Shown here: piece by piece, positions 1-64,000 of the stretch
Position numbering within the stretch: the stretch's first letter is position 1
How the letters are laid out: each line of letters begins with the position of its first letter
From: Bilabrum cf. latius
Lineage: Eukaryota
Direction of reading: 5' to 3'
NCBI GenBank assembly: GCA_965178125.1
Contig: OZ237746.1
Location: forward strand, 744,001-808,000
DNA length: 64,000 nt
The notes under the pieces: model-generated
Told to the model about the DNA's origin: nothing
Seen by the model: the letters and a program-made list of their open reading frames with translations, nothing else
Databases searched by the model: none
Translations under genes and position numbers: made by a program

Positions 1-2065
1 GCCGCTGCATGCCAAGCATGTCCTCGTGATTCTTTGTGCGTCCACCAACTGTCATTTCACTCATCGACCCGGACTGCATGGCTGCATGCTGCATGCCCTC
101 TAGGATAGCTTCACTCCAGCTGGACCTGGCGATGTCAACATTGAATACTTTGCATGTTGTGCTCGATGCAATTGCAGGCAGTAGAGCCCGCGCGGCAGCT
201 TCCGGGAGTTGTGAATAGGAGTCTAATGTCAGCCGACGCAAGGAAGCAGACTCGGCAAGCAGCCTCGCGACAAAAGGGGCAGACGCAGCAGACACGAGCT
301 CATCCTTCACTTTAATATATTGCAGCGTCGGATGGTGCGTGACAGCCTCGAATAGCACACGACTTTCATCATCTAAGCTTTTGGTTGGCTCAACGCTTAT
401 TGCCAACTCCCGCAGAGTGGTGTTCCTAGCGAGGCCGGCAGCCAGTGGCGCAACACTTTCAGGCTGCAGACCACATGCTAGAATTTCCAATCGGCGAAGA
501 GCAATGCCTGGATTCTCGCCTAGTGCCTTCCCCAATGCAACGGGTGTCTATCCGCCGAGAGCCCATTTATTGTGGCTCAGATTCAGATCTTCTAGCGTGC
601 TGTTCGACTGCAGCCCGACCGCGATTGCATGCCCGCCCTCGCTTCCGACTTTTCCCCCGCTGAGGTTTAGCATGTTGAGAGTGGTGTTGACTGCCAGCGC
701 ATTGCCCAGAGCCACAGCGCCATCATCTCTTATTTTGCTGCCCATCAGCCCAAGTTTCTCCAACACGCACGAGGGCCGGGACAGCCAGAGTGCAATATAT
801 CTGGCCCCATCGGATCCCACGTTGCAGCCTGGCAACAGTAGCTCCCTGAGGCCACTGCCAGCGGTGGGATTGCACTGCAGTAAGTTGTCGATGCCAACAC
901 GAGATATTTCGCAGCGCTCCAGCTGGAGCTTTTTCAGGGAGCATCCTCTTGGCGAAGCAAGCGCTTGCCCGAGCAAGATCGCAAACCCGTCATTAGAGTA
1001 ATCCGAGTCATCTGAGTCGTACCCTCTCGCTACGGTCATATTGGGGTCGTCCGAGTCGGGCATAGGCTCATTAGCCAAATCATAAAATTCATCCCTGTCG
1101 TCCCTGCATGGCTGACGCAATGATTTCTAGTAGGATTGGCTCGCGACAATGTGCAGGCTCTCAAGTCGCAGCGCCCCCGTTGCCGCTCCTTCCCGAATAC
1201 CGCGAGCAAGAGGCACCATGCCAGCAATGCGCCCACGGACCACAACAAGCTACAACTTGCGGAGGGTTGAGTTGGTCGCAAGCGCATGCTCCCATGCCTC
1301 CATCGCATCATCATCAATCCGAATGGTCGCATACTGGATGCTTAGCTCTTCCAACGCATGATTATGCGGTAATGCTTTGGCTATCCTTACACTAGTACTC
1401 GCATCTGTTGGGTTGCGCAAGCTGAGCACTCGCAATGTCTTGTTATATTTTAGCCCTGTGCACATCAAATCCGCAGACCTGGAATACTGACAATCAATGC
1501 TAAGCTCCGTAAGGCATGTGTTGCATGCGAGAGACTGAATCAAATAAATACCCCTCGAAGCTAACGGTAGCAACCCCGGGACTAGCCTTGCCTTAAGCAA
1601 TGAAAAGCATCCATCGGTAGCTTCGGGGCCTGTCTGCGGGGTTTCGTACTCTCCGTCGAAAGACTGCAAACCTGGTCGCTACATAATGGCGGCTGCTAAA
1701 TTGGATCTAACATATGTTTCGCCTCTGCCGCGGGTTACTAGCATATCGGAATCGAGCACGAAACGTCGCAAAGGAGCTCTCGTTTTGGCGAGACTGGTTG
1801 CAAGTACTGAATGACCGCTATCTTGCAGCTCGCATCGTTGAATATAGAATGACTATACAGATTCATTTGTAATAAATGCGTTTCCAAGACAAGCATACTG
1901 TTGTAGCCCCAAGCTCGATCCTGCAACAGAAAGACGTACGAGACTGCTGGACCGTCCAATTGCTTTCGAGAGCGCATCAAGATCTCCATTTAAGGAATTA
2001 AAGTTAATGCACAATCGGCGGCACCCGCTGTTTATCTGGTCGAGAATCCATGACAAATTGTTCAT
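1..2065 (-). CDS. RNI-like leucine-rich-repeat protein, tandem paralog A (3' end runs off the window); TAG read as Gln
   Basis: One frame from ATG 2065 (MNNLSWILDQINSGCRRL) to the window edge, broken only by TAG at 1853, 1679, 1250, 1127 and 548. LxxNxTLxxLxL repeats; colinear with paralogs B and C. Confidence 0.85.
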
Positions 2066-2542
2066 TTCGTCTACAATCTGGTTAAAGTAGTAGATGTGGT
2101 TGAGTGATCCGATCCCATTCGTGTCTGCTCCGATCACTCCCAATCTTCACCCATACGCCCCACCTTAAACCAACTAGGTCTGTGCCCCCCTCATTCTATT
2201 CCCCGAATCAACAAGATTACTTGACCAATCATCTTCTCCGAGGGTCCACTTTTCTTTCACCTGCCTGCCAGTGGTGGAGCATCACACCCCCATCCACGGG
2301 ACGTGGTGTTCCATGATTCATGACCGCCGCAGCGGGGCCGCTCCTGCACATACCTCACTCGGCTGGCGCCATCAACCGCTCACTACTACGCTATGCCTCA
2401 TCTGATCTTATATCCTTCACGGGAACTGCACCCAACGTAGAGCGTCAATCACAGACACCTCATTGCCCTCGCCAGCGGACAGATCCTGTCCATGGCCCGT
2501 CTGGAGCGCTTGTTCATTGGATCCATCGACATTAGTCATGAC

Positions 2543-5500
2543 TCATGATACGGAGCATCCGCATCCGCATCCGCACCCAGGCCCCTATTCTGCTTCAGAG
2601 GTCCCAGTGTCACGCAATGACGCTTCATGCTCGCGTCGCTGTCGCTCCATCTCAGCTGCCCTGGCGTCTCGCAATGACGCTTCATGCTCGCGTCGCTGTC
2701 GCTCCATCTCAGCTGCCCTGGCATCTCGCAATGACGCTTCATGCTCGCGTCGCTGTCGCTCCATCTCAGCTGCCCTGGCGTCACACAACGACGCTTCATG
2801 CTCGCGTCGCTGTCGCTCTATCTCAGCTGCCCTGGCGTCACACAACGACGCTTCATGCTCGCGTCGCTGTCGCTCTATCTCAGCTGCCCTGGCGTCACAC
2901 AACGACGCTTCATGCTCGCGTCGCTGTCGCTCCATCTCAGCTGCCCTGGCGTCACACAACGACGCTTCATGCTCGCGTCGCTGTCGCTCCATCTCAGCTG
3001 CCCCGGCGTCACGCAATGACGCTACATGCTCGCGTCGCTGTCGCTCCATCTCAGCTGCCCTGGCGTCACGCAATACCGCTGCGTCAAGTTTTGTCTCCGA
3101 CTGCCTGGCAATCACCTCCTCCAGCACCTTCACGCACTCATCATGACCGCCCAATCGAGCCGCCTCCAATGGACCCACCATCGCCCCACCCTCCACCTCG
3201 CCCTTCATCTCCAGCCCACCCGCCAACCGACCCAGCCTCAGCCGCTTCCCCAGCTCCAACGGCCGACCCTCACTCGCAGCCCGGAACACCCTGCCTGCGT
3301 CCCTCTTGGCCTCCACCGCCCGGCGCCATCGAAGCACCTGACTCTTTCGATCAGCCTCCTCCAGCGCCAGCGCCTCCCCGCACAGACCAGCCAATCCAGG
3401 ATAGTCTATTTCCATTGCCCACCTCTGCACATCCCTGACTCGATCCAAGCATCTACCATCTCGTAGCGCATACCGTAACATAGGCTGCTCCTCCACCACA
3501 GGCACCCCATCCCGGTCCCTCTCCACCTCATCATACTCGGCCTTACACGCGTCTCCCATGCCCAGCACCAGAGACACCATCGCCATCGTGCCCGGGTCCC
3601 TCCCGCCCTCCCCCATGGGCCTGCCCATGGACCCCCGGATGGTGTCCATGCAGCTGGCCACGAATGCAGCCACTTGCGCCAGGTCCACGGCCCCGCCCTC
3701 AGCGGCTAGGTGCATGGCGGCCACGGCGCGGCCAGCGAGCACTCGGGGCTTGGGACTAGTGGTAGGTATAGATGCAGCAGTGCTTGGCCCAGGGTCGCTG
3801 GAATGTGCAATCTCTGTCTCTAGCTTTTGGTCCATCCACTTCCTGACGACCTTGTGCCGCTGCATGCCAAGCATTTTCTTGCCGTTTTTCGCGCGTCCAC
3901 CAACTGTCATTTCACTCATTGACCCGGACTGCATGGCTGCCTGCTGCATGCCCTCCAGGATAGCGTCACTCCATCTAGGCAAGACGAAGCCTACACTGAA
4001 TGCTTTGCATGTTGTGCTCGATGCAATTGCAGGCAAGAGATCTAATGCTACAGTTTCCGGAAGTCGTGAATAGGAGTCTAATGTCAGCCGACGCAAGGAA
4101 GCAGACTCGGAAAGCAGCCTCGCGAAGAATGGAGCAGATGCGGCAGACACGAGCTCATCCTACACTTTTATCTATTGCAGCGTGGGATGCCGTGCAGCAG
4201 CCTCAAATAGCACACAGCCTTCGTCATCTGTACTGTCACTAAGATCTACGTTTATTGCCAACTCCCGCAGAGTGGTGTTCCTAGCGATACCTACAGCCAG
4301 TGGCACGACACCCGCAGGCTGCAGGCCACATGATAGAATATCCAATCGGCGAAGAGCAATGCGTGGATTCTCGCCTAGTGCCTTCCCCAATGCAACGGGA
4401 GTCTATCCGCCGAGAGCTCGCCCTGTGCAACTCAGACCCAGCTCCTGCAGCGTGCTGTTCGACTGCAGCCCTACGGCGATTGCATGCCCACCCCCGCTCC
4501 CGAATTGTGCAACGCTGAGGTTCAGCATTTTTAGTGTGCTGTTGACTGCTAGCGCATTGCCCAAAGCCACAGCGCCATCATCTCTAATTCTGCTGCCTAT
4601 CAGCACGAGTTTCTCCAACATGCAGGAGGGCCGGGACAGCTGAGCTGCGATCTGTGTGGCCCCATCTGTCGGCACGTTGCAGCCTAGCAACAGTAGCTCT
4701 CTGAGGCCACTGCCAGCGGTGGGATTGCACTGCAGTAAGCTGTCAAATCCATCGCGAGAAATCTCGCAGTGTCGCAAGTGGAGCTTTCTGAGCGAGCATC
4801 CTCGAGGACAAGCAAGTGCCTCGCCGAGCAATGCTGCAAACTGCTCATTCAAGTAATCGGAATCCCCAATGTAGTCATCCGAGTTATCCGAGTCATCTGG
4901 AGTCCGTTGGGCCTGATACCAGGCCTAAACAAAGTCATTCAAGTCACCCGAGCCATCGGAATCATCCGAGCCATCCGAGCCATCCGAGCCATCCGAGCCA
5001 TCCGAGCCATCCGAGCCATCCGAGCCATCCGAGCCATCCGAGCCTACAGAGTCAGTGGCGCTATCCGAGTCATCCTAGACGCGCTTGCTCGCGTCGATGC
5101 GCAGACTCTCAAGCTTCAACCTCCCGCCCATTGCCCCTTCCCGAATGCCGCGAGCGAGAGGCACCATATCGGCAACGCTCTTATGGACCACGTCCAGCTT
5201 CAGCGTGCGGAGGGTCGAGTTGGTTGCAAGCGCATGCCCCCACGCTTCCATTGAAGCACCATGCATGGTCGCACCCTGGATGTTCAGCTCTTCCAATGCA
5301 TGGTTATACAATAATGCTCTAGATCCACTAACAGCATTGCTCGCGCCTTTCCAATTGCATAAGAATAGTCTGCGCAATGCCTTGTTCGCCTGTATGCTCG
5401 CGCACATGGACGCCGCAGACTTGGAATCGTGGCAGTCGATTCCCAGCTCCGTTAGACATGTATTGCTTGCGAGTAGCTGAATCAAAGAAGCACTCCTCTT

Positions 5501-5998
5501 TGCTATAAGTGGCTTTCCTGGGAGTAGTCTTGCCTTCAGCAACGACAAGGATCCATCAGCAGCTGTGCGGCCTGCCAGTAAGCTTCTGTTCCTGACGCTG
5601 TATTCTCCGCCGAAAGACTGCAAACCTGAGCGCTACAGAATGGCGGCTGATATGTTGTATCTAACGAGTGCTTCACCGTCGCAAGCTTTGAGCACGAAAC
5701 GGCGCAGAGGAGCTTTCGATTTCGAGAGGCTGCCCGCAAGCACAGCATGCCCGCTTTCTTGCAGTTTGCATCGGTTAATTTCGAGAGACTGGATAGTCAT
5801 ATTTGTAAGAAGTGCGTTACCAAGGCAAGCATACTGCTTCAGCCCCAACCTAGATCCAGTGACTTCGAGACAAGAAAGAGTAGACCACCCCATCACTTTC
5901 GAGAGCACATCAAGATCTCCTGAAAAGGTATCAAAGTTGATGCATAGGCGCCTGCATCCGCTCTTAATCTAGAGAAGAATTAATGAGGAATAGTCCAT
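2543..5998 (-). CDS. RNI-like LRR protein, paralog B (~1151 aa): LRRs, acidic (GSD)n insert, shared ankyrin-like module, 19-aa coiled-coil repeats, C-terminal CaaX-like CSVS
   Basis: ATG 5998 to TGA 2543 in one frame with 8 in-frame TAG (5969, 5633, 5075, 4925, 4403, 4172, 4160, 2585). It joins five pieces of the ORF track. Confidence 0.85.
2609..3075 (-). repeat. Coding tandem repeat, 57-bp unit x ~8 (ARAAEMERQRREHEASLRD), predicted coiled coil
   Basis: Near-identical units are directly visible. Confidence 0.95.
4964..5043 (-). repeat. Coding 9-bp repeat (atccgagcc)n encoding (GSD)n
   Basis: About 9 visible copies inside the acidic insert of paralog B. Confidence 0.9.
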
Positions 5999-6438
5999 TG
6001 CGTCAAATACTTGCGCAGAAGCGCGAAGGATCTAGGCTACCGGTACCTCGAAAAATGAATGGAGGACGCTGCCCCTCACTGCCAAAATTAAAGGCGGGTC
6101 GAGTCCTGCTCAAGACTAGTGGTGATCTCCCTACTTTATCATCAGCCTGTGGTCGAGTGATCCGATCCCATCCGGAGCTACTCCGCTCACTCCCAATCTT
6201 CACCCACATCGGATGCCACACCGCTGCCTGCCGGCCCGGTCTGCTGTCTCCCTTCTTCTTTCGCTTGCGTTCTTGCATGAGCAGTGGCAGGATCCCGGCA
6301 CCCTTGCTTGCCCTCCGACGACGACAGACTGTGGCATACAATGGTAGGCCAGTAGAAATAGTGAGTATCCCACCCTTCTCTTGTGTGCGATACTCACTAT
6401 TTCTGCGCGCGCCACGCCATATCATCATTGTGGGCGCA

Positions 6439-9129
6439 TCAGCCAATCCCAATCACCTCCTCCAGCACCTTCACGCACTCTTCGTGGCCGCCCAGACGAG
6501 CCGCCTCCAATGGACCCACCATCGCCCCACCCTACACCTCGCCCTTCATCTCCAGCCCGCCCGCCAACCGACCCAGCCTCAGCCGCTTCCCCAGCTCCAA
6601 CGGCCGACCCTCACTCGCAGCCCGGAACACCCTGCCTGCGTCCCTCTTGGCCTCCACTGCCCTGCGCCATCGAAGCACATGCCTCCGTCGATCAGTCTCC
6701 TCCAGCGCAAGCGTCTCTCCGCACAGACCAGCCAATCCAGGATAGTCTATTTCCATTGCCCACCGCTGCACGTCCCTGACTCGATCTAAGCATCTACCAT
6801 CTCGTAGCGCATACCGTAACATCGGCAGCTCCTCCACCACAGGCACCCCATCCCGGTCCCTCTCCACCTCATCATACTCGGCCTGACACGCGTCTCCCAT
6901 GCCCAGCACCAGAGATACCATCGCCATCGTGCCGGGGTCCCTGCCGCCCTCCCCCACGCCCACGGGCCTGCCCATGGACCCCCGGATGGTGTCCATGCAG
7001 CTGGCCACGAATGCAGCCACTTGTGCCAGGTCCACGGCCCCACCCTCAGCGGCTAGGTGCATGGCGGCCACGGCGCGGCCAGCGAGCACTCGGGGCTTGG
7101 GACTAGTGGTAGGTATAGATGCGGCAGTGCTTGGCCCAGGGTCGCTGGAATGTGCAACATCTGTCTCTAGCTGCTGGTCCATCCACCTCCTGACGACCAT
7201 GTGCCGATGCAAGCCGAGCATGTCCTCGTGAATCTTTGTGCGTCCACCAACTGTCATTTCACTCATCGACCCGGACTGCACGGCTGCCTGGTACATGCCC
7301 TGCACAATGGATTTACTCCATCCGGACCCTACGAAGCCTACTTCGAATACTTTGCATGTTCTGCTCGATGCAATCGCAGGCAGTAGAGCCCGCGCGGCAG
7401 CTTCCGGGAGTCGTGAATTGAAAACCATCAGCCGACGCAAAGATGCAGACTCGGAAAGCAGCCTCGCGACAAAAGGAGCAGATGCGGCAGATACAAGAGC
7501 GTCCCGCACTTGCATCCACTGCAGCGTAGGATGCCGTGCAGCAGCCTCAAATAGCACACCAGCTTCATAATCAGTTTTCTCACTAAGCTCTACGCTTATT
7601 GATAACTCGCGCAGAGTTGTGTTCCCAGCGAGGCCGGCAGCCAGAGGCACAACACCCTCGGGCTGCAAACCACATGATGCAATATCCAATCGACGAAGAG
7701 CAATGCCTGGATTCTCGCCTAGTGCCCTCCCCAGTGCAACCGGTGTCTATCCGCCGAGAGCCCGCCCTGTCCAATTCAGATCCAGCTCCTGCAGCGTGCT
7801 GTTCGACTGCAGCCCGACTGCGATTGCATGCCCACCCTTGCTTCCAATGCTTCCCATCATCTCCTCCGGCAAGCAGAGATCTTTGAGGGTGCTATTGACT
7901 GCCAGCGCATCGCCCAGAGCCATAGCACCATCGTCTTCAATTTTGCAGTCTATCAGTACAAGTTTCTCCAACACGCACGCGGGCAGGGACAGCCGAGCTG
8001 CAATCAATTTGGCCCCATCCGAGTCCACGTTGCAGTCTGACAGGAATAGCTCCCTGAGACCACTACCAGCGGAGCTGTGCCCCCGCAGTAGGTTGTCAAA
8101 TCCATCGCGAGAAATCTCGCAGTGTCGCAAGTGGAGCTTTCTGAGCGAGCATCCTCGAGGACAAGCAAGTGCTTCGCCGAGCACCGTCACAAACTCATCT
8201 AATTGTTGCGTGCTCGCGCAAATGTGCAGACTCTCAAGTCGCAGCGCCCCCTTCATCGCTCCTTCCCGAATGCCACGAGCAAGAGGCACCATACCAGTCG
8301 TGCTGCCATACATAGAATCCAGCTTTAGCTTGCGGAGGGTCGAGTTGGTCGCAAGCGTCTGCCCCCATGCCTCCATTAAAGCACCATTCATTGTCAGCCC
8401 TTCGATGCTCAGCTCTTCCAACGTATGGTTATGCGGCAATACTCTGGCTAAACTCATCAGCGTGTTCTCGTCTGTTGCATCCCATAAGCTGAGCCGGCGC
8501 AATGCATTGTTCGCTTTCAGGCCTCTGCAGAAGGACTCCGCTGACTTGGACTCGTGGCAGTCGATGCTCAGCTCCGTAAGGCATGTGTTGCATGAGAGAG
8601 ACCGAATCAAAGAAACGCCCTTTATTGCTAGAGGTGGCGACCCCGGCACTAGCTTTGCCTTTAGCAATGAAAAGGATCCATCAGCAGCCTCGAGGCCTTG
8701 GCTTATCTCACTGTCACCGTACTCTCCGTCGAAAGACTGCACACCTGATCGCTACAGAATGGCAGCTGCTGTTTTGAAGCTATCATGATTCCCATCAGAC
8801 AATTCTTTGCAGTCCTTGAACACGAAACGGCGCAAAGGAGCTCTCGGTTTTGCAAGGCTGTCCGTAAGAACTGAATGACCGTCCTCCTGCAGCTTGCATC
8901 GTTGAACGTCGAGAGACTATATGGACTCATTTTTAAGCAACGCGCTACCAACACAAGCATACTGTCTCGGCCCCAAGCTTGATCTTTTGACTTCAAGAAT
9001 AGAGATGCTCTTAGACAGTCCAATCGCTTCCTAGAGCACATCGAGATCTCCTGAAAATGCATCAAAGTTGATGCACAAGCGCCTGCACTTCTGATTTATT
9101 TTGTCAATTATAAGAGACGAGTATTCCAT
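6439..9129 (-). CDS. RNI-like LRR protein, paralog C (~896 aa), ending just after the shared ankyrin-like module
   Basis: ATG 9129 (MEYSSLIIDKINQKCRRL) to TGA 6439, with in-frame TAG at 9031, 8917, 8752, 7747 and 6532. Highly similar to A and B. Confidence 0.85.
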
Positions 9130-9282
9130 TACGTCTTTGCACTACACAGAAGTAGAGAACCTGCCAGGAAGGAAGCGCCAGTGCAACAGGGTTCGATTCG
9201 GCGCCGCGGGTTCGGCTGAGTTCGCTGATGAGAGCGAGAATCGCTGGCACATCAACACTTCTCTTGGGTGGATTCCTTGCAG

Positions 9283-12200
9283 ATGTAGGCATCAACTCTG
9301 CCAATTTACGGCGCAATAGCCCCTTTGGTAGTGTCTGCAGCGATTGCAGGGGCATGCATGGCAGCTGGTAAACCTGAAACCATGATTGCTGTCGCTGCCG
9401 TGCTGGGCGGAGCACTCGGTTGCCTTGGTGCTGGTGGCTTCTTCTCGGCCGCAATGCTTTGCATCGCAGCAGTCTGTGCGTACATTTGGTCTCCAATAGA
9501 TACTTCGTACTTCATGCGGCCATCCTGGCCTCTTGCATACGCGGTGTGCGCACTGGCGGCTGGTTTCGCGGCGGGAGCTGTGGGAGCTTTCGCGGACGCC
9601 GTTGCAGCAACCATCCAAGACGGGGCGGTAGCGGGAGGAACCGGCTTCGCTGCGCCGGCACCATGCGAGAAAGCTGCAAACCTGAGATCTCCTGCCGCTG
9701 CAGTTCGCAAAGAAGCCGTGTCAACCATCCCCGAGCAGACCCAAGTGCCTCCCACCTCTTTTGCTGACGTGGTGATCGTCGGAGCCGGGACCGCTGGGGC
9801 TTCGCTCGCGGCTCGCCTCGCAAGGGACGGGAGGAAAGTTGCAGTTGTTGAGAGCCACATGCAGCTGGAGGTGAGCCATCATTTTCCCGGCCGAATTCCG
9901 CGTGTTGCAACACTGCTCTCTTCGCGTCAAGCGCAAAGTCGCTTCCATGAGCATTACAGCTCGGTGACCGCCGTGCAAGTCGACTTACACCAATCCTTGT
10001 AGTGCATTGTACAGGTTTGGTACCGTTGCGACTCCCAAAGCCCACCCGTTTGATGGGCTGCTGACCGCCGATGCCACACTGTGCAGTTCCGTTGGGGCCT
10101 CTTCGTCTGCCATTGGAGTCCGCTTGCAATTCGCCCATATCCAATCACATGCATTTCTCCAAAATACTCCAGTCCCACCGCATTCGCATTTGATTCATTC
10201 GCAGGCGCGCATCGTGGGCGAGCTCATGCAGCCTGGCGGCGTGCGCTCCCTCGAGCGCATGGGGCTGGCCGACGCATGCAAGGACGGCAGGGCCAGGAGC
10301 GTGCGCGTGGACGGGTACGTCGTCGTGCCCAAAGCAACGGACGCGGGAATCCGCGACGAGTCCATGGCCAAGCAGATCGCCGAGAAGGAGCAGCCCGAGG
10401 GCGACGGGTTCGCCAGAAGGGACGCGCGCATCGAGGGGGCTGTCCTCCTCAAGTACCCCAGCACGGACCCGGAGGGCGGGGCAAGGCACTTTGGATTCGG
10501 AGCCCAGGCGGCCGACGAGGCCGGGGCCGTGGAGGCGCAGTTTGGCGAGGAGACCCGCCGCGTCAACGCCGCCCTCGACCTGGCCAGAGCGGCGGGCGTG
10601 GGCGCCTAGTCCGAGGAGAAGGAGCTGGACGTGGGCGATGGGCTGACGGACGCGCAGTCAGGGGCGCTTGCGGGGCTGGGCGGGGCCGGGGGCAACGGGA
10701 CCGGGACCCTCGTCCGAACGTCGGCCTCTGTTCCCCAGGGAACAAGCCAGTGGGGCGTGGACCCCATGCCCAGGGGCCGGTCGTTCCACAACCACCGGTT
10801 CGTGGCGGGGCTGAGGAGGCTGGCCTTCAGGGAACAGAACGTGCGGCTGTGCGTGGGGCGGGCGAGGGATGTCCTGCGATGCGGTGGGGAGGGTGACGAG
10901 GTGGCCAAAGCGGCGGCTGCCGGGGACGCTCGGAGGGTCAGCGATCTGCTGGTGGAGGCAGAGGAGGAGGCGCTGGGGCGGGCGCTCGGGGAGGAGGAGA
11001 AGCAAGTGGCGGAGCGGGTGGCGAGGCAGATGACGAGTGCCGCATCCAAGGCCTAGGGAACTAGCGGTAGGGGTGGTCAAACCGGCGAGGGGCGCGCGGT
11101 TGGGATCCGCTGGGTGCCGCACGGGGAGAGCAAGCCAAGGACCGTGCACGCCCCCCTTGTGGTCATCGCCGACGGGATGTTCTCGGGTCTCAGGCGGAAT
11201 GTGACGAGTGCGAAGCCTAGGCTGGTGAGCCATTTCGTGGGCCTGGTGATGCACCACCCCCCCATGGAATCCCCCCTCCCTTACAGGCACAGGGGGCACG
11301 TGTGCCTCACGGAGCCCACCCCCACGCTGGCCTACCAGATCAGCCCGTGCGCCACCCGCCTGCTGGTGGACTGTCCCACCCTCCTGCCCTCTGATGACGG
11401 GCTGTACCTCCCACTGGACGGAGAGGGAGAAGCAGAAGGGGAGCGCAAAGAGGACGGCGAAGGCGAAGAGGAGAAGAAGGACGAAGACGAGGAGGAGGAG
11501 CAAGAGCAGGAGGCCCAGGGAACAACGGACGGTGTTCCCCCGGGTGCTGTGAAGGACCTCAAGCCCGGCACGAGGGTGAAGAAGGTGGTCAAAGACAGCA
11601 CGCTGGCCGCCTACATCCGCTAGCACACGCTCCCGCAGCTCCCCGCGGGCTCCCTGCGAGAGGCAGCCAGGCGCGCCCTGGACACCCAGGTGCCCCAGCC
11701 GTGCGGGAACAGGTACCTGCCCGTGGCCCCCGAGGCCGAGGAGGACGGCCGCGGCAACGGGTCCACCGGCGTGGTGCTGCTGGGGGATGCATGGAACATG
11801 AGGCATCCGCTCACCGGCGGGGGCATGACGGTGGCACTCAAGGACACGGAGGCGCTCGCCGATGCGTTGCGCGGCGCCACTCTGGAGGAGCTGCGGAACC
11901 AGGGAGTGGAGGACCTCGGCGAGGAGCAGGCCCGGAAAGTGTCCGTTGACCTGGGCAGCCCCGCGGCCCTTGACGCTGCTTTGGACGGCTGGAAGGCCAG
12001 GCGCACCACGCACGCCTCCACGGTTAATGTGCTTGCCAACGCACTGTACGACGTGTTTAGCGTGCCTGAAGAGAAGGAGACCAAGTCGGGTGGGTCAGGG
12101 AACAAGGGGTCAGGGAACAAGCTGGACGTCGCGCTACAGGACCCCGCCACCCGCAAGGGTCTACGGGACGCGTGCCTGAACTACCTGGGCATGGGCGGGG

Positions 12201-12544
12201 CGTGTTCCGCCGGCCCCGTGCATCTCCTCGCTGCACTGACGCCATCCCCCGGCGTGCTCACTGCGCACTTCTTCTCGGTTGCCTTCAAGGCAGTGGGCGA
12301 TTCCGTGCTGCCCGTGCCCACCCCCTCCTCGGTTCGGCAGGCGTACATGACCGTGTGGGCCGCGTGCAGGATCGTGATGCCGCTGCTGGCGGATGAGAGA
12401 GCCACGCCGCTGGCCTGGCCGGCTGTGCAGACCGCCGTGAACCTCTTGTTCCCCTGGCGGGACGCGCACGTCAGTGCCGTGCCCAAGAGGAGTAGGAGGG
12501 GGAGGGTGGGGGTGGGGGTGGGGAAGAAGAAGGCAGTGGCATGA
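9283..12544 (+). CDS. SQLE: Squalene epoxidase (monooxygenase), ~975 aa; exons 9283-9870 and 10205-12544
   Basis: Motifs DVVIVGAGTAG, RIVGELMQPGG, GRSFHNHRF, APLVVIADGMFS, SHFVGL, LLGDAWNMRHPLTGGGMTVALKD, TVNVLANALY. GTGAGC...GCAG phase-0 intron. In-frame TAG at 9286, 10607, 11054 and 11621. The start codon is inferred. Confidence 0.93.
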
Positions 12545-12751
12545 GGTGAAGAATTCGGGGGTGTGGGGGGAGGTGGTGCTGGCGAGTGTGTGAAGCCCAC
12601 GCCGGTGAGTCTTCGTTCTAGCTAGGAACGATGCGCTAGTGGGTTGGTGGGTGGTGGACGGTAGATTTGCCGTATGGGCATGGGGGCTCTGGGGCCTTGT
12701 GCGACTGTGATGCTCATTGTCTATGGTGACCAACTGCGGTCACGATGGCTG

Positions 12752-13851
12752 ATGCTGCCATCACCTGTTCGCCTCGCCCTCCTCTTTGGGGCTCTCTGCT
12801 TCCCGGTAGCGACGATACCTGTCGCTGAGGTGTGCTGTGCCGTGCTGTGCTGCTCGTTTTCTCCATGGGTGACATCGAATTGAGTCGATGGTAGGAGTGG
12901 CACGCGTCTTTGGGGTCTGCTGCGAAGTTGTGTGCTGGTTGCTCGGTGGATGTGGTGATTTTGAGGTCAGGGGAGGCCGGCCCGCTCCTGCCTGACGGGG
13001 ACTGACTGGCGGTCTTTTCGATTGTCTTGTCGGTCTCCTGTCGGCGGCTTGCGGTGGCACTGTCCTGCTTCAAGTTACCGTGTCCTTGCGTTGGCAGCCA
13101 ATAGCAGGCCATGTATCTTGTGTGTTTTTAGTTCGTCAGCATGACAGTGGCTAATCTTGCTTGCAGTACTGGCAGGATTGACTGTGTATCCACCCAAGGA
13201 CTCGCCCGGCTCCAACTTTAGGATCCTCGTGCGGAGGGGTGCACTGCCGACGCCCGAGGTGTATGACTAGATTGTCACCTCCAACGGGTCCTTCATCCCC
13301 TCGCCATCGATGACCCTGGAATCGAGCCCCGCTGACCCCTTGTCCCTCTTTTACATCGGGGTGCAGATGAAGGAGGATGTCTTCACAGACATGCAGGCCG
13401 GCGACTTTGAGATCCGCGCAATCGATCTGTGAGTGGGATCGATCGGTGGATCCAGGATTGGTTCATCGCATGGCCTGTCCTGCTCCGACCTCTGCCAGCC
13501 TCAAAGCCGCTCAGCGGCAGCGACTAGCGGCGCGCAGGTCTGCTCTTGGCGCTTTGGCAGACTGCGGCGAGAATGGTCCAGGTCTTTATTTTGCTACTTG
13601 GAGTGTTTGTATTTGCTGTTTCGTTGATCAGATTCAGGCAACACTCAAGAAATATCGACAGGGATCCATCCTGTGGATCCACTAGGACCACTCCCTGCCT
13701 CACTTCCACAACGTTGGATGCCCAAGCCAAGCCAATCAATCGGATCCAAAGATCCTTCGGAGTAACGCACCCTGTCAACGCAGTCCGTCCTCCCGAAGCT
13801 CATGCAGACGCGACCGCCATTCCAAGCCGTGGCTCGCCTAAGCGAGCATGA
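12752..13851 (+). CDS. Probable small multi-exon secreted or membrane protein with a PPC-like beta domain; exon structure only partly resolved
   Basis: Signal-peptide-like MLPSPVRLALLFGALCFPVATIPVAE at 12752. Internal exon 13167-13428 (TTGCAG acceptor, GTGAGT donor) reads ILVRRGALPTPEVYD(TAG)IV...LFYIGV. The 3' exon is uncertain. Confidence 0.4.
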
Positions 13852-14020
13852 CACGCAGCTGGGAAGGCGAGGCGCGCCGCCCGCTTCGCTCCGGACCCGC
13901 TCCAAAATCACATGATGCGCAACTCACTCACGAAAGGAGCCACTATCTCTCATCGCCATCACCACCATCGATAAACGGCGACGAATGCCCAAAAAGCAAG
14001 CAATCGCTCGCTCCCTCTCT

Positions 14021-16714
14021 TCACGAGGAAGGCGCGAAGGCGGCGCGGTGCTCCTCAGTGATGTCGGGGACGGCCCAGTCACCCTCAGAGGTGATGCCCA
14101 GGTTCATGCTCTCGTCCGTGGAGATGTAGAACCAGCCCTCGGCGCCCCATGCAGTGCCCCACGAGTTGCGGCCGATCAGGTACTGCTCCCCGTCGGTGGT
14201 CTCGCCGAATCCCACCAGCGAGATTTCGTGGTTGATCTCGATGGGACCCGACACCTGCTCCTTGTAGATGCCGCCCGCGTAGTTCTCGAACTTGGCGGTG
14301 ACCATCATGCCGGCTCCGATGGGCCCGCGGGCCACCAGCTCGGCCTTGATCTTATCGACTCCGGATACCTGTCCGAACTCCTTGACCTTCCAGGCGGGGT
14401 ACTGCTTGACCACGGCGCACGACCCGGGAGAGAAGGACGAGTTGGAGGGGGAGCACGTCTCGCAGATCTGGATGGGGTCGCAGGAAGCTCGCTTGGGGTC
14501 CTTGGCGATGTACTGCTGGCAGGTCTGGTCAGGGAGCCCGTTCTTCATCATGTACTGGTACACTCCCTCGGGCTCACCGCCCTCGCAGGACCCGCCCGCC
14601 TGGCAATTGAGGATGGGCTGCACGGCGAGGTTGATCTGCGCGATCTTGGGGGCGTCCAGCGCCATGTTGATCCGATCCGACAGGGCGGAAGTGCTGCCCT
14701 GTGCCCAGCACGACCCGCAGTCTGCGATGCACGGGGACACCGAAGCGATGCATGCAATGCAAATAATTAGTAAAGCGACCGATATGCACGAGCGGGCCCA
14801 CAAGTACAAAGATAGGCGCCAGCAATGCAGTACAATGCACCCTAGCAGCAGCGCGAGAGGTTCTCGTCTCACACTGGGGGATGTGCTGGTTCTTGTTGCG
14901 GGTGGTGTAGTCAATCCCGTTCATGGCGCGGGGGTCGTGCACCTTGGGCAGGTCAGCGGCGGTCATGTACGTGTGGGGCAGGGGAGAGACCACGTGGGAG
15001 GGCTTGGGGCCCTTGGAGGACTTTTTGCAGGGCTCGTTGGCCTTGAGGTACTTGCTCGGGGGCAAGCCGTCCGCCACGTCTGCGTGCAGGCGCATCTCCA
15101 GCGCGGGCTTGGGCTGGGGCTTGCCGGACGGGGGTGGCAGCGGGGGCGTGTGGGGAGCCGTCTTGCCCCACTGGCAGTCGCACTCGATGCACAGCCCGCC
15201 CTTGTTGGTGGGGTTGGAAGGCGTGCTGCGCTGCACCTTGGCGAACCCGCGGTCGAGGCCCCACCCTGCGACGAGCAACACGGAAAACAATGCATAGCAT
15301 GGAAGAAGCAAAAAGCATGGGGAAAATAAGAAAGTAAGAAAGAATGGTGGAGATGCGGTCGAGGATAAATCCGATGCTTTGCGAGCTGGCGCAGCTTGCC
15401 TTCGAAGCATTTGTGAGGGATGCGCATCGCATGTGCACGTGCATTGCATTGCAGTGCTCACATGTGCCCCACGAGTTCCGCATGACCCAGTAGGGAGTGG
15501 TGGTCCCGTCCTCGTTGGCGTCCTCCCCCCAGCCCACCACGGAGATGGAGTGCTCGATGCACGCGGGGTCGTTGCCCTTGCAAGCATCCGTCTCGTCGAC
15601 GAAGACCCCCGGGCCTCTGTAGTTCTCGAAAGCCTCGGTCACGGCCACCCCGCAGGCGATGGGCCCGTTCTGGTAGATCTCGGCCATCATGGCGTGGGAG
15701 CCGTTGACCTCTCCGTATTCCTCAACGTGGTACGCCTGGTACGTGTCCACGGGCCCGCACCCGGCACCCGGGCTGCAGGTGAAGGCGTACGATTCGGCAG
15801 TGCACTGGCGGCCGGTCTTGTACCATCCCTGTGCCCTGTAGATGGCGCCGGTCTCGGAGGTGATGTTGTTCTCGTGGATGTACTGCAGTGCGGTGATCGG
15901 GTCGCCGCCGTAGCACCCGTTGTCGCCCAGGTGGCTGTCGCAGTCCAGGATGGACTGGGGGCCCAGGGTGATCTGGGGCCACGTGCCGTTTTGCTGCAGC
16001 CTCAGGCGGTCCGACAGCATGGAGGCAGCTGCGAGACGGCACAAGTGGTAACATGAGCTGCATCGAATCGAGGCTCGTCAGATCCAATCGAGTCTTCGGG
16101 GCGCGGAGCGGATTGTTTCCCGTTCAGATTAGAATCGGCAGATAAGACGTCCGGCTCGAGGTTGCAAGCCTCATGATGAAAGAAATCAGACGAATAGTAT
16201 AAATATACGCACTCACTCGCGAAAGACCAGCAGGATCCGCAGTCTGCGAGCGAAGGAGACAGGGCACGATTCGAAGAGATTAGTCGGCAAGATGCGTCGC
16301 CTTCATTTCCCTCGGAGCAACATAAAGGCCAGCATGGTGAGCAAGCAATGTTCCAGTTAGATTCGTACTATACAAAAGTTCAAAGAAACACATTTTTCAT
16401 GGCTGTTCGTCTCACAATGCCTGCGAAAGAGTGGGGGGGGTCTCAAAAGGGCCGTGCTGTAATTGTCGGTTCTAGAAGGCTGCATGGGCAGTCATGTGAT
16501 ACACTTACGGGATGTGCTGGTTGCGAGCGGTGGAGATCTGCGCTCCCATCGATTTCAGGGTATCGCGGACATCGTACGTCTTGGGCAGGTCTTCGGGTGC
16601 ATACAGCTTGTGCGGGGGCGTGCTCTTCACCACCGACGTGCGGTGCTTTGAACGAACGAATCCTTGGGCATTTGCTGCCACAGCTAGTGCTAGGATGGCT
16701 GCAATGGTCTTCAT
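14021..16714 (-). CDS. Secreted papain-family (C1A) protease with two tandem cathepsin Z/X-like domains; exons 16714-16509, 16420-16416, 16243-16217, 16028-15462, 15265-14873, 14721-14021
   Basis: Signal peptide MKTIAAILALAVAANA. Two NQHIPxYCGSCW active-site motifs, two catalytic His motifs (EHSISVVGWG, NHEISLVGFG) and two RNSWG motifs. All introns are GT-AG and preserve phase; stop is TGA. Confidence 0.92.
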
Positions 16715-16807
16715 GGTCAGAAGAAGGAAAATGGTTGCTGGTTTGGCGCTGATCTGATTTATTATGTATATAACGAGTACCTTACTGGCATGAAAACACT
16801 CAAAGTA

Positions 16808-17524
16808 TCAAGCTTCAATATCTGCTCGTGCTCTGCGCAGCAGGTCTGCACATTCGCTGTGATCGCCAATACGAGCTGCTTCTAGAGGTACCACGTGCCG
16901 TATTGGTGTTTCTAGCCCTGAGCTGATCGTGGATGCAAGCTCCCCACGTCTGTCAAGCCCACCAGCCAGCTTACCCAATCTAAGCCGCCTTGCAAGCTCC
17001 ATTGGACGCCCCTCTGCTGCTGCTCGAAATATAAGGCGTGCATCTTGTTGCGCTTCAATGGTTCGCCTCCACAGAAGCAAGCTCTTCTGTTTTCTGGGAA
17101 CGAAGTCGCGTATTTCGGTTGCCAGGGCTTGAAATCCATTCTTTGCAGCCACTTCCGATGGTAATTCGCCGCTTACATTCCTAATCCTCCGATCCGCTCT
17201 CGCTTCCAGAAGGACCCGAGCGCAAGAAGACTGTCCACGTTTCGCTGCAACGTGCAGCGGCGTGTCTGTACCCGTCGGGGTTTCTCCGGTGGCGCGAAGA
17301 ATATCATATCTGGATAGCATGCATGCGTGCATGTCTGCTCCGGCCCCTATAAGTTCGCGCACAAGCTCGCTATGCCCGTGAACGCAGGCGATGTGCAGTG
17401 GCGAGCTGCCTAGGCCGTCGTTGAAGACAGTGTTCGGATCCGCCTTGGAAGCAATACATGATCGTAAATTTTCCAGGTTGCCAGAACATATCGCGTGCCA
17501 AAGCTCCAGCTCAATCCCTTCCAT
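16808..17524 (-). CDS. Ankyrin-repeat protein (238 aa) with the shared C-terminal module
   Basis: Ankyrin motifs SPLHIACVHGHSELVRELIGAGAD and TPLHVAAKRGQ; C-terminal WRRTIEAQQDARLIFRAAAEGRPMELARRLRLG. Confidence 0.9.
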   Translation of the reverse strand: MEGIELELWHAICSGNLENLRSCIASKADPNTVFNDGLGSSPLHIACVHGHSELVRELIGAGADMHACMLSRYDILRATGETPTGTDTPLHVAAKRGQSSCARVLLEARADRRIRNVSGELPSEVAAKNGFQALATEIRDFVPRKQKSLLLWRRTIEAQQDARLIFRAAAEGRPMELARRLRLGKLAGGLDRRGELASTISSGLETPIRHVVPLEAARIGDHSECADLLRRARADIEA

Positions 17525-17640
17525 CGTTCGCTGTCAAAATGTCCTGCGTGCGACCAATTGCGATGTCGCTCCGAGTAGGACCTAGCCGTTCGCTGTATTA
17601 TCACGAACAACGGTTCACCTTCATTACAGCTCTGGGGGGT

Positions 17641-20600
17641 ATGGCGACTCCTGAAATTCGAGCTTTATCACTGCAGCGCGCGAAGGTCAGGGCAAGGAGG
17701 GGCTAGCAGCGAGCAACGGAGCTGATCAGGCAGCGCCTTGCGGAGCTGCCGTCAGAGCCATCCGTGGACCATTCATGGTTCCCAGGATCTCGAACCGCTG
17801 CTCGAGCTGAATTTCTGCTTCGTGATTCTAGACCAGTGCTCGCGCCACACACAAGAGATGCGATGCCGAGCGGCAACGACAGCACTTTATCCTCTCAGGC
17901 GGCATCGTCTCATCATCGGTACGGTGGGAGCAGCCGCTCCAAGTCGCGTGAAGCTACCTAGGAAAGGCAATCGAGGCATCGCGTTGAATTACGTGGCACG
18001 GGCAAACCGCTCGCAAACTCCGCTGCCAGAACGCACTAGCTGCATGCAGCTGCAAAAGAGGGGCATGCAACCGTTCGCAGAGCAGCGAGCTCGCACGGGC
18101 GACAACCGGCGGGAGGTCGAAATCAACGAGGATACCACGGGGTATCGAAATAGCAGAACATCAATGCGTTCACGCTGCAAGACCACACGACCCGCACGGC
18201 CGCGAGGCGAGCGCGAACGAGAGGCGGAAAGAAGCTCTGGCAGTTCGAGACGAAGAAGCAAGTGCTCGGTGCTCGCACTCCTAGTAGAAGCTCCCATGGG
18301 AGGGCCCGTCCCATGACTGCCAGCACCACTAGAAGAAGCAATACACTGCGTATGAATCTCAACGATGCCTGCCAGCACAACTCCTAGAGCTCGGCACAGC
18401 TGCCGACGCTGCCAGGAGGATCTGGCCCATCCAGCCCGGTGCGCGCCTCCGATGGCGGTGGGAAGGAAGATGAAGATCAAGTCGGGCGCGACTCGAAGGT
18501 CGAAGAGCCTATGGATGCACCGCTGCGGCAGGCATCAGCATCAGTATCAGCAGGAGCAGGAGCAGTGGTGGGGTCGGGGCTACCGGAGAGCTCCGCGGGA
18601 GGACTTGGAGCCCAGAGGCTGCCGCCATCCTCGTCCTCATCTTCATCTTCACTGGCCGGCGACCCGACCGGCACGCGGGGCGGGAGTGGCCATCCAATCG
18701 GAGGCGGTTCGGCTCGCGCGAGGCAGCGGCCGTCCACCGCGCTGCCTGCGAGACGCACTCGTCACACCGCTGGCCGCTCCACGCGGTCGCTGCTGCGGCG
18801 CGGCACGGCCAGCACCAGCCAGCTCAGGGGAAGTGTGACGAGTGCGCTGGGTCCGCAGGCGTCCGCGGGTTCCGGTTACGCCGAGCAGTTTGTGCGTGCG
18901 ACGGAACGGGCAGCCATGTTCTCTGGCGAGCCGGTTGTAACCTTAGAACCGAGGGCGCACCCGGCCGTGGCCCGGCCAACACCCGAGGAGGCAGCGCGCC
19001 GGAGAGCTTGCGGTGTGACGAGTGGAGGAACCGGTGCCGGGGTGCCCGCCGCGATGGACGCCGGGCTTTTGGCACTGCAGCGATCCAAGGGTGTGACGAG
19101 TGTTGTGGAGCTTCCGTCCATGGGGCTCGCACAGATGAGCAGCGTGCTGGATCTAGAGGAGGAGGATCCGCACGAGGGTGACGGAGGTGAGGGTGGTCAA
19201 ACTGGAGGAAGCAGTGGTCAAACCGGCGTGGCCAGGACGACCACTCGGCGCCCGACCACCGCCCCTGCGAACGCCCCTTTAGCCCCCCACCAGCACCACC
19301 AGCACCACCAACCATCCCACCGGACAGCACGCCTGCCGAAACCGCGCCGGATCGGCATGCGCCCGGGGTCTCGCGCCTCCCAGGCCGGTGCGTACCACGG
19401 AGTCATCGCGGGTGACGAGCGAGCCTTCGGGGTAGACGCTGCGGAGGACTCCGCTGACGTCACAGGAGGTGACTCATCGCCCGCGTTTCCGCACCTCGAG
19501 TCGCGGGCCAGCGTCACACTCGCCGACGAAGGTTCGATCGAGACCGTGGAGGAACAGTTCGCCAGGATGCTTCGGGCGTCCGCTGGCAGGGCGCGGGCAG
19601 GGACGGGGCCCCTGGCCCAGGGCACTCGTCACACCGCTGATGGCGACGAGGACGGGGACCAGGACCCGGCAGGCGATCAAGCGGGCCATCGTCAGCACTC
19701 GTCACACCGTTACGCCACGTCAGGCGGCGTGTCACCATCCTCCCTGCAGAGGTCCCTTGCGCTGCAGGACGCCTCCAAGGAATGGAGGGAGCAGGAGCAG
19801 GAGCTGGACGATGACGAGGACCAGGACGAGGGGGGAGTGGAGCCGTCCCGGGGTGAGCACTCGTCACACCGGCTCGCCCCACGTCTCCACAGCATCTCCC
19901 TCCGGAGTGGGGGGGAGGCAGACAGCCTGAGATAGGCGCAGCCCAGAACCAGCCCACTGAGGTCCACGGGGGGCATCGCCGGGGGCGGGAATCGATCCCG
20001 GGACCAAGGGGTCGGATCTCGGGCGACATCATCCACTCGTCGACAGCGCCCACACTCGTCACACGCAGTACGCGGGCAGCTGTCCGTGCGGCTTGCCCGC
20101 GGGATGGCCAGCACCGCAGGGGCCATGGCTCTGGACGCGGCCGAGGCCTCCCGCAGGCGGACGGGCCGGGGCCAGCCGGCGACGCACCTGCGCGCCGCTT
20201 TGGACACCATGGCCAGGCGGAGGGGCGCCGTGGGCACCTTACTGCAGTGCACTTGCGAGGTGGACGCGGCAACCTACAGGGACGCGTGGAAACGGACGGA
20301 GCTGCGGCATGGGGTGCAGCGCACGAAGGTGCGGGCCAGGGAGTCGGCGGCGCGAGGCGGTTCCTCTGGGGAGGACGACTGGAGACAGGAGGGTCCTCTT
20401 CGCAGGGTGTTCTCGTTCTACGCGTCTCTGTTCGAGCCTGCGCAGCAGCTGGTGGGCGGCTCGGGCGGCAAGGGCGGGGCCACGAGGGGCAGCATGTCGG
20501 GAAGCAAATACGCCAACGAAACCGTCTCTTTCGGGGAGGCTCTTTTTTAGTGCCGGGACCTGGGTATCGTACCCGCGCTCCTCAGCCGCAAGGAGCTGGA

Positions 20601-22866
20601 GTTCTGCTTCGCCCACAGGTTGAGACCCACCAGCGCCATGGCCTCGGTGACGGAGCCAAGGCGTGAGGAGATGCTGGAGAAGTTGCGGGACCAGGACCTT
20701 GACTACACTGCCTGGCTGTGCTTCATGGCCACAGTGGCAGTGTTCGCATTCTCCAAGCCGCAGGTCGCTATTTCCGGTCTGGGGCTGCCCGAGCCGGCGG
20801 CTGCTCCTTTGGCGGCAGAAGCGGCTGCTGATGGGACCGCCGGGGAAGATGCATCGCACGGTGGTGCACAACCGCACCTGTCTGTTCCCTCGGTGTTCCG
20901 CACCGCCGGCAAGGACCTGCAGCTGATGAGCCCGTCCCTGGAGCGGGCCGTGGCTCTCGAGATAGCGGCTGGGGAACACAAGGGGGTGGGGGCGGCTGGG
21001 GAACACAAGGGGGTGGGGGCGGCTGGGGAACAAGGAACGGCGGGTGGCGACCGCAGCGGGCTGGGCCTCAGCACAGACGACTGGCGATGCAACCCGCAGC
21101 TGGTGCGCGCGCGGCTGGGGCAGAGCGACGCGCAGAAGATCGCGCGGTTTATGCGGCACACTGCACTGCACGATCGTGCCCACGTGGACAAAGTCCTCCA
21201 GTCGGTGGGCAAAGAGACCTCCCTTCTGGTCAGCTCGGGTGGGGACAGAACCTCATACCTGAAGCAGAACACCTCCATCGTGCAGAATCAGAAGAGGGTC
21301 GCCGCTCTGCTGCACACGCTCCACTCGAGACACTCCGCCGCCAGGGGGCTGGTGCTCACCGATGGGTCGGGTGCCCGGCTGCAGACGTCATGCAGGAGGT
21401 CGCTACCGAGCTGGGCCACGAACGGTGTGGTGCTGGCAACAAGCGGACTAGGCAAGCTGGGGGGTAAGGTGGTCAAAGAGGAGAATGCCACTGGAGCTGC
21501 TGCATCCGACCGTACACCCATTGGAATGGCCGGAGGCAGGGGAGGCCGGCGTGCCTCCGTCGCCCAGATGACCCTGGTGAACCCCATCGAGCGGGGGATC
21601 GCGAGGTCCTTTGCCGCTAACCAGGGCTATCTGCACGGAGACAAGAGCAAATCCAAGGGCAAGTCCGAGGGCAAGTCCGAGGGCAAGTCCGAGGGCAAGG
21701 GGTAGGGGGAGTCGGGTGAGGGCCAGTCCGCCGAGGGGGGCAAGAACAGGGCTGGCAGTGGCAGTGTGACGAGTGCCAGCCGCGGGCCCGTGGCCGACAA
21801 GCAAGACACACGTCAAAAAAGCAATGCAGCCGACGGGAGGAGTAGTACCGGGGGAATGGGCCAGGGCCAGGGCAGAGGCAGAGGCAAGAGTCGGGGGGGG
21901 AGCAAGGGGGCCAGCAAGCCGGGGGCTGGGCTGCCCGTGTCGAGCCTCATGATGACGATTGCGGATGCCGCTGTGAGAGACAGGGGGGTGGGCAAAGCGG
22001 GGACCGAGAAGGGTTGGAGCTACGACGATAGCGTGCTGGCGATGTCCGGGCGGGTGCGCAGGGCTCCCGGGATCGATCCCGGGAGCAGGAGCGGGGTGCT
22101 GCAGCGCGGTCCCGGGGAGGCCTTCGAAGGCACCTTGCAGTCTCTCGCCAGGCACGACAACTTGAGCTCGCTGAAGGGATTGCCGCGGCTGCAGGCGCAA
22201 GTCGCGAGCGTGATGCAGGCGGGTGCATCGCATGGCGGTGCAGGGGGTGACAGTCGGGTGCTGGACGAGGACGAGGCGCTGGCTTTGGCCACCTCTTCCG
22301 GTGCGGGGTCAGTTGTGTTCCCTCACGAGGCCATCAAGGCGGCCAAACGCACCATGGGCCGCCTCTTTGACCAGCTGGATGGATTCAGCCTCGCCCCACG
22401 GAGACACGTGTGGAAGCGTGTGACGGCCCCTGGCGCGCCACCCTGCGTGCACACGGGGGTGATGGCCGTCGGTCGGGAGTACGCGTTCCGGATCAGGTGC
22501 AAGAACGCGAGCCTGGACGTGGTGCGGGTGGGCGTGCAGTGTGACGAGCGCGCCTTGCGTGCGACGGGTGCGACGGTACGTCAGACGGTGAACGTTCTAC
22601 CCACTGGCATGGAGGCTGTCGTGAGGCTCGTGATCAGGCCCCCCACCCCCGTGTGCAGGGTACTGCAGCTCAAGGTGGTTGCAACCAGCGCGGCGGGCAC
22701 GGTAGAGAAGTGGGTTGTTCCGGTGCTGGTGGAAAGTTCCGTTGAGATCGAAGCTGCACCTCCGCTGGTGCACGTGGTGCAGCCGGGGATGGGGGGTGTT
22801 ACGGGGCAGCAGCTGGCAAGGGGAGCCGGTGAGGTGCGGGGCACTGTGGTGCCGCCTTGGGGTTGA
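17641..22866 (+). CDS. Large hypothetical protein (~1741 aa), mostly low complexity, with an EF-hand-like helical segment and a C-terminal Ig-like (ASH/PapD-like) domain
   Basis: Single frame from ATG 17641 to TGA 22866 with 8 in-frame TAG (17704, 17959, 18037, 18151, 18385, 19933, 20548, 21703). Domain calls are pattern-based (LRRVFSFYA...CRDLGIVPALLS; YAFRIRCKN...LPTGMEAVVRLVI). Confidence 0.7.
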
Positions 22867-23017
22867 TTTCTTTTGGTAGCAACTATTTTTTCCAAACATG
22901 TCGTTCTGCAATGCATGCTTTTGCTTTCTTCCAGCTCCGAATTTTGATGCACGATGCCATCGAACCGCCGGCAAGAGATCCCAAAACACGCGCAACCGGA
23001 TCATCCCGTTCTTCGCA

Positions 23018-26000
23018 TCACAGCTTCGCCCTGCCCCGCCCCCTACCCCCATGCCTCTTGTTCCCCAGCCTACTGTTCCCCAGCCTCTTCTTCAACGCCC
23101 TGCGCCCCTCCGCCAGCACCCTAGCCACCTGCCCCCGCACCGCATTTAGGCCCACCCCCCTGTTCAGCGGCGCCAGGCTGGCCCACCTGAGCATGGCCCC
23201 GTACCCGGGAGAGCGCCCGTACAGCGGGGTGCCTGCCGTGTGGGAACTGACCCCCATTCCGGTGTCAAAGTGACTCCAAGCGGTTGCTCCGGCCGAGCAC
23301 AAGGTAGTGAGAGACCTGTCCAAGCACTCCTAGATATCTACCGTTGGACCGCTCCGACCACCGCGTGATTCATTAAAATCCGCACGACTCCCCGAAAGAG
23401 CCAGCCGAGCCGTGCCCGATCCGATCATCGCACTGCAGTGCTCCAACACAAGTGCAAGAGCCCGGCCAAGCGCGGCGAGCTGCAGCAGGTGCAGCGCACT
23501 GCCGCTTAGTCCCCAGCCAGGCCTCACGTCGAGAGGAGAAGAAGACGACGACGACGACTCGCCGTCCGGGCGGTGTAACGAGTGCGTTGTGTCGGCCACC
23601 TTGCTCCCCTACGCGTTGTTCTACCTGCTGCTGGTGCTGGTGGTGCTGCTTCTGGTGCTGCTGGTGCTGCTGCTGTCTGTGATGTCCCTGGTCGCCCGGC
23701 CCAGGCACTGCACCAGGGCCGCCACCTCGACCACCGCTCCATGGGCCATGACGGCTGGCATCATGCCGGGCTGCTGAGACACGAATGCCCGATGCTGGGA
23801 CTTGCCCTCGGTCATCATCCTTCGCATGACGGCTTTGGCCACCCTGCGGGTCCTGCACCGGCTCTCTGCGGCCAGCCACGTCAGCATTGTCAGCATCGCT
23901 TCTTGCACCACCCCACCGAGCTCGCCACCGTGCGATGCACCTTTCACCCGCCCCAGTGCCAGGTCCCGGACTCTCCTGCCGACCGCACCGCACGCAGCCT
24001 GCACCCGCTGTACACCCGCTGGGTGCATGTGCGAGGGCGCGAGAGGGACTGCCCGCTCCAGTTCCGATTCCGTGTCTTCCTCAGCGGCCAGTCCGCGAAG
24101 ATAGGCCAGGTGGGACGAGAGGAACCCGCTCGTGCTTGTTCCCTGGGTGCTTGTTCCCTGGGGCATCGCACTGGAAGCAATGAATGCGCCGCTGTCGCCA
24201 CCAATGCCCTCTAGCGCAAATCGATGCAGCGACTGCATCCACTGGGGACGCGTTGCATCAGCTGCCCCCTCGGCTGCTGCACCGGCTGAATCCACCGCTG
24301 GACCGATGCGATCCGACTGCGCCGCCGCCAGCATGCCACGCATGGCTTGCTGCGCCAGCACGTAGTTGTCGCCCTCCGCCGTAGTAACGTGCACATAGGT
24401 CGCCCAGAGCCCCGCGATCCCACCCATGCTGGAGTACCCGTGTCCGCCGCAGCACCTGCGGCACGTCTCGATCAAAGACGAGACCGCCTCGGTGGTGTAC
24501 GGCTTGAGCACGGACAGCAGCGAGTGAACGTTCCTGAGGTTCGCCGAGGGGCTGCTCCCCACGGCCCTCACGCGATCGGCCACGGCGGGGCACAACGTGC
24601 GCATGCTGACGGCAGCAAACACTGCGCCCATCACCCTACGGTGCTGGGACGGATACCGCAGGACGGCCCACTCCATCGGTGGATCAGGATCGGAGTCCGA
24701 GCCGACTCCCGTGCCAGCGGACCCCTAGGACCCCGGGGGTCCGAATTGTTCCCTGTGCGCAGAGTACCGGAGAGCCACGGCGGCCGCGACGGACAGTGCC
24801 GGTGCAGACCGCGCGATGATCTGTGACCTGGCAGCGAGCATCCCCGCGAATGCCCGCCTCCTCTGCCGGGGGGGGGTGTACCCCCCCTTGGGGTCAACGG
24901 CCCCCGCACCCCCCAAGAGAGCGTCCCTGGTTGCAACCGCCCCCTGCAGCGCCATGTATCCGTTGTCCACGGCCTCCATGCCCAGCTTGGGGCCGATGTC
25001 CCCGGCGACGATCCCAGGGAACAACTGGAGGGAGCGCGTGCACCGGATCTGCAGCAGGAACGGGTGGGGACCTAGGTCGATCCAACCGGTGTGACGAGTG
25101 CCATCGGTGTGACGAGTGCGGGCGCCACCTCGGGGAAGCTCCGCGAGGAGAGCCGCCCTCACGGCGGGGTGCACCGGGAGGGGCCCGTCCCCGCCAGTGG
25201 GTCCCGGGTGCGTTTCGACTCCGGATGCATGCCGCCTGGGGATCGTGGGAATCGGATCCACGGCATCGCTGCTGCTCGGTTTCCGTCCATGTGTGCCTGC
25301 GCTTGGTGACGATGCTGCATGCGCCTGGTGCTCTCTAACCTCTCGGCCATGCCGTTGGTCCGTGTCGTGCAGGAGCTCGCTTGTCAGGCTGTGGGGTGTG
25401 ACGAGTGGTAATTGTTGCTCCGGATTCACGTCCAGGACCGGCCCAGACAGGACGGGGGCGAGCACCGGGTCCTGAGGCGATGCGAGGCGCCGCGCTCCCC
25501 TCGGCAGCTTACCCCCGCTGGCATCGGCTTGTGACCTCGCTGGGACGATCAACCGGGCCCAGACGATAGCGTGCGTGGCACAGCAGCCAAGCGCGCCCAC
25601 CCACCATTTCACCGCGGAAACGACGGGCGTGTGCAGGCGGAACCTGTCCGCCTTCGCGTCGTATATGGCGAGCGTCTGGAGGCCGCCCACGTTGCTACCG
25701 TGCGCCAGCTCTGTTTGCGCGTAGCACCCGAACACCGCGTATTCCTCTGCCATCGGAATCCATCGCTTGGCTTGCGACTCGCTGCAAAGGTACCGCAGGG
25801 CGGGAAGAAATACCGTGTCGTGGATCTGAGCAGGCCCCACTTCACCCTGCAGGTCGGACAGGATCTCCCAGTCGCGGCTCTCTGCGCCAAGGCCTCGATT
25901 GCGTCTCTCTTCTAGCAGCTTTGACTAGACAGCAATCGCTCTTGCGACAAGCTGCGGCCTCGAGAGGAACAGCCTACCCGCCTTTGAGAGAGCTGCTTCC

Positions 26001-26095
26001 GACTAGGACCATTGGCTCAGCCGACGTGCGGATTCGTCGCGACCAGGCCCAGAATTGAGCAATACCCGCAATCGTCCGCCTGTGGAATCGTCCAT
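23018..26095 (-). CDS. ACOX: Peroxisomal acyl-CoA oxidase (~1025 aa) with C-terminal PTS1 -AKL
   Basis: Motifs GCYAQTELAHGSNV, KWWVGALG, GDIGPKLG...DNGY, ALRYS...REQFG, CRRCCGGHGY, TAEGDNYVLAQQ and WASLAPLN. In-frame TAG at about 26003, 25925, 24725, 23621 and 23330. Ends AKL-TGA. Confidence 0.92.
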
Positions 26096-26216
26096 AATGG
26101 CACGAAATAGTCACTTCAGGGGCATGTGATGGCCCGACGATCCCAGGATCCGGAGCCTTGCCGACGTCCCATCATCCATCATCACGCAGCAAGGATCCCC
26201 GTTAAAAAGGCAAATC

Positions 26217-28750
26217 ATGTCGGATTCAGATTCGAGTGTGCGAGTGCTGGCCGCCCTTGGTGGGCTTGGGGCTGTTTTCGCGATGGGATACGGCGTTCGC
26301 GCAATGCTCTCTGGCTCGAAAGATGATCTGCAGTCTGCAGCTGAGCCCTCCGCGGCTGCTCCGGCAACAAGCAGAGGAGGAGCCGATCGGGATGCAGAGT
26401 TGTAGTAGTTGATTCACGAGGCAGTGACTTGGGCCCGGACGAACGGCCTGATGGTGTGGCGGAGCAAACAGTCCATCCCGCTGCAGCCTGCTCCATTCTC
26501 CTTGTTTCCCCGCCGTGTGAGAAACGATCTGGGTACAAGGCGCCTTTGTACTATGGCTAAGGCCGCATCACACGATTGCATGGATCTCCCATTCAATGCA
26601 TCCTTACAAATCCCCCGCAGATCCCTCGAAAGAGCCTGGTGCATGCCTACGAGCTCGCACCGGATTTCGGGAAACTGGCCACTGCTGCTGCCTACAACAC
26701 TGACTGGCTGCTGGAAACACTAACAGAAGCAGCCACAGCCGACGCCGGATTCACCGGAAAGCTCGCGCGCATCGCCCGCACGGTGCTCGCTCAAAACGCC
26801 AGAAACCCCGTGTCGCTTGCGATCCTCCGCTCCGACTACATGCTGGACGAGCCGGAGCCGAGCACGCCCGGAAGCGCCCCTCCCGCCCCGAGGCTCCTGC
26901 AGGTGGAGCTGAACACAATCGCGAGCTCATTCGCAGCGCTCAGCTCGAAGACCTCGGCGATGCACAGGTACCTGGGGGCCCGATTCCAGCACTCGGCGCG
27001 ATTCGGCTCCGGGTCCAAGTACGGCAAGGCCGTGGGCCCAGCAGCGAGACGAGCGGCCAGCGGTGCCGGGTCCCCGCCCTCTGCAGCGGGTGGCGACAGC
27101 CTCTTGGGGTGTGACGAGTGGAAGTCCATGAGCCCGGCGCAGAGGCGGCGGGGCCTGCAGGTGCCCAATGACGGCGTCTAGCGTCTGGCCGAAGGCATCG
27201 CGCTGGCCAGGGAACACAGCGCGGACCCGAAGGGCATCGTGCTGGTGATTTGCCAGCCAGGGGAGGGTAACGAATTGGACCAGCGGCCGCTGGAGCACGA
27301 GCTGGGGAGCGCGCACGGGATCGCGACCAAGAGGATGACACTGGCGCAGGTGTACGCCTCCGCCACTTTGGACACCCCCCTGAGAGAGGGCGATGGAGGG
27401 GGAGGGGGCCTGCGGCTTCGTGTCCCCGCCTGCAGCTACGACGCACCGTCTGCGGTGCCTTCCGCCACGGGCGGCAACGGCGCCTCCCAGCCCGACCCCG
27501 AGCAAGTCCCCGCCACAGCCAGGGAACACGAGAGCAAGGACTCGGAATCGATGCTTCCTGTCAGCGTGGTGTACTTCAGGGCGGGATACTCCCCCGGCGA
27601 CTACGCCTCCCCTCCTGCCCTGTGCGAGAGGGACAGGCGGCGCCGAGCTGATTCCGGCTCCGGGTCCTCTCATGGGGCGGCGGGGGGGACCGACGGGGCA
27701 GAGGTAGATGGTGGTGTGACGAGTGCGGAGTCTGTCTCTCAGCTGGAGGGCTCTTTCGCCGGGAGCTCGGCAGCAGGCGGCGCAGAGTGGATCGCGCGCC
27801 TGAGGATCGAGCTGTCGAGGGCGGTCAAATGCCCCGACGTGTTCTGGCACCTGGCCGGGGCCAAGAAGGTGCAGCAGGCGCTTGCGACCAGAGAGGCGGC
27901 CGAGCAGCTGCTGGACAGCACCGCAGTGAAGTGCAGCCAGGACCAGGCCGGGGACACGCCCGCCGATGCCGCCTCTCGGCTGAGCGCCGTGTTCGCGGGG
28001 CAGTGGGACCTGGGGCTTCTTGAGGTTGCGACCGGTGCTGAGGAACAAGAGGGAGTGCCGCACTCGTCATCATCTTCATCCCCTGGGGCAGGTGACCCCC
28101 CCTCCGGGGCAGGGGTGAGCCCATCGGCGGGGGGGGGTGCATGTGCAACGGCCCGCGCCGCGACTCTCGAGGCGGCCCGCCGCGCATTGCGGAACCCCGC
28201 CGCGTTCGTGATCAAGCCCCAGAGGGAGGGCGGAGGGAACAACGTGTTCGGGAACGACGTGGCGGTGCTGCTTCGGAGGCTGATGCGGGAATAGGACCTG
28301 CCCCGGGAGAGTGATGGTCCCCCCGCCTCCCCCCCCACCACCCCGGGGGGATCCGACCCCCGCCCTGGGGACGAGTACACGTCGCTCCGGGCCCTGGTGC
28401 TCATGGATCGGATCAGGGCCAGGGAACAGCCGGCCACGCTGGTGAGGGACGGTGTACTCCAGGCGACCGGCGCGCCCTGCCTGTGCGAGATGGGGGTGTA
28501 CTCGTGGGTGGTTGCAACCGGTGGGGGCAGGGTCGGGGCCGGGGGTCCTGGCGCTGGGTCCGGGTCCATTTCGATCGTGCAGGGGGTGTGCGGGCACTTG
28601 GTTCGGACGAAATCGGCGATGTCGGACGAGGGGGGCGTGGCGGCTGGGTATGCCGTGATCGATTCGCCGCTGCTGGTAGAGGAGGGCGAGGAGGAGGAGG
28701 AGGAGGAAGACGAGGAGGGTGAAGGTGAGGAGGCAGAATAGGGTACCTGA
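26217..28750 (+). CDS. GSS: Eukaryotic glutathione synthetase (~809 aa); exons 26217-26516 and 26621-28750
   Basis: Motifs APFSLFP, LRSDYML, QVELNTIASSF, VVYFRAGYSPGDY, AVKCP...LAGAKKVQQ, KPQREGGGNN and RTK...EGGVAAG. Phase-0 GTGAGA...CGCAG intron. In-frame TAG at 26403, 26406, 27179, 28292 and 28739. Confidence 0.95.
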
Positions 28751-29762
28751 GCTTTAGACATATCATGCTGGCCGTTGGGAGTTGCCGCAACGTGGCAGGA
28801 GCACCTGACGGGCCGTCCTGAGTCACGGACCGTCCTTGCTGGCATAACTACACGCAACCGGCCCGGGTTGAATTCTGGGCCAAAGGCATGAGCGCGTGCA
28901 TGCTAGCCTCTCTGAAGGACCGTGAGACGCAGAGACGGTCATGGAGGAGGAAATGGTGGATCCCGGCAGGGGACCCTGATGTGGGACTGGACCGCGCTTT
29001 GTGCCGGGCACATGCTCCGCACCTGTATGCTTTCTCCCTGTGAAGGCATCAGGCTGAGGGCTTGTGGGGGACCACATTGATGGCGAATAAAGGGGACTCG
29101 GCGGTGTAGGCTGAGATTGGGGGGCTTCTGGCCTGAAAGGGTCGGGGGCCTTGTAGTCCTTGTTTGAGGACTCCTCTGGATTCAGGTGATCACTCGAACT
29201 CCTTCGGGGGCAACGGTACATCTGGGTGCTTGTGGAATCTTTACCCAACAATGTATTTCTGTATTTCTGTATTCTGGTTTGAAGCGTGCACGCTGGACAG
29301 GCTGGACTAGTCTAGTTCATTCTGCGCCTTTTCGCCTTAAGTCATGTGAGTTGTGGTTTATGCTTGGGACTGCAATAGATAGTGTCTCTGGAATCTCAAG
29401 CTAGCAATGGGTCATGATGCTCGAAGCCTCAGGCAGCTGCAGGGTGGGGAAGGGCATTGCCTGCACCCGGTGCCGTGCGATTCTTCTCGGCTGCCCCATC
29501 CACCTGCCCAAATGGGACTCATCCGGTTTGATCTTACTGATGCATAAACTCCATTAGTATTGATCAATCACGGATATTGGGCGACTGAGGCCATCCAGGC
29601 CCCGTCCGTCAAGCGGCATGATTTGATCTTTCACCCAAATGATGCGGCTCCTCTCTCGTCTGACCTGGGGGCCGGCGGCAGGGGCTGAATATGCCGGTAC
29701 ATTCAAAATCAGATGCATCGATGGATTGCTTTTTATTTTATTCCATCCGCCAACCATCGCAG

Positions 29763-32700
29763 GTCGGGCTAGTCGCTGCTCGAGGCATCAAAAGACGGGG
29801 ATGAGCCACGCGTGCGTTAGTTGATCGAGCAAGGCACAAGCGTACACTATAGAGACAGTGTGAGCTGAACTGTCACGTGACAGAATGAATAGATTGGGTG
29901 CGGGCCCATGGCCAACAAGTGCACTATTGGACCATAGTTGTAACCTCTGACTCAGGCTCACCCCCTCGTGTTCCAACCTCATTTCTCTATCGATCGCTGC
30001 CTGTGCCGGTGCAATCCTCCATCTTGTATGTGATTTCATACTCTCTCCCACAATGCATCGCAGGAAGGGTGGACTCCTCTCCGTTGGGCCTCCGAGAATG
30101 GCTATGAGGGCATCGTGAAGCTGCTCCTGGATGCCGGGGCCTATGCACGGGCAGTTGACGGAGTGAGTGTGTGCGATGAATTTGGTAGGCAGGTTTTGGT
30201 TGGGATGGATCTATCAGGCGGGATGGGAGAGGGCGAATAGGTCGATGGGCAGCATGGTCGGACAGACGGGGGCAGGGAGGATGCAAGGGGGCCGATAGTG
30301 GGCCTTGATGTGCTTTGCAAGCTTGGAGGTATGCTCGCTGTCCCATTTGTCTAGCTGGCTGCCACTGTTCCTGCCACGTCGAATGTAGTACCGGTCCCTA
30401 TTCTTGACTCAGCGCGGTATGCGCCCCTTTAATTTTCCATCCCGTGTGTGGCCAGCTATCTCTCTTGCACGATGCATCGCAGTTTGGGAAGACTCCTCTC
30501 CATTGGGCCTCCTAGAAAGGCCATGAGGGCATCGTGAAGCTGCTCCTGGATGCCGGGGCCTATGCACGGGCAGTTGACGGAGTGAGTGTGTGCGATGAAT
30601 TTGGTAGGCAGGTTTTGGTTGGGATGGATCTATCAGGTGGGATGGGAGCGGGCGAATAGGTCGATGGGCAGCATGGTCGGACAGACGGGGGCAGGGAGGA
30701 TGCAAGGGGGCCGATAGTTGGCCTTGATGTGCTTTGCAAGCTTGGAGGTATGCTCGCTGTCCCATTTGTCTAGCTGGCTGCCACTGTTCCTGCCACGTCG
30801 AATGTAGTACCGGTCCCTATTCTTGACTCAGCGCGGTATGCGCCCCTTTAATTTTCCATCCCGTGTGTGGCCAGCTATCTCTCTTGCACGATGCATCGCA
30901 GGAAGGGTGGACTCCGCTCCATGGGGCCTCCTAGAATGGCCATGAGGGCATCGTGAAGCTGCTCCTGGCTGCCGGGGCCTATGCACGGGCAGCAGACATA
31001 GTGAGTGTGTGCGATGAATTTGGTAGGCAGGTTTTGGTTGGGATGGATCTATCAGGTGGGATGGGAGCGGGCGAATAGGTCTCTCACTCCGAGCAAGCAT
31101 TACAAGATCGGCCGATGGGCAGCATGGTCGGACAGACGGGGGCAGGGAGGATGCAAGGGGGCCGATAGTGGGCCTTGATGTGCTTTGCAAGCTTGGAGGC
31201 ATGCTCGCTGTCCCATTTGTCTAGCTGGCTGCCACTGTTCCTGCCACGTCGAATGTAGTACCGGTCCCTATTCTTGACTCAGCGCGGTATGCGCCCCTTT
31301 AATTTTCCATCCCGTGTGTGGCCAGCTATCTCTCTTGCACGATGCATCGCAGTTTGGGAAGACTCCTCTCCGTTGGGCCTCCGCGAATGGCCATGAGGGC
31401 ATCGTGAAGCTGCTCCTGGCTGCCGGGGCCGATGCACGGGCAGTTGACGGAGTGAGTGTGTGCGATGAATTTGGTAGGCAGGTTTTGGTTGGGATGGATC
31501 TATCAGGCGGGATGGGAGAGGGCGAATAGGTCGATGGGCAGCATGGTCGGACAGACGGGGGCAGGGAGGATGCAAGGGGGCCGATAGTGGGCCTTGATGT
31601 GCTTTGCAAGCTTGGAGGTATGCTCGCCATCCTCTTCGTCTAGCTGGCTGCCACTGTTCCTGCCACGTCGAATGTAGTACCGGTCCCTATTCTTGACTCA
31701 GCGCGGTATGCGCCCCTTTAATTTTCCATCCCGTGTGTGGCCAGCTATCTCTCTTGCACGATGCATCGCAGTTTGGGAAGACTCCTCTCGATTGGGCCTC
31801 CGCGAATGGCCATGAGGGCATCGTGAAGCTGCTCCTGGATGCCGGGGCCTATGCACGGGCAGTTGACGGAGTGAGTGTGTGCGATGAATTTGGTAGGCAG
31901 GTTTTGGTTGGGATGGATCTATCAGGCGGCATGGGAGCGGGCGAATAGGTCGATGGGCAGCATGGTCGGACAGACGGGGGCACGGAGGATGCAAGGGGGC
32001 CGATAGTGGGCCTTGATGTGCTTTGCAAGCTTGGAGGTATGCTCGCTGTCCCATTTGTCTAGCTGGCTGCCACTGTTCCTGCCACGTCGAATGTAGTACC
32101 GGTCCCTATTCTTGACTCAGCGCGGTATGCGCCCCTTTAATTTTCCATCCCGTGTGTGGCCAGCTATCTCTCTTGCACGATGCATCGCAGTTTGGGAAGA
32201 CTCCTCTCCATTGGGCCTCCTAGAATGGCCATGAGGGCATCGTGAAGCTGCTCCTGGCTGCCGGGGCCGATGCACGGGCAGTTGACAGAGTGAGTGTATG
32301 GGATGAATTTGGTAGGTAGGTTAGCTCTGGACGCATCCATAAGGATCTGGCTTGGTTGCTACTTTGGTTTCAATTCATGTTGCCCGGCCTGGTGACCTCT
32401 TGCTTTGTTTTCTGTGTCGCCACCATGGCCCTTTTTGTTTTTCTTGCATGCGCCGGTCCTGGTTGACCTGCCGTTCTCCCCATCTAGCCACCCGCCTGTT
32501 GGCGATCTGCGCGCTGCTGGCCATGCAGCAAGCCGCCATTCACGTCTCCCTCGTGTCTAACACCTGGAGCCCCTTTCTTCCAGGTTTGTTCTCGCCATTT
32601 ACACTGCACTATTGTCGCCTGTGCCGGTGTCTCTCTCTTGTCCCTCTCCACCTTCTGTCCTCCTGAGCCCACCTCGTCTTCCGGCTCACATCTTCTCCCC

Positions 32701-35700
32701 GTCGCTTCAATCCTGATGTCCGATAACATGTAACAGGATTGGAAGGGTTATCGGCTGGATAGGTTGATGGCTTCAAAGGGCGAGATTTGGCAGAGTTTCG
32801 TAGCGCTTGCTCGGAGTTCAGTCACAAATGTGTAGACCCACCAGTTAATGGTGCTGAGATAGAGAACGACAGGGCATAATACCTAGGGTAGCCTGAGGCA
32901 CCAGCCTCGGAGTCACTTGGTCCACTGTGTCGCCTTCCGCGACCCTTGCCGACACGGCCGGTATGCATGTGTCCCTGCATCCCTCCCTCCATCTTGTATG
33001 TCAATTCCCCCCCTCACCGATGTTGCATTTTTGCGCAGGACAGCAGGACACCTGAGGATCTGGCCCTGCTCAACGGTCATATGGCAGTCGCCGACCTGCT
33101 ATGGGAGGCAGCTGGCAGGGGCAAGAGAGACATGCGGAAGGTGCTGTTTGGGACGTCCGTGGCCGGGAACGAGTCCCGGGTGCGTCGCTTAATCGGGCAA
33201 GGGGTAGATGTGAATTATATTAGCGGTGTGAGTATGATTGCAGCGTGGCGAGAAAGGCTAGCTTATGGGCCCATAGGTGGGGGAGAAAGAAGACTCCCAG
33301 GACGAGCTCTTTGGTTCCCGTGTCCAACATCTAGTATCGGTCCTTCGTCTCATCGTGCCCCTTCCTCACCATGCGTTTTCCTCTACCTGCCCCATTTAAT
33401 TCATTGCTGAATGTGCCCTTGAGCCGCTATAAAGAGTACCTGAACCCCTTTTTTCCTTGAACGATGCATCACAGGACAATTAGACTCCTCTCCATTTGGC
33501 CTCCAGGAATGGCCATGAAGGCATCGTGAAGCTGCTCCTGGATGCCGGGGCCGATGCACGAGCATTAGACAGTGTGAGTGTACGGAATGCATGTGATAGG
33601 CAGGTGGTGATTGAGCTGGATCCATCAGGCCGCGGGATGGGAGCGGGCGGATCTGTCGATGGGCAGCATGGTCGGACCGACTGGGGCAGGGAGAATGGAA
33701 GGGACCAGGAGTGCGGCTTGCGGTGCTTTGCAAGCTTGGAGGCATGCTCGCTGTCCCCTTTGTCTACCTGGCTGCAACCTTCCTGCCGCGTCCACTCTAG
33801 TTGATTCAGCGCGGCATGCGCCCCATTATCCTTCCATCCCTTATGTGACCCGCTGTATCCCTCGCACGATGCATCGCAGTTGAAGGAGACTCCTCTCCAT
33901 TGTGCCTCCAGGAATGGCCATGAGGGCATCGTGAAGCTGCTCCTGGATGCCGGGGCCGATGCACGGGCAGCAACCGATGTGAGTATATGTAATGGATTTG
34001 GTCGGCAGGTTGGATTGGGATCGGTCTATTAGGCGAGATGGGAGCGGTCGATTCTGGCGATAGTCAGCATGGTCAGACAGACGGGGGCAGGGTGGATGGA
34101 AGGGACCAGGAGTGCGCCTTGCGGTGCTTTGCAAGCTTGGAGGCATGCTAGCTGTGCTCGTCGTCTAGCTGGCTGCCACCGTTCCTGCCGCATCTACTCT
34201 AGTTGATTCAGCGCGGCATGCGCTCCATTATCCGTCCATCCCTTATGTGACCCGCCGTCTCCCTCGCACGATGCATCGCAGTACAAGAAGACTCCTCTCC
34301 ATTGTGCCTCCGCGAATGGCCATGAGGGCATCGTGAAGCTGCTCCTGGATGCCGGGGCCGATGCAAGGGCAGCAAACAGTGTGAGTGTATGCAATGGATT
34401 TGGTCGGCAGGTTGGATTGGGATCGGTCTATTAGGCGAGATGGGAGCGGGCGAATCTGGCGATAGTCAGCATGGTCAGACAGACGGGGGCAGGCAGGATG
34501 GAAGGGATCAGGAGTGCGCCTTGATGTGCTTTGCAAGCTTGGAGGCATGCTGGCCTCCCCCACTATTTAGCTGGCTATGATTGATCCCGCCGCGTCCAAT
34601 CTAGCACCGGTCCCTGTCTTTGTATTTATGGCGGCATGCGCGGCATGCGCCCTTGTATCCGTTTATCCGGGGATCTCGTTTGTCACACTGTATGTCCCCC
34701 CCACGATGTTTCACAGCGCAAAAAGACTCCTCTCCATTTGGCCTCCGAGAATGGCCATGAGGGCATCGTGAAGCTGCTCCTGGAAGCCGGGGCCGATGCA
34801 CGGGCAGCAAACGATGTGAGTGTATGTAATGGATTTGGTCGGCAGGTTGGATTGGGATCGGTCTATTAGGCGAGATGGGAGCGGTCGGATCTGTCGATGG
34901 GCAGCATGGTCGGACCGACTGGGGCAGGGAGAATGGAAGGGACCAATAGTTCGCCTTGATGTGCTTTGCAAGCTTGGAAGCATGCTAGCTGTGCTCGTTG
35001 TCTAGCAGGCTGCCACCGTTCCTGCCGCGTCTACTCTAGTTGATTCAGCGCGGCATGCGCCCCATTATCCGTCCATCCCTTATGTGACCCGCTGTCTCCC
35101 TCGCACGATGCATCGCAGTTGAAGGAGACTCCTCTCCATTGGGCCTCCTAGAAAGGCCATGAGGGCATCGTGAAGCTGCTCCTGGATGCCGGGGCCGATG
35201 CACGGGCAGCAACAGTGAGTGTATGCAATGGATTTGGTCAGCAGGTTGGATTGGGATCGGTCTATTAGGCGAGATGGGAGCGGGCGATTCTGGCGATAGT
35301 CAGCATGGTCAGACAGACGGGGGCAGGGTGGATGGAAGGGACCAGGAGTGCGGCTTGATGTGCTTTGCAAGCTTGGAGGCATGCTAGCTGTGCTCGTTGT
35401 CTACCTGGCTGCCCCCGTTCCTGCCGCATCTACTCTAGTTGATTCAGCGCGGCATGCGCTCCATTATGCGTCCATCCCTTATGTGACCCGCTGTCTCCCT
35501 CGCACGATGCATCGCAGTACAAGGAGACTCCTCTCCATTGTGCCTCCAGGAATGGCCATGAGAGCATCGTGAAGCTGCTCCTGGATGCCGGGGCCGATAC
35601 AAGGGCAGCAGCCAGTGTGAGTGTATGTAATGGATTTGGTCGGCAGGTTGGATTGGGATCGGTCTATTAGGCGAGATGGGAGCGGGCGAATCTGGCGATA

Positions 35701-38700
35701 GTCAGCATGGTCAGACAGACGGGGGCAGGGTGGATGGAAGGGACCAGGAGTGCGCCTTGCGGTGCTTTGCAAGCTTGGAGGCATGCTAGCTGTGCTCGTT
35801 GTCTAGCAGGCTGCCCCCGTTCCTGCCGCATCTACTCTAGTTGATTCAGCGCGGCATGCGCTCCATTATGCGTCCATCCCTTATGTGACCCGCTGTCTCC
35901 CTCGCACGATGCATCGCAGGACAATGAGACTCCTCTCCATTTTGCCTCCGCGAATGGCCATGAGGGCATCGTGAAGCTGCTCCTGGATGCCGGGGCCTAT
36001 GCACGGGCAGTTGACGGAGTGAGTGTGTGCGATGAATTTGGTAGGCAGGTTTTGGTTGGGATGGATCTATCAGGCGGGATGGGAGAGGGCGAATAGGTCG
36101 ATGGGCAGCATGGTCGGACAGACGGGGGCAGGGAGGATGCAAGGGGGCCGATAGTGGGCCTTGATGTGCTTTGCAAGCTTGGAGGTATGCTAGCTGTGCT
36201 CGTTGTCTAGCTGGCTGCCACCGTTCCTGCCGCATCTACTCTAGCACCGGGCTCTGTTCTTGCTTCAGCGCGTCATGCGCCCATGTATCCGTCCATCCCG
36301 TATGTGACCCTCTGTCTCCCTCTCGTACGATGCATCGCAGTACGGGATGATTCCTCTCGATTGGGCCATCGAAAATTGCCATGAGGGCATCGTGAAGCTG
36401 CTCCTGGATGCCGGGGCCGATGCAAGGGCAGCAACAGTGAGTGTATGCAATGGATTTGGTAGTCAGGTGGTGGTTGGGCTGGATCTAGCAGGCGGGATGG
36501 GAGCGGGTGGATCTGTCGATGGGCAGCATGGTCGGACAGACGGGGGCAGGGAGGATGGAAGGGACCAGCAGTGCGCCTTGAGGTCCTGTGCAAGCTTGGA
36601 GACATGCAAGCCTTTCCTTTGTCTCAATGGCTGCCACCGCTCCTGCCACATCCACTCTAGCACCGGGCCCTGTTGTTGACTCAGCGCGGCATGCGTCCCT
36701 TGATCCCCCCATCCCGCTGTCTCTCCCTCCCACGATGCATCGCAGTTCAATGGAACTCCTCTCCATTTTGCCTCCGCGAATGGCCATGAGGGCATCGTGA
36801 AGCTGCTCCTGGATGCCGGGGCCGATGTACGGGCAGCAACAGTGAGTGTATGCAATGGATTTGGTAGGCAGATGGTGGTTGGGGTGGATCTAGCAGGCGG
36901 GATGGGAGCGGGCGGGTAGGTCGATGGGCAGCATGGTCGGACAGACGGGGGCCGGGAGGATGGAAGGGACCAGGGGTGCGCCTTGAGGTCCTTTGCAAGC
37001 TTGGAGACATGCTAGCAGTCACCTTTGTCTAGACGACTGCCACCGTTCCTGCCGCATCCACTCTAGCACCGGGCTCTGTTCTTGCTTCAGCGCGGCATGC
37101 GCCCCTTGATCCGTCCATCCCGTATGTGACCCTCTGTCTCCCTCTCGTACGATGCATCGCAGTTCAATGGAACTCCTCTCCATTTGGCCTCCGAAAATGG
37201 CCATGAGGACGTCGTGAAGCTGCTGCTTGCTGCCGGGGCCGATGCACTGGCAGTAGACGAAGTGAGTACGTGTTAAGGATGCGCTAGGTAGGTTAGGTCT
37301 GGACGCATCCATCAGGAACTGGCTTGGATGCTACATGGCTTCCAATTCATGCTGCCCGCCCTAGTGACCTTGGGCTTTATTTTTTCTGTATCGCCACCAT
37401 GGCCTTTTTTGCTTTTCTTGCATGCGCCGGTCCTGGTCGACCTTCCATGCGCCTCATCTATCCTCCCGCCCGTTGGCCCTCTGCGTGCTGCTGGCCATGC
37501 AGCAAGCCGCCATTCGCGTCTCCCTCGTGTCTTCCACCTGGAGTCCCCTTTTTCCAGGTTTGTTCTCGCCATTAACACTGCACTATTGTCGCCTGTGCCG
37601 GTGTCTCTCTCTTGTCCCTCTCCACCTCCTGTCCTCCTGAGCCCACCTCGTCTTCCGTCTCACCTCTGCTCCCCGTCGCTTCAATTCTGATGTCCGAGTA
37701 CATGTAACAGGATTGGAAGGGTTATCAGCTGGATAGGTCGATTGCTTCCAAAGGCGAGGTTTGCCAGAGTTTTGTAGCGCTTGCTCGATGTTCAGTAACA
37801 AATGTGTAGACCCACCAGTCAATGGTGCTGAGAAAGATAGCGACAGGGCAAAATTCCTAGGGTAGGTGCCAGCCTCGGAGTCACTTGGTCCACTGTGTCG
37901 CCTTCCGCGACCCTTGCCGACACGGCCGGTATGCATGTGTCCCTGCATCCCTCCCTCCATCTTGTATGTCAATTCCCCCCCTCACCGATGTTGCATTTTT
38001 GCGCAGGACGGCAGGACATCTGAGGATCTGGCCCTGCTCAACGGTTATATGGCAGTCGCCGACCTGCTATGGAAGGCAGCTGGCAGGGGCAAGAGAGACA
38101 TGCCGAAGGTGCTGTTCGGGGCGTCCGTGGCCGGGAACGAGTCCCGGGTGCGTCGCTTAATCGGGCAAGGGGTAGATGTGAATTATCTTAGCGGTGTGAG
38201 TATGATTGCAGCGTGGCGAGAAAGGCTAGCTTATGGGTCCATGGGCGGGGGAGAAAAAAGACTCCCAGGACGAGCTCTTTGGTTCCCGTGTCCAACATCT
38301 AGTATCGGTCCTTCGTCTCATCGTGCCCCTTCCTCACCATGCGTTTTCCTCTACCTGCCCCATTTAATTCATTGCTGAATGTGCCCTTGAGCCGCTATAA
38401 AGAGTACCTGAACCCCTTTTTTCCTTGAACGATGCATCACAGGACAATTAGACTCCTCTCCATTTGGCCTCCAGAAATGGCCATGAAGGCATCGTGAAGC
38501 TGCTCCTGGATGCCGGGGCCGATGCACGAGCATTAGACAGTGTGAGTGTACGGAATGCATGTGATAGGCAGGTGGTGATTGAGCTGGATCCATCAGGCCG
38601 CGGGATGGGAGCGGGCGGATCTGTCGATGGGCAGCATGGTCGGACAGACGGGGGCAGGGAGGATGGAAGGGACCAGGAGTGCGCCTTGCGGTGCTTTGCA

Positions 38701-40343
38701 AGCTTGGAGGCATGCTCGCTGTCCCCTTTGTCTCAATGGCTGCCACCGTTCCTGCCGCGTCCACTTCTAGCACCGGGCCCTGTTGTTGACTCAGCGCGGC
38801 ATGCGCCCCTTTATCCGTCCATCCCTTATGTGACCCGCCGTCTCCCTCGCACGATGCATCGCAGTACAAGGAGACTCCTCTCCATTGTGCCTCCAGGAAT
38901 GGCCATGAGAGCATCGTGAAGCTGCTGCGAGAGGCTGCGACTGCATGGCCACTGCCTTTCAGAAGCTATCGTCTAAGGATGGCGGCAGTGCGGTGGAGGC
39001 AGGGGGGGCGGGCGAAGAGGGACGCCGGGTATATATTCATGTGCTCGAGGGATGGCAGGCCTCTTGAGCTAGAGAGGAGACTACGACTGGGGGCCAAGGC
39101 TGGTGCGCTGGAGAGGAAGGGGGCTGTGGATGGGCCCATTCGGGACCTGCTGCTTGAACTGCTCGAGGGGCGGGCGTAGGGGCTTGACGCGGCGAGCGGG
39201 GAAGGGGTCAAGCTGGAGTGCGGGCCCGTGGCAGCGGCTTTGATCGGGGGTCATGACGAGTGCGTGGGGGTGCTGGTGGAGGGGATGCAGCGGGAGTGTA
39301 AGGGCAGCGAAGAGAGTCTGCTGGAAGTGCTGGAGAGGCAGGCAGTCACGATGAGGAGGAGCGGTGGCGGTGGTGGAGATGGGGCGTCAGCGGCTGCTGG
39401 GGAGGGGGAGAGTGAGAGTGAGAGTGAGAGGGTGGAGGTGTTGTCCCTGTGGGAGCTGCTTCGGCTGGTGATGAAGAGGCGCGTAGCAGCGGGGGAGGAG
39501 ACGGTGGCAGGAGGCTTGGTGGCGCTGCAAGAATGTTTCTAGGAAGTGATGCCGCTTGCGGTAGAAAAACTTGCGGTAGCTGCTTCAGAAGCAGCCGCGG
39601 TGTGCGTGTGTACCCCCATGCAGGAGTTACTGGCATGCAAGGCGACAGGGGGCGCCGAGGGGCAATCGATCGAGGCAGAGGGACGAGTGGATGCATCGTG
39701 GGATGGTTCGTCTGCCGTTGATCAGCTGAGGGAGGTCATGGTCGGCAGTCGGCAGCTGGTCATGAAGGGGCTTCGAGATGCTGTTGGTGCTTGTATGCCA
39801 ATTAAACAGATGATAGGCCCGTCCATGGAGGGGCTGTCGGTGGGCATGCTGGCCTTGCCGAATGACGAGTGCGAGGGGAGGCACAGGGAGGCGATGGAGT
39901 GCGTGAGGGGGGTGCTGACGGGGGTGCTGGGGGGAGGGGAGAGGGGGGGGTGGGGATGGGGCGAGGTGGAGGGGGCTATGGCACAGCTGCTTACCGGGGC
40001 TGCGTAGGAAGGGAAAGAGGGGAAGGAAGTACGGGATGGTGAAATCGCTGATGCAGTGGTTGGGGTCATACCGGAGGCGAAGGCACCGTCATTCTCGGCA
40101 GGTGTTGTTCGTCAATGGCGAGAGGGGGGGTTGTCTGAGCGCTGTCTGGGCATCGTCCGGCTTGATGGCGCTGGGACAGGTGGCTGGACAGCAGGTTTGC
40201 AAGGGGCATCGGCAGGGAGTGCGTGGGATGATTGGGGACTGTCGGCAGAGAGCGTACCCGCCTCTGCTCCACCGGGGACAGGTGGGGGCGGTTGGGGCGA
40301 TAGTGGTGGGGCCAGTGGGGGCGATGGAGACCGATGGTGGTGA
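29763..40343 (+). CDS. Multi-exon ankyrin-repeat protein (~1200 aa, at least 21 exons; first exon and start codon unresolved)
   Basis: Exons at 29763-29859; 99-nt exons at 30064, 30483, 30902, 31353, 31772, 32191; 33039-33227; 99/96-nt exons at 33475, 33880, 34282, 34717, 35119, 35518, 35920, 36341, 36746, 37163; 38007-38195; 38443-38541; terminal exon 38865-40343. All have CAG acceptors and GTGAG donors. Repeat consensus xxxTPLHxASxNGHEGIVKLLLDAGAxARA. Confidence 0.9.
30050..38920 (+). repeat. Tandem array of ~400-420 bp exon+intron units
   Basis: Near-identical introns (about 300-350 bp) alternate with single ankyrin exons. The 32.2-33.8 kb block is duplicated at an offset of 4968 bp. Confidence 0.95.
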
Positions 40344-40693
40344 GCTGGAGCACCCTTGTCCCTTGGCATGCGGCGGTTGCTGATCCCTCAGGCCTTTCTA
40401 GTGGAGCGTTTTGGCATATTGACCTATGGGACGTTGTGGATCTTGGTGGCATCGGCGGCGCAGGACCCGCTGCCTGGTGGGTGGGTGCAAGGCGGAACTG
40501 CTTGTCAGCCCGTGTACGTCTGCCAGTCAGATGGACTCTCGTAGAGATTTGATTGCTGCTTTGCGTGTTCAAATTTGATGATCTTGCTGTTTGCGAGAGA
40601 GCGAACCTCCCAGTTTACTACAGCGAACCTCGGCCGAACCCTCAACGGACACAAAATTTAGAATTTATCCATAGCTGCGGCAACGATCGCATC

Positions 40694-43600
40694 ATGGTAG
40701 AAAAACAGGTTGATTTCTGCATTGAACTCATAGCCACAGTGCCTGCGCGCTATCGGAGGCGGCCAACGTTCCGCCTCGAGGTGCCTTGGGCCGTGGGTAG
40801 CGGATCGATTCAGGTCTCGGGCCTTCCATCATCGGCCGAGGGTGATGACGATGCAGCGAACGCGTCAGGTTGGCAAGACTTCGGTGCTAAATTACTAGAC
40901 AATGAAACATCGGTCTCAGCGGACTCCGCTGAACGAATCGCACAGGCTCGATTCGCCCCGGCCGGGTTCCAGCCGTTCGGCACTGGCGGCGCCGTGGCCG
41001 TGCTTCCCGCCGCGCCGCTTTCACAGCGGGAAGCTTGCGCCGCTTTGCATCGATTGCAGTCACCATCCGCGGAAGCAGCGGGCTCGCCGCTTTCGTGGAG
41101 TGGCCTGGGACGGTCCACGTTTTTGCTCACTCCGCCGCTGGGAGCCTCGGGCTGGGAGCGATTCGACTGCCTGCCCACGGATGTGCTAGAAACCGACGCG
41201 AAAAGAATGGGAGCTGGCGAGAGTGAAGACAGCAGTGAATCTTCCGGGAAGGGCAAGGGCAAAGACAAAGGGAAGAAAGGCGGCAAAGGCAAAGACAAAG
41301 GCAAGGGCAAAGGCAAGGGCAGTGGTGCCGCACCCGATCAGGCCGGGGAGGGGGGGCAGGACAGGGCCGCTGCGACCAGTTTGCGAGCAAGTGCTTCGGC
41401 TGGGAGGCCCTGCTCTATCCGGCTCCGGGTCGTGTTCCGCGGGGTCAGGGTCGGCGCCGCGCTCGCCGGGCGCCTGGCTCGCGGGATGCCCGCGCACCTG
41501 TACGTGTGTGACGAGGACGGGCCCCGGGAGGTTGCAACCAGTGCCATCCACTCGGACCGCAGGGGGGGCGAGGGGAACAGGGAGGTCCGGCGGACTCTAC
41601 GCTCTGCGCTGGTTGCAACCGGCAGGACGGACGCCGTCGCTGGCCTCCGCGGCGATGACGATTCCTCCTCTTCCAGCGATGAAAATGAAGATGAAGATGG
41701 CAACGGAATGGGTGCGAGCTGGGCTACGGGGCGGCAATTGATGACGAGTGGATCGGATCACGGGAGGTTGCGACCGCCCCGCGCGAGGCCAGGGCAGGTG
41801 TCCGGTGGGGCCTATGCCGCCTGTCTGCCCATCGACCTCTCTGGTCTGCTGGCGCCGCCCATTCGTCACGCGGTGCCTGCGGGTCACGATGCGCGCACGG
41901 AAACCGCGCGTGCGTTCGGCAGCATGGCTGCGTTTGGGACTGGGCAGCTAGGCGGCGGCGGGGGTGTGGACGGAGGAGCAGGCAACGGGCCCGGGCCGGT
42001 GGTGGGGCTGGCGCTCGGCGCTGATCCGATCATGCCGGCCCATGAGGACTCGGAGTCGAAATCATTAGAAGATCGCACCGCCCCGCTGGGCAGGCACCCT
42101 TATTTCGCCTGCAGGACCTCGCTCCCCGGGTTGGAACCCAGGCCTTTGGCCCCTTGCGGGCTGCTGGGACTTGAGGTGCGAGTAGCGGCATCGGCTCCAC
42201 TGCTCACGGCGGGGCTCAGGAGCGTGCTGAACCCCCTTGTGGTGGACATACGGGGGGCGAGGAGGCTCCCGGGGTTGCAACCGCCCCCGGGGTGTGACCC
42301 CGACGTGGGGGCGCTGGCGAGGCCAACCCCCCACTCCGCCCCCAGGCGGCTCTGCAGACCCGTCTTCGCGTCCGTTCGGATCCTGGAGAGGAGCGAGCTG
42401 AGGAGGGTTGCAACCGGTGGTAGGGGTGGCCAAAATGGCGGGGAGGCTGGAGGGTACCTCCCGATCCACGTGGCGGAGGACGCGCTTGGGGACCTCAGGC
42501 TGCCGGTTGCAACCAATGGGGATGGGGAGTCGGAGGTGGAGGGGGTTGGTGGCACCGGGGCGGTGGGGGGTAAAGCTGCCGGTGGGGATCAGGATCAGGC
42601 TAGTGATCAGGACGGTGGCGATGGGCATGGGTCGAATGGAGGTGACGCTGTCACGTTCAGGGTGGTGTCCGGCGTGCGGTACCCCTCGGGTGTGGGGAAC
42701 AGCGGCGAGTCACCTTCTGCCACGTCAGCTGACTCGATCACTGACGTGGCCACCGCCCGCAGGCAGCTGATGGACGCGCTGGAGGCAGAGCAGGGTGCCT
42801 CGCAAGAGGCCATTCAGCGAGAGAAGAAAAGGCAGGAGGAGGAGACTGCAGCGGCAGCCGCGGCGGCGGAGTCTGGCAAGAAAGGTGGCAAGGGCAAGAA
42901 GGAGGCCGCGAAAGGCAAGGACAAGGGAAAGAAAGGTGGGAGTAAAGACAAGGGCAAGGGCAAAGGCACCGATGATGCTGACTCGTCCGACCCAGCCAAT
43001 CCACCGGTGGACCCGGATCGGATGCTGACTCAGGCAGAGGCAGCGGAGGCACGGATCATCGCGGGGGACGGCGGCCTGACCCGGGTCATCTGGACGATTG
43101 GGCTGCTGTCCAGTGACGTGGTCGCGTGGCACCACAGGGCGGTTGTGCTGGCGGGGTGTGTTGAGTTCGGAGACGATGCGCCGCCTGCATAGGCTGCCGG
43201 TGGCGCGGCTGGTGCTGCTGCTGACAGGGCGGGTGCAAGTGCTGGGTCTGGTGCTGGGTCTGGGTCTGCAGGTGACGGAGCAGCAGCCGCGTCAGGAGCC
43301 GGGCAGGATTCGGAATCGAAAGATACCGAAGTGGATAGCACATCAGAGGGCAAGCCACCGACGATGGGGAAAGCGGGCGACATGGTGCGGCAGGGCAGCG
43401 AGCTGGCGCCCACCCTGCAGCGGTTCAGGCAGTACCTCCGGCGGTCCTCGGTGGAGGTCAAGGTGCACGACCGGTGGGCGGGAGACGGCTGCATCCTCTC
43501 GGGAATCGACTTCGGGTCGCAGGAGGACGCAGTGCCCGAGCCCTGCTGCGGGAATCGAGTGGCCGACAGGCTGCTCGTCCCCAGGGACGCGCGGGAGGCC

Positions 43601-46600
43601 ATGGATCGATGCCTCACGGACCCGCTCGTAGACCGGAGCACGGGGATGCCGACGGTGGGACCGTTCAGTGCCAGCGGGCGGCTCCGTGGGGAGACGTGGA
43701 CGGGCCAGCGGGCGCGCTGGGAGGCCAGTGCCAGGTTCGTGGTGGCGTGTCTCCTGGCCGGTGGGGGTGGGGGTGGGGGCGATGCAGGGGGAGGGGGGGG
43801 ATCAGGGGGTGGCGACAAGGGCAAGGGCAAGGGAAAAGGGGGGAAAGACAAAGGCAAGGGGAAGGGGAAGAAGGATGCTGGCGCCGCGCACGGGTCGAGT
43901 GGTTCCGCAGGGCCGCTGGATCTGGTGCGTCTGGGCTGCGCGGCGCCCCGGCTGCTACCAGTCGTGGCGGGTGCACCCGTGGAGGCCCCTCTCACACCGG
44001 CAGATCTCGCCCTTTTGCCGCCTCCCAAGGGTGGTCAAAGCGGCACAGGAGAAGATCCGTCCTGGTCCTGGGAACCCCCCGCGCTGGCCGGTGCGTCCCC
44101 CTCCCCCCTCCTCGTGGCTGGCCTGGCCTACTGCGACAGGGCTGTGACTCGGGAGGGGGTGGAGGACAGGGAACAAGCGGACCAGCAGAACCCCCACGCC
44201 GTGGTCAAGGCGAGGCTGCACGCTTTGCTGGATGCGAGCAGCGCGCGGCTGGCCGCCATCCGGGCCTTCGAGGCGGCCAGGGAACAACAGAGAGTGCGGG
44301 AGGAGGACGCCAGGGAACACGAGGTGGTCAAAGCGGCGAAGCTCCGCTCGGAGCGTAGGAGGGCCCGCCTGGCGAGGAAGAAGCAGAAGCAGGCTGGTCG
44401 GGGGCAGGGGGAGCGGCAGCCAGCAGGTGCAGAGCCGGGCAAGGGCGAGGGCGAGGGCGAGGGCGAAGAGCCCAAGCGGGAGTAGGAGTAGGAGGAGGTG
44501 CAGGCTACCGGTGTGACGAGTGGCACGGGTGGCCCCCTGCTTCTGCAAGGGAGCCCCGGGTCCGACAGCGCCTACCCCCCCGTGTCGGTGCTGGTCAAAG
44601 GGGCGCTCATGCCCAGGCCCAGGCTGAGGAGGCCTAGGGGGGGCGAGATGCAGACTGGGCTCGGGGCGGCTGAAAGGCTCCTCAGGTGCGAGGGGGCCTA
44701 CAGTGAGCTGCGGAGATCGGATCAGAGGCCGAGCCGCCGGTCCATGCGCCGGTCCACCGGTGGATTGGGCGGCGGCGCCGCCGCGTCTTCGGTGGGATTT
44801 GAGGACACTGGGGCGGAGGTGCTTTTCCGGTGCACCCTGTGGAGGCCACTGGGGTTCGGGCTGCGGCTGGCCGACGGTGTGACGAGTGAGGGCGGCGGTG
44901 CGGGAGCGAGTCCGCCCGCTAGGGGTGTGGCCAGGACCGGTGCGCCCTCGGGTGCTGCCGCTGCCCCCGGACCAACAGGTTCCGTAGGGACTCGGCGCGG
45001 CGCCGCTCGGGGCCTGCGTCTGCAGAACGGCCCCGTGGGCGCGCCGGCCCGGGATGCCGATGCCGCTGCTGGTGCCCTCCGTCGCAGGGAGGGCCCACGG
45101 GGCCTGTGGGAGGAGCCGCCTCTGCCGCCGCTGGGCAGGATCGTGCTGGTGTGTCGGAGGGAGCGGGATGGCACGGGGTCTGAGCTGGGGAGGGCGTTGG
45201 CGGCGGTGGCCAGGATCAACTCCGGGCTGCTGCACCGGATTCGGCAGGGGGAGAAAGAGAAGGAGAAGGAGATACAGGAGCAGCAGTCAAAGGAAAGGGA
45301 AGAGGGTGGTATCGGTGAAGCGAGCCAAGTAGGCAGTAGCGAAGATGCGTCGGCTGCATCGGTAGGAAATGATCACGGCAACGACACGGCCCAGCATGTG
45401 CCACCCGAGGCCAAGCCAGAGCAGATGCAGGGCGACGGCGATGACGGAAGTGAAGTTCCTGATGGTACGGATGACCAGGGCGCGGTTAGCCAGACGCAGT
45501 CCGTGTCGGCTCTGCAGGTGTACCACCCGGAAGCGCGGGATCGACTCCGGCTGAAGGCCGCCGATCCTTTTTTCGACGGCATCACGGGCGTGCAGCTGGT
45601 GGACGACAACTGGAGAGTGTTGGTCCTCGAGGGCAGGGAGAGGGCGTGTGACGCGGGATGGAAGGAGCTCGCCGAGGAGCATCCGGAATTGAAACTCAAG
45701 GTGCCTCAGGCGGCGGGTAAGCGTCCGCGGGAGGACGGCGAGGACACGGAAGACGATTCCGAAGACGAAGATGGGATGGAACCCGCGTGGGGCGAAGGTT
45801 CCCTGGCGAAGGTTCGCCGCGCGATCGGCAGGGAACAGTTCAACCGCGACCCGAGGGAGGCAGACGGGTACCGTCTCCTCTCGGACCCGTTGGCCCGGTT
45901 CGAGGAGCGGCTGTACGCGGACGAGCCGTTCTGCTTGTTCCCCCGGACGGTCCGTCTGAGGGAGCCATTGGCGCAGATCGTCTCCCAGGCGGGGCTCTAC
46001 AGGCAGGATCTCGGGGGCGATGCGCTGAGGGCCGCGGGGGCGCTGCAGACGTTCTGGCAGCTGAGGCGGGCCGGCACGCTGTCCCTGGCTGCCAGGGCCT
46101 CGTTGTTCCCCAGGGGCCTGGACGTGGTGCTGAGCGAGCGAAGGTTCGGCGGGGCTGCCACGGAGCGGGACGTGCTCGGCCTGGCGGGAGAGGTGGCCAA
46201 AGCGGAGGCCCGGGCAGCCAGGGAGCGATCCCGGGCGGAGCGGGTGGCCAAAGCGGAGGGCGGCGTGGGCACGGAGGTGGCAGCCGCCATGAGCTCCAGG
46301 GAGCAAATGCGTCCCATGGTCCGGTTGCAACCGGAAGGATCGGATCAGCCCGAAGACCTTCCCGTAGATGGCGCTGGGCATTAGTCGCAGCAGCAGGACG
46401 AAGACGAGGGCGAGGGCGAGGGGGGGCGGCATCCCGGCAGGCCGACGCGGGCCGCTCCCGGTGGATCCGGAGCCAACCGCCGCAAGGCACCGACGGACGC
46501 TCGGAACGACGAGTACCTGGCCCACTTGGAGGCAGCGAAGGTTCGCAGGGAACACGAAGACGCGGTTCGGAGGAACATGCAGCAGGTGAGTGCCTCCTCC

Positions 46601-47725
46601 ACTGCCCTGACCCAGGCGCTCGAGGCCCGCGGTTTGGCCAGGCACCAGGTGAGGCAGCTCCCCGAGTACATGGTGGGCAAAGAGGCGGACGAGGTGCACA
46701 TCTACAGCGGGATGCGGAAAGGGTGGACAAACCAGCAGAGGAGGGAGTTGATGGGCCGGCTTGCGGCTGACAGGACCGGCCAGTACTCATACTCGAAGGA
46801 GTTCGGTAGCGCAACGGTCGTCCTGGTGGACGAGGAGGAGGAGAAGCAAAGGGCCAGGGAACAAGACATCGGGCGGCGCACCACCCAGCGAGGCTTCCAG
46901 TACCCCGCCCCCACCCGCCCCCAAGACCGGAACAAGCACCCCAAGGGTCTCTCGTAGTCGAGGGCAGCCGACCTCAGGCAGCCGTGGGTGGATCCCAACG
47001 ACGTGGCGGCTGTGGAGGCGGCGCGAGCGAGACAGCAGGCGCTTGCCTCGGGCCGCGGTCCCTGGGCCCAGCCGTCCTCCATCGGTGGATCGGACGCCGT
47101 GGGGCGGGGGGGCGGCGGGGGGGGTCCCCACCTGAGGGGTACCTTCGGGTTCGTTGACCCCACAACGGGGGAGCGTCGCGACGGGGAATTCTTCACCTCG
47201 GTGCACGTGGGTGGTCAAAGGGACGCCGAGGAACACAAGGCTGCCGTGGCCAGGGAACAGGCGGCCAAGGACGCACTCGTCATCACGGACAGGCGATTCC
47301 GACCGCACGTCCCCAGCCAGCGGCCGGCCCAGTCCGACAAGGCCACTGGGCTCCTGGCGGGGCCTCCTCGCTCCCTTGCTCTGAAACAGGTGCACAGGGC
47401 TAGGCTGCCCTCGGGCAAGGAAACGTCCTCCCTTCGGCTGGGCGCGACGTCTGCGCTGGCTGCCGATCCGTACGCCGACCCGACTGACTTCACGGCGAAG
47501 CTCAGGCCGGTCAAGACAGACACGGGCGGCCGCCCCGAGTTCAGCGCGATCGGCCGGGGGGACGGGCCTAAAGCTGGTGCCGGGGGGGCGGCGGCGGCGG
47601 TGTCGAGGAGGTCGCACGTCGCCGTGGATGCCGGGGGCAGCGGGCGGGGGGGTTACAGGGCGATCTGGGAGCCCAGGGCTGCCCCCCGTGTGGGGGCGGC
47701 GGGGGCGCGGGCCCTGCAGGGGTGA
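40694..47725 (+). CDS. CFAP92: CFAP92/KIAA1257-like cilia- and flagella-associated protein (~2343 aa, many low-complexity inserts)
   Basis: One frame broken only by TAG (43190, 44483, 44489, 46382, 46955). Ordered motifs LNPLVV.I..A..LP, VEVKVHDR, ITGVQLVD...VLVLEG, FEERLY, LFP, VHIYS, YSYSKEF and TQRGFQYP resemble CFAP92 from recall; not database-checked. Confidence 0.65.
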
Positions 47726-47952
47726 GATGGAAGTTCCAACGAACTTGGAACACGGAAATCCATGGATGGATCTGTGGATGATGCGATTTGCAGAAAGTTG
47801 TGCAATCTTTCAAATCAAAACTAGATCTATCACAACTAGTAAGTACAAGCGAAGGCGAATCAAGCCGAAATGAAATACTCCCAGGCAGACCCACGCCAAC
47901 CGTGGGTTTGCCTGACCCCCAATAGAGACTGCTGCTCCGATCCATGATCCGA

Positions 47953-49812
47953 TCACAGCCCCCCGTCGGTTGCAACCGACACGCACGAATCCTCCGGGGC
48001 CATGCGGCCCGCGAGGAGGATGGGAGACCCCTGGGGGTACACCCCCCTCCCCGGGATGGACACCCCCCGCATCGGGGTCACGCCACCGAAGAAGGTGGAG
48101 CTGGAGGCCGACGCGGCCACGCCACCGCCGCCGCAGGGAAGAGACATGAGCGGGGACGAAGACACGTATGCCCGGGGCGGGCACTCGTCACACCCCGAGG
48201 AGGAGGAAAAGGGCAAGGCCCCGTCCCCCATGCGGGGGCTACCCACAGACGCGACGTCCGATCCCTCATCCGACCAGGGATCGTCTCCAACGCCGATCAC
48301 ACCCTCATCGCACTCGTCACACCCATCCTCCATGGGAACGGAGTCGCGGGTCGTCCGGCCGCGACCCGGGGACCGGTAGCTCGTCAGTGTGACGAGTGCG
48401 GCCTCCTCCGCAGTTCCCTGGGAGGACTGTCCCCCGCTGGCGGTGGAGCCTTGCCCGTCGTCGTCACACCTCCCCGACACACCCCCCACCCCCGGGGCTC
48501 CATCCGTGGAGCACATAGACATGCGCCTGGAGGAACACGGGCCCAGTGCGAGGCCAAGCCCAGGGCCCATCCCCATGCCCATGCCCATCCCGTTAGGCAT
48601 GCCGCCCCCACCGAAGAGGCCGGCAGTCCCCGCCATGTCCATGCCCATGTCCATCTTCATCTTCATTTTCGTTGGCATCGAGGGGCTCGGGCTGGGGCGC
48701 CGCTTGGACTCTCCCACGAGGATGCGGGCGAACGCGTCCGCGGGCCCTGTGACGAGTGCGTCGCGTGGCACACTGACACCCGAGGAGACCGCGCGAGTGG
48801 TGGCGGTGGCAGTGCACTCGTCACACCCCGAGTGCCCCATCACCTGCGCGTCGGGGTTGACGGAGACCCTGCGGCGCTTCCTGGGGCGCGGGGGCTCAGC
48901 GGAACCGGGATGCGCGGCGCCCGATCCGACGACGAGGGGTGCCATGGCCGCGGGGAAGAGACCCCCGCCCACCCCCTGGGAGACCCCACCCCCCACCATG
49001 GGGACGTGGACGTTGGGGGTGGCGGTAGACGCGCGGACGGCCACGCGAGGCCGGGGCCCGGCGTCCCCACCTGCCCCGAGGCGGGACAGCACGATCTCGC
49101 CGTGTGACGCGTGCACACCCGACGGACCGGACCCGGAGCTGCTGCTGCTGGCGCTGGCGGTAGAGGCCTTCGTCCCGCAGCCGCCCCTGGCGGGACCGTC
49201 GCGCTCGTCACACGCTCCCTGCAGCGCCCGCTGGATGGCCACGTCCCTCTCCGTGTCCTGCTCGGGGTAGGGCAGCATCTCGCTCCTCTTCCGCTTTCGC
49301 TTGGGGTTCTGCTTGGGCTGAGGCTGCTTGGAGGCGATCACGAAGGGGTCCGTTGACACGGTGGTACCGGTGGTCGCAAAGTGCAGCACGAAGCGGAAGG
49401 GAGCACCCCCGTAGTTCTTGGAGACGGGGAGGTGCTTCCTCCTGCATCGGAGCAGCATGGTGGGCGCGCTCGTCTCCACGTCGAACTCAAACACGGCCTG
49501 GGGAACACGCAGACCCACCATGGTCTGCTTCTCCGGGCAGTAGACGGGCACGCGGGTGTGATCGAAGCGGTACAGCTCGGCCACGACGAGCCCAGCCGCC
49601 TTGATGCCGGCACTCTTGAGGCCCCGAACAGAGGCGTGCTCGTCGGGGCCCAGCTGCACGGTGAGGCACAGCATCGTGGAGGAATCCTGCGTGCCGTTGC
49701 CTGACACCTGCGTCTGGAAGACGGTCGCTGGAGGCTGCGTCACAATCAACACTCCCGCGTCGCGAGCACCGGAGCGCCCGCTGGGAGACTTGGATCGGCG
49801 GCGAGCAACCAT
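47953..49812 (-). CDS. Putative transcription factor with an Ig-fold (STAT/CudA-like) DNA-binding domain, NLS and disordered tail
   Basis: Uninterrupted ORF. Globular segment LIVTQPPATVF...VSKNYGGAPFRFVLHF...VSTDPFVIASK is followed by PKRKRKR. Start (ATG 49812) and fold assignment are inferred. Confidence 0.55.
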   Translation of the reverse strand: MVARRRSKSPSGRSGARDAGVLIVTQPPATVFQTQVSGNGTQDSSTMLCLTVQLGPDEHASVRGLKSAGIKAAGLVVAELYRFDHTRVPVYCPEKQTMVGLRVPQAVFEFDVETSAPTMLLRCRRKHLPVSKNYGGAPFRFVLHFATTGTTVSTDPFVIASKQPQPKQNPKRKRKRSEMLPYPEQDTERDVAIQRALQGACDERDGPARGGCGTKASTASASSSSSGSGPSGVHASHGEIVLSRLGAGGDAGPRPRVAVRASTATPNVHVPMVGGGVSQGVGGGLFPAAMAPLVVGSGAAHPGSAEPPRPRKRRRVSVNPDAQVMGHSGCDECTATATTRAVSSGVSVPRDALVTGPADAFARILVGESKRRPSPSPSMPTKMKMKMDMGMDMAGTAGLFGGGGMPNGMGMGMGMGPGLGLALGPCSSRRMSMCSTDGAPGVGGVSGRCDDDGQGSTASGGQSSQGTAEEAALVTLTSYRSPGRGRTTRDSVPMEDGCDECDEGVIGVGDDPWSDEGSDVASVGSPRMGDGALPFSSSSGCDECPPRAYVSSSPLMSLPCGGGGVAASASSSTFFGGVTPMRGVSIPGRGVYPQGSPILLAGRMAPEDSCVSVATDGGL

Positions 49813-50577
49813 ACTGTGGATGCTTCCTGGTGGTAGGTGTAGGTGGTTGTTGTAGTTAGAGCTGGTCCGGAGTAGTCCGAAGTCTGGTGCTGGAAAGATT
49901 TGCTGGTTTTGCTGGTTGTCTTGACTGAGCGAGTACACGCCTTAGGATGATGGAACCGTCGCATTGCGACAGAAAAAAGTTGTGGGTTAACACATATCTA
50001 CGGGAAACCTGGGTCGGTTGCTTAGCACATCATCTGCGAAAGCGCGAGTAAGGTCGGGGAGGGACAGCCACCGGTACGCCGGGGAGACTGACAATACATG
50101 CGGCTGCCATGCGTAAATGATTGGTATTCTACACGCACTAGGCGGAAAATATGCAAGATTTATATACAAAGAATGAAATCATGTGAGATATGAGCCCATG
50201 ACACCTTTCTCACCTTGCAAGAATGGCTTCACGAAGCCTTGCAACTTTTCTCGCAGCGCTGGACGGTGTCTCGAAACCGGAACCGCACACGCGTTTGATC
50301 CGATCCGAGGAAAAGTCCAATCAGAGGCCCATTAGGGAAGCATACAGCAAATCTCCGATCCCATCCGTTAAGTTCCGTGGTAGGAATTAATGCACGGTAA
50401 TGAATGGGAGGCAGTGCAGAACTGGTGCGCTGCAGTCCATGACCGAGCGGATGCTGCACACTGGCAGGAATCCGAATAGTCCAAAAGGCACCAGACCGTC
50501 TCTTGTAGGGATCGGATCAGCCTCGGATCAGGATCGGATCATCGCAACAAAAAAGACGGCAATTCGCTCCATCCGAC

Positions 50578-53500
50578 TCATGTCGTTCCCGCCTGCCCCT
50601 GCCCCTGCCCTTGCCCCTGCCCCTGCCCCTACCCCTGCCCCGGCCCCTGCCCCTGCCCCTGCTACTCCGGCTGCCCCGCTTGCGCCAGCATGCTCGGTAG
50701 AAGGCACGCGGCCAGCAGCCCGGCCCTGGGTGCAGCGGACTGCAGCGCAGCACGGAGGACCCGAGGCTCAGCCGCCGCTTTGGCCACGTTCTTCTGCGAC
50801 GTCTCGTACACCTAGAGAAGGTTCGCTGCGTTCTGCGAGCGAACCTTCTTGTCGGTCGACCACGGCACGTGCCTGACCTGCTGCAGAAACCCCTACCGCT
50901 TGCCGGTTGCAACCACCCGCTCCGCTGACGCCCACGCGGCCGCCACGGCGCCGGGGGCCAGGGGCAGGGGGCCCATGAGGGGGTGCCCATCGGGAGACGT
51001 CGCGCTCGTCACACCATCACTCGTCACACCCATACCGCTGGGCGAGGACGAAGCGCCGCTGGCACCGCCATCGTCACCGCCATCGGCCTGGACGTCGCCA
51101 AGCCGGAACTGCGGCAGGAGCAGCCCCGATTTGATGTGACGAGCGCCCTCCACGCGTGCCTTCTTCCGGCTTGGACCCTCTTCTTCCAATTCGTTCTGCG
51201 GCCGATGCTGCCCCGCCGCACCGAGGTGCATCGCACTGCCGCGGGGCTCCCATGCCTGCGCGTTGGCGTGCCACACCCACGTGCTCTTGGCGCCGTGCAG
51301 CGGCAGCGACCGGCGCACCAAACCGAAGCGCCCGGCCGCCGCCGCCGCCGCCCGGCGCCTCCAATCCACCATTGGACGGGGCACCGCCAGCCCGAGGTGA
51401 CGAGTGAGGCCGGCATCATCCCAGAGCTCCCTGCCTTCCGATCCGCCTGCCGAACCATCGCCGCCGAAGCCCCCTTCCCCCTACAACGCAACCAACGAAC
51501 CTTCCTCAGCGAACGTTCCGTTCCCTGTGCCGGTCCCTCCCACCCCCGCGCGCGCGTACACCCTGGCTTGTTCCCTGGCCTCCTGCAGCACCTCCTGCCC
51601 TAGCAGCCCCTGGGCCGCCCGGAGCCCGTGAGAGGCCCTCTGCGCCTTTCGCCACCTCGCCCTGGCTTTGGCCACCACGTCGGGGAGGGTGTGCGCGGGG
51701 AACAAGCGACAGAGGGGACACCTCCAGTCCCCCTCGGGGAGACCGTGCGCGGCCAGGTCGGGCGCGCAGTAGGTGTGCCACACGCAGGGGCACGAGTCGC
51801 ACAGCACCACGTTCCCGCCTGCGCTGCATCCCGCGCACACGGTGAAGTGACCGTCACCGTCCGTCTTCCACGCTTCCACCATGGCTTCGTGCGCCTTCTC
51901 CTCCGCATCATCATCATCGTCCTCGTCTTCCTCCCCACCTTCTTCTTTCTACTCGCCCTCACCGCCTGTACCCGCGGCTGCGCCCCCCATGCCCGATTCC
52001 GAGTCCGACTCGGATCCGAACTCGGAATCGGAAAGCGATCCGCTGTCGGACCTGGAACGTCTTTGGCCACCCCCTCCCATGCCCCTCCTCTCCCGATCCC
52101 TCTCTTTGACCACCTCGAGAAGCAGCTGCGAGTCTACCGTCTCACGGATCCGGTCCAGCCCCGGGACCGACCCTGCATGATCCTTGGAGCTTTCTTTTTT
52201 AGCGGTCTTCGCACCACCAGCGCCACTAGTTCCCCCACCGCTATTGTTCTCTTCCTCCTCCCTTTGCTTCCTCCTCCGCTGCAGCCTCCTGAGCCGCAAG
52301 CACCTGTCCGCCACCGCCTCGGCCTCCCCCCCCTCGTACTCCAGCAGGTCACTAGCCCGCGCATTCCCGTAGTAACACCCGGACACGATGGCGGCCACCC
52401 GGCCTGCATTCAGCGTACTGTGCTCCTCACAGGAACTGACGAACCAGCGGGCCGCCTCCACATCCAGGGGGGCGGGGCCCTCCCCTTCAGGCAGGGAAGC
52501 GGCCCAGCGCACCGCAGGGTCCTCGGAGAACACAACGAAGGCATTGCCCGCCTCCAGCTGTTCAACGGTCGACCGTTGTTCCCCAGACGCTACGGGGTCC
52601 ATGGGCAGCACCATCGTAGTGCCCAGCTGCCTGTGCTCCTCCCCGGCTTGTTCCCTGGCCCGCTACACCCCATCGCGGCGGGCCTTCCTCAAGTACTCGG
52701 AGCCCCAGGCGTACAGCCTTGTTCCCTGGAGACTGGGGCCCATGTAGGACCCGGTGCACCAGTTGTACACCCGCCTCAGGGAAGCGTCTTCGTCCTCACC
52801 GGCGAACACCCCATGCCTCCGCCCGCTCCTGGGGGGCAGGCGTCCCCTCCACCACCGGCCAGCAGCAACGGCGTACCCCCTCTTGACCACGGAGGGCAGG
52901 CACTCGAGTTCCTCCACCATGGTGGCCTGCGCCAGCCGCAGCCCCCTCTCGATGGATGCTCTCTCCCTCAGTGCCACGGGGTCCCCGTAGCCCAGGCCGG
53001 CGCACGCGCGCAGCATCTGGAGCTCCCGGCCAGCACGCGCACGACCCGGAGCCGAAACACCCCCGCTCACCTCACTCGTCACACCGATCCTCCCGAACCT
53101 GGCTCCCGGCCTGATCAGGTCCTCCCCGCTCTGCAGCAGCATCAGGGCAGCCTCCAGCACGTGCTTGGTCTCGCCCACGGCCCACCCCTCGTGCTGCCCC
53201 CTCGACTGCCTCAGCGCCTCTGGCGTGCTGCCCTGGGTCACGGCCTGCGCCACGTCGCTGATGAGGTCCAGCTGCTCTGCCCCGTCGCCCAGGGCACCCA
53301 GTGCAAGAGAGGCCTGCAGGGCGCACAGCCTACCGGGCTGCAATCCCCTCGAGCCCTTCTCGTGCACCGAAACTATGGCTCCGGATACCTCACGGAATCC
53401 GCCTGGCGAGGGAACCTTCCTGAACCACTCGTCACACAGCGCGCGGTAGGCCTTCATCTGGTACTCGGAGAGGAAGGCCAGCGCCGGGTCGGGCGTGCCG

Positions 53501-56500
53501 TGGTGCAGCCCGCACCTGAGCCTCCACTCGGCGTAAGATCGGCTGAGGAAGTACGACTGGGCCGTGGCGCTGCTTTGGCCACCCTCCACGGCCCGCGTGC
53601 TCCTGGACTGGGTCCCATCGCCCCCTAGCGCCCCGCCTGCACCGCCGCTGCTACCGCCGCTGCCGCCGCTCTAGCCACCGCCCCCGATGCCGCCAGCCGT
53701 GCGCCTGTGGTGCCTGCCCAGAGCAGCTGCAGCCCTGGCCGCCGCCCCGCTTTTGCCACCCCCTTCCCGCTTTGCCCGCCTCAGCTGCTCCTGCAGCAGC
53801 TTGTTCTTCCAGGCGTGCCCGATGGTGGATCCAACGCTGAACCCCATAGCCGCCACCTGAGCCCTGTACGCCTTGGGAAAAAAGAAAGCGGGCTGCAAGG
53901 GGTCCACGCTCCGGGCATCGAACCTGTGCTCCTGCTCGCTGAGAGGAAAATTCACCTGAATCCGGACCATGGGAGGATCGGCCGCGAGGATCCGGAGCGC
54001 GGTCTATGCCTCTGGGTGCTTGTCTTTGTCCACCTTCGGGGCCACTTGTTCCCTGCAATACCGCAGCCCATCCACCAGATACCCCAGGCACTTTTGCCTT
54101 AGCAGCCCGTCAAAATCAGCGGCTGCATCGGCCGGGTGCCTCCTTGAAGGCCCCAGGCACCTCTCGTTCGTCCTCCGGTCCTGCATGCCCGCCCTCCATC
54201 TCGTGCTGCTGTGGCTGTTCGTACCCCTGTACAGCTGCTGGGAAGGTGCCAGACCACTGACGTCGGGCCACACGCACATGGACCGGAAGACCCGCATGTG
54301 TTCGGGGGACCCGCCCGTGTGCAGCCGGTTGCCGCCTTGGCCACCCCTCGCTGCGGCCAGCTGGCAGGCGGCGGCGTATCTCTAGAGATCCGTTGAGTAC
54401 CGGATCGCCTCTTTGGCCACCCTGTCCACTCGGCTACCGGTGGAATCGGATGATGACGAGTGCCCGCTCTTGCTGCTGCTTCCCGCACCACCACCACCTG
54501 CCTCTGCCGGTGTCTCTGTCTCTGTCTCTTGCATGGGTGGCTAAGCAGGTGCCGATGAGGAAGACGAAGACGAAGACGAAGATGCCGAGGTTGCTACCGA
54601 TGGCGGTGAGGATGACGCCGCCGCAGCTGACCCATCCCCTGCACTCGGCTCCGAATCCCCCCTGCCTTCCTGCCCAGCCTCCATCAGCCTAGCCAGCACC
54701 TGGAACACAACGGACCTGCTTGTGTCCAGAGTGCCAGTCGCACCACCGTGGGATGCATTAGCCTGCGAAGAAACAGTCTTTGCTGCGGTGGGAACCCCGT
54801 TACCGTTGCCGGCCACAGATTGCGCGGCGCCATTCTATATTCCGCTGCCAACTCCACCGGCAGACACCATGGGCGTCTGCCCCGCGCCCGCCTCCCCCTT
54901 CCCGCTCGTCACACCACCCTCACTCGTCACACCCGCCAGCCTGGCCTTCAGCACGTTCCTCGCCCTCACGGACTCCCTAGGGCCCATCATGAGGGCGAGG
55001 GCGATTCCCTCGGGCACGGCCACCTGGCTATCCAGCAACGGTGGGGGGCCCGAGTCGCTGACGATGGCCGCGGGGGGGAGGCCTAAATGCCTCCACCGCC
55101 GGACAGTTTCGTCCAGCTGCTGGGAGGGCGCCCCGGAGGTGGTGCCCCCGCCCAGAGGGCCTGCCCCAGCCCCCCCGCCGCTGCGGCTGACTCGCGTGGC
55201 GGTCGCTCCGGCACCCGCACCGGCACCCGCCGATGAAGATGAAGATCGGCCGCCCGACGAGCGGTCGCGGTTCCGAGAATCGGAGCCTGTTCTCCCCCCG
55301 CCAGCCTTAAGCCCCACCCCCCTGAGAGGAGCCACGAACTGCCCGTGCCCCAGCTCCGTGTATAGGGGGGGTGCCCTGGCCGCCCGCGCCATCGACGGGA
55401 GGAGCGCAGGCGGCACTGCGGAACCTGGTTGCGCGGCGCCGGTTCCGCCGTCATCACCCTCCCCCGGTCGGAGAGCTCCCGCGGCCCGCAGCAGCCCCCG
55501 CAGCACGCTCGGTCCCAAAGGAAGGTTCACTGCGAACCTCAGGTCAGCCGCGGCCGTGACCACGTTCTTGCGGAGCGAGAACATCTTGCCGCCGATTGCA
55601 ACCGAATCGCGGGTTCCGACCACGCCCGCCGTGAAATCCATGGTGTTGGCGGGCCAGAGAGGCCGCAGGCACAGGGGTAGTGACGTCAGCGCCACGTCCG
55701 CGATCGGATCAAACGGGCGGATGTCGACTTGACCGGCGCCGGGTGGTGACCCTGCGGAACCAGAGCTGGAGGAGGACGATGAGGATGAGGACGATGACGA
55801 CGACGAGGACGACGATGCCGGTGGTCCTGCAGCTCCTCCAATTGCTTTCCCCTGCGGATCGCCACTACCGTGCCCTGCACCCGCCAGCGCCGCCTCTTTC
55901 TCAGCCTCTCGGAGCCGCAGCACCTTCGCCTGATAGGACTCCGGGTGGATCGCAATGGAGTTTGTGGCGAACGTTCTGTAGGGTCCGGGAACGACCGGTC
56001 TCCTGATTCCGGTTTGGGCGGGGTCCGACTGCCAGGGCGCCTTTGGCTCCACGAGGGGCGGCTGCGGGCGGGCAGGAGCCAGTGCCCCGGTGCCCTTGCC
56101 TCCGGCCATCTTGCCAGACAGCAGGTCCCTGCCTCTGTAGAAGCGGGTCATGCAGTCCGCCACCCACGCCGCCCGCGCCATCGATGTGAGCGTCCCGCGG
56201 ACGTGCCTCATCTTGCCGGCCAGCCAGAGGGCGGCTCTGAAGTTCGACCCGCTTCGGTTGAGCGTCACGCCGCGGAGCAGCTTCGGGAAAAACTTCCAGT
56301 CGGTGTGCTCCTTGCTGGCTCCGCGCTGGTCCAGCCAGTCGAGAATGACCGCGATCGAAGGCGGCGGCTGCGGGAACTCGCCCAGCTCGATGGGAGCATC
56401 GGTGTCAAGACTGTAGCAGAGCCGCCTGGATCGCTCCACGTCATCCGTTGATGGCCAGTTCACATCTTCCGCAAGTGCCTTGTCGTATTTCTCCTTCCAG

Positions 56501-56676
56501 TCGCGGCCGAAATGCTGCTACGCTTGGTACGCGGGAATGTAGTCCAGCTTTGGCACCCGTGGAACAGGCGGTTGGGCATTAGCAGGGGCCCCAGCTACCT
56601 CTGACTTAGCTGAAGACTATGTCTTGGCGCTCTTCGAGGATGCGGATGCTTCCACGGGAGCCTGCCCGGATGCCAT
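50578..56676 (-). CDS. Large PHD-finger protein (~2032 aa)
   Basis: One frame from ATG 56676 to TGA 50578 with about 15 in-frame TAG. C4HC3 motif CAGCSAGGNVVLCDSCPCVWHTYC...GDWRCPLC at about 51710-51840. (GQ)n tail. Confidence 0.85.
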
Positions 56677-56814
56677 GCTCGAGAGGCTCGGCAGCTGCGC
56701 AAAATGGCGATGCGATCCCGACGGGCCGAGGAGGTTGAGGAAGCGCGAAGGGTCAATGCGATCCAGTCATATGCTCAACAAGCAGTATAAAGAGAGTATT
56801 CTGTGCAGGCCGCG

Positions 56815-57558
56815 ATGAATGGCCGAGGCGGTACCCTGATGCCGGGGCGACGCTGCAGCGGCACCAGATTCCGGAAAGCGTCGCCCAGTGTTCGTGCAGC
56901 GGGTCCGCCGTCGCAACTCGGGAGGCAATCGAAGAACGGTTAGTACAATACGGGTAAAATTACAATCGGTCCTATGCCCAACTCACTAAGGTTGGGTCGT
57001 CTCCTTGTTGCCCTTACACGGGTCCCCGTGGTGAAGCTGCGGTCGTGGCAGGGCGAGAGCGAAGCAGCCTGATACACAGCAGATACAAGAGCGGGGGTGC
57101 CGACAATTGAAATGTATACGAGCAAATCATTCAAATCGTCGCCCAGTGCACGCAGGAGAGGCTTTGATTCGACCTCGTCGACACCGGTGATCGACGACGG
57201 GGATTCCCTCGATCCCCTCTGGCAGTGCGAGGTACGCAAGCACTGCATCTTCGCCCGCCAAGCACGCCAAATTTAGGAAAGATGCGATTTCAACATGAAG
57301 TACGGCCAATTGTCCCGGCACTGCAGGAGCCCTGCTACATCACACGCTGGGCCTGCGCCGCGATTCGATTCGCTGGCCGGCCCCTTGGCGACGGGGGCCA
57401 CTGGCAGACACTCACAGAAGTCGGGCGATCGATGGAGGCGATGGTATGGTATTAAATGCACCAGTGATGCGAATTCGATGAAACCGACGGTGCTTCCAGC
57501 TATATTGCTGCTGCGTCGGCGGGGTTTGTGTGCGCCGATGCGCACTGGAGAGTTGTGA
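56815..57558 (+). CDS. Small hypothetical protein (~199 aa); exons 56815-56938 and 57083-57558
   Basis: A GTTAGT...CTGAT...CAG intron removes an in-frame TGA and keeps phase. One in-frame TAG near 57274. No recognisable domain. Confidence 0.4.
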
Positions 57559-57709
57559 CCAATCCTGAAGATGAATGCATGAATGGTTTTCGGCTGCTAA
57601 CAGAACGCAACCATCAAGAATACGCGAAACCGCAAAAGACCTAACGCATCCTTTCTAACTAGCTGCAAGCAACGCAACCGACAGTCCAGTCCAATTCATC
57701 TAAATTTGT

Positions 57710-57805
57710 ACTCTCTACATAAAGGCCCACCCAACAGCCTGATTCACCTCCTTGCAGACTCTCTACATAAAGGCCCACCCAACGGTCTGATTCACCTCCT
57801 TGCAG
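57710..57805. repeat. 48-bp tandem duplication overlapping the stop codon and 3' end of the upstream minus-strand gene
   Basis: actctctacataaaggcccacccaac(a/g)g(c/t)ctgattcacctccttgcag occurs twice. Confidence 0.85.
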
Positions 57806-60800
57806 CCGTGCCACCCACCTCCTTCCCCTCCTTAATCAGCCGAGACAGACGCGCCTCGGCCCCCCGCAGCGCTCCGATCGCAGCCCCTTCCCATCGCCGG
57901 TGCAACGCGCAGCTGCCCCTCGACCGGAGGCAGCAGGCGGCCTGCATTTCCTGTCTGCAGCGGTCGTGGCAGGGGATCGTCACCCGCTCCACGGCGTCCA
58001 GCCCATCATCTTCATCTTCATCTTCATCTTCATCTTCATCTTCTTCTTCTTCTTCTTCATCATCTTCTTTGTCTTGTCCATCTTTGCCCCTATCGACGGC
58101 TGCAGCGCCTGCACTGCCGCTCGCCCCACCAGCTACAGCGCCTGCACTGCCGCTCGCCCCACCAGCTACAGCGCCTGCACTGCCGCTCGCCCCACCAGCT
58201 ACAGCGCCTGCACTGCCGCTCGCCCCACCAGCTACAGCGCCTGCACTGCCGCTCGCCCCACCAGCTACAGCGCCTGCACTGCCGCTCGCCCCACCAGCTA
58301 CAGCGCCTGCACTGCCGCTCGCCCCACCAGCTACAGCGCCTGCACTGCCGCTCGCCCCACCAGCTACAGCGCCTGCACTGCCGCTCGCCCCACCAGCTAC
58401 AGCGCCTGCACTGCCGCTCGCCCCACCAGCTACAGCGCCTGCACTGCCGCTCGCCACTGTGCCCGCCTCCTGCCCATCCCCCTCACTCGTCACACCGATC
58501 CCGGCGAGGAACAGCAGCGCGCGCCCCACGAGACCCAGGGCAGGCCCGTCCACCAGCTCCCGCGCCAGCGCCCACCGGCGGGCGCACCTGGATCCGCCGG
58601 CGGCCCAGAGACGTTTCGCGATGTTATCAGCTGATCCAGTCCTAGGGAACAACCCAGTCCTAGGGAACAACCCGGCATCGTCACTCGTCACACATGCAGC
58701 GAGCAGGGCGGGGGACCAGCCGCAGGGCCGCCGGGAGACACGCGACTAGTGGTCCGAGTTTCGGCTCCGAATCCCGAACGGGGCCCCGATCCATTCCTCC
58801 GCAACGGAACCAGCGCCGCGCAGCACAGATCGGTGCAAACCGTCTGCAACTCCCGCGGCCCTTCCAGAGGCGGAGGCTGATGCATCGGTGCCCTTGCCCC
58901 TGCCGCTGCCTCTGCCCCTTATCCTACCCCTGCCCCTACCACTCTCCATTCCCTATAAACTCCCATCCCCCAGTCCCACGCGAGCCGGAGACACGTTGAT
59001 TCCCAAACCGGAACCAGAGCCACTCGTCACACCCCTCATCGGGATCGACATCGGGAAGGGCTCCTCGGGCGCCTTCACCCTGCCCACCCTCCCCGCTATT
59101 TTGGCTCCGAATCGATCCGACCCCCAGGGCAGGCAGGCCTTCCGACAGGGAACAATCACGGGAGCCCCGGCCCATGATGCCGCCGCCAGCAGCCCCTCGT
59201 CCTCCTGCCCCTCCATACCCGATGATGCCTCGCCGATCCCCGATGATGCCTCGCCGATCCCCGATGGTGGCTCGTCCCTTGCCTTCGCTCCACCGTCACC
59301 GTCCTCCATCAGTGGCTGATTCTGCTTCTCCTCCTCCTGCGATCCTCCATTGTTCCCTGGGACCCACCCGTCGGTCAGGTCGTCCAGCAGCAGCAGGATG
59401 GAGCTCCGGGCGCATCGCACTGCGACCAGCACGTCAATCGCGGCCCCAAGCCTGTCAGCCTCCACATCGGCATCGGCATCGGCATCGCGCTCATGCGCTT
59501 GCGCATGCACAGAGCCATCGTGCTGCTTCTCCTGCTGCTTCTCCTGCCGCTGATGCTGCTGCCTCTCTACCATCGCTGCCGCCCCGATCGCACTCGTCAC
59601 ACCACTCATAGCCCCCGCTCCCTGCATCGCCGAGGAACCGCTCCCCTGTCCCGATAGTGCAGGCAAATCTGACAACGGTTCCCCAGATTGTTCCCCAGAT
59701 TGTTCCCCGGCCCCGTGCCTCCGCATCCTGGACCTCAAGACCTCTCGCGCGCATCGCACGCCGCAGTACCGTGACTATTCCCTCCTCGGCCGGTTGCAAC
59801 CGGGGCGCAGGCATGCCACGTTGTTCCCTGGGACAACCATCCCACCGTGTGCCCCCCCCTTCCGCAGGTGCCTCATGGGGACACCCTCCAGTTCACATTG
59901 CTCCTCCTCCTCCTCACCCCTGCCACTCCCCTCCATCGGCACCTGCGACCGTGATGATGACGAGTGCGATGATGACGAGTGCGATGAGGCAAGGGTCGCC
60001 TCCTGTTTCGACTAAACGACAGCCCCCCCCTAGCCCCTCGCGAGCTAGCCCCCCGTGTCGCATTCGTCACACCCAGCGGCGCCGGCCCCGGTTCTGGCGA
60101 TCGCTCGCGAGAACCAGTCGGGCTCGGCGCCGCGCATCGGGCGAGGCAAACCCTGGTGTGACGAGCGCGACTCGGGGTCGGCAGGGGCCAGCAGCATGGC
60201 CCTGCCCAAAGACGCGCGCCCCACCCTCCTTCCCATGCCCGCGCCCCACCAGACTGCTCCTGCGACTGCCACGGATGGTGGTGGTGATGATGATGATGAT
60301 GATGGTGCACCTATGGTACGAGGCACCAGCACGGGCATCCGGCCAGCAACACTCGTCACACGCAACGAGCCGTGGGTGAGCAACCGCGCAGCCGATCCCG
60401 CCCCGCCCCCCATCCCCACATCCACCGCCTGCTGGGGGATCGTCACCAGCTCACGCCAGGCCCGCACGGCTGGGCCCCGGCTGTACGGGCCCGCACCAAG
60501 CCGCTCCCGCCACGCCGCAATTGCCCGATTTCTGGCTCCGGTTCCCTCCCACAGGTCCCCCAAGAGATCGAGTTCCCTGATCCTACCGGCAGCATCATCG
60601 TCATCACCACCGTCGTCGTCACACCAGCTCCAAGGGGCCGGGTCTTGCCCAATGCCAGCCTCCGATCCACCTGTGGACTGAGCCGAGGCAGTGCCTTCGT
60701 TTGCCGCTGCTTTCGTGCGCTTGCCCTTGGCCTTGCCTTTCTTGCTGCCCTTCCCCTTGTCTTTCTTGCTACCCTCCTCCTCGCCCTTGCCCCTGCCCTG

Positions 60801-63800
60801 CTCCTCCTCCTCGTCCTCATGCATCCCCTTCGATTTGCTGCACATGCTGGCCAGCAGAAGCAGAACAGCGGGGCTGGCCAGGCTCAGCCGAGCGATGGCG
60901 CGGGCCGGCACAGACTGCCAACCACCCGCACTCGTCACACCGCCATCGGATCCCGCATGCACCTCGTGCGCTTGCTGTGACGACGAGAACACGTACTCCA
61001 GCACCAGCATCGGCCCCTGCTCCCCCCCACCTTTCCCGTCCCCCACGTTGCCCACGTCACCCCCCGCATCCACCCGCACCCGCGTCCCGTCCCCCCCCGT
61101 GCCCTTCCGCCGCAGCCCCCTCACGGCCTCCCTCGCCATCCACGCGGCCTCGCCCAGCGCCACTGGGAGCATCGTCCTCGGCTCGTAGTACCTGTAGGCT
61201 CCGAATCTGTTCCCTGGGAGGTTGTTCCCTGTACCCGGCTGTTCTGACATGCCAGAACCACTCTTATCGCGCTACACTGCATCTCCGTCGCCGCTGTTCC
61301 CCAGGGGGGGGCCCGACTGCAGCGGCGCAGTCGCGTGTGCTTCGTCCCGAATGCGGGCGTACGCGAGCAGCTCGGAAACCGTGGGACCCGGAGCCGGAAA
61401 TACCTCTCCCACACCGGGGCTCCTCTGCTAGCCCCCGCCGCTTTGACCACCCCCCTGCATCGCCGCCCCCATGGTCTGCATGCTGCCCACGCGCAGCAGC
61501 TGATCACCCTCGGAAGCGGCCGTGCTAGCCGCCCTGCTCGCCGCATCGTCCTCCATCGGCAACGAGCCCGAGCACGGTACTAGCGCCCCACGTGTGCCAG
61601 TGCTGGTACCCGTACCCGTACCTGTGCCGGTACTGAGGATCGGGAGTCGTTCGTTGGCGGAAATGAGCGGGGCAGCAAGTCCACCGGTGGATTGGGGCTG
61701 CGGCTGGTCACGCGCCCCGGCATGCGATTTCTTGGGGCTGCTAGTGGTGGGGCTGCCAGTGGTGGGGCCGGGAGGGCCGGTGGGGCCGCTCGCAGTACCT
61801 GATGGCCCGCCGTGCGCACCACCAGCATTGCCGATGCCGCTGCCGCTGTCGATGCCGCTGCTGCTGCTGCGACCAGATTTTGTTCCCAGAGACGTGGCTG
61901 CACCCGATCCACCGGTAGATATTTGCACTGGTGCTTCCGCCACCCGTGGAGCTTCAGCACCAGCACCAGCACCAGCACCAGCACCAGCACCCGCACCAGC
62001 AGCCCCAGCTCCCCGCAGCACCGCCCACAGCACCCTCGCGACAGCCCCCGGCTGCACCCACACCACCCCCTGGTCACGGAGCAGGGAACAAATCGGCTCC
62101 GAGTCCGTGTCCCACCCACAGGCCCGAAAGGCCTCCTCGGCCGCTGTAGCGGAGCACAGGCTCGCACCGAACATCCTGCAGCAGGACTCGAGTGCGGGAA
62201 GGGCCGTGCGGATGAGCCGGAGGCCAGCGGCATTGGCGGTGGAGACGTTCTTGGCCTTGCATGCCTGGACCAAAGCAGCCCAGGCGTCCCTCAGCCGGTC
62301 TCCCAGGCTGAGTGCAGCCAGCGAGGAGTTGTCCACCACCTGGTCCATGTGACGAATGCGGCGCAAGGAGATGCCGAAGGCGGCCAGAGCGCCGTGAAGC
62401 TGGCCGGGGCTGGGGCCTGTACCGGCGCCCGCTCCAGCAAGCCCCAAGGAGACATGGGCCGCCCCAGGCGCCCTGCCCCCCCTCGCGGCGACGACGGTGG
62501 GGGGGAGAGGGCCCGAGGTTGCAACCACCGATCCACCGGTTGCAACCTCGGCGCGCCCGTCCACTCCCGTCCGCACCACCCGCGGGCCCAGGCCGTCGAG
62601 GCCGGGCACGTCGCCCAGGATCGCCTAGTAGGCCCTGTCCGGGGATACCGGTGTGACGAGTGCGATGGGTGGGGACTGGGATGACTCGGAGCCGCTCCCG
62701 TGGTGGCGATCCAGCAAGGCTTGTAGCCGCTGTCGCACGGCCGCAGCTCTCTCCACAGAGCCGTTGAGTTCCATGAGATGCGGCTCTTTGGAATCTTGCT
62801 CTGAGGGGGGCTCCATGGGTCCACCGGTGGATTGGCTACTGCTGTTCCCTCCGACTGCCTGGCCCCCCGCAGCCGAAGCTCTCCCAGCAAGGAACCTGGA
62901 AATACCCCCCGGCTCTAGGATCCCCTGCAGCGACTCGAGCACACACCCGTCCGACCTGTCCAGCACCTGCCCCTGCAGCGCAGCGCCGGCCTCTGGCCTT
63001 CCCAGCATGGCCAGCTGGCTCTCGAGCTGCTCCGCGCGGGGACTGATCCGACCCAGGGGACGGTCCAGCCAGGGAACATGTGTTCCCTGGGGCGGGCCGA
63101 CCGCACTCGTCACACCGGCTGCCTCCATCTGCACGTGCGTGATGTCGAGCAGCCGGATGCGTCGCATGCCACCGCGCATGCGTGGTACGGTGCAGCGGCC
63201 CACCCGCTTGGCAATGGTTCGGACCAGGCTAGATGCCGCTCCGACGGAGATGACCGCGCGCGCCTGTGCGGTTCTGAAGCTGCCACCGTCCGCGCTTGGA
63301 TGCAGTACCATCCAGCACGCTCTCTCCAGGGAGTGCACCAGCGAACGTTCGCCCACGAGCACGTGCCCCGCCAGCTCCAGGTCCCCTGGGAGCACCTGGA
63401 AGGCTGCCTCCCACAGCCGGGGTGCGTGGGAGTCCAGGCCACTGGCACTGGCACTAGGACCCGGAGCCGATCCACCGGTGGATTCCGCCCCGGGGGTCCC
63501 CGCGGATCCGGATCCGGAATTGGATCCGGAGCCGGTGCCGATGCCGGTGCTGTGCTTTCCTGAGGGCCTCACAAGCAGCAGCAGCACCCGCGCCACAGAG
63601 TCCACCAGGATCTCCCGGACGCTTGCCCCCCCACGGGGTTCCGGTCTAGCGGCGGACAGAGTTGCAGCCAGACGATCCAGGTTGCCATGTGCGTGCGCAT
63701 TAGGCCCTCCCCCCGCATTAGGCCCTCCCCCCGCCTGCGCCTCACTGCTGTGCATCTCCATGGCCCGCATGAATAGATCCACCAGCTGCGACATCCTCGC

Positions 63801-64000
63801 GATCACGTCGGCCGCCCACCGTTTCCTAAACTCCCGCCTCTCGTGTTCCCTGAGGGCGTCCCGGTGCACGCGCCAACGAGCCTAGCCACCGGTTGCAACC
63901 GCCCATTCCGTCACCGCGATGCAGTAGCTGTCCAGGGAACACAGGCTGCACTTGGGCTAGGAATGGGTCCTAGATGATGACGATGACGATGATGACGATG
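57792..64000 (-). CDS. Very large hypothetical protein (>2000 aa, 5' end outside the window) with a C-x2-PGC...SRYC-x3-C zinc-binding-like motif
   Basis: Six ORF-track pieces share one frame and are joined across about 11 TAG, ending in TGA 57792. Motif CLRPGCNRPRRE(TAG)SRYCGVRC at about 59750-59815. Confidence 0.75.
58104..58455 (-). repeat. Coding minisatellite, 33-bp unit x ~10.5 (ASGSAGAVAGG)
   Basis: Perfect tandem copies are visible. Confidence 0.95.

Follow-up and report, generated by a model that had tools for sequence, protein, structure and literature searches.

The question raised by this locus is how its three nominal stop codons are read: whether UAG is translated, which amino acid it specifies and whether UAA has changed along with it. 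The window, that is, the whole stretch of 64 kb that was analysed, was represented by 12 non-overlapping long frames in which TAG was read as sense. These frames, 14,981 codons in all, contain 73 in-frame TAG, no TGA and no TAA, and the two off-phases of the same stretches contain 183 TAG, 79 TAA and 505 TGA. TAG is present in 11 of the 12 frames, the exception being 47953-49941(-), and six more TAGs in the exons of an ankyrin-repeat gene bring the window total to about 79, in line with the approximately 80 counted by hand in the first-pass annotation. That annotation had also reported frames of up to 7 kb free of TGA and TAA; the longest, 40553-47725(+), is 7,173 nt, and at the off-phase rate of TGA plus TAA (approximately 1.9% per codon) the chance of an open frame of 2,390 codons is around 1e-20. 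Under the standard code the longest stop-to-stop frame measures 880 aa, a figure that stays the same if TAA is decoded and rises to 2,391 aa if TAG is, so that lengthening was seen only in the latter case; reading TAA as sense in addition did not extend any of the nine longest TAG-sense frames, and TGA therefore bounds them on both sides. TGA forms all 12 of the gene ends that we could place (11 complete frames and one spliced cathepsin-like gene) and TAA none, so the earlier description of the ends as uniformly TGA stands, although their number was 12 rather than 14. The roles of UAG as a sense codon in this DNA and of UGA as a terminator in use, both proposed in the first-pass annotation, are supported by these frame statistics, with which transcript contigs, conservation among paralogues and related contigs agree.

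Three of the TAG-containing genes could be identified from both Pfam and solved structures, and in each case the name given earlier was upheld. The squalene epoxidase (SQLE) frame (9968..12544, + strand; Pfam SE, 1.7e-56; human SQLE, PDB 6c6n) has three TAGs (10607, 11054 and 11621), each of which precedes the C-terminal part of the SE domain, and ends in TGA. The acyl-CoA oxidase (ACOX; 23018..26110, - strand; Pfam ACOX domains; PDB 1w07 and 2fon) has six TAGs, at 26005, 25927, 24727, 23623, 23611 and 23332, which include residues 36 and 62, ahead of all the catalytic domains; after the six TAGs its C-terminus reads ...AKL, which we take to be a PTS1-type peroxisomal signal, and TGA follows directly. 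The glutathione synthetase (GSS) frame (26561..28750, + strand; Pfam GSH_synth_ATP, 6.2e-65; PDB 5oes; TGA end), with an exon start near 26621, has TAG at 27179, 28292 and 28739; residues 207 and 578, both TAG, lie ahead of the ATP-binding end, and one TAG is found three codons ahead of the TGA, 21 residues beyond the end of the homologues. The aligned blocks of all three proteins remain in a single frame across their inserts, with neither TGA nor TAA. Most of these TAGs sit in variable or inserted segments and hence give little information on the identity of the amino acid.

The other genes of the window show the same pattern. Three leucine-rich repeat (LRR, RNI-like) paralogues, recognized by Pfam, lie on the - strand: A (2..2146; LRR_6; five in-frame TAG; open at the window start), B, which has a repeat region at its C-terminus (2543..6109; nine TAG; TGA end), and C (6439..9291; six TAG; TGA end). 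P0003, a frame of 1,813 aa (17425..22866, + strand; eight TAG; TGA end), is a lineage-restricted protein with distant homologues. The ankyrin-repeat gene (30000..40343, + strand) consists of about 14 repeat exons in a tandem array with a period of about 402-419 bp, with the six exonic TAGs mentioned above, and its terminal frame (38790-40343, + strand) contains three TAG and ends in TGA. A search for the family of P0001 (2,390 aa; 40553..47725, + strand; five TAG; TGA end) found none, and for P0002 (2,062 aa; 50578..56766, - strand; 14 TAG; TGA end) there was a weak PHD-finger match, under the Pfam cut-off. A 2,068-aa frame (57792..63998, - strand; 11 TAG; TGA end) is open at the window end, and the TAG-free frame of 662 aa (47953..49941, - strand; TGA end) has a GC3 of 0.82. 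The spliced gene (13610..16760, - strand) is called papain-family, or cathepsin-like, from a reading of its translation, with no Pfam call; it is defined by transcript joints (GT..AG introns at 14722-14872, 15265-15460, 16029-16216 and, approximately, 16244-16507), has a TGA stop at 14021-14023 and contains no TAG in about 560 codons.

The transcript contigs bear on whether the TAGs survive in RNA. Runs X5, X7 and X8 each yielded a contig with GT..AG joints at the cathepsin-like gene, and the contig of run X1 was colinear there, without joints. SQLE, P0003, ACOX and GSS have 20 TAGs between them, and the X5 contigs listed cover 17 of these without a single mismatch, although the tool labelled X5 ‘probably DNA’ and its RNA nature is argued by the spliced contigs only. 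Across these 17 TAGs the contigs (SQLE, 10698-12478, no differences; P0003 region, 16770-20982; ACOX, 23216-26092, no differences; GSS, 26621-28674) are colinear with the DNA and have no joints. UAG is thus retained in transcripts, unedited and unspliced, which is the check that the first-pass annotation had put forward.

In order to look beyond the window, we scanned for a lineage-specific DNA word, which gave 120 loci, and hand-picked 22 frames on 16 of these for the same TAG pattern; SMC, HECT, GH39, GH59 and abhydrolase genes are among them. The frames contain 139 TAG and no TAA in 18,676 codons. Five run to contig edges, 16 of the 17 placed ends are TGA, and the single TAA end is followed straight away by TGA. 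On locus L100, the alignment of the HECT ligase with HUWE1 extends as far as the final residues of the latter, and the frame terminates at TGA after 30 TAG. Judged from these contigs, related organisms present in public metagenome data appear to share this code. The word itself, 12 nt long and scattered through the genes, is a second peculiarity of the lineage.

The expected number of in-frame TAA was derived from the CAA/CAG ratio, CAA making up 22% of CAA plus CAG in the window and 33% in the related frames. This ratio predicts 21.6 TAA for the window and 74.3 for the related frames, yet neither set contains any (Poisson P of 4e-10 and 6e-33, respectively), giving a total of none across 33,657 in-frame codons. 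For the nine longest frames of the window the count involves no circularity, because TGA lies at either end of each. As a terminator, TAA accounts for none of the 12 placed ends of the window and for one of the 17 in the related frames, where composition predicts 13.5% and 17% (P approximately 0.18 each). UAA is not a sense codon here and, being missing from the coding frames, was not reassigned together with UAG, as the first-pass annotation had maintained from its absence despite the use of CAA.

Against this background, three other ways of reading the frames can be weighed. The common code in which UAA and UAG both specify glutamine (UAR = Gln), with TAA made rare by high GC, would fit the scarcity of TAA in every phase (79 off-phase, against 505 TGA) and the use of UGA as practically the sole stop, as in UAR = Gln organisms; it nevertheless predicts the 21.6 and 74.3 in-frame TAA of which none was found in 14,981 and 18,676 codons, and we regard it as very improbable. 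That the TAGs are not translated at all, but belong to introns or pseudogenes, are removed by editing or reflect faulty assembly, might be suggested by the many TAGs in low-complexity inserts that have no counterpart in homologues, and by the presence of GT..AG introns in the organism. This proposal is hardly credible, however, in view of the unbroken SQLE, ACOX and GSS blocks, the 17 TAGs that are colinear and unaltered in transcript contigs, the count of 73 TAG against no other stop in the frames, the TAGs kept among paralogues and the recurrence of the pattern in independent metagenome contigs. Somewhat less remote, but still improbable, is a double, context-dependent role of the Condylostoma type, in which UAG is sense inside genes and a stop near the mRNA end. 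A TAG at the very end of a gene would have gone unnoticed, since the frames were built with TAG as sense, and the GSS TAG close to the TGA, beyond the end of the homologues, would fit such a role. On the other hand, TAG was required at none of the 29 placed ends, albeit in frames read through TAG, and in the two genes with an independent landmark, the ...AKL of ACOX and the C-terminus of the HECT ligase, translation must reach the TGA.

The identity of the amino acid was scored by summing BLOSUM62 log-likelihoods, in natural-log units, over the TAG columns. With 14 homologue columns the values were -36.45 for Q, -38.56 for E, -38.80 for R, -40.10 for K and -43.63 for L; in a control with 14 canonical columns, the true residue was recovered in 97-99% of 500 resamples. 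When 15 paralogue, ankyrin-copy and close-relative columns were added, the values over all 29 columns were -74.9, -80.5, -80.6, -80.8 and -94.7, respectively. With the paralogue columns there is a confounding factor, since a single mutation separates TAG from each of CAG, AAG and GAG: in the LRR alignment of A, B and C, two columns are TAG in all three proteins and three further columns have TAG opposite CAG or CAA, with no TTG or CTG opposite TAG. At conserved sites, TAG stands opposite glutamine of human alpha-L-iduronidase twice in GH39, where at one of the two a second GH39 structure also has glutamine, and in the HECT ligase opposite a glutamine of HUWE1 that adjoins the catalytic Cys. 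Close relatives have gene fragments with 68-100% identity to the corresponding stretch of P0003, and these break off just ahead of our TAG in one case and of our CAG in three, with no break at our GAG or AAG. Two of the three CAG cases are on contigs of 5-9 kb, so that those two breaks are not contig ends, while the third, P0178, is on a contig of 1,760 nt and may simply end at its edge; we infer that these fragments end in TAG. At our TAG, the fragment P0175 has glutamine and P0190, from a closer relative, has serine, and a TAG of P0002, at 50631, falls within a (GGG CAG)n Gly-Gln repeat.

A sense UAG that specifies glutamate, lysine or arginine instead is unlikely, yet several columns speak for it. 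Glutamate is found opposite the TAG at abhydrolase residue 172 in three of the four distinct sequences listed and at GH59 residue 72, and leads the column at ACOX residue 36 (14 of 45), while arginine leads at ACOX residue 927 (27 of 47) and aligns at SMC residue 51. With the homologue columns alone (14), the deficit relative to Q is just 2.1 log units for E and 2.4 for R, and UAG or UAR = Glu has been published for other protists, as far as the available parts of those accounts describe it. Over 29 columns, in contrast, Q stands about 5.6-5.9 log units above E, R and K, and the three glutamine matches at conserved sites, the breaks at CAG rather than GAG or AAG, the glutamine of P0175 and the TAG in the Gly-Gln repeat point the same way. 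Leucine, the meaning of UAG in the rhizarian exLh and in some phyllopharyngean ciliates, has one strong column in its favour, the best conserved of those with TAG (P0003 residue 1042), in which ten distant homologues have L (7), F (2) or M (1) and none has Q; leucine also lies opposite TAG at GH39 residue 122 and in one of two homologues at SMC residue 51. It best explains two of the 14 homologue columns, the SMC column being one more that is divided, but falls below glutamine by 7.2 log units over the homologue columns and 19.8 over all, has neither TTG nor CTG opposite TAG in the LRR paralogues and would be out of place at polar positions such as GSS 207, ACOX 927 and the X of the abhydrolase nucleophile motif G-X-S-X-G, where the homologues listed have D or G. 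We therefore judge leucine to be most improbable. Glutamine, as first proposed, comes first over the 29 columns and is the best-supported assignment suggested by the alignments, but it is not proven, some conserved columns being Leu or Glu.

Taken together, it is probable that the DNA is nuclear and comes from a protist, rich in GC and poor in introns, in which UAG is sense, most probably glutamine, UGA is the terminator in use, UAA was not co-reassigned and the code is shared by relatives. By analogy with described UAG reassignments, UAG would be read by a tRNA with the anticodon CUA, probably derived from tRNA-Gln(CUG), and eRF1 would no longer recognize UAG. A tRNA gene search of the 64-kb window found none, and Rfam gave no match; the sole tRNA gene on the 120 loci is a tRNA-Ser(GGA) on L048, a contig not assigned to this lineage, and the frames scanned, both of the window and of the loci, included no eRF1. 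A more far-reaching proposal, which we consider doubtful, is that a nuclear code change is seen here for the first time in a GC-rich flagellate lineage resembling stramenopiles, at an intermediate stage with UAA effectively unassigned: eRF1 would already be limited to UGA, a tRNA-Gln(CUA) would capture UAG, and UAA, neither decoded nor terminating, would be expelled by GC pressure. If true, the codon-disappearance route to UAR = Gln codes could be seen here in a living organism. There is one weak hint of a stramenopile affinity, a ciliate origin seems unlikely given the long colinear chromosome-type DNA and its high GC, and a literature search found no description of this organism.

Many ciliates, diplomonads, oxymonads and some green algae use the UAR = Gln code (NCBI table 6), with UAA a frequent sense codon. 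The present DNA resembles theirs in having UAG as probable glutamine and UGA as, in practice, the sole working stop, but differs in the absence of UAA from its coding frames. The closest likeness is to Iotanema spirale (Fornicata), for which the accessible sections of the report describe UAG as probably Gln, UAA and UGA kept as stops, and gene ends of 104 UAA against 15 UGA (PMC5304391). As far as that account extends, the two organisms have in common a change of UAG only, probably to Gln, and no in-frame UAA; UAG ends no genes in Iotanema, and none of the placed ends here needs it. Iotanema ends its genes mainly in UAA, whereas the window and related contigs together have 28 TGA against one TAA. 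Unlike Iotanema, this organism has squalene epoxidase and acyl-CoA oxidase genes, and its DNA is 56-68% GC. Both enzymes need oxygen, and Iotanema is an anaerobe. The first-pass annotation called UAG-only reassignment rare and cited Iotanema; to treat Iotanema as essentially the only case is outdated, judging from the portions of the literature available. The rhizarian exLh has UAG = Leu at conserved leucine columns, with 56 UAA and 15 UGA stops (PMC5304391); like the present organism it is a non-ciliate protist with a UAG-only change, known only from the data sets of other organisms, but here leucine scores far worse than glutamine. Among phyllopharyngean ciliates, the accessible text assigns UAG = Gln to Hartmannula sinica and Trochilia petrani and UAG = Leu to an uncultivated clade, with genes for suppressor tRNAs in two of the UAG = Leu genomes (PMC11687900), and a further ciliate in which UAA and UAG code for different amino acids has been published. 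The phyllopharyngean cases are like the present one in the reassignment of UAG alone, by independent origins, and this DNA adds a new lineage to the few in which only UAG has changed.

With a GC content of 56–68%, the window carries genes on both strands, mostly without introns. Read in the standard code, its longest stop-to-stop frame is 880 aa, and it stays at 880 aa when TAA is taken as sense; when TAG is taken as sense, the longest frames reach 2,391, 2,069, 2,063, 1,814 and 1,189 aa, among others, and these are bounded by TGA at both sides, because they grow no further if TAA is made sense as well. Within 12 non-overlapping frames (14,981 codons), the in-phase stop triplets comprise 73 TAG, 0 TGA and 0 TAA, and the other two phases of the same frames contain 183 TAG, 505 TGA and 79 TAA. 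Together with six additional TAGs in ankyrin-repeat exons, this bears out the hand count of about 80 in-frame TAGs made in the first-pass annotation, and its observation that every placed gene end is a TGA held for 12 of 12 ends, although the number of ends that could be placed was 12 and not 14.

Pfam assigned squalene epoxidase (SQLE; 9968–12544, + strand), acyl-CoA oxidase (ACOX; 23018–26110, −), glutathione synthetase (GSS; 26561–28750, +), three RNI-type LRR paralogues (2–9291, −), ankyrin (38790–40343, +) and, as a weak match, a PHD-finger (50578–56766, −). Pfam searches with eight segments of the large frames gave nothing significant, and a homologue search with the C-terminal 574 residues of the 2,390-aa frame at 40553–47725 (+) found none. 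SQLE, ACOX and GSS each match solved structures in multiple blocks, in one frame throughout, with low-complexity inserts between the blocks, and it is these inserts that make the proteins 1.5–2 times the usual length. Each protein has several such inserts, in frame, 50–150 residues long and absent from homologues. Most TAGs of the three genes fall in variable or inserted segments, and window TAGs also lie upstream of indispensable protein parts: in ACOX, residues 36 and 62 are TAG, ahead of every catalytic domain, and its C-terminus, ...AKL, a putative peroxisomal PTS1-type signal, is directly followed by TGA, with six TAGs before it. Among GSS and ACOX homologues in the length range searched there was no close relative (best matches 28–53% identical), but such a search could miss relatives, because genes cut at TAG by standard-code calling would fall below the length limits.

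On the + strand, 30000–38900 holds an array of some 20 tandem units, each 399–451 bp long. Around 14 of these carry an ankyrin-repeat-like coding segment, the remainder of each unit looking intronic when translated. The array gene terminates in the frame 38790–40343, whose tail looks, by eye, like the C-terminal ends of LRR paralogues B and C.

Loss of the TAGs from mRNA, through splicing or editing, was named in the first-pass annotation as a finding that would refute a sense meaning. Nine public sequencing runs contain the stretch, and four of them were compared over window 9900–28800. Run X1 was colinear with the window, and a contig of runs X5, X7 and X8 had exact joints at 14722–14872, 15265–15460 and 16029–16216 and a fourth near 16244–16507, with GT..AG ends on the minus strand, so that these three runs contain spliced RNA; no run is on record as RNA, X5 is labelled 'probably DNA', and the RNA nature of all three is read solely from the spliced contigs. 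The transcript evidence consists of assembled contigs rather than reads, with part of the pieces listed. Those listed for X5 cover SQLE (10698–12478), the 1,813-aa frame at 17425–22866 (+), hereafter P0003 (16770–20982), ACOX (23216–26092) and GSS (26621–28674), and over the four genes they match the window letter for letter and have no joints. Of the 20 TAGs in these genes, 17 are covered by these assembled, presumably RNA-derived contigs and stand there unchanged, neither spliced out nor edited.

A papain-type protease gene, spliced, with two CGSCW domains and a signal-peptide-like start, occupies 13610–16760 (−). It has no TAG in approximately 560 codons, 26 CAG against one CAA, and TGA as its stop. 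Its contig depth in X5 is 372, compared with 10–66 for the other listed contigs, and it is by far the highest in the RNA-like runs; a highly covered gene without TAG is consistent with TAG being a rare codon avoided under high expression. The 5′ 313–320 nt or so of the GSS transcript contigs (X5, X7) do not come from directly upstream of window position ~26621 (+), and roughly the first 50 residues of its homologues are missing from the GSS frame; from these two observations an additional upstream GSS exon, not located, must exist. Short X7 and X8 contigs, of which one lacks 1 nt at 12941, cover 12563–13135 between SQLE and the protease gene; this stretch could be a transcript not yet annotated or a UTR.

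The window contains 37 copies of a 12-nt word, GTGTGACGAGTG, where 0.01 would be expected. Its form is GTGTGACGAG(T/C)G, with G preceding 72% of copies, and its flanks show no conservation. The 37 sites lie between 18756 and 63115, with none in 1–18700 or 28000–44500; the word lies within coding frames, in either orientation and in all phases but the one that would make an in-frame TGA, and the peptides that recur in its translation are GVTS and CDEC/CDEW. A scan of metagenome contigs for two copies within 30 nt yielded at least 120 loci, many of them unrelated simple tandem repeats, and none of those listed overlapped the window or held an orthologue of it. The word is found in L002, L014, L019, L023, L037, L039, L059, L061, L092, L100, L115, L118 and other loci, and its density over the window and 17 lineage-assigned contigs is about 0.6 per kb (95 copies in 158 kb). 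An all-against-all codon table of the loci was discarded, since most of it came from tandem repeats read in non-coding phases, and of the two matches to the double word in viral contigs neither has the TAG pattern.

From these loci we hand-picked 22 frames, on 16 loci, that were long only with TAG as sense, had the word in frame and carried low-complexity inserts. They include an SMC protein (14 TAG), a HECT ligase (30 TAG), GH39 iduronidase-like and GH59 galactocerebrosidase-like enzymes, an abhydrolase, a TPT-type transporter, NUDIX, SET, FSH1 and WD40 frames, and a C2H2 zinc-finger protein (five TAG) on locus L106. The 22 frames comprise 18,676 codons, with 139 TAG and no TAA, and they end in 16 TGA, five contig edges and one TAA, that of the zinc-finger protein (6077–6082, −), where the very next codon is TGA. 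Their GC3 of 0.54–0.71 is below that of the window frames, so we take the contigs to come from a related organism rather than the same one; since this organism's contigs show the code too, the code is a trait of the lineage.

The more common change, in which UAA and UAG both encode Gln, was ruled out by the count of in-frame TAA. Were TAA to mean what TAG means, and to be used relative to it as CAA is to CAG (CAA 22% in the window and 33% in the related frames), 21.6 in-frame TAAs would be expected in the window and 74.3 in the related frames; none was found in either, and UAA is therefore not co-reassigned, as had been proposed from the window alone. As a gene end, TAA is used at none of 12 window ends and one of 17 related ends, where composition predicts 13.5% and 17%; avoidance of UAA as a stop is not significant (P ~0.18 in each data set). 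An unassigned UAA is a possibility.

To assign the amino acid, 14 TAG columns were aligned to homologues. Gln is the residue at GH39 154 (Q) and 227 (Q, Q), and adjoining the catalytic Cys of the HECT ligase it is found in HUWE1, with R in pub2. Glu appears at ACOX 36, where E leads, abhydrolase 172 (E, E, E, A) and GH59 72 (E). The other columns hold R, E, T, D, Q and K (GSS 207), A, T and S (ACOX 62), R in 27 of 47 (ACOX 927), Y, Y, L and K (abhydrolase 175), D, D, D and G (abhydrolase 200, the X of G-X-S-X-G), R and L (SMC 51) and L (GH39 122). At P0003 1042 (TAG at window 20548), 10 distant homologues, a Cafeteria protein included, have L (7), F (2) and M (1). Summed BLOSUM62-based log-likelihoods were −36.45 for Q, −38.56 for E, −38.80 for R, −40.10 for K and −43.63 for L, and in a control that resampled 14 columns at a time from the GSS and ACOX alignments, at canonical codons for Q, E, L, R or K, the method returned the right residue in 97–99% of 500 trials. 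Adding 15 columns (11 from the LRR paralogues, two from ankyrin copies and two from close relatives) gave −74.9 for Q, −80.5 for E, −80.6 for R, −80.8 for K and −94.7 for L. In the alignment of LRR paralogues A, B and C, which are 63–73% identical, two columns have TAG in all three and three more set TAG against CAG or CAA; the other codons opposite TAG are AAG, AAA, TCG, GAG, TAT, TGG, CGG, GGC, TTA and GCG. One TAG lies inside a GGG-CAG repeat.

Independent support for Gln comes from close relatives. Searched against 1.84 billion representative proteins, the C-terminal 854 residues of P0003 matched six short gene calls, 68–100% identical to parts of it. Four of the six end directly before a window TAG (P0174) or a window CAG (P0175, P0177 and P0178), and P0175 has Q at a window TAG position. 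Because their contigs are 5–9 kb long, P0175 and P0177 break off at in-frame stops rather than at contig ends, while the end of P0178, on a contig of 1,760 nt, may be a contig edge. P0172 begins again with the first Met to follow P0177, and the two contigs are equally long; the alignment is uncertain at the ends of P0172 and P0173, which fall on GTT and AAA in the window. Gln codons make up 4.7% of the P0003 gene, giving a chance of ~1e-3 for three of five ends on CAG, or ~1e-2 for two of four. The simplest reading would be a synonymous exchange of TAG and CAG between close relatives, whose stop codons are deduced here from the protein ends. Standard-code gene calling splits this organism's proteins into pieces, as the fragmented database entries show, so that public metagenome and transcriptome resources hide or mis-annotate its genes.

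Gln comes first in the summed likelihoods, and several Glu columns and P0003 1042, where the conserved Leu is unexplained under Gln, point away from it. A 91%-identical relative has Gln at this last position, and the TAG there is either a lineage-specific change of L to Q or a warning against Gln. Given that UAG is sense, we consider Gln very probably its meaning; the identity of the amino acid is where the case is weakest.

By analogy with described cases (excerpts of PMC5304391 and PMC11687900), UAG would be read by a tRNA(CUA) and passed over by an eRF1 blind to it. A tRNA gene scan found none in the window, and its single match among the loci listed, a tRNA-Ser(GGA), lies on a contig that does not belong to this lineage. 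Rfam searches of the window and of 18 loci gave no match, and there was no eRF1 gene among the frames scanned in the window and the loci. GSS homologues that align with much of the query reach at best 28–36% identity, those of oomycetes, brown algae and dinoflagellates ranking highest, and the query branch in the GSS tree is very long (2.66) and gave no placement; ACOX matches are taxonomically mixed. The sole species-level name among the P0003-family homologues is Cafeteria roenbergensis, a bicosoecid with a genome of ~70% GC and, in the part of its description consulted, an annotated standard nuclear code (PMC6972860). This match is a weak hint towards stramenopiles. Enzymes of the SQLE and ACOX kind need oxygen, and their presence suggests an aerobic lifestyle.

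To our knowledge, uncoupled nuclear changes of UAG and UAA were long believed not to occur; the few lineages in which they are so far recorded are for the most part AT-rich, and most are ciliates. The present case raises the question of how eRF1 can cease to recognise UAG and yet retain, or else also lose, UAA, and a GC-rich genome with UGA as its working stop tests whether the preference for UAA stops elsewhere reflects mechanism or only base composition. The full-text literature searched yielded no UAG-only code in a GC-rich non-ciliate and no nuclear code change in a stramenopile. The type of code is already described, and a GC-rich, probably non-ciliate host with UGA as its working stop is new relative to that literature. 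Like this organism, Iotanema and two phyllopharyngean ciliates have, in the excerpted accounts, reassigned UAG alone, probably to Gln. In all described UAG-only cases known to us, however, UAA is the main stop, whereas here UGA stands at 28 of 29 placed gene ends, in agreement with base composition.

Follow-up and report, generated by a model that had tools for sequence, protein, structure and literature searches.

Four genes in the window, i.e., the whole stretch of 64,000 nucleotides of Bilabrum cf. latius DNA analysed here (contig OZ237746.1), carry one and the same protein module of about 85 residues, which, judged from its sequence, defines a family of its own within a eukaryote lineage in which TAG encodes glutamine. 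According to structure prediction, the module is ankyrin-derived. By analogy with other repeat proteins, it may be a common docking domain for one partner or site of many repeat proteins, a reading to which we assign a probability of roughly one half.

The four copies (Table 1) share 28 invariant columns when aligned under translation table 15, and copies 2, 3, and 4 are 90, 48, and 49% identical to copy 1, respectively. A six-frame motif scan of the window for GRP[LMIV]E[LM] returned exactly four matches, at 3251-3268(-), 6592-6609(-), 16994-17011(-), and 39054-39071(+), each lying within the full motif described in the initial annotation, whose coordinates are correct within about 20-30 bases; RLRLG matched five times, i.e., in the four copies and at one unrelated site at 29108. 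With filters off, an HMM built from the four copies found only these four full-length matches among all six-frame open reading frames of the window, at 136-157 bits, although these scores belong to the same four copies on which the HMM was trained. Against a family HMM whose training sequences came mostly from outside the window, the window copies scored 58.6-124.7 bits, and the ordinary ANK exons of the window scored 2-11 bits, in the second half only. The scan, the alignment, and the HMM thus bear out the proposal that one motif occurs in four genes. The description of this motif as C-terminal holds strictly for just two of the genes, those for LRR-C and the small ankyrin protein, whereas LRR-B and the ankyrin-array gene continue past the module.

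Table 1. Module copies and host-gene features in the window (TAG read as Gln in open frames).
Feature	Position	Strand	Details
LRR-A, third tandem paralogue	2..2146	-	3' end beyond window edge; possible module region outside view
LRR-B open frame	2546..6109	-	9 in-frame TAG; 1188 codons; probable start ATG near 5998
LRR-B tail after module	2609..3074	-	57-base unit x 8.2, giving a charged 19-residue repeat (ARAAEMERQRREHEASLRD)
Module copy 1, in LRR-B	3098..3364	-	residues 916-1004 of 1188-codon frame; 138.9 bits
LRR-C open frame	6442..9291	-	6 in-frame TAG; probable start near 9129; tandem paralogue of LRR-B
Module copy 2, C-terminus of LRR-C	6442..6705	-	stop TGA 6439-6441; 136.1 bits
Module copy 3, C-terminus of small ankyrin protein	16811..17107	-	residues 140-238; TGA 16808-16810; 156.9 bits
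Four ordinary ANK repeats, small ankyrin protein	17108..17524	-	residues 1-139
Tandem array	30041..37267	+	402-419-base units, about 17 copies; one exon (one ANK repeat) and intron per unit
Ankyrin-array terminal open frame	38790..40343	+	one last ANK repeat (38853-38939), module, about 347 more codons to TGA
Module copy 4, last exon of ankyrin-array gene	38958..39299	+	141.9 bits; 58.6 with family HMM

Codon usage indicates that TAG is a glutamine codon in this organism. When TAG is read as sense, the window contains frames of 2390, 2068, 2062, 1813, 1188, and 950 codons. TAG is found where GQ repeats have Q and at one common position across all three LRR paralogues, and in 2 of 73 relatives it takes the place of CAG/CAA at the module's conserved Q; TGA terminates all 11 window frames checked. 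Hence, the in-frame TAG of copy 2 (6534-6536, at a site where copy 1 has GAG) and that of copy 4 (39177-39179, inside a hairpin-loop insertion of 25 residues also present in its close relatives P0004 and P0006) are not breaks. If the standard code applied, both copies would be interrupted, and one might regard the TAG-bearing copies as pseudogenes and the repeated motif as decaying repeat DNA with no working domain. This is almost certainly not the case, given the long frames, the use of TAG at Q positions, and the TGA stops, and also because the protein is kept while third positions drift, which points to selection: across 75 distinct DNA versions of a 40-codon core, identity is 0.894 for the protein, 0.918 for codon positions 1+2, and 0.690 for position 3. 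The first half of the module in particular is under strong purifying selection. In a set of 81 relatives collected independently of the peptide pattern used for the metagenome scan, L38 and R41 do not vary, and conservation is 0.98-0.99 at G33, E37, and G45 and 0.94-0.96 at A19, D22, P35, and L44. The conserved charged residues are R14, R21, D22, R34, E37, and R41, and many of the other conserved residues (A, L, G) occupy usual ANK core positions.

The host genes are of two kinds. LRR_6 repeats in the N-terminal parts of LRR-A, LRR-B, and LRR-C (Pfam 3.8e-07, 3e-04, and 5.3e-11, respectively; in LRR-B the only family found, below the curated cut-off) place all three among RNI-type LRR proteins. 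LRR-B comprises RNI-type LRRs, an acidic linker, further LRRs, approximately 215 residues without assignment, the module, and a repeat tail; LRR-C lacks this 19-residue repeat tail. Contig sequence from run X2 is collinear with LRR-B over 5015-5940 and with LRR-C over 7804-9139, where it spans the TAGs at 8754, 8919, and 9033. Over their last ~240 codons, the LRR-B and LRR-C proteins are 82-97% identical, with third codon positions 87-93% identical, compared with 60-80% upstream. The two genes are recent duplicates or gene-conversion partners, and copies 1 and 2 are not independent. In the small ankyrin protein, Pfam recognises Ank_2 (6.4e-19) and Ank (8.8e-18) over residues 11-129, upstream of the module. 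The tandem array, with more units beyond 37267 and up to ~38900, makes up the upstream portion of one or two ankyrin-array genes. The first ~60 codons after the module of the ankyrin-array gene are conserved in P0004 and P0006, and P0004 ends at the site of the window TAG at 39540. Genes for squalene epoxidase, cathepsin, acyl-CoA oxidase, and glutathione synthase lie between the module copies.

The AlphaFold2 model of copy 1 (pLDDT 95.7, pTM 0.80) predicts helices at 2-32, 35-48, 65-71, and 75-88 and a hairpin at 55-62, i.e., a 31-residue helix, a second helix, the hairpin, and a canonical ANK helix pair. In a Foldseek search with the module alone, the best matches were nearly all ANK proteins (FEM1B, ORP1L, and DARPins; TMq 0.58-0.62), with a best E of 0.013 and no match reaching 1e-3. 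VIA-align ranked a helix-fused DARPin highest (Z 9.2), followed by ANK proteins with Z 7-8.4 and rmsd 1.6-2.0 over 56-61 residues, and its best 50 matches were nearly all ANK proteins. The family profile matched 325 chains of solved structures at E<=1, and the best among the matches listed were ANK proteins and DARPins. The second unit, TPLEAAxxGGHxECVxxL, follows the ANK pattern TPLH / GH..V..LL, as expected for a member of the ankyrin superfamily, and the predicted ANK fold extends over the whole module. None of the four module pieces matched any Pfam family at E<=10, Ank and Ank_2-5 included. Predicted structure, fold searches, and the second-half profile match to solved ANK proteins agree with the suggestion made at the outset that the motif is a divergent ankyrin pair preceded by a helix. 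In the whole-protein model of the small ankyrin protein, the module (helices 144-171, 174-183, 213-219, and 223-237) forms a second ANK-like unit, which one long helix joins to the four-repeat stack; the best structural matches of this model were engineered DARPin-DARPin fusions with a common helix (5le7; E 6.6e-9).

The family extends well beyond the window. The four-copy HMM found 170 matches at E<=1e-3 and 91 at E<=1e-10 among 1.84 billion representatives. The 151 outside proteins examined included 81 end-to-end matches (at least 70 of 98 profile positions), 33 first-half fragments, and 29 generic ANK arrays. Family members scored 38-119 bits in a single stretch over most of the profile, whereas the generic arrays matched the second half only (profile positions ~53-97), at 3.3-16.6 bits per stretch. 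A generic ANK cap without a family of its own was rejected because the HMM scores relatives so far above generic arrays; equal matching to generic ankyrin caps, which the initial annotation had named as the result that would speak against a specific family, was not seen, as 81 of the 151 proteins are end-to-end relatives. The motif consists of a long basic helix, beginning [WF]RRAxEAxRDA, which leads into the first helix of a cap-like ANK repeat, VFxAAxEGRP[LM]EL x[KR]RLxLGKLAGG, and of a variable hairpin loop followed by the canonical ANK repeat. A metagenome scan added 115 relatives, gathered by the pattern AA[AS]EG[RQ]P[LM]E, so that those nine residues are fixed by construction. Relatives were found in ENA, JGI, and Logan sequences only, and scans of prokaryote and viral collections with one or two peptide patterns found none, which fits the idea of a lineage-specific module.

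In these relatives the module mostly lies at the end of the protein. Among the 84 full matches in metagenome loci, it ends no more than 3 codons from the stop in 60 and no more than 15 in 74; in database proteins, it ends no more than 15 residues from the protein end in 54 of 81. The commonest upstream partner is an ANK array, and others are RNI-type LRRs, a Ras-like GTPase, BspA-like repeats, and unassigned regions. Pfam found Ank in six and Ras in one of 70 members. LRR_6 is present in L076, and LRR-like repeats were recognised by eye in L040, L078, P0045, and P0047, as were BspA-like repeats in P0120, P0123, and P0143. Single-repeat ANK exons lie upstream of the module in 16 loci, the terminal exons frequently contain one final, degenerate ANK repeat directly before it, and 9 of 79 short metagenome loci contain two module copies. 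These architecture counts are incomplete because gene calling recovered most relatives only as short fragments, with TAG codons or introns as the probable cut points. Nonetheless, the 81 end-to-end relatives and the variety of their partners support the view of a specific module on swappable N-terminal repeats.

What, then, might the module do? A role as an adaptor or effector domain, as originally proposed, is plausible by analogy. If the module is a docking domain, its nearly invariant first half would form a surface for one common partner or site, and variable repeat arrays with different ligands would all be plugged into one downstream machinery, much as a SOCS box or F-box works on substrate receptors, a comparison by architecture alone. 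Pfam gives no signal for SOCS-box, F-box, or BTB in the module, nor for SOCS_box or F-box in the full frames, and the PLELxK of the module does not fit the BC-box pattern. Such strong conservation could equally reflect the folding constraints of a cap. The module might be no more than the ANK capping repeat of this lineage: it would shield the hydrophobic end of a repeat stack, would lack a binding partner, and would have been carried over into repeat proteins of other kinds. This is possible but rather doubtful: its first repeat aligns by eye with the DARPin N-cap, its second half matches solved ANK proteins, many conserved positions hold typical ANK core residues, and ANK arrays, often with a degenerate last repeat right before the module, are its commonest neighbours; however, it also ends LRR, Ras-like GTPase, and BspA-like proteins, which have no ANK stack to cap, and the small-ankyrin model shows it attached through a long helix and not as a continuation of the stack. 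Moreover, caps are normally the least conserved repeats, whereas the module is about 89% identical over 75 paralogue versions whose synonymous sites have drifted. It is decidedly unlikely that the module instead joins family members into mixed assemblies as a homo- or hetero-oligomerisation domain. A helix of 28-31 residues ahead of the ANK pair, a nearly identical first half common to many paralogues, and the charged repeat tail of LRR-B, which could be coiled-coil-like, are consistent with such a role; however, the monomer model is compact and confident, its long helix is packed as ANK helix 1, and, from our reading of the conservation, there is no hydrophobic heptad pattern other than on the face that would pack against helix 2.

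The initial annotation also likened the cluster to an immune-receptor locus, for which no direct support was found. If the genes formed a receptor family of the innate-immune type that clusters and diversifies as NLR loci do, with the module as its signalling or effector domain, this would account for three tandem LRR paralogues whose N-terminal LRRs have diverged (protein identity 0.53-0.83) while the C-terminal part is homogenised, for four module copies within 36 kb of the window, and for the large family with paired copies in some metagenome loci. We nevertheless regard it as highly unlikely. At E<=1e-3, Pfam finds only LRR_6 and LRR_1 in LRR-A, LRR-B, and LRR-C and no NACHT, NB-ARC, TIR, death-fold, or other signalling domain, so that these proteins lack the central NTPase of NLR/STAND receptors; housekeeping genes are interspersed among the module copies, and neighbouring copies arise by chance in a very large family. 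To our knowledge, an ANK pair has no enzymatic or death-fold-like activity.

The docking reading has a bolder form, in which the module is a hub domain that wires hundreds of ANK, LRR, and GTPase "sensors" of a large and fast-diversifying family of receptors to a single downstream machine. This is unlikely, but if it were true, the machine might be a ubiquitin ligase or a complex for defence or self-recognition, and the system would be functionally analogous to SOCS-box or NLR systems while using a different fold. Docking of the near-invariant half to one partner would in itself reveal a new case of modular wiring among protist receptors, with the module as a convenient bait for that partner. 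If it is only a cap, the module would still be useful as a marker for annotation and as a naturally occurring example of a helix shared by two ANK units. The module adds to the ankyrin superfamily a distinct and easily recognised sub-family missed by current Pfam models, which marks a big paralogous gene family in a variant-code eukaryote lineage whose genes standard gene callers fragment.

Compared with known ankyrin units (DARPin caps and the N-terminal repeats of FEM1B), the module shares, as modelled, two helix-turn-helix units with a hairpin between them, and its first unit follows the N-cap pattern F.AA..G....L..RL.LG in a by-eye alignment with the DARPin N-cap. It differs in that helix 1 is lengthened to about 31 residues and bears a basic motif that is conserved, a near-invariant signature (EGRP[LM]EL, [KR]RLxLGKLAGG) is particular to the first unit, the inter-repeat loop is variable and 8 to >30 residues longer than usual, and the module is C-terminal, on non-ANK proteins too. 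Rigid DARPin-DARPin fusions likewise consist of two ANK units with one continuous helix common to both; however, they are man-made and their orientation differs (rmsd ~15 A, TMq 0.33), so the likeness is one of geometry alone. NLR/STAND receptors resemble the family in that their sensor repeats are LRR or ANK, their paralogues stand in tandem, and they have expanded greatly within particular lineages, but the present proteins have no central NTPase by Pfam and no signalling fold, and their conserved module is C-terminal to the repeats, whereas the NLR effector is N-terminal. The module has no sequence or Pfam similarity to the SOCS box, F-box, or BTB, and its fold is ANK rather than the three-helix SOCS box; the likeness to cullin-ligase receptors, i.e., ASB proteins (ANK with a C-terminal SOCS box) and F-box/LRR receptors, is therefore one of architecture only, in which variable ANK or LRR arrays are combined with one short conserved helical module that is common to a large paralogous family and, in ASB proteins as well, is C-terminal.

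The four-gene motif described in the initial annotation occurs exactly four times in the window according to a six-frame motif scan (see table), and the module of about 85 residues that carries it is a distinct new variant inside the ankyrin superfamily. The four aligned copies share 28 invariant columns, and copies 2, 3 and 4 are 90, 48 and 49% identical to copy 1, respectively. When an HMM built from the four copies was run with filters off against every six-frame ORF of the window, the four copies were its full-length matches (136-157 bits), and no other match exceeded 7 bits. A second HMM, representing the family and made mostly from outside sequences, gave the window copies 58.6-124.7 bits, compared with 2-11 bits, over the second half only, for the window's many ordinary ankyrin exons.

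Features of the window, with coordinates and the basis or content of each
Feature	Position	Strand	Basis or content
Module copy 1, in LRR-B	3098-3364	-	table 15 reading
Module copy 2, in LRR-C	6442-6705	-	table 15 reading
Module copy 3, in small ankyrin protein	16814-17107	-	table 15 reading
Module copy 4, in ankyrin-array gene	38958-39299	+	table 15 reading
LRR-B/LRR-C pair	2546-9291	-	
Skipped stretch	9868-10203	+	X2/X7 contigs, GT..AG ends
Skipped stretch	14721-14873	-	X2/X7 contigs, CT..AC ends
Skipped stretch	15264-15461	-	X2/X7 contigs, CT..AC ends
Skipped stretch	16028-16217	-	X2/X7 contigs, CT..AC ends
Skipped stretch	16243-16508	-	X2/X7 contigs, CT..TA ends
Tandem ankyrin array	30041-37267, on to ~38900	+	units of 402-419 bases

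Among 1.84 billion representative proteins, the four-copy HMM matched 170 at E<=1e-3, of which 91 also passed E<=1e-10. P0003 and the 150 proteins listed, 151 outside sequences in all, were classified. A one-stretch match over at least 70 of the 98 profile positions is present in 81 of them, first-half fragments in 33 and second-half-only matches in 30, while six of the other seven look like family fragments. The second-half-only matches comprise one 40-residue family fragment and 29 long generic ankyrin arrays, whose best single stretch scores 3.3-16.6 bits. Thus, generic ankyrin proteins do not match the profile equally well; an equal match would have spoken against a specific family, and the proposal of such a family on swappable partners (ankyrin arrays, LRRs and others) holds. 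Searching metagenomes for AA[AS]EG[RQ]P[LM]E recovered 115 relatives, and among the 79 metagenome loci retained just four record prefixes occur. A metagenome scan derived from A1, the alignment of the four copies, gave 596 pattern matches and no relative; likewise, 422 pattern matches in 185,579 prokaryote genomes and 46 in viral contigs included no relative, although these last two scans used no more than one or two peptide patterns each and so argue only weakly for absence. The majority of relatives are fragments, and wherever a source is listed it is ENA, JGI or Logan, with none of the relatives named. None of five peptide words taken from the motif had a match in the literature.

The initial annotation had also guessed at a divergent ankyrin pair preceded by a helix, and the predicted structure agrees with it. 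AlphaFold2, given a 70-row alignment, modelled the LRR-B module with a mean pLDDT of 95.7 and a pTM of 0.80, placing helices at residues 2-32, 35-48, 65-71 and 75-88 and a hairpin at 55-62. The best Foldseek matches in the PDB are almost only ankyrin proteins (FEM1B, ORP1L, DARPins, ASB9 and ASB11; TMq 0.58-0.62), with a best E of 0.013 and no match at E 1e-3. In an exhaustive VIA-align search, a helix-fused DARPin reached Z 9.2 (78 residues aligned, rmsd 2.3), and ankyrin proteins reached Z 7-8.4 over model residues ~18-87 (rmsd 1.6-2.0). A search of solved structures with the family profile gave 325 chains at E<=1, the best listed being ankyrin proteins and DARPins, with the aligned part running from ELxKRL to the end. 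Pfam models had no match to the four module pieces at E<=10, nor over the module itself in 70 family members. Because fold and profile matches are to ankyrins and those to Pfam are none, the module is ankyrin-derived but escapes the Pfam Ank models. Neighbours in the ESM Atlas, which were obtained without alignment and serve as a lead only, comprise ankyrin proteins of a generic kind, most of them bacterial (score 0.97), and one unnamed 92-residue cluster.

The model of the whole small ankyrin protein (pLDDT 89.5, pTM 0.68) shows four ankyrin repeats, one long helix (144-171) and then the module. Engineered DARPin-DARPin fusions with a common helix match it best (E 6.6e-9, though at rmsd ~15), and the fit of single DARPins (rmsd 1.6-1.8) is confined to the first ~140 residues. 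From this model we infer that the module does not extend the stack but forms an ankyrin-like unit of its own, carried on a helical stalk.

Conservation is concentrated in the first half of the module. In 81 relatives found without search-pattern bias, the signature there consists of R14 (0.92), A19 (0.96), R21 (0.86), D22 (0.94), A23 (0.91), F27 (0.83), A30 (0.94), G33 (0.99), R34 (0.90), P35 (0.96), E37 (0.98), L38 (1.00), R41 (1.00), L42 (0.93), L44 (0.94) and G45 (0.99), followed by a variable loop, after which the second half contributes P74, A77, A78, G82, H83 (0.91), C86 (1.00) and L90 (0.88). Over a 40-codon core in 75 distinct DNA versions, a set in which nine pattern residues were fixed by the search itself, protein identity is 0.894, with 0.918 at codon positions 1+2 and 0.690 at position 3. 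Several synonymous codons are used at most of the conserved core residues, and the core flanks RAHEAHRDARLVF and LQRRLVLGKLAGG, which lie outside the search pattern, are equally conserved. The core is an old peptide under constraint and not a DNA repeat that spread recently.

The module usually ends the protein: its end lies within 3 codons of the stop in 60 and within 15 in 74 of 84 full matches from metagenome loci, and within 15 residues of the protein end in 54 of 81 database proteins. The gene models are stop-to-stop frames under table 15 and, since introns exist in the genome, the long frames may include introns. In the longer locus frames, ankyrin partners occur at five loci (L005, L063, L064, L070 and L071) and LRR partners at three, one with an LRR_6 match (L076) and two LRR-like by eye (L040 and L078); a further frame of 614 codons (L007) has no known domain. 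Three database proteins (P0120, P0123 and P0143) carry what by eye are BspA-like repeats, and by Pfam 6 of the 70 members have Ank and 1 has Ras. These partners indicate that the module is joined to domains other than ankyrin too. Ankyrin arrays are the commonest partner, because scanning 79 same-strand ORFs (those holding a module and others lying as far as 3.5 kb upstream of one) revealed single ankyrin repeats ending at GT in ORFs from 16 loci, a one-repeat-per-exon layout that matches the window's tandem array. Two module copies are present in 9 of the 79 metagenome loci.

Module copies 2 and 4 contain one in-frame TAG apiece. With TAG as sense, the window has frames of 2390, 2068, 2062, 1813, 1188 and 950 codons, compared with a longest frame of 879 codons under the standard code. 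TAG occurs at Q positions of GQ repeats (e.g., 50631) and at positions common to all three LRR paralogues (550/4405/7749 and 1681/5635/8754), and the module's conserved Q in metagenome relatives is encoded by CAG (67), CAA (4) or TAG (2). TGA ends all 11 window frames checked, and the relatives' frames stop at TGA (60) or TAA (24). Given the long frames, the TAGs at Q positions, the codon usage at the conserved Q and the stops, the code is most likely one in which TAG is Gln and TAA and TGA are stops, as in NCBI table 15; LRR-B would therefore be one frame of 1188 codons and LRR-C one of 950. That the TAGs are read-through intron 3' ends was rejected, since they lie inside continuous LRR and GQ repeats and contigs are collinear with the genome across them. 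In a glutathione-synthase alignment, TAG at residue 207 stands opposite N or K, at a non-conserved position. Further TAG examples lie at 44483/44489, and this table-15-like code is that of the nuclear genes of a G+C-rich eukaryote. A tRNA scan of the window found 0 tRNA genes, and thus no suppressor tRNA there, and an Rfam scan found 0 families. Standard gene callers split such genes: database protein P0004, for example, stops where the window has TAG (39540).

The three LRR genes, LRR-A, LRR-B and LRR-C, form a tandem set of paralogues. When LRR-B is compared with LRR-C, protein identity is 53-83% in the N-terminal LRR part (third positions 0.60-0.82) and 82-97% over the last ~240 codons, module included (third positions 0.87-0.93), which suggests that the 3' part was recently duplicated or underwent gene conversion, so that the window holds three, not four, independent versions of the module. 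Only LRR-B has a repeat tail (57 bases x 8.2) and a DSDGSDG acidic run. In sequencing run X1, whose contigs break off at 3225, summed contig depth is 118.8 and 67.4 over module regions 3080-3564 and 6475-6959 and 15.5 on the adjoining single long contig; contig depth, which is not equal to copy number, hints at further near-identical copies elsewhere in that assembly. Contigs of run X2 match the genome collinearly in LRR-B (5015-5940) and in LRR-C (7804-9139), passing through several TAG codons. As X2 is labelled 'RNA? (probably DNA)', this hints only weakly at unspliced transcripts; none of the listed runs is recorded as RNA.

In the squalene-epoxidase and cathepsin genes, contigs of X2 and X7 skip five stretches bounded by GT..AG, which those of runs X1 and X6 do not; the skips are real introns of 151-334 bases. 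The skip at 16243-16508 ends CT..TA, and four other letters stand between its two sides. Immediately downstream of the stop of the small ankyrin gene begins the first exon of the cathepsin gene, which carries its signal peptide. In the ankyrin array, each of ~17 units consists of one exon, with exactly one ankyrin repeat, and one intron, and exon and intron were therefore amplified together; near-duplicate segments at 32880-33410 and 37866-38378 look like N-terminal exons of two successive array genes. Elsewhere, the 13-base word GGTGTGACGAGTG has 37 sites with at most one mismatch between 18756 and 63116 (0.05 expected; 0 of 100 shuffles reach this count), for example, at 25088/25106, 51003/51018 and 54903/54921. 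It occurs in both orientations, only in G+C-rich parts and never in LRR or ankyrin regions, and all 15 sites that share their strand with a long open frame, by a count made by eye, lie in the GVTS frame. Some copies lie inside segments absent from homologues, which may be introns or insertions; a role as a general splice donor was rejected, as not one of the five introns in the spliced contigs begins with it. At 58099-58455, inside the 2068-codon frame, a unit of 33 bases (x 10.8, 99% identity) encodes the 11-residue repeat GGASGSAGAVA. Pfam had no match to several other long frames (17425-22866, 40553-47725 and 57792-63998). The G+C content of the window is 0.53-0.69, being lower in the LRR/ankyrin regions (1-9300 and 29000-39000; 0.53-0.60) than in the housekeeping and long-ORF regions (0.63-0.69).

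What the module does may be approached through its traits. Its predicted fold is of the ankyrin type, which serves interaction; the first half hardly varies, whereas the second half and the loop do; it stands at the end of proteins whose N-terminal parts are many and different; and the paralogous family is large. It is very improbable that the copies are pseudogenes or repeat debris, as the in-frame TAGs of copies 2 and 4 are not damage, TAG being a sense codon here. The immune-receptor-like locus proposed in the initial annotation fares little better: an immune-type effector is improbable, since LRR-A, LRR-B and LRR-C have LRR repeats only by Pfam and thus lack the defining feature of such a reading, and genes for squalene epoxidase, cathepsin, acyl-CoA oxidase and glutathione synthase are found between the module copies.

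An oligomerisation domain is an unlikely candidate. A homodimer prediction with two modules, made without alignment, scored 0.00 with the verdict 'no answer', which tips the balance in neither direction. A purely structural cap is also unlikely, if somewhat less so. To docking we assign a probability of about one half: the invariant first half would serve as a surface by which all members of the family, whatever their N-terminal partners, dock onto one common partner or site. Such docking would resemble that of the SOCS box or F-box, in which one module serves many substrate receptors, and this is the working mode proposed for the module described here.

Follow-up and report, generated by a model that had tools for sequence, protein, structure and literature searches.

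In the 64-kb stretch of DNA analysed here (the window), the 12-mer GTGTGACGAGTG occurs in 32 exact copies, 14 on the forward strand and 18 on the reverse, spread over ~45 kb (Table 1). The full unit is longer, the 13-base GGTGTGACGAGTG. We tentatively read it, with somewhat less than even confidence, as a recognition word maintained as nucleotide sequence, a putative site for a sequence-specific factor that would probably act on DNA. The binding factor, DNA rather than RNA as its target, and the role of the word are what we infer; the enrichment and the nucleotide-level identity of the copies are observed directly, as are their occurrence in mRNA, the sharing of the word with relatives, and the matching sites in one orthologue.

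The enrichment of the exact word in the window is confirmed. No exact copy arose in any of 100 dinucleotide-preserving shuffles, and a model of independent codons predicts 0.0023 copies of the 12-mer against the 32 observed. Comparison with codon-shuffled coding sequence, a check proposed in the preliminary description of this DNA, leaves the enrichment standing, with 0.10–0.23 occurrences expected for the word’s 9-mers after shuffling within eight open reading frames (ORFs) and 22–30 observed. When up to two mismatches are allowed, 54 matches are found, all within positions 11199–63115, against 5.15 expected (sd 2.4, largest 12); they comprise 32 exact, 10 one-mismatch, and 12 two-mismatch matches, the last against ~5 expected by chance. 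The initial estimate of about 50 copies, exact or near, is therefore right only when the two-mismatch matches, which are near the chance level, are included; all 15 individual positions listed at that time are exact copies on the strand assigned to them. The commonest one-mismatch variant is T to C at position 11 (five of ten). Outside the 12-mer, G stands at −1 in 25 of the 32 copies and C at +1 in 17; the flanks hold no information beyond these two bases and are otherwise unrelated. The copies showed no relation to TAG codons in frame or to how far along the ORF they lie, and Rfam and tRNA scans of the window returned no matches.

The window is from a eukaryote, a GC-rich protist, and has spliced GT..AG introns and eukaryotic enzymes; its genes read TAG as an amino acid and stop at TGA. 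With TAG read as sense, every exact copy falls in one of eight long ORFs, whose frame stays open across it. GC3 in the window is 0.71–0.82. Residues aligned with TAG vary: E, R, or T in one comparison, W and E in the orthologue P0167, and Q (four), K (four), S (two), and others in paralogues of the leucine-rich repeat (LRR) genes, with a weak E-E in a profile. The peptides originally reported for the word are all present, though unevenly (GVTS/xVTS in 17 copies, CDEC/CDEW in five, TRHT in four, LVTP/LVTL in three, and HSSH in three). Likewise, the description of the word as lying on both strands and in several frames is borne out by five frames in use, but usage is strongly skewed, with 17 of 32 copies in one frame and 22 in sense orientation against 10 antisense. 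Among 11,620 codons, all 20 V-T-S tripeptides are written GTG ACG AG(T/C), for which codon usage would give ~8%, and no other V-T-S codon combination is present. Because these codons are invariant and five frames on both strands are used, the constraint lies at the nucleotide and not the protein level, as first proposed. A strand-neutral, codon-weighted model predicts 13.1 GVTS (17 observed), 6.0 CDEC (5), 8.1 HSSH (3), 2.5 LVTP (3), and 1.2 TRHT (4), an imperfect fit (chi-square p = 0.025); the sense share of 22/32 compares with ~60% predicted (p = 0.20). The orientation of the copies flips near 47.8 kb along with gene direction. Frame and strand skew are thus roughly those of a strand-neutral word filtered by codon usage.

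Table 1. Copies of the word and associated features in the window.
Feature	Position	Strand	Host	Orientation	Reading and remarks
Exact	18756..18767	-	ORF 17425-22866(+)	antisense	TRHT
Exact	18833..18844	+	ORF 17425-22866(+)	sense	(S)VTS
Exact	19013..19024	+	ORF 17425-22866(+)	sense	GVTS
Exact	19091..19102	+	ORF 17425-22866(+)	sense	GVTS
Exact	19623..19634	-	ORF 17425-22866(+)	antisense	TRHT
Exact	19696..19707	-		antisense	HSSH; would be GVTS in weaker ORF 19514-20581(-)
Exact	19858..19869	-	ORF 17425-22866(+)	antisense	HSSH
Exact	20053..20064	-	ORF 17425-22866(+)	antisense	HSSH
Exact	21764..21775	+	ORF 17425-22866(+)	sense	(S)VTS
Exact	25089..25100	+	acyl-CoA oxidase gene (-)	antisense	TRHT; in 155-residue lineage-specific insert
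Exact	25107..25118	+	acyl-CoA oxidase insert	antisense	TRHT; 18 bases from 25089 copy
Exact	25396..25407	+	acyl-CoA oxidase insert	antisense	LVTP
Exact	27109..27120	+	glutathione synthase gene	sense	CDEW; insert missing from 60/60 homologues
Exact	27714..27725	+	glutathione synthase gene	sense	GVTS; insert missing from 60/60 homologues; covered by RNA-type contigs
Exact	44511..44522	+	ORF 40553-47725(+)	sense	GVTS
Exact	44877..44888	+	ORF 40553-47725(+)	sense	GVTS
Exact	48182..48193	-	ORF 47953-49941(-)	sense	CDEC
Exact	48311..48322	-	ORF 47953-49941(-)	sense	CDEC
Exact	48387..48398	+	ORF 47953-49941(-)	antisense	LVTL
Exact	48815..48826	-	ORF 47953-49941(-)	sense	CDEC
Exact	51018..51029	-	ORF 50578-56766(-)	sense	GVTS; one-mismatch copy 15 bases on (51003)
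Exact	53073..53084	-	ORF 50578-56766(-)	sense	GVTS
Exact	53426..53437	-	ORF 50578-56766(-)	sense	CDEW
Exact	54921..54932	-	ORF 50578-56766(-)	sense	GVTS; one-mismatch copy 18 bases on (54903)
Exact	58484..58495	-	ORF 57792-63998(-)	sense	GVTS
Exact	58682..58693	-	ORF 57792-63998(-)	sense	(C)VTS
Exact	59021..59032	-	ORF 57792-63998(-)	sense	GVTS
Exact	59591..59602	-	ORF 57792-63998(-)	sense	GVTS
Exact	60350..60361	-		sense	(R)VTS; same peptide, same place in orthologue P0167
Exact	60929..60940	-		sense	GVTS; same peptide, same place in orthologue P0167
Exact	62651..62662	+	ORF 57792-63998(-)	antisense	LVTP
Exact	63104..63115	-	ORF 57792-63998(-)	sense	GVTS
One-mismatch	11199..11210	+	squalene epoxidase		NVTS; ungapped conserved stretch, no extra residues relative to human enzyme
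One-mismatch	22539..22550	+			T to C at position 11
One-mismatch	60061..60072	-			GCDEC, synonymous in its frame; GCDEC also in P0167
One-mismatch	60156..60167	+		antisense	RSSH; P0167 has HSSH twice, six residues apart
One-mismatch	49202, 51003, 54903	-			T to C at position 11 (as is 60156, +)
Acyl-CoA oxidase insert	25076..25540	-	ORF 24728-25924		155 codons in frame (residues 129-283); three copies
Glutathione synthase second exon	26621..28750	+			RNA-type contigs of two runs fit exactly from 26621

No exact copy lies in 1–18755, the region of the LRR, cathepsin, and ankyrin genes from which the word had been described as essentially absent, or in 27726–44510. The three LRR genes (2–9291) are long, unspliced, and TAG-using, yet carry neither the word nor its companions, which a general chromatin or replication role leaves unexplained. 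Copies had also been placed mostly in low-complexity inserts; inserts can be tested in two genes, those for acyl-CoA oxidase and glutathione synthase, and there all five exact copies lie in lineage-specific inserts. The four inserts of these genes are all in frame and open, and the edges of the acyl-CoA oxidase insert read GGTAAG and CCTAG/G, 441 bases apart and in frame.

Presence in mRNA, which had been suggested for checking, is seen for both glutathione synthase copies, which are retained in a spliced contig. The exact fit to the second exon begins at 26621, directly after a CGCAG acceptor, and one contig continues unbroken to 28674 across both copies; the splice into 26621 is indicated by two contigs that start fitting there, their 313–320 earlier letters lying elsewhere. 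The 27714 copy is spanned in another run, too, by an RNA-type contig, and spliced contigs come from three sequencing runs. Of these, run X5 is flagged as probably DNA, and its unspliced contigs (18840–20982 and 23216–26092) are therefore no proof of expression. Several apparent joints, ending at 18832 and 27101 with sides of 21 letters, seem to be other word-sharing loci and not splicing. Presence/absence or indel differences at the copies were absent from four public runs, which says little because these runs are identical to the window there.

The word also resembles a splice site. Six introns in the window start T/GTGAG (T at −1 in five), and the word read as GGT/GTGAC fits their 5′ splice site from −2 to +4 and differs at +5, while true T/GTGAG is rare in the ORFs (three sense copies). 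The acceptor CGCAG is not enriched within 80 bases downstream of the copies (5 against 4.0 expected). RNA folding around the copies gave no signal, with a mean pairing probability of 0.58 against 0.62 in control windows. Positions 27714 to 27785 would form a 72-base in-frame GT..CAG unit.

The same word is shared with relatives. A two-copy pattern search of metagenomes returned 34 loci, most of them unrelated tandem satellites; tandem arrays containing the 12-mer occur in unrelated contigs of GC 0.42–0.53, and loci L021 and L030 were dropped as unrelated or repetitive. Four related contigs remained, three of them non-redundant (L004, L024, and L032; L007 repeats part of L032). These three have long ORFs with in-frame TAG and a GC3 of 0.53–0.61. 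They lack any long DNA match to the window, and the word occurs in them in exactly the same form. Their 17.5 kb contains 13 exact, no one-mismatch, and one two-mismatch copies, with G at −1 in 13/13, sense orientation in 12/13, and a GVTS-type reading in 10/13. With the relatives added, the sense share becomes 34/45 against 0.60 predicted (p = 0.02).

The orthologue P0167 is 69% identical to a window protein with 11% gaps, and has GGVTSAG, LRVTS, GCDEC, and HSSH where the window has copies, 16 of 17 word-encoded residues being identical. This conservation concerns the protein sequence of one gene and is modestly above background (p = 0.017 with gaps; 0.08 for ungapped identity). The representative search otherwise matched only a low-complexity repeat (query residues ~850–1080), and alignments to P0121 and P0146, close relatives of the glutathione synthase, miss the copies. 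The shared sites in a 69%-identity orthologue argue against a recent insertion burst. The footprint of a tiny insertion process, as originally suggested, is accordingly disfavoured as the main story: in relatives whose GC3 differs, the word is found in identical form and hardly any copies are decayed, a one-mismatch copy falls within a conserved part of squalene epoxidase that aligns without gaps, and the flanks share nothing. Tandem duplications of 15–18 bases do add copies locally.

Adjacent pairs number three, 15–18 bases apart (one exact with exact, two exact with one-mismatch), and other neighbour distances range from 73 to 16797 bases, with 4 of 31 at 73–78 bases. Head-to-tail arrays of the word, as in tandem repeats, are not present in the window. 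Inverted pairs occur twice at 76–77 bases and three times at 428–532 bases, their interiors and flanks showing no similarity beyond 13–22 bases. At least two to four further exact words share the distribution of GTGTGACGAGTG in the window, and the words form single-kind clusters, such as the eight copies in 18756–20064; by 4-kb bins, no counted word lies in 1–8000 or 32001–40000 and two lie in 28001–32000. Two companion words are palindromic, GGTTGCAACC and a 12-mer, a form typical of sites that are read on double-stranded DNA. The companion CCAGGGAACA is in sense orientation in 18 of 21 copies, against 59% predicted by the codon model, and GTGGTCAAA in 10 of 10.

In the reading we prefer, GGTGTGACGAGTG would be the most frequent member of a small set of exact 9–13-base words in the exons of GC-rich genes, maintained by this organism and its relatives alike, and most likely an abundant sequence-specific factor would read the double-stranded word in either orientation. 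A binding site for an abundant factor had been proposed in the preliminary description and is compatible with the data. Since this compartment consists almost wholly of coding DNA, the word would survive only where its peptide is harmless, that is, in lineage-specific low-complexity stretches and in frames of usual codons; tolerance by codon usage would then explain why sense G-V-T-S readings are in excess. Copies would stay at the same sites across species and multiply locally by 15–18-base tandem duplication.

The strongest challenge comes from the mRNA, where the word could be a sense-strand site in long exons for an RNA-binding protein, a small guide RNA, or an snRNP, perhaps a non-spliced U1-type landing site given its likeness to the 5′ splice site, with antisense copies as tolerated by-products. 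We consider this unlikely. The sense excess once relatives and CCAGGGAACA are included (22/32 here, 12/13 in relatives, 18/21 for CCAGGGAACA, and 10/10 for GTGGTCAAA), together with the imperfect frame fit, leans towards an RNA-level or transcription-coupled effect. The retention of both glutathione synthase copies in the contig fitting from 26621, and of the 27714 copy in a second run, agrees with it, as do the match of GGT/GTGAC to intron starts that are themselves rare in ORFs, and the exactness at all positions, which suits base pairing; near-total exactness over 12–13 positions is more typical of guide-RNA pairing or template copying than of most protein sites. Ten of the 32 copies, however, are antisense, one antisense site is kept in the orthologue as an exact HSSH, two companion words are palindromic, and the sense excess of the word alone is within the codon model; no RNA structure signal, downstream acceptor enrichment, or Rfam match was found in the window. 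A use of the word as the 5′ splice site of short in-frame introns was rejected on the lack of acceptor enrichment and on the contigs unbroken across copies. Improbable in our judgement is a molecular drive without cellular function, in which biased repair, gene conversion, or templated short-patch copying makes near-matches exact and selection merely purges copies whose peptide hurts. Such a drive would suit the excess of exact over one- and two-mismatch copies in window and relatives, the location in dispensable inserts (5/5 where testable), the single-kind clusters and 15–18-base pairs, the two HSSH in the orthologue against one in the window, and a frame pattern that fits tolerance rather than use, and bacterial uptake words behave alike; but several words would require several drives, or one odd one, and we know of no eukaryotic enzyme with 13-base specificity of this type.

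Remnants of mobile DNA or of former introns (the terminal repeats of very small transposons, the ends of introners, or introns turned exonic with the 12-mer as their last conserved piece) are very improbable and largely refuted by the window itself. The copies in inserts, the inverted pairs at 76–77 and 428–532 bases, the GGTAAG and CCTAG/G bounds of the acyl-CoA oxidase insert, and the splice-site resemblance are what such relics would leave, but nothing is shared inside or beside the pairs beyond 13–22 bases, the four inserts are in frame and open with those of glutathione synthase retained in RNA contigs, acceptors are not enriched, the word is not at a constant insert end, and its sites are common to the orthologue. 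The variant of this idea based on MITEs or terminal repeats was rejected on the missing conserved body between inverted pairs and in flanks. Selection acting on the peptide G-V-T-S as a short linear motif, for instance for modification or cleavage, is least credible, indeed extremely improbable: 17 of 32 copies (10/13 in relatives) read GVTS or xVTS, the commonest one-mismatch variant (5/10) is synonymous in that frame, and the peptides are kept in the orthologue, but the other 15 of 32 copies lie in another frame or strand, some of them conserved, and the invariant codons of all 20 V-T-S tripeptides refute the motif as sole cause.

Among known systems, the DNA uptake words of Neisseriaceae and Pasteurellaceae (DUS/USS) are exact words of ~10–12 bases, over-represented hundreds- to thousands-fold, at ~1 per kb in both orientations, largely intragenic in tolerant protein parts and frames, common to related species, and with far more exact than near copies. 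The word described here is similarly over-represented as a short exact word at about that density, in both orientations and in genes at tolerant frames or regions. However, DUS/USS hosts are naturally competent bacteria with an uptake receptor, whereas the window belongs to a spliced eukaryotic genome, so an uptake role cannot be assumed; moreover, the window is without paired copies acting as terminators and several words coexist in it. HIP1 of cyanobacteria is likewise a short exact word iterated in coding DNA and kept across species, and two companion words share its palindromy, but HIP1 is an 8-base palindrome of a prokaryote and the present word has 13 non-palindromic bases. Chi and KOPS are over-represented oriented oligonucleotides read by DNA-processing machines, recalling the orientation flip near 47.8 kb, but they are 8-mers whose skew follows replication, while the skew here is largely explained by coding constraint. 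Rickettsia palindromic elements (RPEs) also place repeated DNA in frame in dispensable protein parts of unrelated genes, but at ~100–150 bases with internal structure, whereas these copies share nothing beyond 13 bases; MITEs and RPEs are typified by a conserved body with terminal repeats and target-site duplication, and the window copies show no similarity beyond 13–22 bases. Introns and introners are also a poor match, contigs running unbroken across copies and acceptors not being enriched downstream. Sites of general regulatory factors or multi-zinc-finger proteins resemble the word in length (12–13 bases), freedom of orientation, single-kind clusters, and cross-species conservation, but usually lie outside coding DNA with some variable positions, whereas all copies here are exonic and fixed at all positions. 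Finally, the 2014 genome paper on Eimeria reportedly described trinucleotide and telomere-like heptamer repeats in genes as low-complexity inserts in certain genome compartments; the likeness is that of protist proteins with low-complexity inserts written by specific DNA repeats in certain compartments, and the difference is that those are tandem runs of short units and these are single, dispersed copies.

In the portion of the literature open to full-text string search, the 12-mer, its complement, and three companion words appeared only as primers or chance strings, and nothing comparable for eukaryotic exons was found in print there. We know of no eukaryotic nuclear genome described as keeping such exact words inside exons. 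A broader proposal, which we regard as doubtful, is that a lineage with UAG as sense marks its core-gene exons with exact 9–13-base words at ~0.5–1 per kb, conserved across species and kept by a genome-wide reading system or drive; such marking would parallel, in a eukaryote, the uptake-, Chi-, or HIP1-type words of bacteria and would distinguish word-free multicopy families such as LRR from “self” core genes. Genome-wide exact words in bacteria each led to a reading machine (uptake receptors, RecBCD, and FtsK). Should a factor or drive read this word, it would offer a new handle on how the lineage organises, repairs, or expresses its genome. The word also illustrates how far a DNA-level signal reaches into protein sequence, as it places G-V-T-S, C-D-E-C, or H-S-S-H in dozens of proteins. 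Gene calling in this lineage goes wrong unless TAG is treated as sense, and the word itself is a cheap marker for relatives in metagenomes.

The word GTGTGACGAGTG occurs as 32 exact copies in the window, 14 on the forward and 18 on the reverse strand and all confined to 18756-63115, and is not found at all in 100 dinucleotide-preserving shuffles of the same DNA. When up to two mismatches were allowed, 54 matches were obtained against 5.15 expected (sd 2.4), and these comprise 32 exact, 10 one-mismatch and 12 two-mismatch copies; that is, the exact class dominates and the two-mismatch class lies near chance. Because G precedes the word in 25 of the 32 copies, the true unit is 13 bases, one longer than the repeated word of the preliminary description; each copy that the latter had located individually is exact and on the strand given. 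C follows in 17/32, the flanks carry no information past these two positions, and no families emerged when extended flanks were compared.

The DNA of the window is eukaryotic, with Pfam matches to squalene epoxidase, a papain-type cathepsin, ankyrin repeats, acyl-CoA oxidase and a eukaryotic glutathione synthase. Three cathepsin introns and two further introns near 29.3-30.1 kb are absent from contigs of three public runs; together with one in glutathione synthase, the six introns read T/GTGAG...CGCAG/ (slashes mark splice junctions). Long open frames are broken by lone in-frame stops that are almost always TAG, including inside conserved enzymes, and the eight long ORFs obtained by reading through TAG (50 in-frame TAG among 11,620 codons) all end in TGA; TAG is therefore a sense codon here and TGA the stop. 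Residues aligned to TAG are E, R or T, with Q and K in paralogues and W and E in P0167 (the orthologue of the last ORF), and a profile comparison at TAG gave a weak E-E. As side observations, the splice sites are unusually uniform (T at -1 of the donor in 5/6, the CGCAG acceptor in 6/6), and the first cathepsin intron starts GTGAGACGAG, one mismatch from the word's first ten bases. Acyl-CoA oxidase has A-K-L at the end of its ORF, an ending of the peroxisomal targeting type, and a weak PHD-finger match is the sole domain hint among five large ORFs with no known homologues. Runs of four organism labels, from four studies, contain 10500-30499 without differences in its GC-rich part; they differ only at 28920-29218 and 30103, where the sequence is of a repeated LRR type.

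Features of the window and their coordinates
Feature	Position	Strand	Remark
LRR genes, three RNI-type paralogues	2-2146, 2543-6109, 6439-9291	-	63-73% identity
Companion words overall	10735-63941		e.g. 27207, 44277, 52649; 41530-42514; 62517-62547
In-frame TAG, squalene epoxidase	11621
In-frame TAG, acyl-CoA oxidase	24727
In-frame TAG, glutathione synthase	27179, 28292
In-frame TAG, further examples	43190, 46382, 46955
Introns	14722-14872, about 15265-15460, 16029-16216 (cathepsin); 26514-26620; 29346-29762, 29860-30063		
Acyl-CoA oxidase ORF, 3' end	23018-23029	-	A-K-L then TGA
Acyl-CoA oxidase insert	25072-25512	-	edges GGTAAG and CCTAG/G, 441 bases apart, in frame
ORF with PHD-finger match	50578-56766	-	residues 1643-1686, E = 1.2e-4, under Pfam cut-off
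Tandem repeat in last ORF	58099-58455	-	33 bases, near-perfect, GASGSAGAVAG, about 11 copies
One-mismatch copy	60061		GCDEC in P0167
One-mismatch antisense copy	60156		reads RSSH; HSSH in P0167
Copy of the word	60350		LRVTS in P0167
Copy of the word	60929		GGVTSAG in P0167
Two CCAGGGAACA copies	61208-61232	-	15 bases apart

All 32 copies lie inside the eight ORFs, 22 in sense (17 reading (G)-V-T-S and five C-D-E-C/W) and 10 in antisense orientation (HSSH three, TRHT four, LVTP/L three), and the one frame with an internal TGA is used by none of them; no association was seen with in-frame TAG codons or with position in the ORF. Both strands and several frames are thus in use, as had been claimed, but very unevenly, since one of the five open frames holds 17/32 (p = 3e-5 against equal use). 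Every V-T-S tripeptide in the 11,620 codons (20/20) is spelled GTG ACG AG[T/C], a spelling expected at about 8% from codon usage, and no other spelling occurs. Because of this single spelling and the five frames used, the identity of the word is held at the nucleotide level, in agreement with the proposal that nucleic acid rather than protein is constrained, and a protein motif was rejected. Comparison with codon-shuffled coding sequence, a check named in the preliminary description, gave a large excess: with codons shuffled within ORFs, the word's 9-mers were expected 0.10-0.23 times and observed 22-30 times. A codon-independence model predicted 0.0023 copies of the 12-mer, an enrichment of about ten-thousand-fold over codon expectation.

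The skew among frames was modelled by assuming a strand-neutral word whose survival in each frame is proportional to how frequent the resulting codons are. The rank of the main classes was recovered (predicted and observed: GVTS 13.1 and 17, CDEC 6.0 and 5, HSSH 8.1 and 3, LVTP 2.5 and 3, TRHT 1.2 and 4), with an imperfect fit (chi-square p = 0.025). The sense share was predicted at about 60% and observed at 69% (p = 0.20); pooling the window with its metagenome relatives gave 34/45 sense (p = 0.02), and the companion word CCAGGGAACA is sense in 18/21 against 59% predicted. Coding constraint accounts for most of the skew, and the remainder leans to the sense strand because these last two values exceed the model.

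The word is limited to tolerant parts of proteins and to tolerant frames. For the two genes with many alignable homologues, 5/5 exact copies sit in in-frame inserts peculiar to the lineage. Acyl-CoA oxidase has three of them in one insert of 155 residues, and glutathione synthase has two, in inserts absent from 60/60 aligned homologues. The claim that copies lie mostly in inserts therefore holds for these exact copies but not for a one-mismatch copy at 11199, which falls inside a conserved ungapped stretch of squalene epoxidase; the word can therefore enter existing codons with no length added. For glutathione synthase, contigs of two runs fit exactly from 26621 on, right after a CGCAG acceptor that pairs with a T/GTGAG donor at about 26514, and their 313-320 preceding letters are located elsewhere. 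One of these contigs continues unbroken to 28674, crossing both copies and all three inserts, and a third run has a contig covering 27589-28153; presence in mRNA, which had been listed for checking, is thereby observed. Unbroken contigs over 18840-20982 and 23216-26092 belong to a run marked as being probably of DNA. The acyl-CoA oxidase insert at 25072-25512 may be an intron or a coding insert: the sole contig spanning it is unspliced but belongs to a run so marked, and the fit of the protein to homologues would improve with the insert spliced out.

Companion words, likewise exact and distributed in the same way, were identified by k-mer counts and the codon-shuffle test. CCAGGGAACA has 21 copies, reading ARE[Q/H], QGT or PGN, and the palindrome GGTTGCAACC has 15, of which 12 read V-A-T; weaker companions are GTGG[T/C]CAAA and a 12-base palindrome around ACCGGT. 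Some companion copies lie in ungapped conserved protein stretches, and both CCAGGGAACA and GGTTGCAACC are present in the relatives too. All counted words are frequent in GC-rich ORFs and tend to cluster by kind, with none in 1-8000 or 32001-40000, just two in 28001-32000 (one CAGGGAACA and one GGTTGCAACC), and none between about 28,520 and 41,506. The absence from the LRR cluster was borne out, the three long, unspliced, TAG-using LRR genes containing no enriched word. Their GC3 is lower (0.54-0.60), their TAG use is the highest (6-8 per 1000 codons), and TAG is kept at some matching positions among the paralogues.

Scanning metagenomes for pairs of copies spaced by 160-190 bases returned 34 loci, the majority of them unrelated tandem satellites (GC 0.42-0.53) with periods around 9-44 bases (L001, L006, L008, L017, L019, L022, L027 and others), in which use of the 12-mer is taken to be coincidental. 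Three contigs, L004, L024 and L032 (L007 being an identical part of L032), are richer in GC (0.58-0.60), and their long ORFs contain 2-8 in-frame TAG, which these relatives also use as a codon. Over their 17.5 kb the word is dispersed, with 13 exact, no one-mismatch and one two-mismatch copy, G at -1 in 13/13, sense orientation in 12/13 and the GVTS frame in 10/13. Judged by their sequence, they represent other loci of a different species, because GC3 differs (0.53-0.61 against 0.71-0.82 in the window) and no long DNA match to the window exists.

When a 1,118-residue part of the last ORF was searched against 1.84 billion representatives, P0167 was the sole true relative (69% identity, 11% gaps); the low-complexity matches were all drawn by the 33-base repeat. 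At the protein level and in this one gene, copies stand at the same sites, with word-encoded residues identical at 16/17 (p = 0.017 against background with gaps counted, 0.08 on ungapped identity). At 60156, HSSH stands twice in P0167, six residues apart, against a single one and a gap of six residues in the window, and copy number therefore shifts in 18-base steps. The doubled CCAGGGAACA faces a five-residue gap in P0167, with PGD for PGN, and suggests a tandem duplication of 15 bases specific to the lineage.

Several origins do not agree with these data. A recent insertion burst does not fit a word common to at least two species and at the same sites in P0167. An intron signal was discarded since copies stay unspliced in contigs, acceptor-like sequence is not enriched downstream and the ORF frame continues uninterrupted at every copy, and a transposon relic since three inverted pairs (428-532 bases apart) have nothing in common in their interiors past 13-22 bases and self-comparison of the window found no dispersed repeat surrounding copies. 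A tandem array was likewise excluded, with just three adjacent pairs 15-18 bases apart (one exact with exact, two exact with one-mismatch).

This leaves a word with a presumed reader. Tentatively, and at somewhat less than even probability, a putative factor may read it on double-stranded DNA, because both orientations occur, some companions are palindromic, each word tends to group with its own kind, and coding constraint accounts for most of the skew. A less probable alternative is a putative mRNA element, which would draw on the residual sense excess, on exactness at all positions and on the word's resemblance, but for position +5, to the 5' splice site used here; RNA structure around the copies gave no signal, and Rfam and tRNA scans gave no matches. 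Slightly less probable again is that the word has no function and is maintained by a repair or conversion drive, as has been proposed for the uptake words of bacteria. Closest in behaviour are bacterial uptake signal sequences and HIP1, Chi and KOPS-type words, but the word stands outside these families, its host being a spliced eukaryote with a UAG-sense code. In string searches of a library of papers, all occurrences of the word and of its companions were primers. As regards spacing, 4/31 neighbour intervals in the window measure 73-78 bases (two direct, two inverted; among 18756-20064 and 48311-48398), and one relative has the same kind of spacing, 72 bases, at a single place (L032:5797-5880).

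What the first reader, a model, noticed from the sequence alone, without database searches (positions are those of the whole stretch)
29763..38930. One-repeat-per-exon ankyrin array with variation focused on the binding face: a candidate natural 'DARPin library' receptor
Seen: 17 exons of 99 or 96 nt, each exactly one ankyrin repeat, all phase 0, separated by near-identical introns. The scaffold (GHEGIVKLLLDAGA) is almost invariant. Residues 1-3 (EGW, FGK, DNQ, LKE, YKK, RKK, YKE, DNE, YGM, FNG), 7-8 (RW, HW, HG, DW, HL, HC, HF), 11-12 (EN, QK, QN, AN, RN) and the last 2-3 residues vary, even between units with almost identical introns. Established: these beta-turn and helix-1 positions form the ankyrin ligand surface randomised in DARPins, and repeat-per-exon shuffling is described for brown-algal LRR/TPR immune candidates. 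Inference: a recognition protein diversified by positive selection, unequal crossover and possibly exon skipping.
Basis: partly seen in the sequence, partly recalled or inferred. Interest (0 to 1): 0.85.

Follow-up and report, generated by a model that had tools for sequence, protein, structure and literature searches.

The report
One-repeat-per-exon ankyrin binder gene
This is a spliced, expressed gene made of 17 near-identical ankyrin-repeat exons whose ligand-contact residues change about five times faster than the introns between them, in an organism that reads TAG as an amino acid; it looks like a fast-evolving binding protein from an undescribed gene family, and its target is unknown.

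Summary
There are 17 units of 99 nt (14) or 96 nt (3), each bounded cag|...|gtgagt, and each is one ankyrin repeat.

TAG is a sense codon here, most likely Gln.

Contigs of three runs carry GT..AG joints at the predicted borders, so the array is spliced.

The full model has a start codon split by an intron and three capped ankyrin domains with 6, 10 and about 1.6 internal repeats. These are followed by an ankyrin-like module and a tail. It spans 1209 codons with TGA only at the end.

Six positions randomised in a published synthetic ankyrin library rank 1-5 and 8 of 33 for variability. They change 3.5 steps per nt against 0.70 in introns. Scaffold synonymous sites are more conserved than introns.

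The module recurs in two neighbouring LRR genes and in 102 metagenome loci. In 31 of the 80 loci kept, ankyrin exons have the same 99-nt register and the same variable positions.

Diversifying selection and unequal crossover are supported. Exon skipping and an immune "receptor" role are not shown. The closest analogues are fungal NLR ankyrin repeats and brown-algal repeat-per-exon genes.

The parts
29323..29345 (+). 3' end of an upstream exon. Its last two bases, AT, begin the start codon, and an in-frame TAA lies two codons upstream. The 5' limit of the exon is unknown.
   Evidence: GT..AG joint 29345>29763 in a contig of run X5, side 23. Sequence read.
29763..29859 (+). N-terminal cap exon of 97 nt. 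The first base G completes ATG. It holds two in-frame TAG.
   Evidence: Joints 29345>29763 and 29859>30064, both at depth 114.5 in X5. Translation. No Pfam hit. It resembles the N-cap half of the 189-nt exons.
30064..30162 (+). E01, ankyrin repeat exon, 99 nt (EGW.. type)
   Evidence: Borders. Pfam Ank 30.2 bits. Joint 29859>30064.
30483..30581 (+). E02, 99 nt, TAG at codon 11
   Evidence: Pfam Ank 37.6 bits.
30902..31000 (+). E03, 99 nt, TAG at codon 11
   Evidence: Joint 31000>31353 in X6.
31353..31451 (+). E04, 99 nt
   Evidence: Joint 31000>31353.
31772..31870 (+). E05, 99 nt
32191..32289 (+). E06, 99 nt, TAG at codon 11. Last repeat of ankyrin domain 1.
   Evidence: Joint 32289>33039 in X5, X6 and X8.
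33039..33227 (+). 189-nt exon: C-terminal cap of domain 1, a basic linker, and the N-terminal cap of domain 2
   Evidence: Joint 32289>33039. Translation and weak Ank_4 hit of 18.6 bits, below the cut-off.
33475..33573 (+). E07, 99 nt, TAG at codon 3
   Evidence: Pfam Ank 40.4 bits. Joint 33573>33880 in X6.
33880..33978 (+). E08, 99 nt
   Evidence: Pfam Ank 38.2 bits. Joints 33573>33880 and 33978>34282.
34282..34380 (+). E09, 99 nt
   Evidence: Joint 33978>34282 in X5 and X6.
34717..34815 (+). E10, 99 nt
   Evidence: Pfam Ank 38.4 bits. Joint 34815>35119 in X5.
35119..35214 (+). E11, 96 nt, TAG at codon 11
   Evidence: Joints 34815>35119 and 35214>35518.
35518..35616 (+). E12, 99 nt
   Evidence: Joint 35214>35518 in X6.
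35920..36018 (+). E13, 99 nt. A mosaic unit: its upstream intron is of type B and its 3' half and downstream intron are of type A.
36341..36436 (+). E14, 96 nt
   Evidence: Pfam Ank 26.1 bits.
36746..36841 (+). E15, 96 nt
37163..37261 (+). E16, 99 nt. Last repeat of ankyrin domain 2.
   Evidence: Pfam Ank 39.9 bits. Joint 37261>38007 in X5, X6 and X8, side 99.
38007..38195 (+). Second 189-nt exon (C-cap, linker, N-cap). A paralogue of 33039-33227.
   Evidence: Joints 37261>38007 and 38195>38443. Duplication shown.
38443..38541 (+). E17, 99 nt, TAG at codon 3. Its peptide is identical to that of E07.
   Evidence: X8 contig record 28 joins 38122-38195 to 38443-38517, so the TAG codon lies in a spliced contig.
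38865..40343 (+). Terminal exon. It holds a truncated 18th repeat (38865-38927), the ankyrin-like module, and a tail of about 350 residues with no known family. It carries three in-frame TAG and ends in TGA at 40341-40343.
   Evidence: Frame. One X5 contig of 1047 nt at depth 101 covers 38865-39911 without a gap. Pfam finds only the 20-residue Ank piece.
38988..39296 (+). Conserved ankyrin-like module inside the terminal exon, at residues 42-144 of P0003
   Evidence: 45-46% identity to the C-termini of both LRR genes, E = 7e-17 and 4e-13. 56 library proteins match. The profile hits an ankyrin N-cap plus repeat in PDB at E = 4e-14. The model has pLDDT 90.6. Best VIA match Z = 9.0, to a DARPin fusion.
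3080..3352 (-). The same module at the C-terminal side of the RNI-type LRR gene at 2546-6109(-)
6442..6690 (-). The same module at the C-terminus of the paralogous LRR gene at 6442-9291(-)

Best explanation
This is a transcribed and spliced gene of about 1209 codons in a eukaryote that reads TAG as a sense codon, most likely Gln.

It encodes three capped ankyrin solenoids, which resemble natural N6C, N10C and short N1-2 designs. Each internal repeat sits on its own 99- or 96-nt phase-0 exon. The solenoids are followed by a conserved ankyrin-like module and an uncharacterised tail.

The array grew recently by duplication of exon-plus-intron units of about 400-420 bp, and of a larger block, through unequal crossover or gene conversion. 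Breakpoints fall in the invariant scaffold.

The scaffold is kept uniform even at synonymous sites. The beta-turn and helix-1 residues that contact ligands in ankyrin proteins are driven apart.

The product is therefore most likely an intracellular binding protein with many different repeat surfaces, evolving under diversifying selection. It belongs to a lineage-specific family in which ankyrin or LRR arrays precede the same module.

Shown: the anatomy, the splicing, the excess change at binding codons, and the existence of the family. Inferred: translation, binding, and selection for new specificities. My split within this reading is non-self or partner recognition about 0.25, a secreted or injected effector about 0.15, and another binding role the rest.
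For: Anatomy.

TAG is a sense codon:
- Frames of 715-2390 codons free of TGA and TAA hold 3-14 TAG each.
- A TAG lies inside an aligned glutathione-synthase block.
- 2 of 9 TAG columns are TAG in both LRR paralogues.
- The spliced ORF has 11 TAG, 0 TAA and 1 terminal TGA in 1209 codons, against 34 and 42 TGA in the other frames.
- In relatives, 50 TAG stand in module match columns. One such column is Q in 85 of 86 other members, and Q is enriched 5.7-fold in the columns where TAG stands.

Splicing: ten unambiguous GT..AG joints lie at predicted borders in contigs of X5, X6 and X8, and none in X1. In X5, exon contigs have depth 100-160 and intron contigs 4-6.

Diversification:
- The six a-priori binding positions rank 1-5 and 8 of 33.
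- They show 0.72-0.89 changes per nt against 0.13-0.24 in introns.
- On the intron tree they take 3.5 steps per nt, against 0.70 in introns and 0.49 in the other codons.
- In the 20 unit pairs whose introns differ by less than 5% (mean 0.022), variable codons have pN 0.252.
- Variation starts and stops exactly at the exon borders.

Homogenised scaffold: diversity at 4-fold sites is 0.029, against 0.147 in introns.

Recombination.

Family.
Against: - No ligand, no signalling or effector domain, and no protein-level data are available.
- All rate comparisons are between paralogous repeats of one gene copy. Gene conversion of the introns, or import of short patches from unseen paralogues, could inflate the exon-to-intron contrast.
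- pS at the post-hoc variable codons is also raised, at 0.092 against 0.020.
- In the metagenome relatives the introns are not alike beyond shuffled controls. There the variable positions may reflect only weak constraint over a long time.
- The kinds of the runs are guesses. X5 is marked 'probably DNA', so the joined forms there could be cDNA-like DNA. That would still prove splicing at these borders.
- The copy number of the nearly identical units E01-E06 is not independently verified.
- The spliced protein could not be folded here.
Confidence: 0.65

Rival explanations
1. Concerted evolution with relaxed constraint only. The scaffold and introns are homogenised by gene conversion, while a few structurally tolerant surface positions drift neutrally or are patched in from other paralogues. 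No selection for new specificities is needed.
For: Scaffold synonymous sites are 5 times less diverse than introns, 0.029 against 0.147, which shows that homogenisation acts. The mosaic unit E13 shows exchange between units. pS at the variable codons is also raised. In the relatives the same positions vary but no neutral benchmark exists.
Against: Within each intron subfamily the binding codons carry 4-7 times more changes per nt than the adjacent introns. The excess begins at the first exon base, after 14 nearly invariant intron bases. The EGW and FGK types differ at 5 of 9 nt although their flanking introns are 0-4% apart. No donor copies lie in the window. Neutral drift cannot exceed the intron rate unless conversion tracts systematically spare about 30 nt of each exon.
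Confidence: 0.2
2. The protein is not a sensor of the organism's own defence. It is an effector, or a general adaptor, that binds host or cellular proteins, as ankyrin proteins of intracellular parasites and symbionts do.
For: Ankyrin proteins are enriched in host-associated microbes (PMC4986451 discussion passage). The stretch is held by runs filed under three other organism labels. There is no NOD or other signalling domain.
Against: The translated start has no signal peptide-like feature. Nothing is known about the organism's way of life. The same module follows RNI-type LRR arrays, a typical sensor architecture.
Confidence: 0.15
3. It is a pseudogene array. TAG is a stop, the exons are decaying copies, and the transcript is non-coding.
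For: 11 in-frame TAG, the first at codon 4.
Against: No TGA, TAA or frameshift occurs in 1208 codons, and 17 of 17 units keep both splice sites. TAG-only interruptions are window-wide in conserved genes and are present in relatives. TAG-bearing exons lie in spliced contigs.
Confidence: 0.03
4. It is an assembly artefact: a few real units were multiplied or mis-joined by the assembler.
For: No listed contig spans the whole stretch, and units E01-E06 are 96-100% alike.
Against: 16 of the 17 exon peptides are distinct. Unit-specific exon junctions E03>E04, E07>E08, E08>E09, E10>E11 and E11>E12 appear in run contigs. DNA-like contigs of X1 match pieces of the array with 0 differences.
Confidence: 0.03

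Closest known systems
Highly internally conserved ankyrin repeats of fungal NOD-like receptors (e.g. Podospora Pa_3_8560; PMC4986451: abstract and passages read)
   Same: Near-identical 33-residue repeats. [quoted passage not shown] Concerted evolution and recombination between repeats are inferred. The best PDB sequence matches of the module profile include a fungal 'Pfs, NACHT and Ankyrin domain protein'.
   Different: No NACHT or NB-ARC domain and no N-terminal effector domain; the protein starts with an ankyrin cap. Every repeat is on its own exon with an intron of about 300 nt. There are three capped domains in one chain. A different, conserved ankyrin-like module follows. Mean repeat identity is 74%, or 85% without the six positions, so it is borderline for that paper's 85% criterion.
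Ectocarpus ROCO-LRR and NB-ARC-TPR candidate receptors with one repeat per exon (PMC3341825, passages read; PMC11378527, listing and abstract only)
   Same: Each repeat is one phase-0 exon of constant length. Exon duplication and shuffling are the source of variation. Positive selection acts on the binding face.
   Different: The repeat type is ankyrin (99 nt), not LRR (72 nt) or TPR. There is no ROC-COR or NB-ARC domain. No inactivated or antisense repeat exons lie in the introns. The organism is different and uses TAG as a sense codon.
Synthetic ankyrin libraries (DARPins; ANK-N5C, PMC4308713, passages and section 12 read)
   Same: A fixed consensus scaffold with N- and C-caps. Variation is limited to canonical positions 2, 3, 5, 10, 13 and 33, plus 14 in DARPins (that last point is recalled). 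These are the most variable positions here.
   Different: This one is natural and multi-domain. Its positions 4, 9 and 1 also vary somewhat. No binding has been shown.
Nuclear codes with UAG read as Gln and UAA kept as a stop (NCBI table 15; cases in PMC5304391, abstract and passages)
   Same: TAG stands in frame in conserved columns that are Gln in other members. TAA is almost only at protein ends in the relatives.
   Different: The lineage is not identified. The nearest named acyl-CoA oxidases are fungal. The one fungus-related case found in print, Amoeboaphelidium, changes both UAA and UAG. No tRNA was found in the window.

Membership tests
Ankyrin repeat (Pfam PF00023) | 33-residue repeat that matches the Ank profile above its gathering score | tested here: met
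   8 of 8 exons tested (of the 17) score 26.1-40.4 bits against the cut-off of 21.1, with profile positions 1-32 aligned to exon positions 1-32. 397 PDB sequences match at E <= 0.001, led by DARPins and ankyrins.
Fungal NLR with highly conserved ankyrin repeats | Central NACHT or NB-ARC nucleotide-binding domain | tested here: not met
   No such Pfam family occurs in any exon or in the 492-residue terminal exon. The ORF starts at a split ATG directly with an ankyrin cap. The stretch of about 600 nt upstream abuts the glutathione synthase gene.
Fungal NLR with highly conserved ankyrin repeats | Repeats of high internal conservation (85% over at least 100 residues in PMC4986451) | tested here: inconclusive
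   Mean pairwise identity is 74% (range 56-100%), or 85% when the six binding positions are left out.
Fungal NLR with highly conserved ankyrin repeats | Hypervariable sites on the concave binding face, evolving faster than neutral | tested here: met
   The mapping rests on alignment to DARPin and ANK-N5C chains and on the positions given in PMC4308713. No 3-D model of this protein was made.
Fungal NLR with highly conserved ankyrin repeats | Repeat-number polymorphism between strains | not testable with these tools
   Only contigs of a few coded runs were available, and none spans the array.
Brown-algal repeat-per-exon receptor candidates | One repeat per phase-0 exon of constant length | tested here: met
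   17 of 17 units qualify. In relatives, 55 of 70 ankyrin-like units are exactly ag|99 nt|gt.
Brown-algal repeat-per-exon receptor candidates | ROC-COR GTPase or NB-ARC signalling domain | tested here: not met
   No Pfam match.
Brown-algal repeat-per-exon receptor candidates | Inactivated or antisense repeat exons within the introns | tested here: not met
   A tblastn search of an exon peptide against the window gives 25 HSPs. These are the 18 units, one cap exon, two unrelated diverged repeats at 17177-17404(-), and four weak hits at E > 0.1. None lies inside the array's introns.
TAG = Gln nuclear code (table 15-like) | TAG in frame in conserved genes and aligned with Gln | tested here: met
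   for the window. for the relatives: a column that is Q in 85 of 86 other members holds TAG 5 times, and Q is enriched 5.7-fold. In the window alone the residue is not settled: only 1 of 7 informative paralogue columns is CAG.
TAG = Gln nuclear code (table 15-like) | TAA retained as a stop | tested here: inconclusive
   In the relatives there are 0 TAA in frame in the 54 exons, against 5 and 29 in the other frames. There are 8 TAA in 8041 match-column residues, 7 of them in the last columns. In the window there are 0 TAA in all but one of the long TGA-free frames, but the DNA is 60-68% G+C.
TAG = Gln nuclear code (table 15-like) | A tRNA with anticodon CUA | not testable with these tools
   0 tRNA genes in the window, and no genome is held.

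The most novel reading that the evidence does not exclude
The gene is one member of a large, undescribed recognition repertoire in a eukaryotic lineage that reads TAG as Gln. In this repertoire, interchangeable sensor arrays (one-repeat ankyrin exons, or RNI-type LRRs) are coupled to a conserved ankyrin-like adaptor module. Because every array exon is symmetrical in phase, unequal crossover in the germ line, and possibly alternative exon use, would generate many binding variants. That would be an innate recognition system without a NOD domain, evolved independently of NLRs and VLRs.
Probability: 0.15. Interest if true: 0.85.

Novelty: new variant of a known kind. Interest (0 to 1): 0.7.

Why it matters
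Highly conserved repeat arrays with hypervariable contact residues are a hallmark of fast-evolving recognition proteins: fungal NLRs, brown-algal ROCO and TPR genes, and lamprey VLRs. This is an ankyrin version that differs in four ways.

- Each repeat is an exon.
- It has no NOD domain.
- It sits beside LRR genes that share its conserved module.
- It has more than 100 relatives in metagenomes with the same exon register and the same variable positions.

It gives a testable entry into recognition biology in a poorly known lineage that also uses a rare genetic code. The introns are still alignable, so the window's array offers an unusually clean internal neutral standard for measuring diversifying selection. 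It is also a natural counterpart of synthetic ankyrin binder libraries.

My searches of the held library found no description of it. The search 'aphelid, ankyrin, genome' returned 3 unrelated papers. The search 'ankyrin repeat / exon shuffling / repeat per exon / diversifying selection / tandem duplication' returned nothing on ankyrin exon arrays.

Tried and rejected
- No RNA holder is listed for the stretch. The kinds of X5, X6 and X8 are guesses.
- Exon skipping: joints 30162>31772, 33573>35518, 35214>38865 and 36436>37163 all have short sides of 20-30 nt. They lie between exon ends that are identical in several units (E07 = E17; E12 start = E18 start; E15 start = E16 start for 23 nt; E01, E02, E04 and E05 ends). 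They give no evidence either way.
- Depth bins without cover, such as X1 at 30905-31666, carry no meaning.
- No genome is held.
I did not send any part of it.
- The search for homologous proteins found nothing for the 189-nt cap exon among longer proteins, and nothing for the terminal exon at near lengths. A single 33-residue exon was below the size limit.
- The 22-nt exon core has 0 exact matches in metagenome contigs and in viral contigs.
- Rfam found 0 matches at E <= 0.1 in 28800-40600. There are 0 tRNAs in the window.
- Foldseek of the module model against PDB gave 0 matches at E <= 0.001; the best was 0.19, an ankyrin protein.
- The model of the database protein P0041 (ankyrin plus module) was poor: pLDDT 66.4, with the ankyrin part below 50. 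It cannot show whether the module stacks on the repeats.
- Cluster look-up gave a name for 1 of 5 proteins, an insect ankyrin protein that is only a generic match.
- A guessed palindrome did not explain the recurrent G-V-T-S peptide.
- The PDB alignments of two enzymes did not settle the residue that TAG encodes.
- The scripts stopped on an error after printing the results quoted here.

Full report
OBSERVATION

Tandem Repeats Finder reports an array at 30041-37267 with period 419 and 17.3 copies, and a sub-array with period 402. Anchoring on the conserved core gives 18 matches. 17 of the 18 are complete units bounded by cag| and |gtgagt; 14 are 99 nt and 3 are 96 nt. 8 of 8 tested exons match Pfam Ank above its cut-off.

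Four points were missing or imprecise:
- The introns fall into at least three subfamilies. They differ by 0-5% within a subfamily and by 14-20% between subfamilies.
- Each of the two long gaps holds an extra 189-nt exon.
- An 18th, truncated repeat opens a long terminal exon.

GENETIC CODE

With TGA and TAA as the only stops, the window holds frames of 715-2390 codons that contain 3-14 TAG each. Frames bounded by TAG instead are full of TGA. These frames include squalene epoxidase, acyl-CoA oxidase, glutathione synthase and two RNI-type LRR proteins.

- One TAG lies inside an aligned glutathione-synthase block.
- The acyl-CoA oxidase frame ends in A-K-L before TGA.
- Between the two LRR paralogues, 2 of 9 TAG columns are TAG in both.
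- In relatives fetched later, 50 TAG stand in match columns of a conserved module. One of those columns is Q in 85 of 86 other members, and Q is enriched 5.7-fold where TAG stands.
- TAA is nearly confined to the last columns of the module. It is absent in frame from 54 exons, although it is common out of frame.

TAG is therefore a sense codon, most likely Gln, with TGA and probably TAA as stops. For the window itself the residue is inferred from the relatives.

GENE MODEL AND EXPRESSION

Contigs of coded runs X5, X6 and X8 carry GT..AG joints exactly at predicted borders: 29345>29763, 29859>30064, 31000>31353, 32289>33039, 33573>33880, 33978>34282, 34815>35119, 35214>35518, 37261>38007 and 38195>38443. 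Run X1 covers introns and shows none of these joints.

In X5, exon contigs have depth 100-160 and intron contigs 4-6. The run kinds are guesses, and X5 is marked 'probably DNA'. Either way these borders are used by the spliceosome.

The start codon is split AT|G by the first intron, with an in-frame TAA two codons upstream. From it the ORF runs through:
- an N-cap exon;
- six repeat exons;
- a 189-nt exon encoding a C-cap, a linker and an N-cap;
- ten repeat exons;
- a second 189-nt exon;
- one repeat exon;
- a terminal exon, which one 1047-nt contig covers without a gap.

The first TGA is at 40341-40343. The ORF is 1209 codons with 11 TAG and 0 TAA. The other two frames of the same exons hold 34 and 42 TGA. 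TAG-bearing exons, namely the N-cap exon, E17 and the terminal exon, lie in spliced or continuous contigs.

EVOLUTION OF THE ARRAY

I fixed the binding set beforehand from a published synthetic library, which randomised or optimised canonical positions 2, 3, 5, 10, 13 and 33 (PMC4308713). An exon position p equals canonical position p+2. This follows from the alignment of exon positions 3-31 to residues 105-133 of chain 4qfv. The set is therefore exon positions 33, 1, 3, 8, 11 and 31.

- The six positions rank 1-5 and 8 of 33 by entropy, p = 7e-5.
- Within three intron subfamilies they carry 0.72-0.89 minimum changes per nt, against 0.13-0.24 in the introns, p = 1e-11, 4e-5 and 5e-8. The other 27 codons carry 0.11-0.19.
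- On a tree built from the introns of 15 units they take 3.5 steps per nt, against 0.70 for introns and 0.49 for the other codons.
- In the 20 unit pairs whose introns differ by less than 5% (mean 0.022), the post-hoc variable codons have pN 0.252.
- The excess starts at the first exon base, after 14 almost invariant intron bases, and stops at GTGAGT.

The scaffold shows the opposite pattern. Its 4-fold sites have diversity 0.029, against 0.147 for introns.

Unit E13 is a mosaic of two intron types. A block of about 2 kb is duplicated at 91% identity, rising to 97-99% in its core.

The pattern is concerted evolution of a scaffold combined with diversification of the ligand face. It is generated by unequal crossover or gene conversion with breakpoints in the invariant part.

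Three caveats apply. The comparisons are between paralogous repeats of one gene copy. Conversion could shrink the apparent intron distance. Patches imported from unseen paralogues would mimic fast substitution.

THE TAIL AND THE FAMILY

The last repeat breaks off after helix 2 begins and is followed by a module of about 100 residues. That module is 45-46% identical to the C-terminal parts of the two LRR genes about 30 kb upstream.

- HMMER over 1.84 billion representative proteins finds 56 proteins, nearly all short, that match only this module.
- 52 of 55 of these have no Pfam family, and 3 have ankyrin repeats in front of the module.
- A profile of the module hits an ankyrin N-cap plus first repeat in PDB at E = 4e-14.
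- The module folds confidently, with pLDDT 90.6.
- Its best structural matches are ankyrin proteins, Z = 9.0 to 7, which is middling. Foldseek finds nothing significant.
- The remaining 350 or so residues have no relatives.

RELATIVES ELSEWHERE

Scanning metagenome contigs with the module profile confirmed 102 loci, of which 80 were kept.

- In these loci the module match often runs past a TAG.
- 31 of the 80 loci hold ankyrin exons.
- 55 of 70 ankyrin-like units are exactly ag|99 nt|gt in the same register as here, with 16 TAG and no TGA or TAA in frame.
- 31 of 38 modules in these loci have such exons upstream on the same strand. Some contigs hold two genes in tandem.
- Across 54 distinct units the six a-priori positions are the six most variable of 33, p = 9e-5. 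A subfamily of 26 units from 18 loci differs at 88% of those positions, at 25% of the other positions, and at 17% of scaffold 4-fold sites.
- Their introns are no longer alignable. Those arrays are old, and the window's array is a recent expansion.
- One relative has RNI-type LRRs before the module.

WHAT IT IS

The best reading is an intracellular, multi-domain ankyrin binder under diversifying selection. It belongs to a lineage-specific family in which a repeat array is followed by an ankyrin-like module.

A role in recognition of non-self or of variable partners is plausible, because LRR siblings share the module and the genes cluster. It is not shown, because there is no NOD, TIR, kinase or death-type domain.

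An effector role is a live rival. Neutral drift with conversion is the main evolutionary rival. A pseudogene and an assembly artefact are effectively excluded.

COMPARISON WITH WHAT IS KNOWN

The closest matches are these:
- Fungal NLR ankyrin repeats of high internal conservation, with positively selected concave-face sites (PMC4986451).
- Ectocarpus genes with one LRR or TPR per exon (PMC3341825).

This gene works like both but fails their membership tests on the signalling domain. One repeat per exon in animal ankyrin genes is something I recall but did not check.

The nearest named acyl-CoA oxidases are from a chytrid and from Mortierellomycota, at 41-50% identity over about 30% of the query. 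That is only a weak pointer to fungal relatives. The fungus-related alga parasite Amoeboaphelidium is reported to read both UAA and UAG as Gln (PMC5304391 passage). That would differ from the TAG-only pattern seen here.

LIMITS

- No spliced protein could be folded.
- No strain comparison, no long cDNA and no protein data were available.
- The supplementary files of the cited papers were not seen. They may hold exon-structure tables that bear on novelty.

Noticed in passing
whole window; e.g. 17425-22863(+), 40553-47722(+), 50581-56766(-), 57795-63998(-): TAG is used as a sense codon throughout. Frames of 1800-2400 codons hold 5-14 TAG and no TGA or TAA. In relatives TAG aligns with Gln, and TAA behaves as a stop. 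This is a TAG-only reassignment, which is rare outside ciliates. The nearest named enzyme relatives are fungal.
   Followed up: partly
11199-27725 and 44511-63115, both strands: The 12-mer GTGTGACGAGTG occurs 42 times (allowing up to 1 mismatch) against 0.31 expected. It lies in both orientations without flanking similarity, inside long ORFs, where it reads G-V-T-S, T-R-H-T or C-D-E-W. Three tandem pairs are spaced 15 or 18 nt apart. Several copies lie in stretches that are insertions relative to PDB homologues. None lies in the ankyrin locus or the LRR genes. It is unexplained.
   Followed up: partly
2546-6109(-) and 6442-9291(-): Two paralogous RNI-type LRR genes are 75% identical, with overall dN/dS of 0.45. 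They end in the same ankyrin-like module as the ankyrin gene; dN/dS over the aligned stretch that holds the module (residues 931-1030) is 0.11. pS drops from 0.3-0.5 to 0.11 in the last 300 residues, which suggests conversion. The first gene carries a run of RAAEMERQRREHEASL repeats after the module.
   Followed up: partly
L001-L080 (metagenome contigs): 102 confirmed loci in contigs of four name prefixes encode the module, often in tandem genes. In some, 150-450 further residues follow the module. This is a large, unnamed gene family with no Pfam model.
   Followed up: partly
29000-29380, 32429-32809, 37382-37762: Summed contig depth in run X1 is very high here, at 7686, 1058 and 9939, against about 100-250 elsewhere. 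These stretches, which lie in the two long introns and upstream of the gene, are therefore probably high-copy repeats.
   Followed up: no
1-10000 and 28000-40000: The LRR and ankyrin genes lie in stretches of 53-61% G+C with GC3 of 0.59-0.67. The housekeeping genes between and beside them are 60-68% G+C with GC3 of 0.75-0.82.
   Followed up: no
17177-17404(-): Two diverged ankyrin repeats of another gene lie on the minus strand, unrelated to the array.
   Followed up: no
24725-25924(-): The acyl-CoA oxidase frame holds an in-frame stretch of about 154 residues that is absent from the Arabidopsis enzyme. It is either an insertion or an intron whose length is a multiple of three. The frame ends in A-K-L before TGA, which looks like a peroxisomal targeting signal (that the motif is a signal is recalled).
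   Followed up: no
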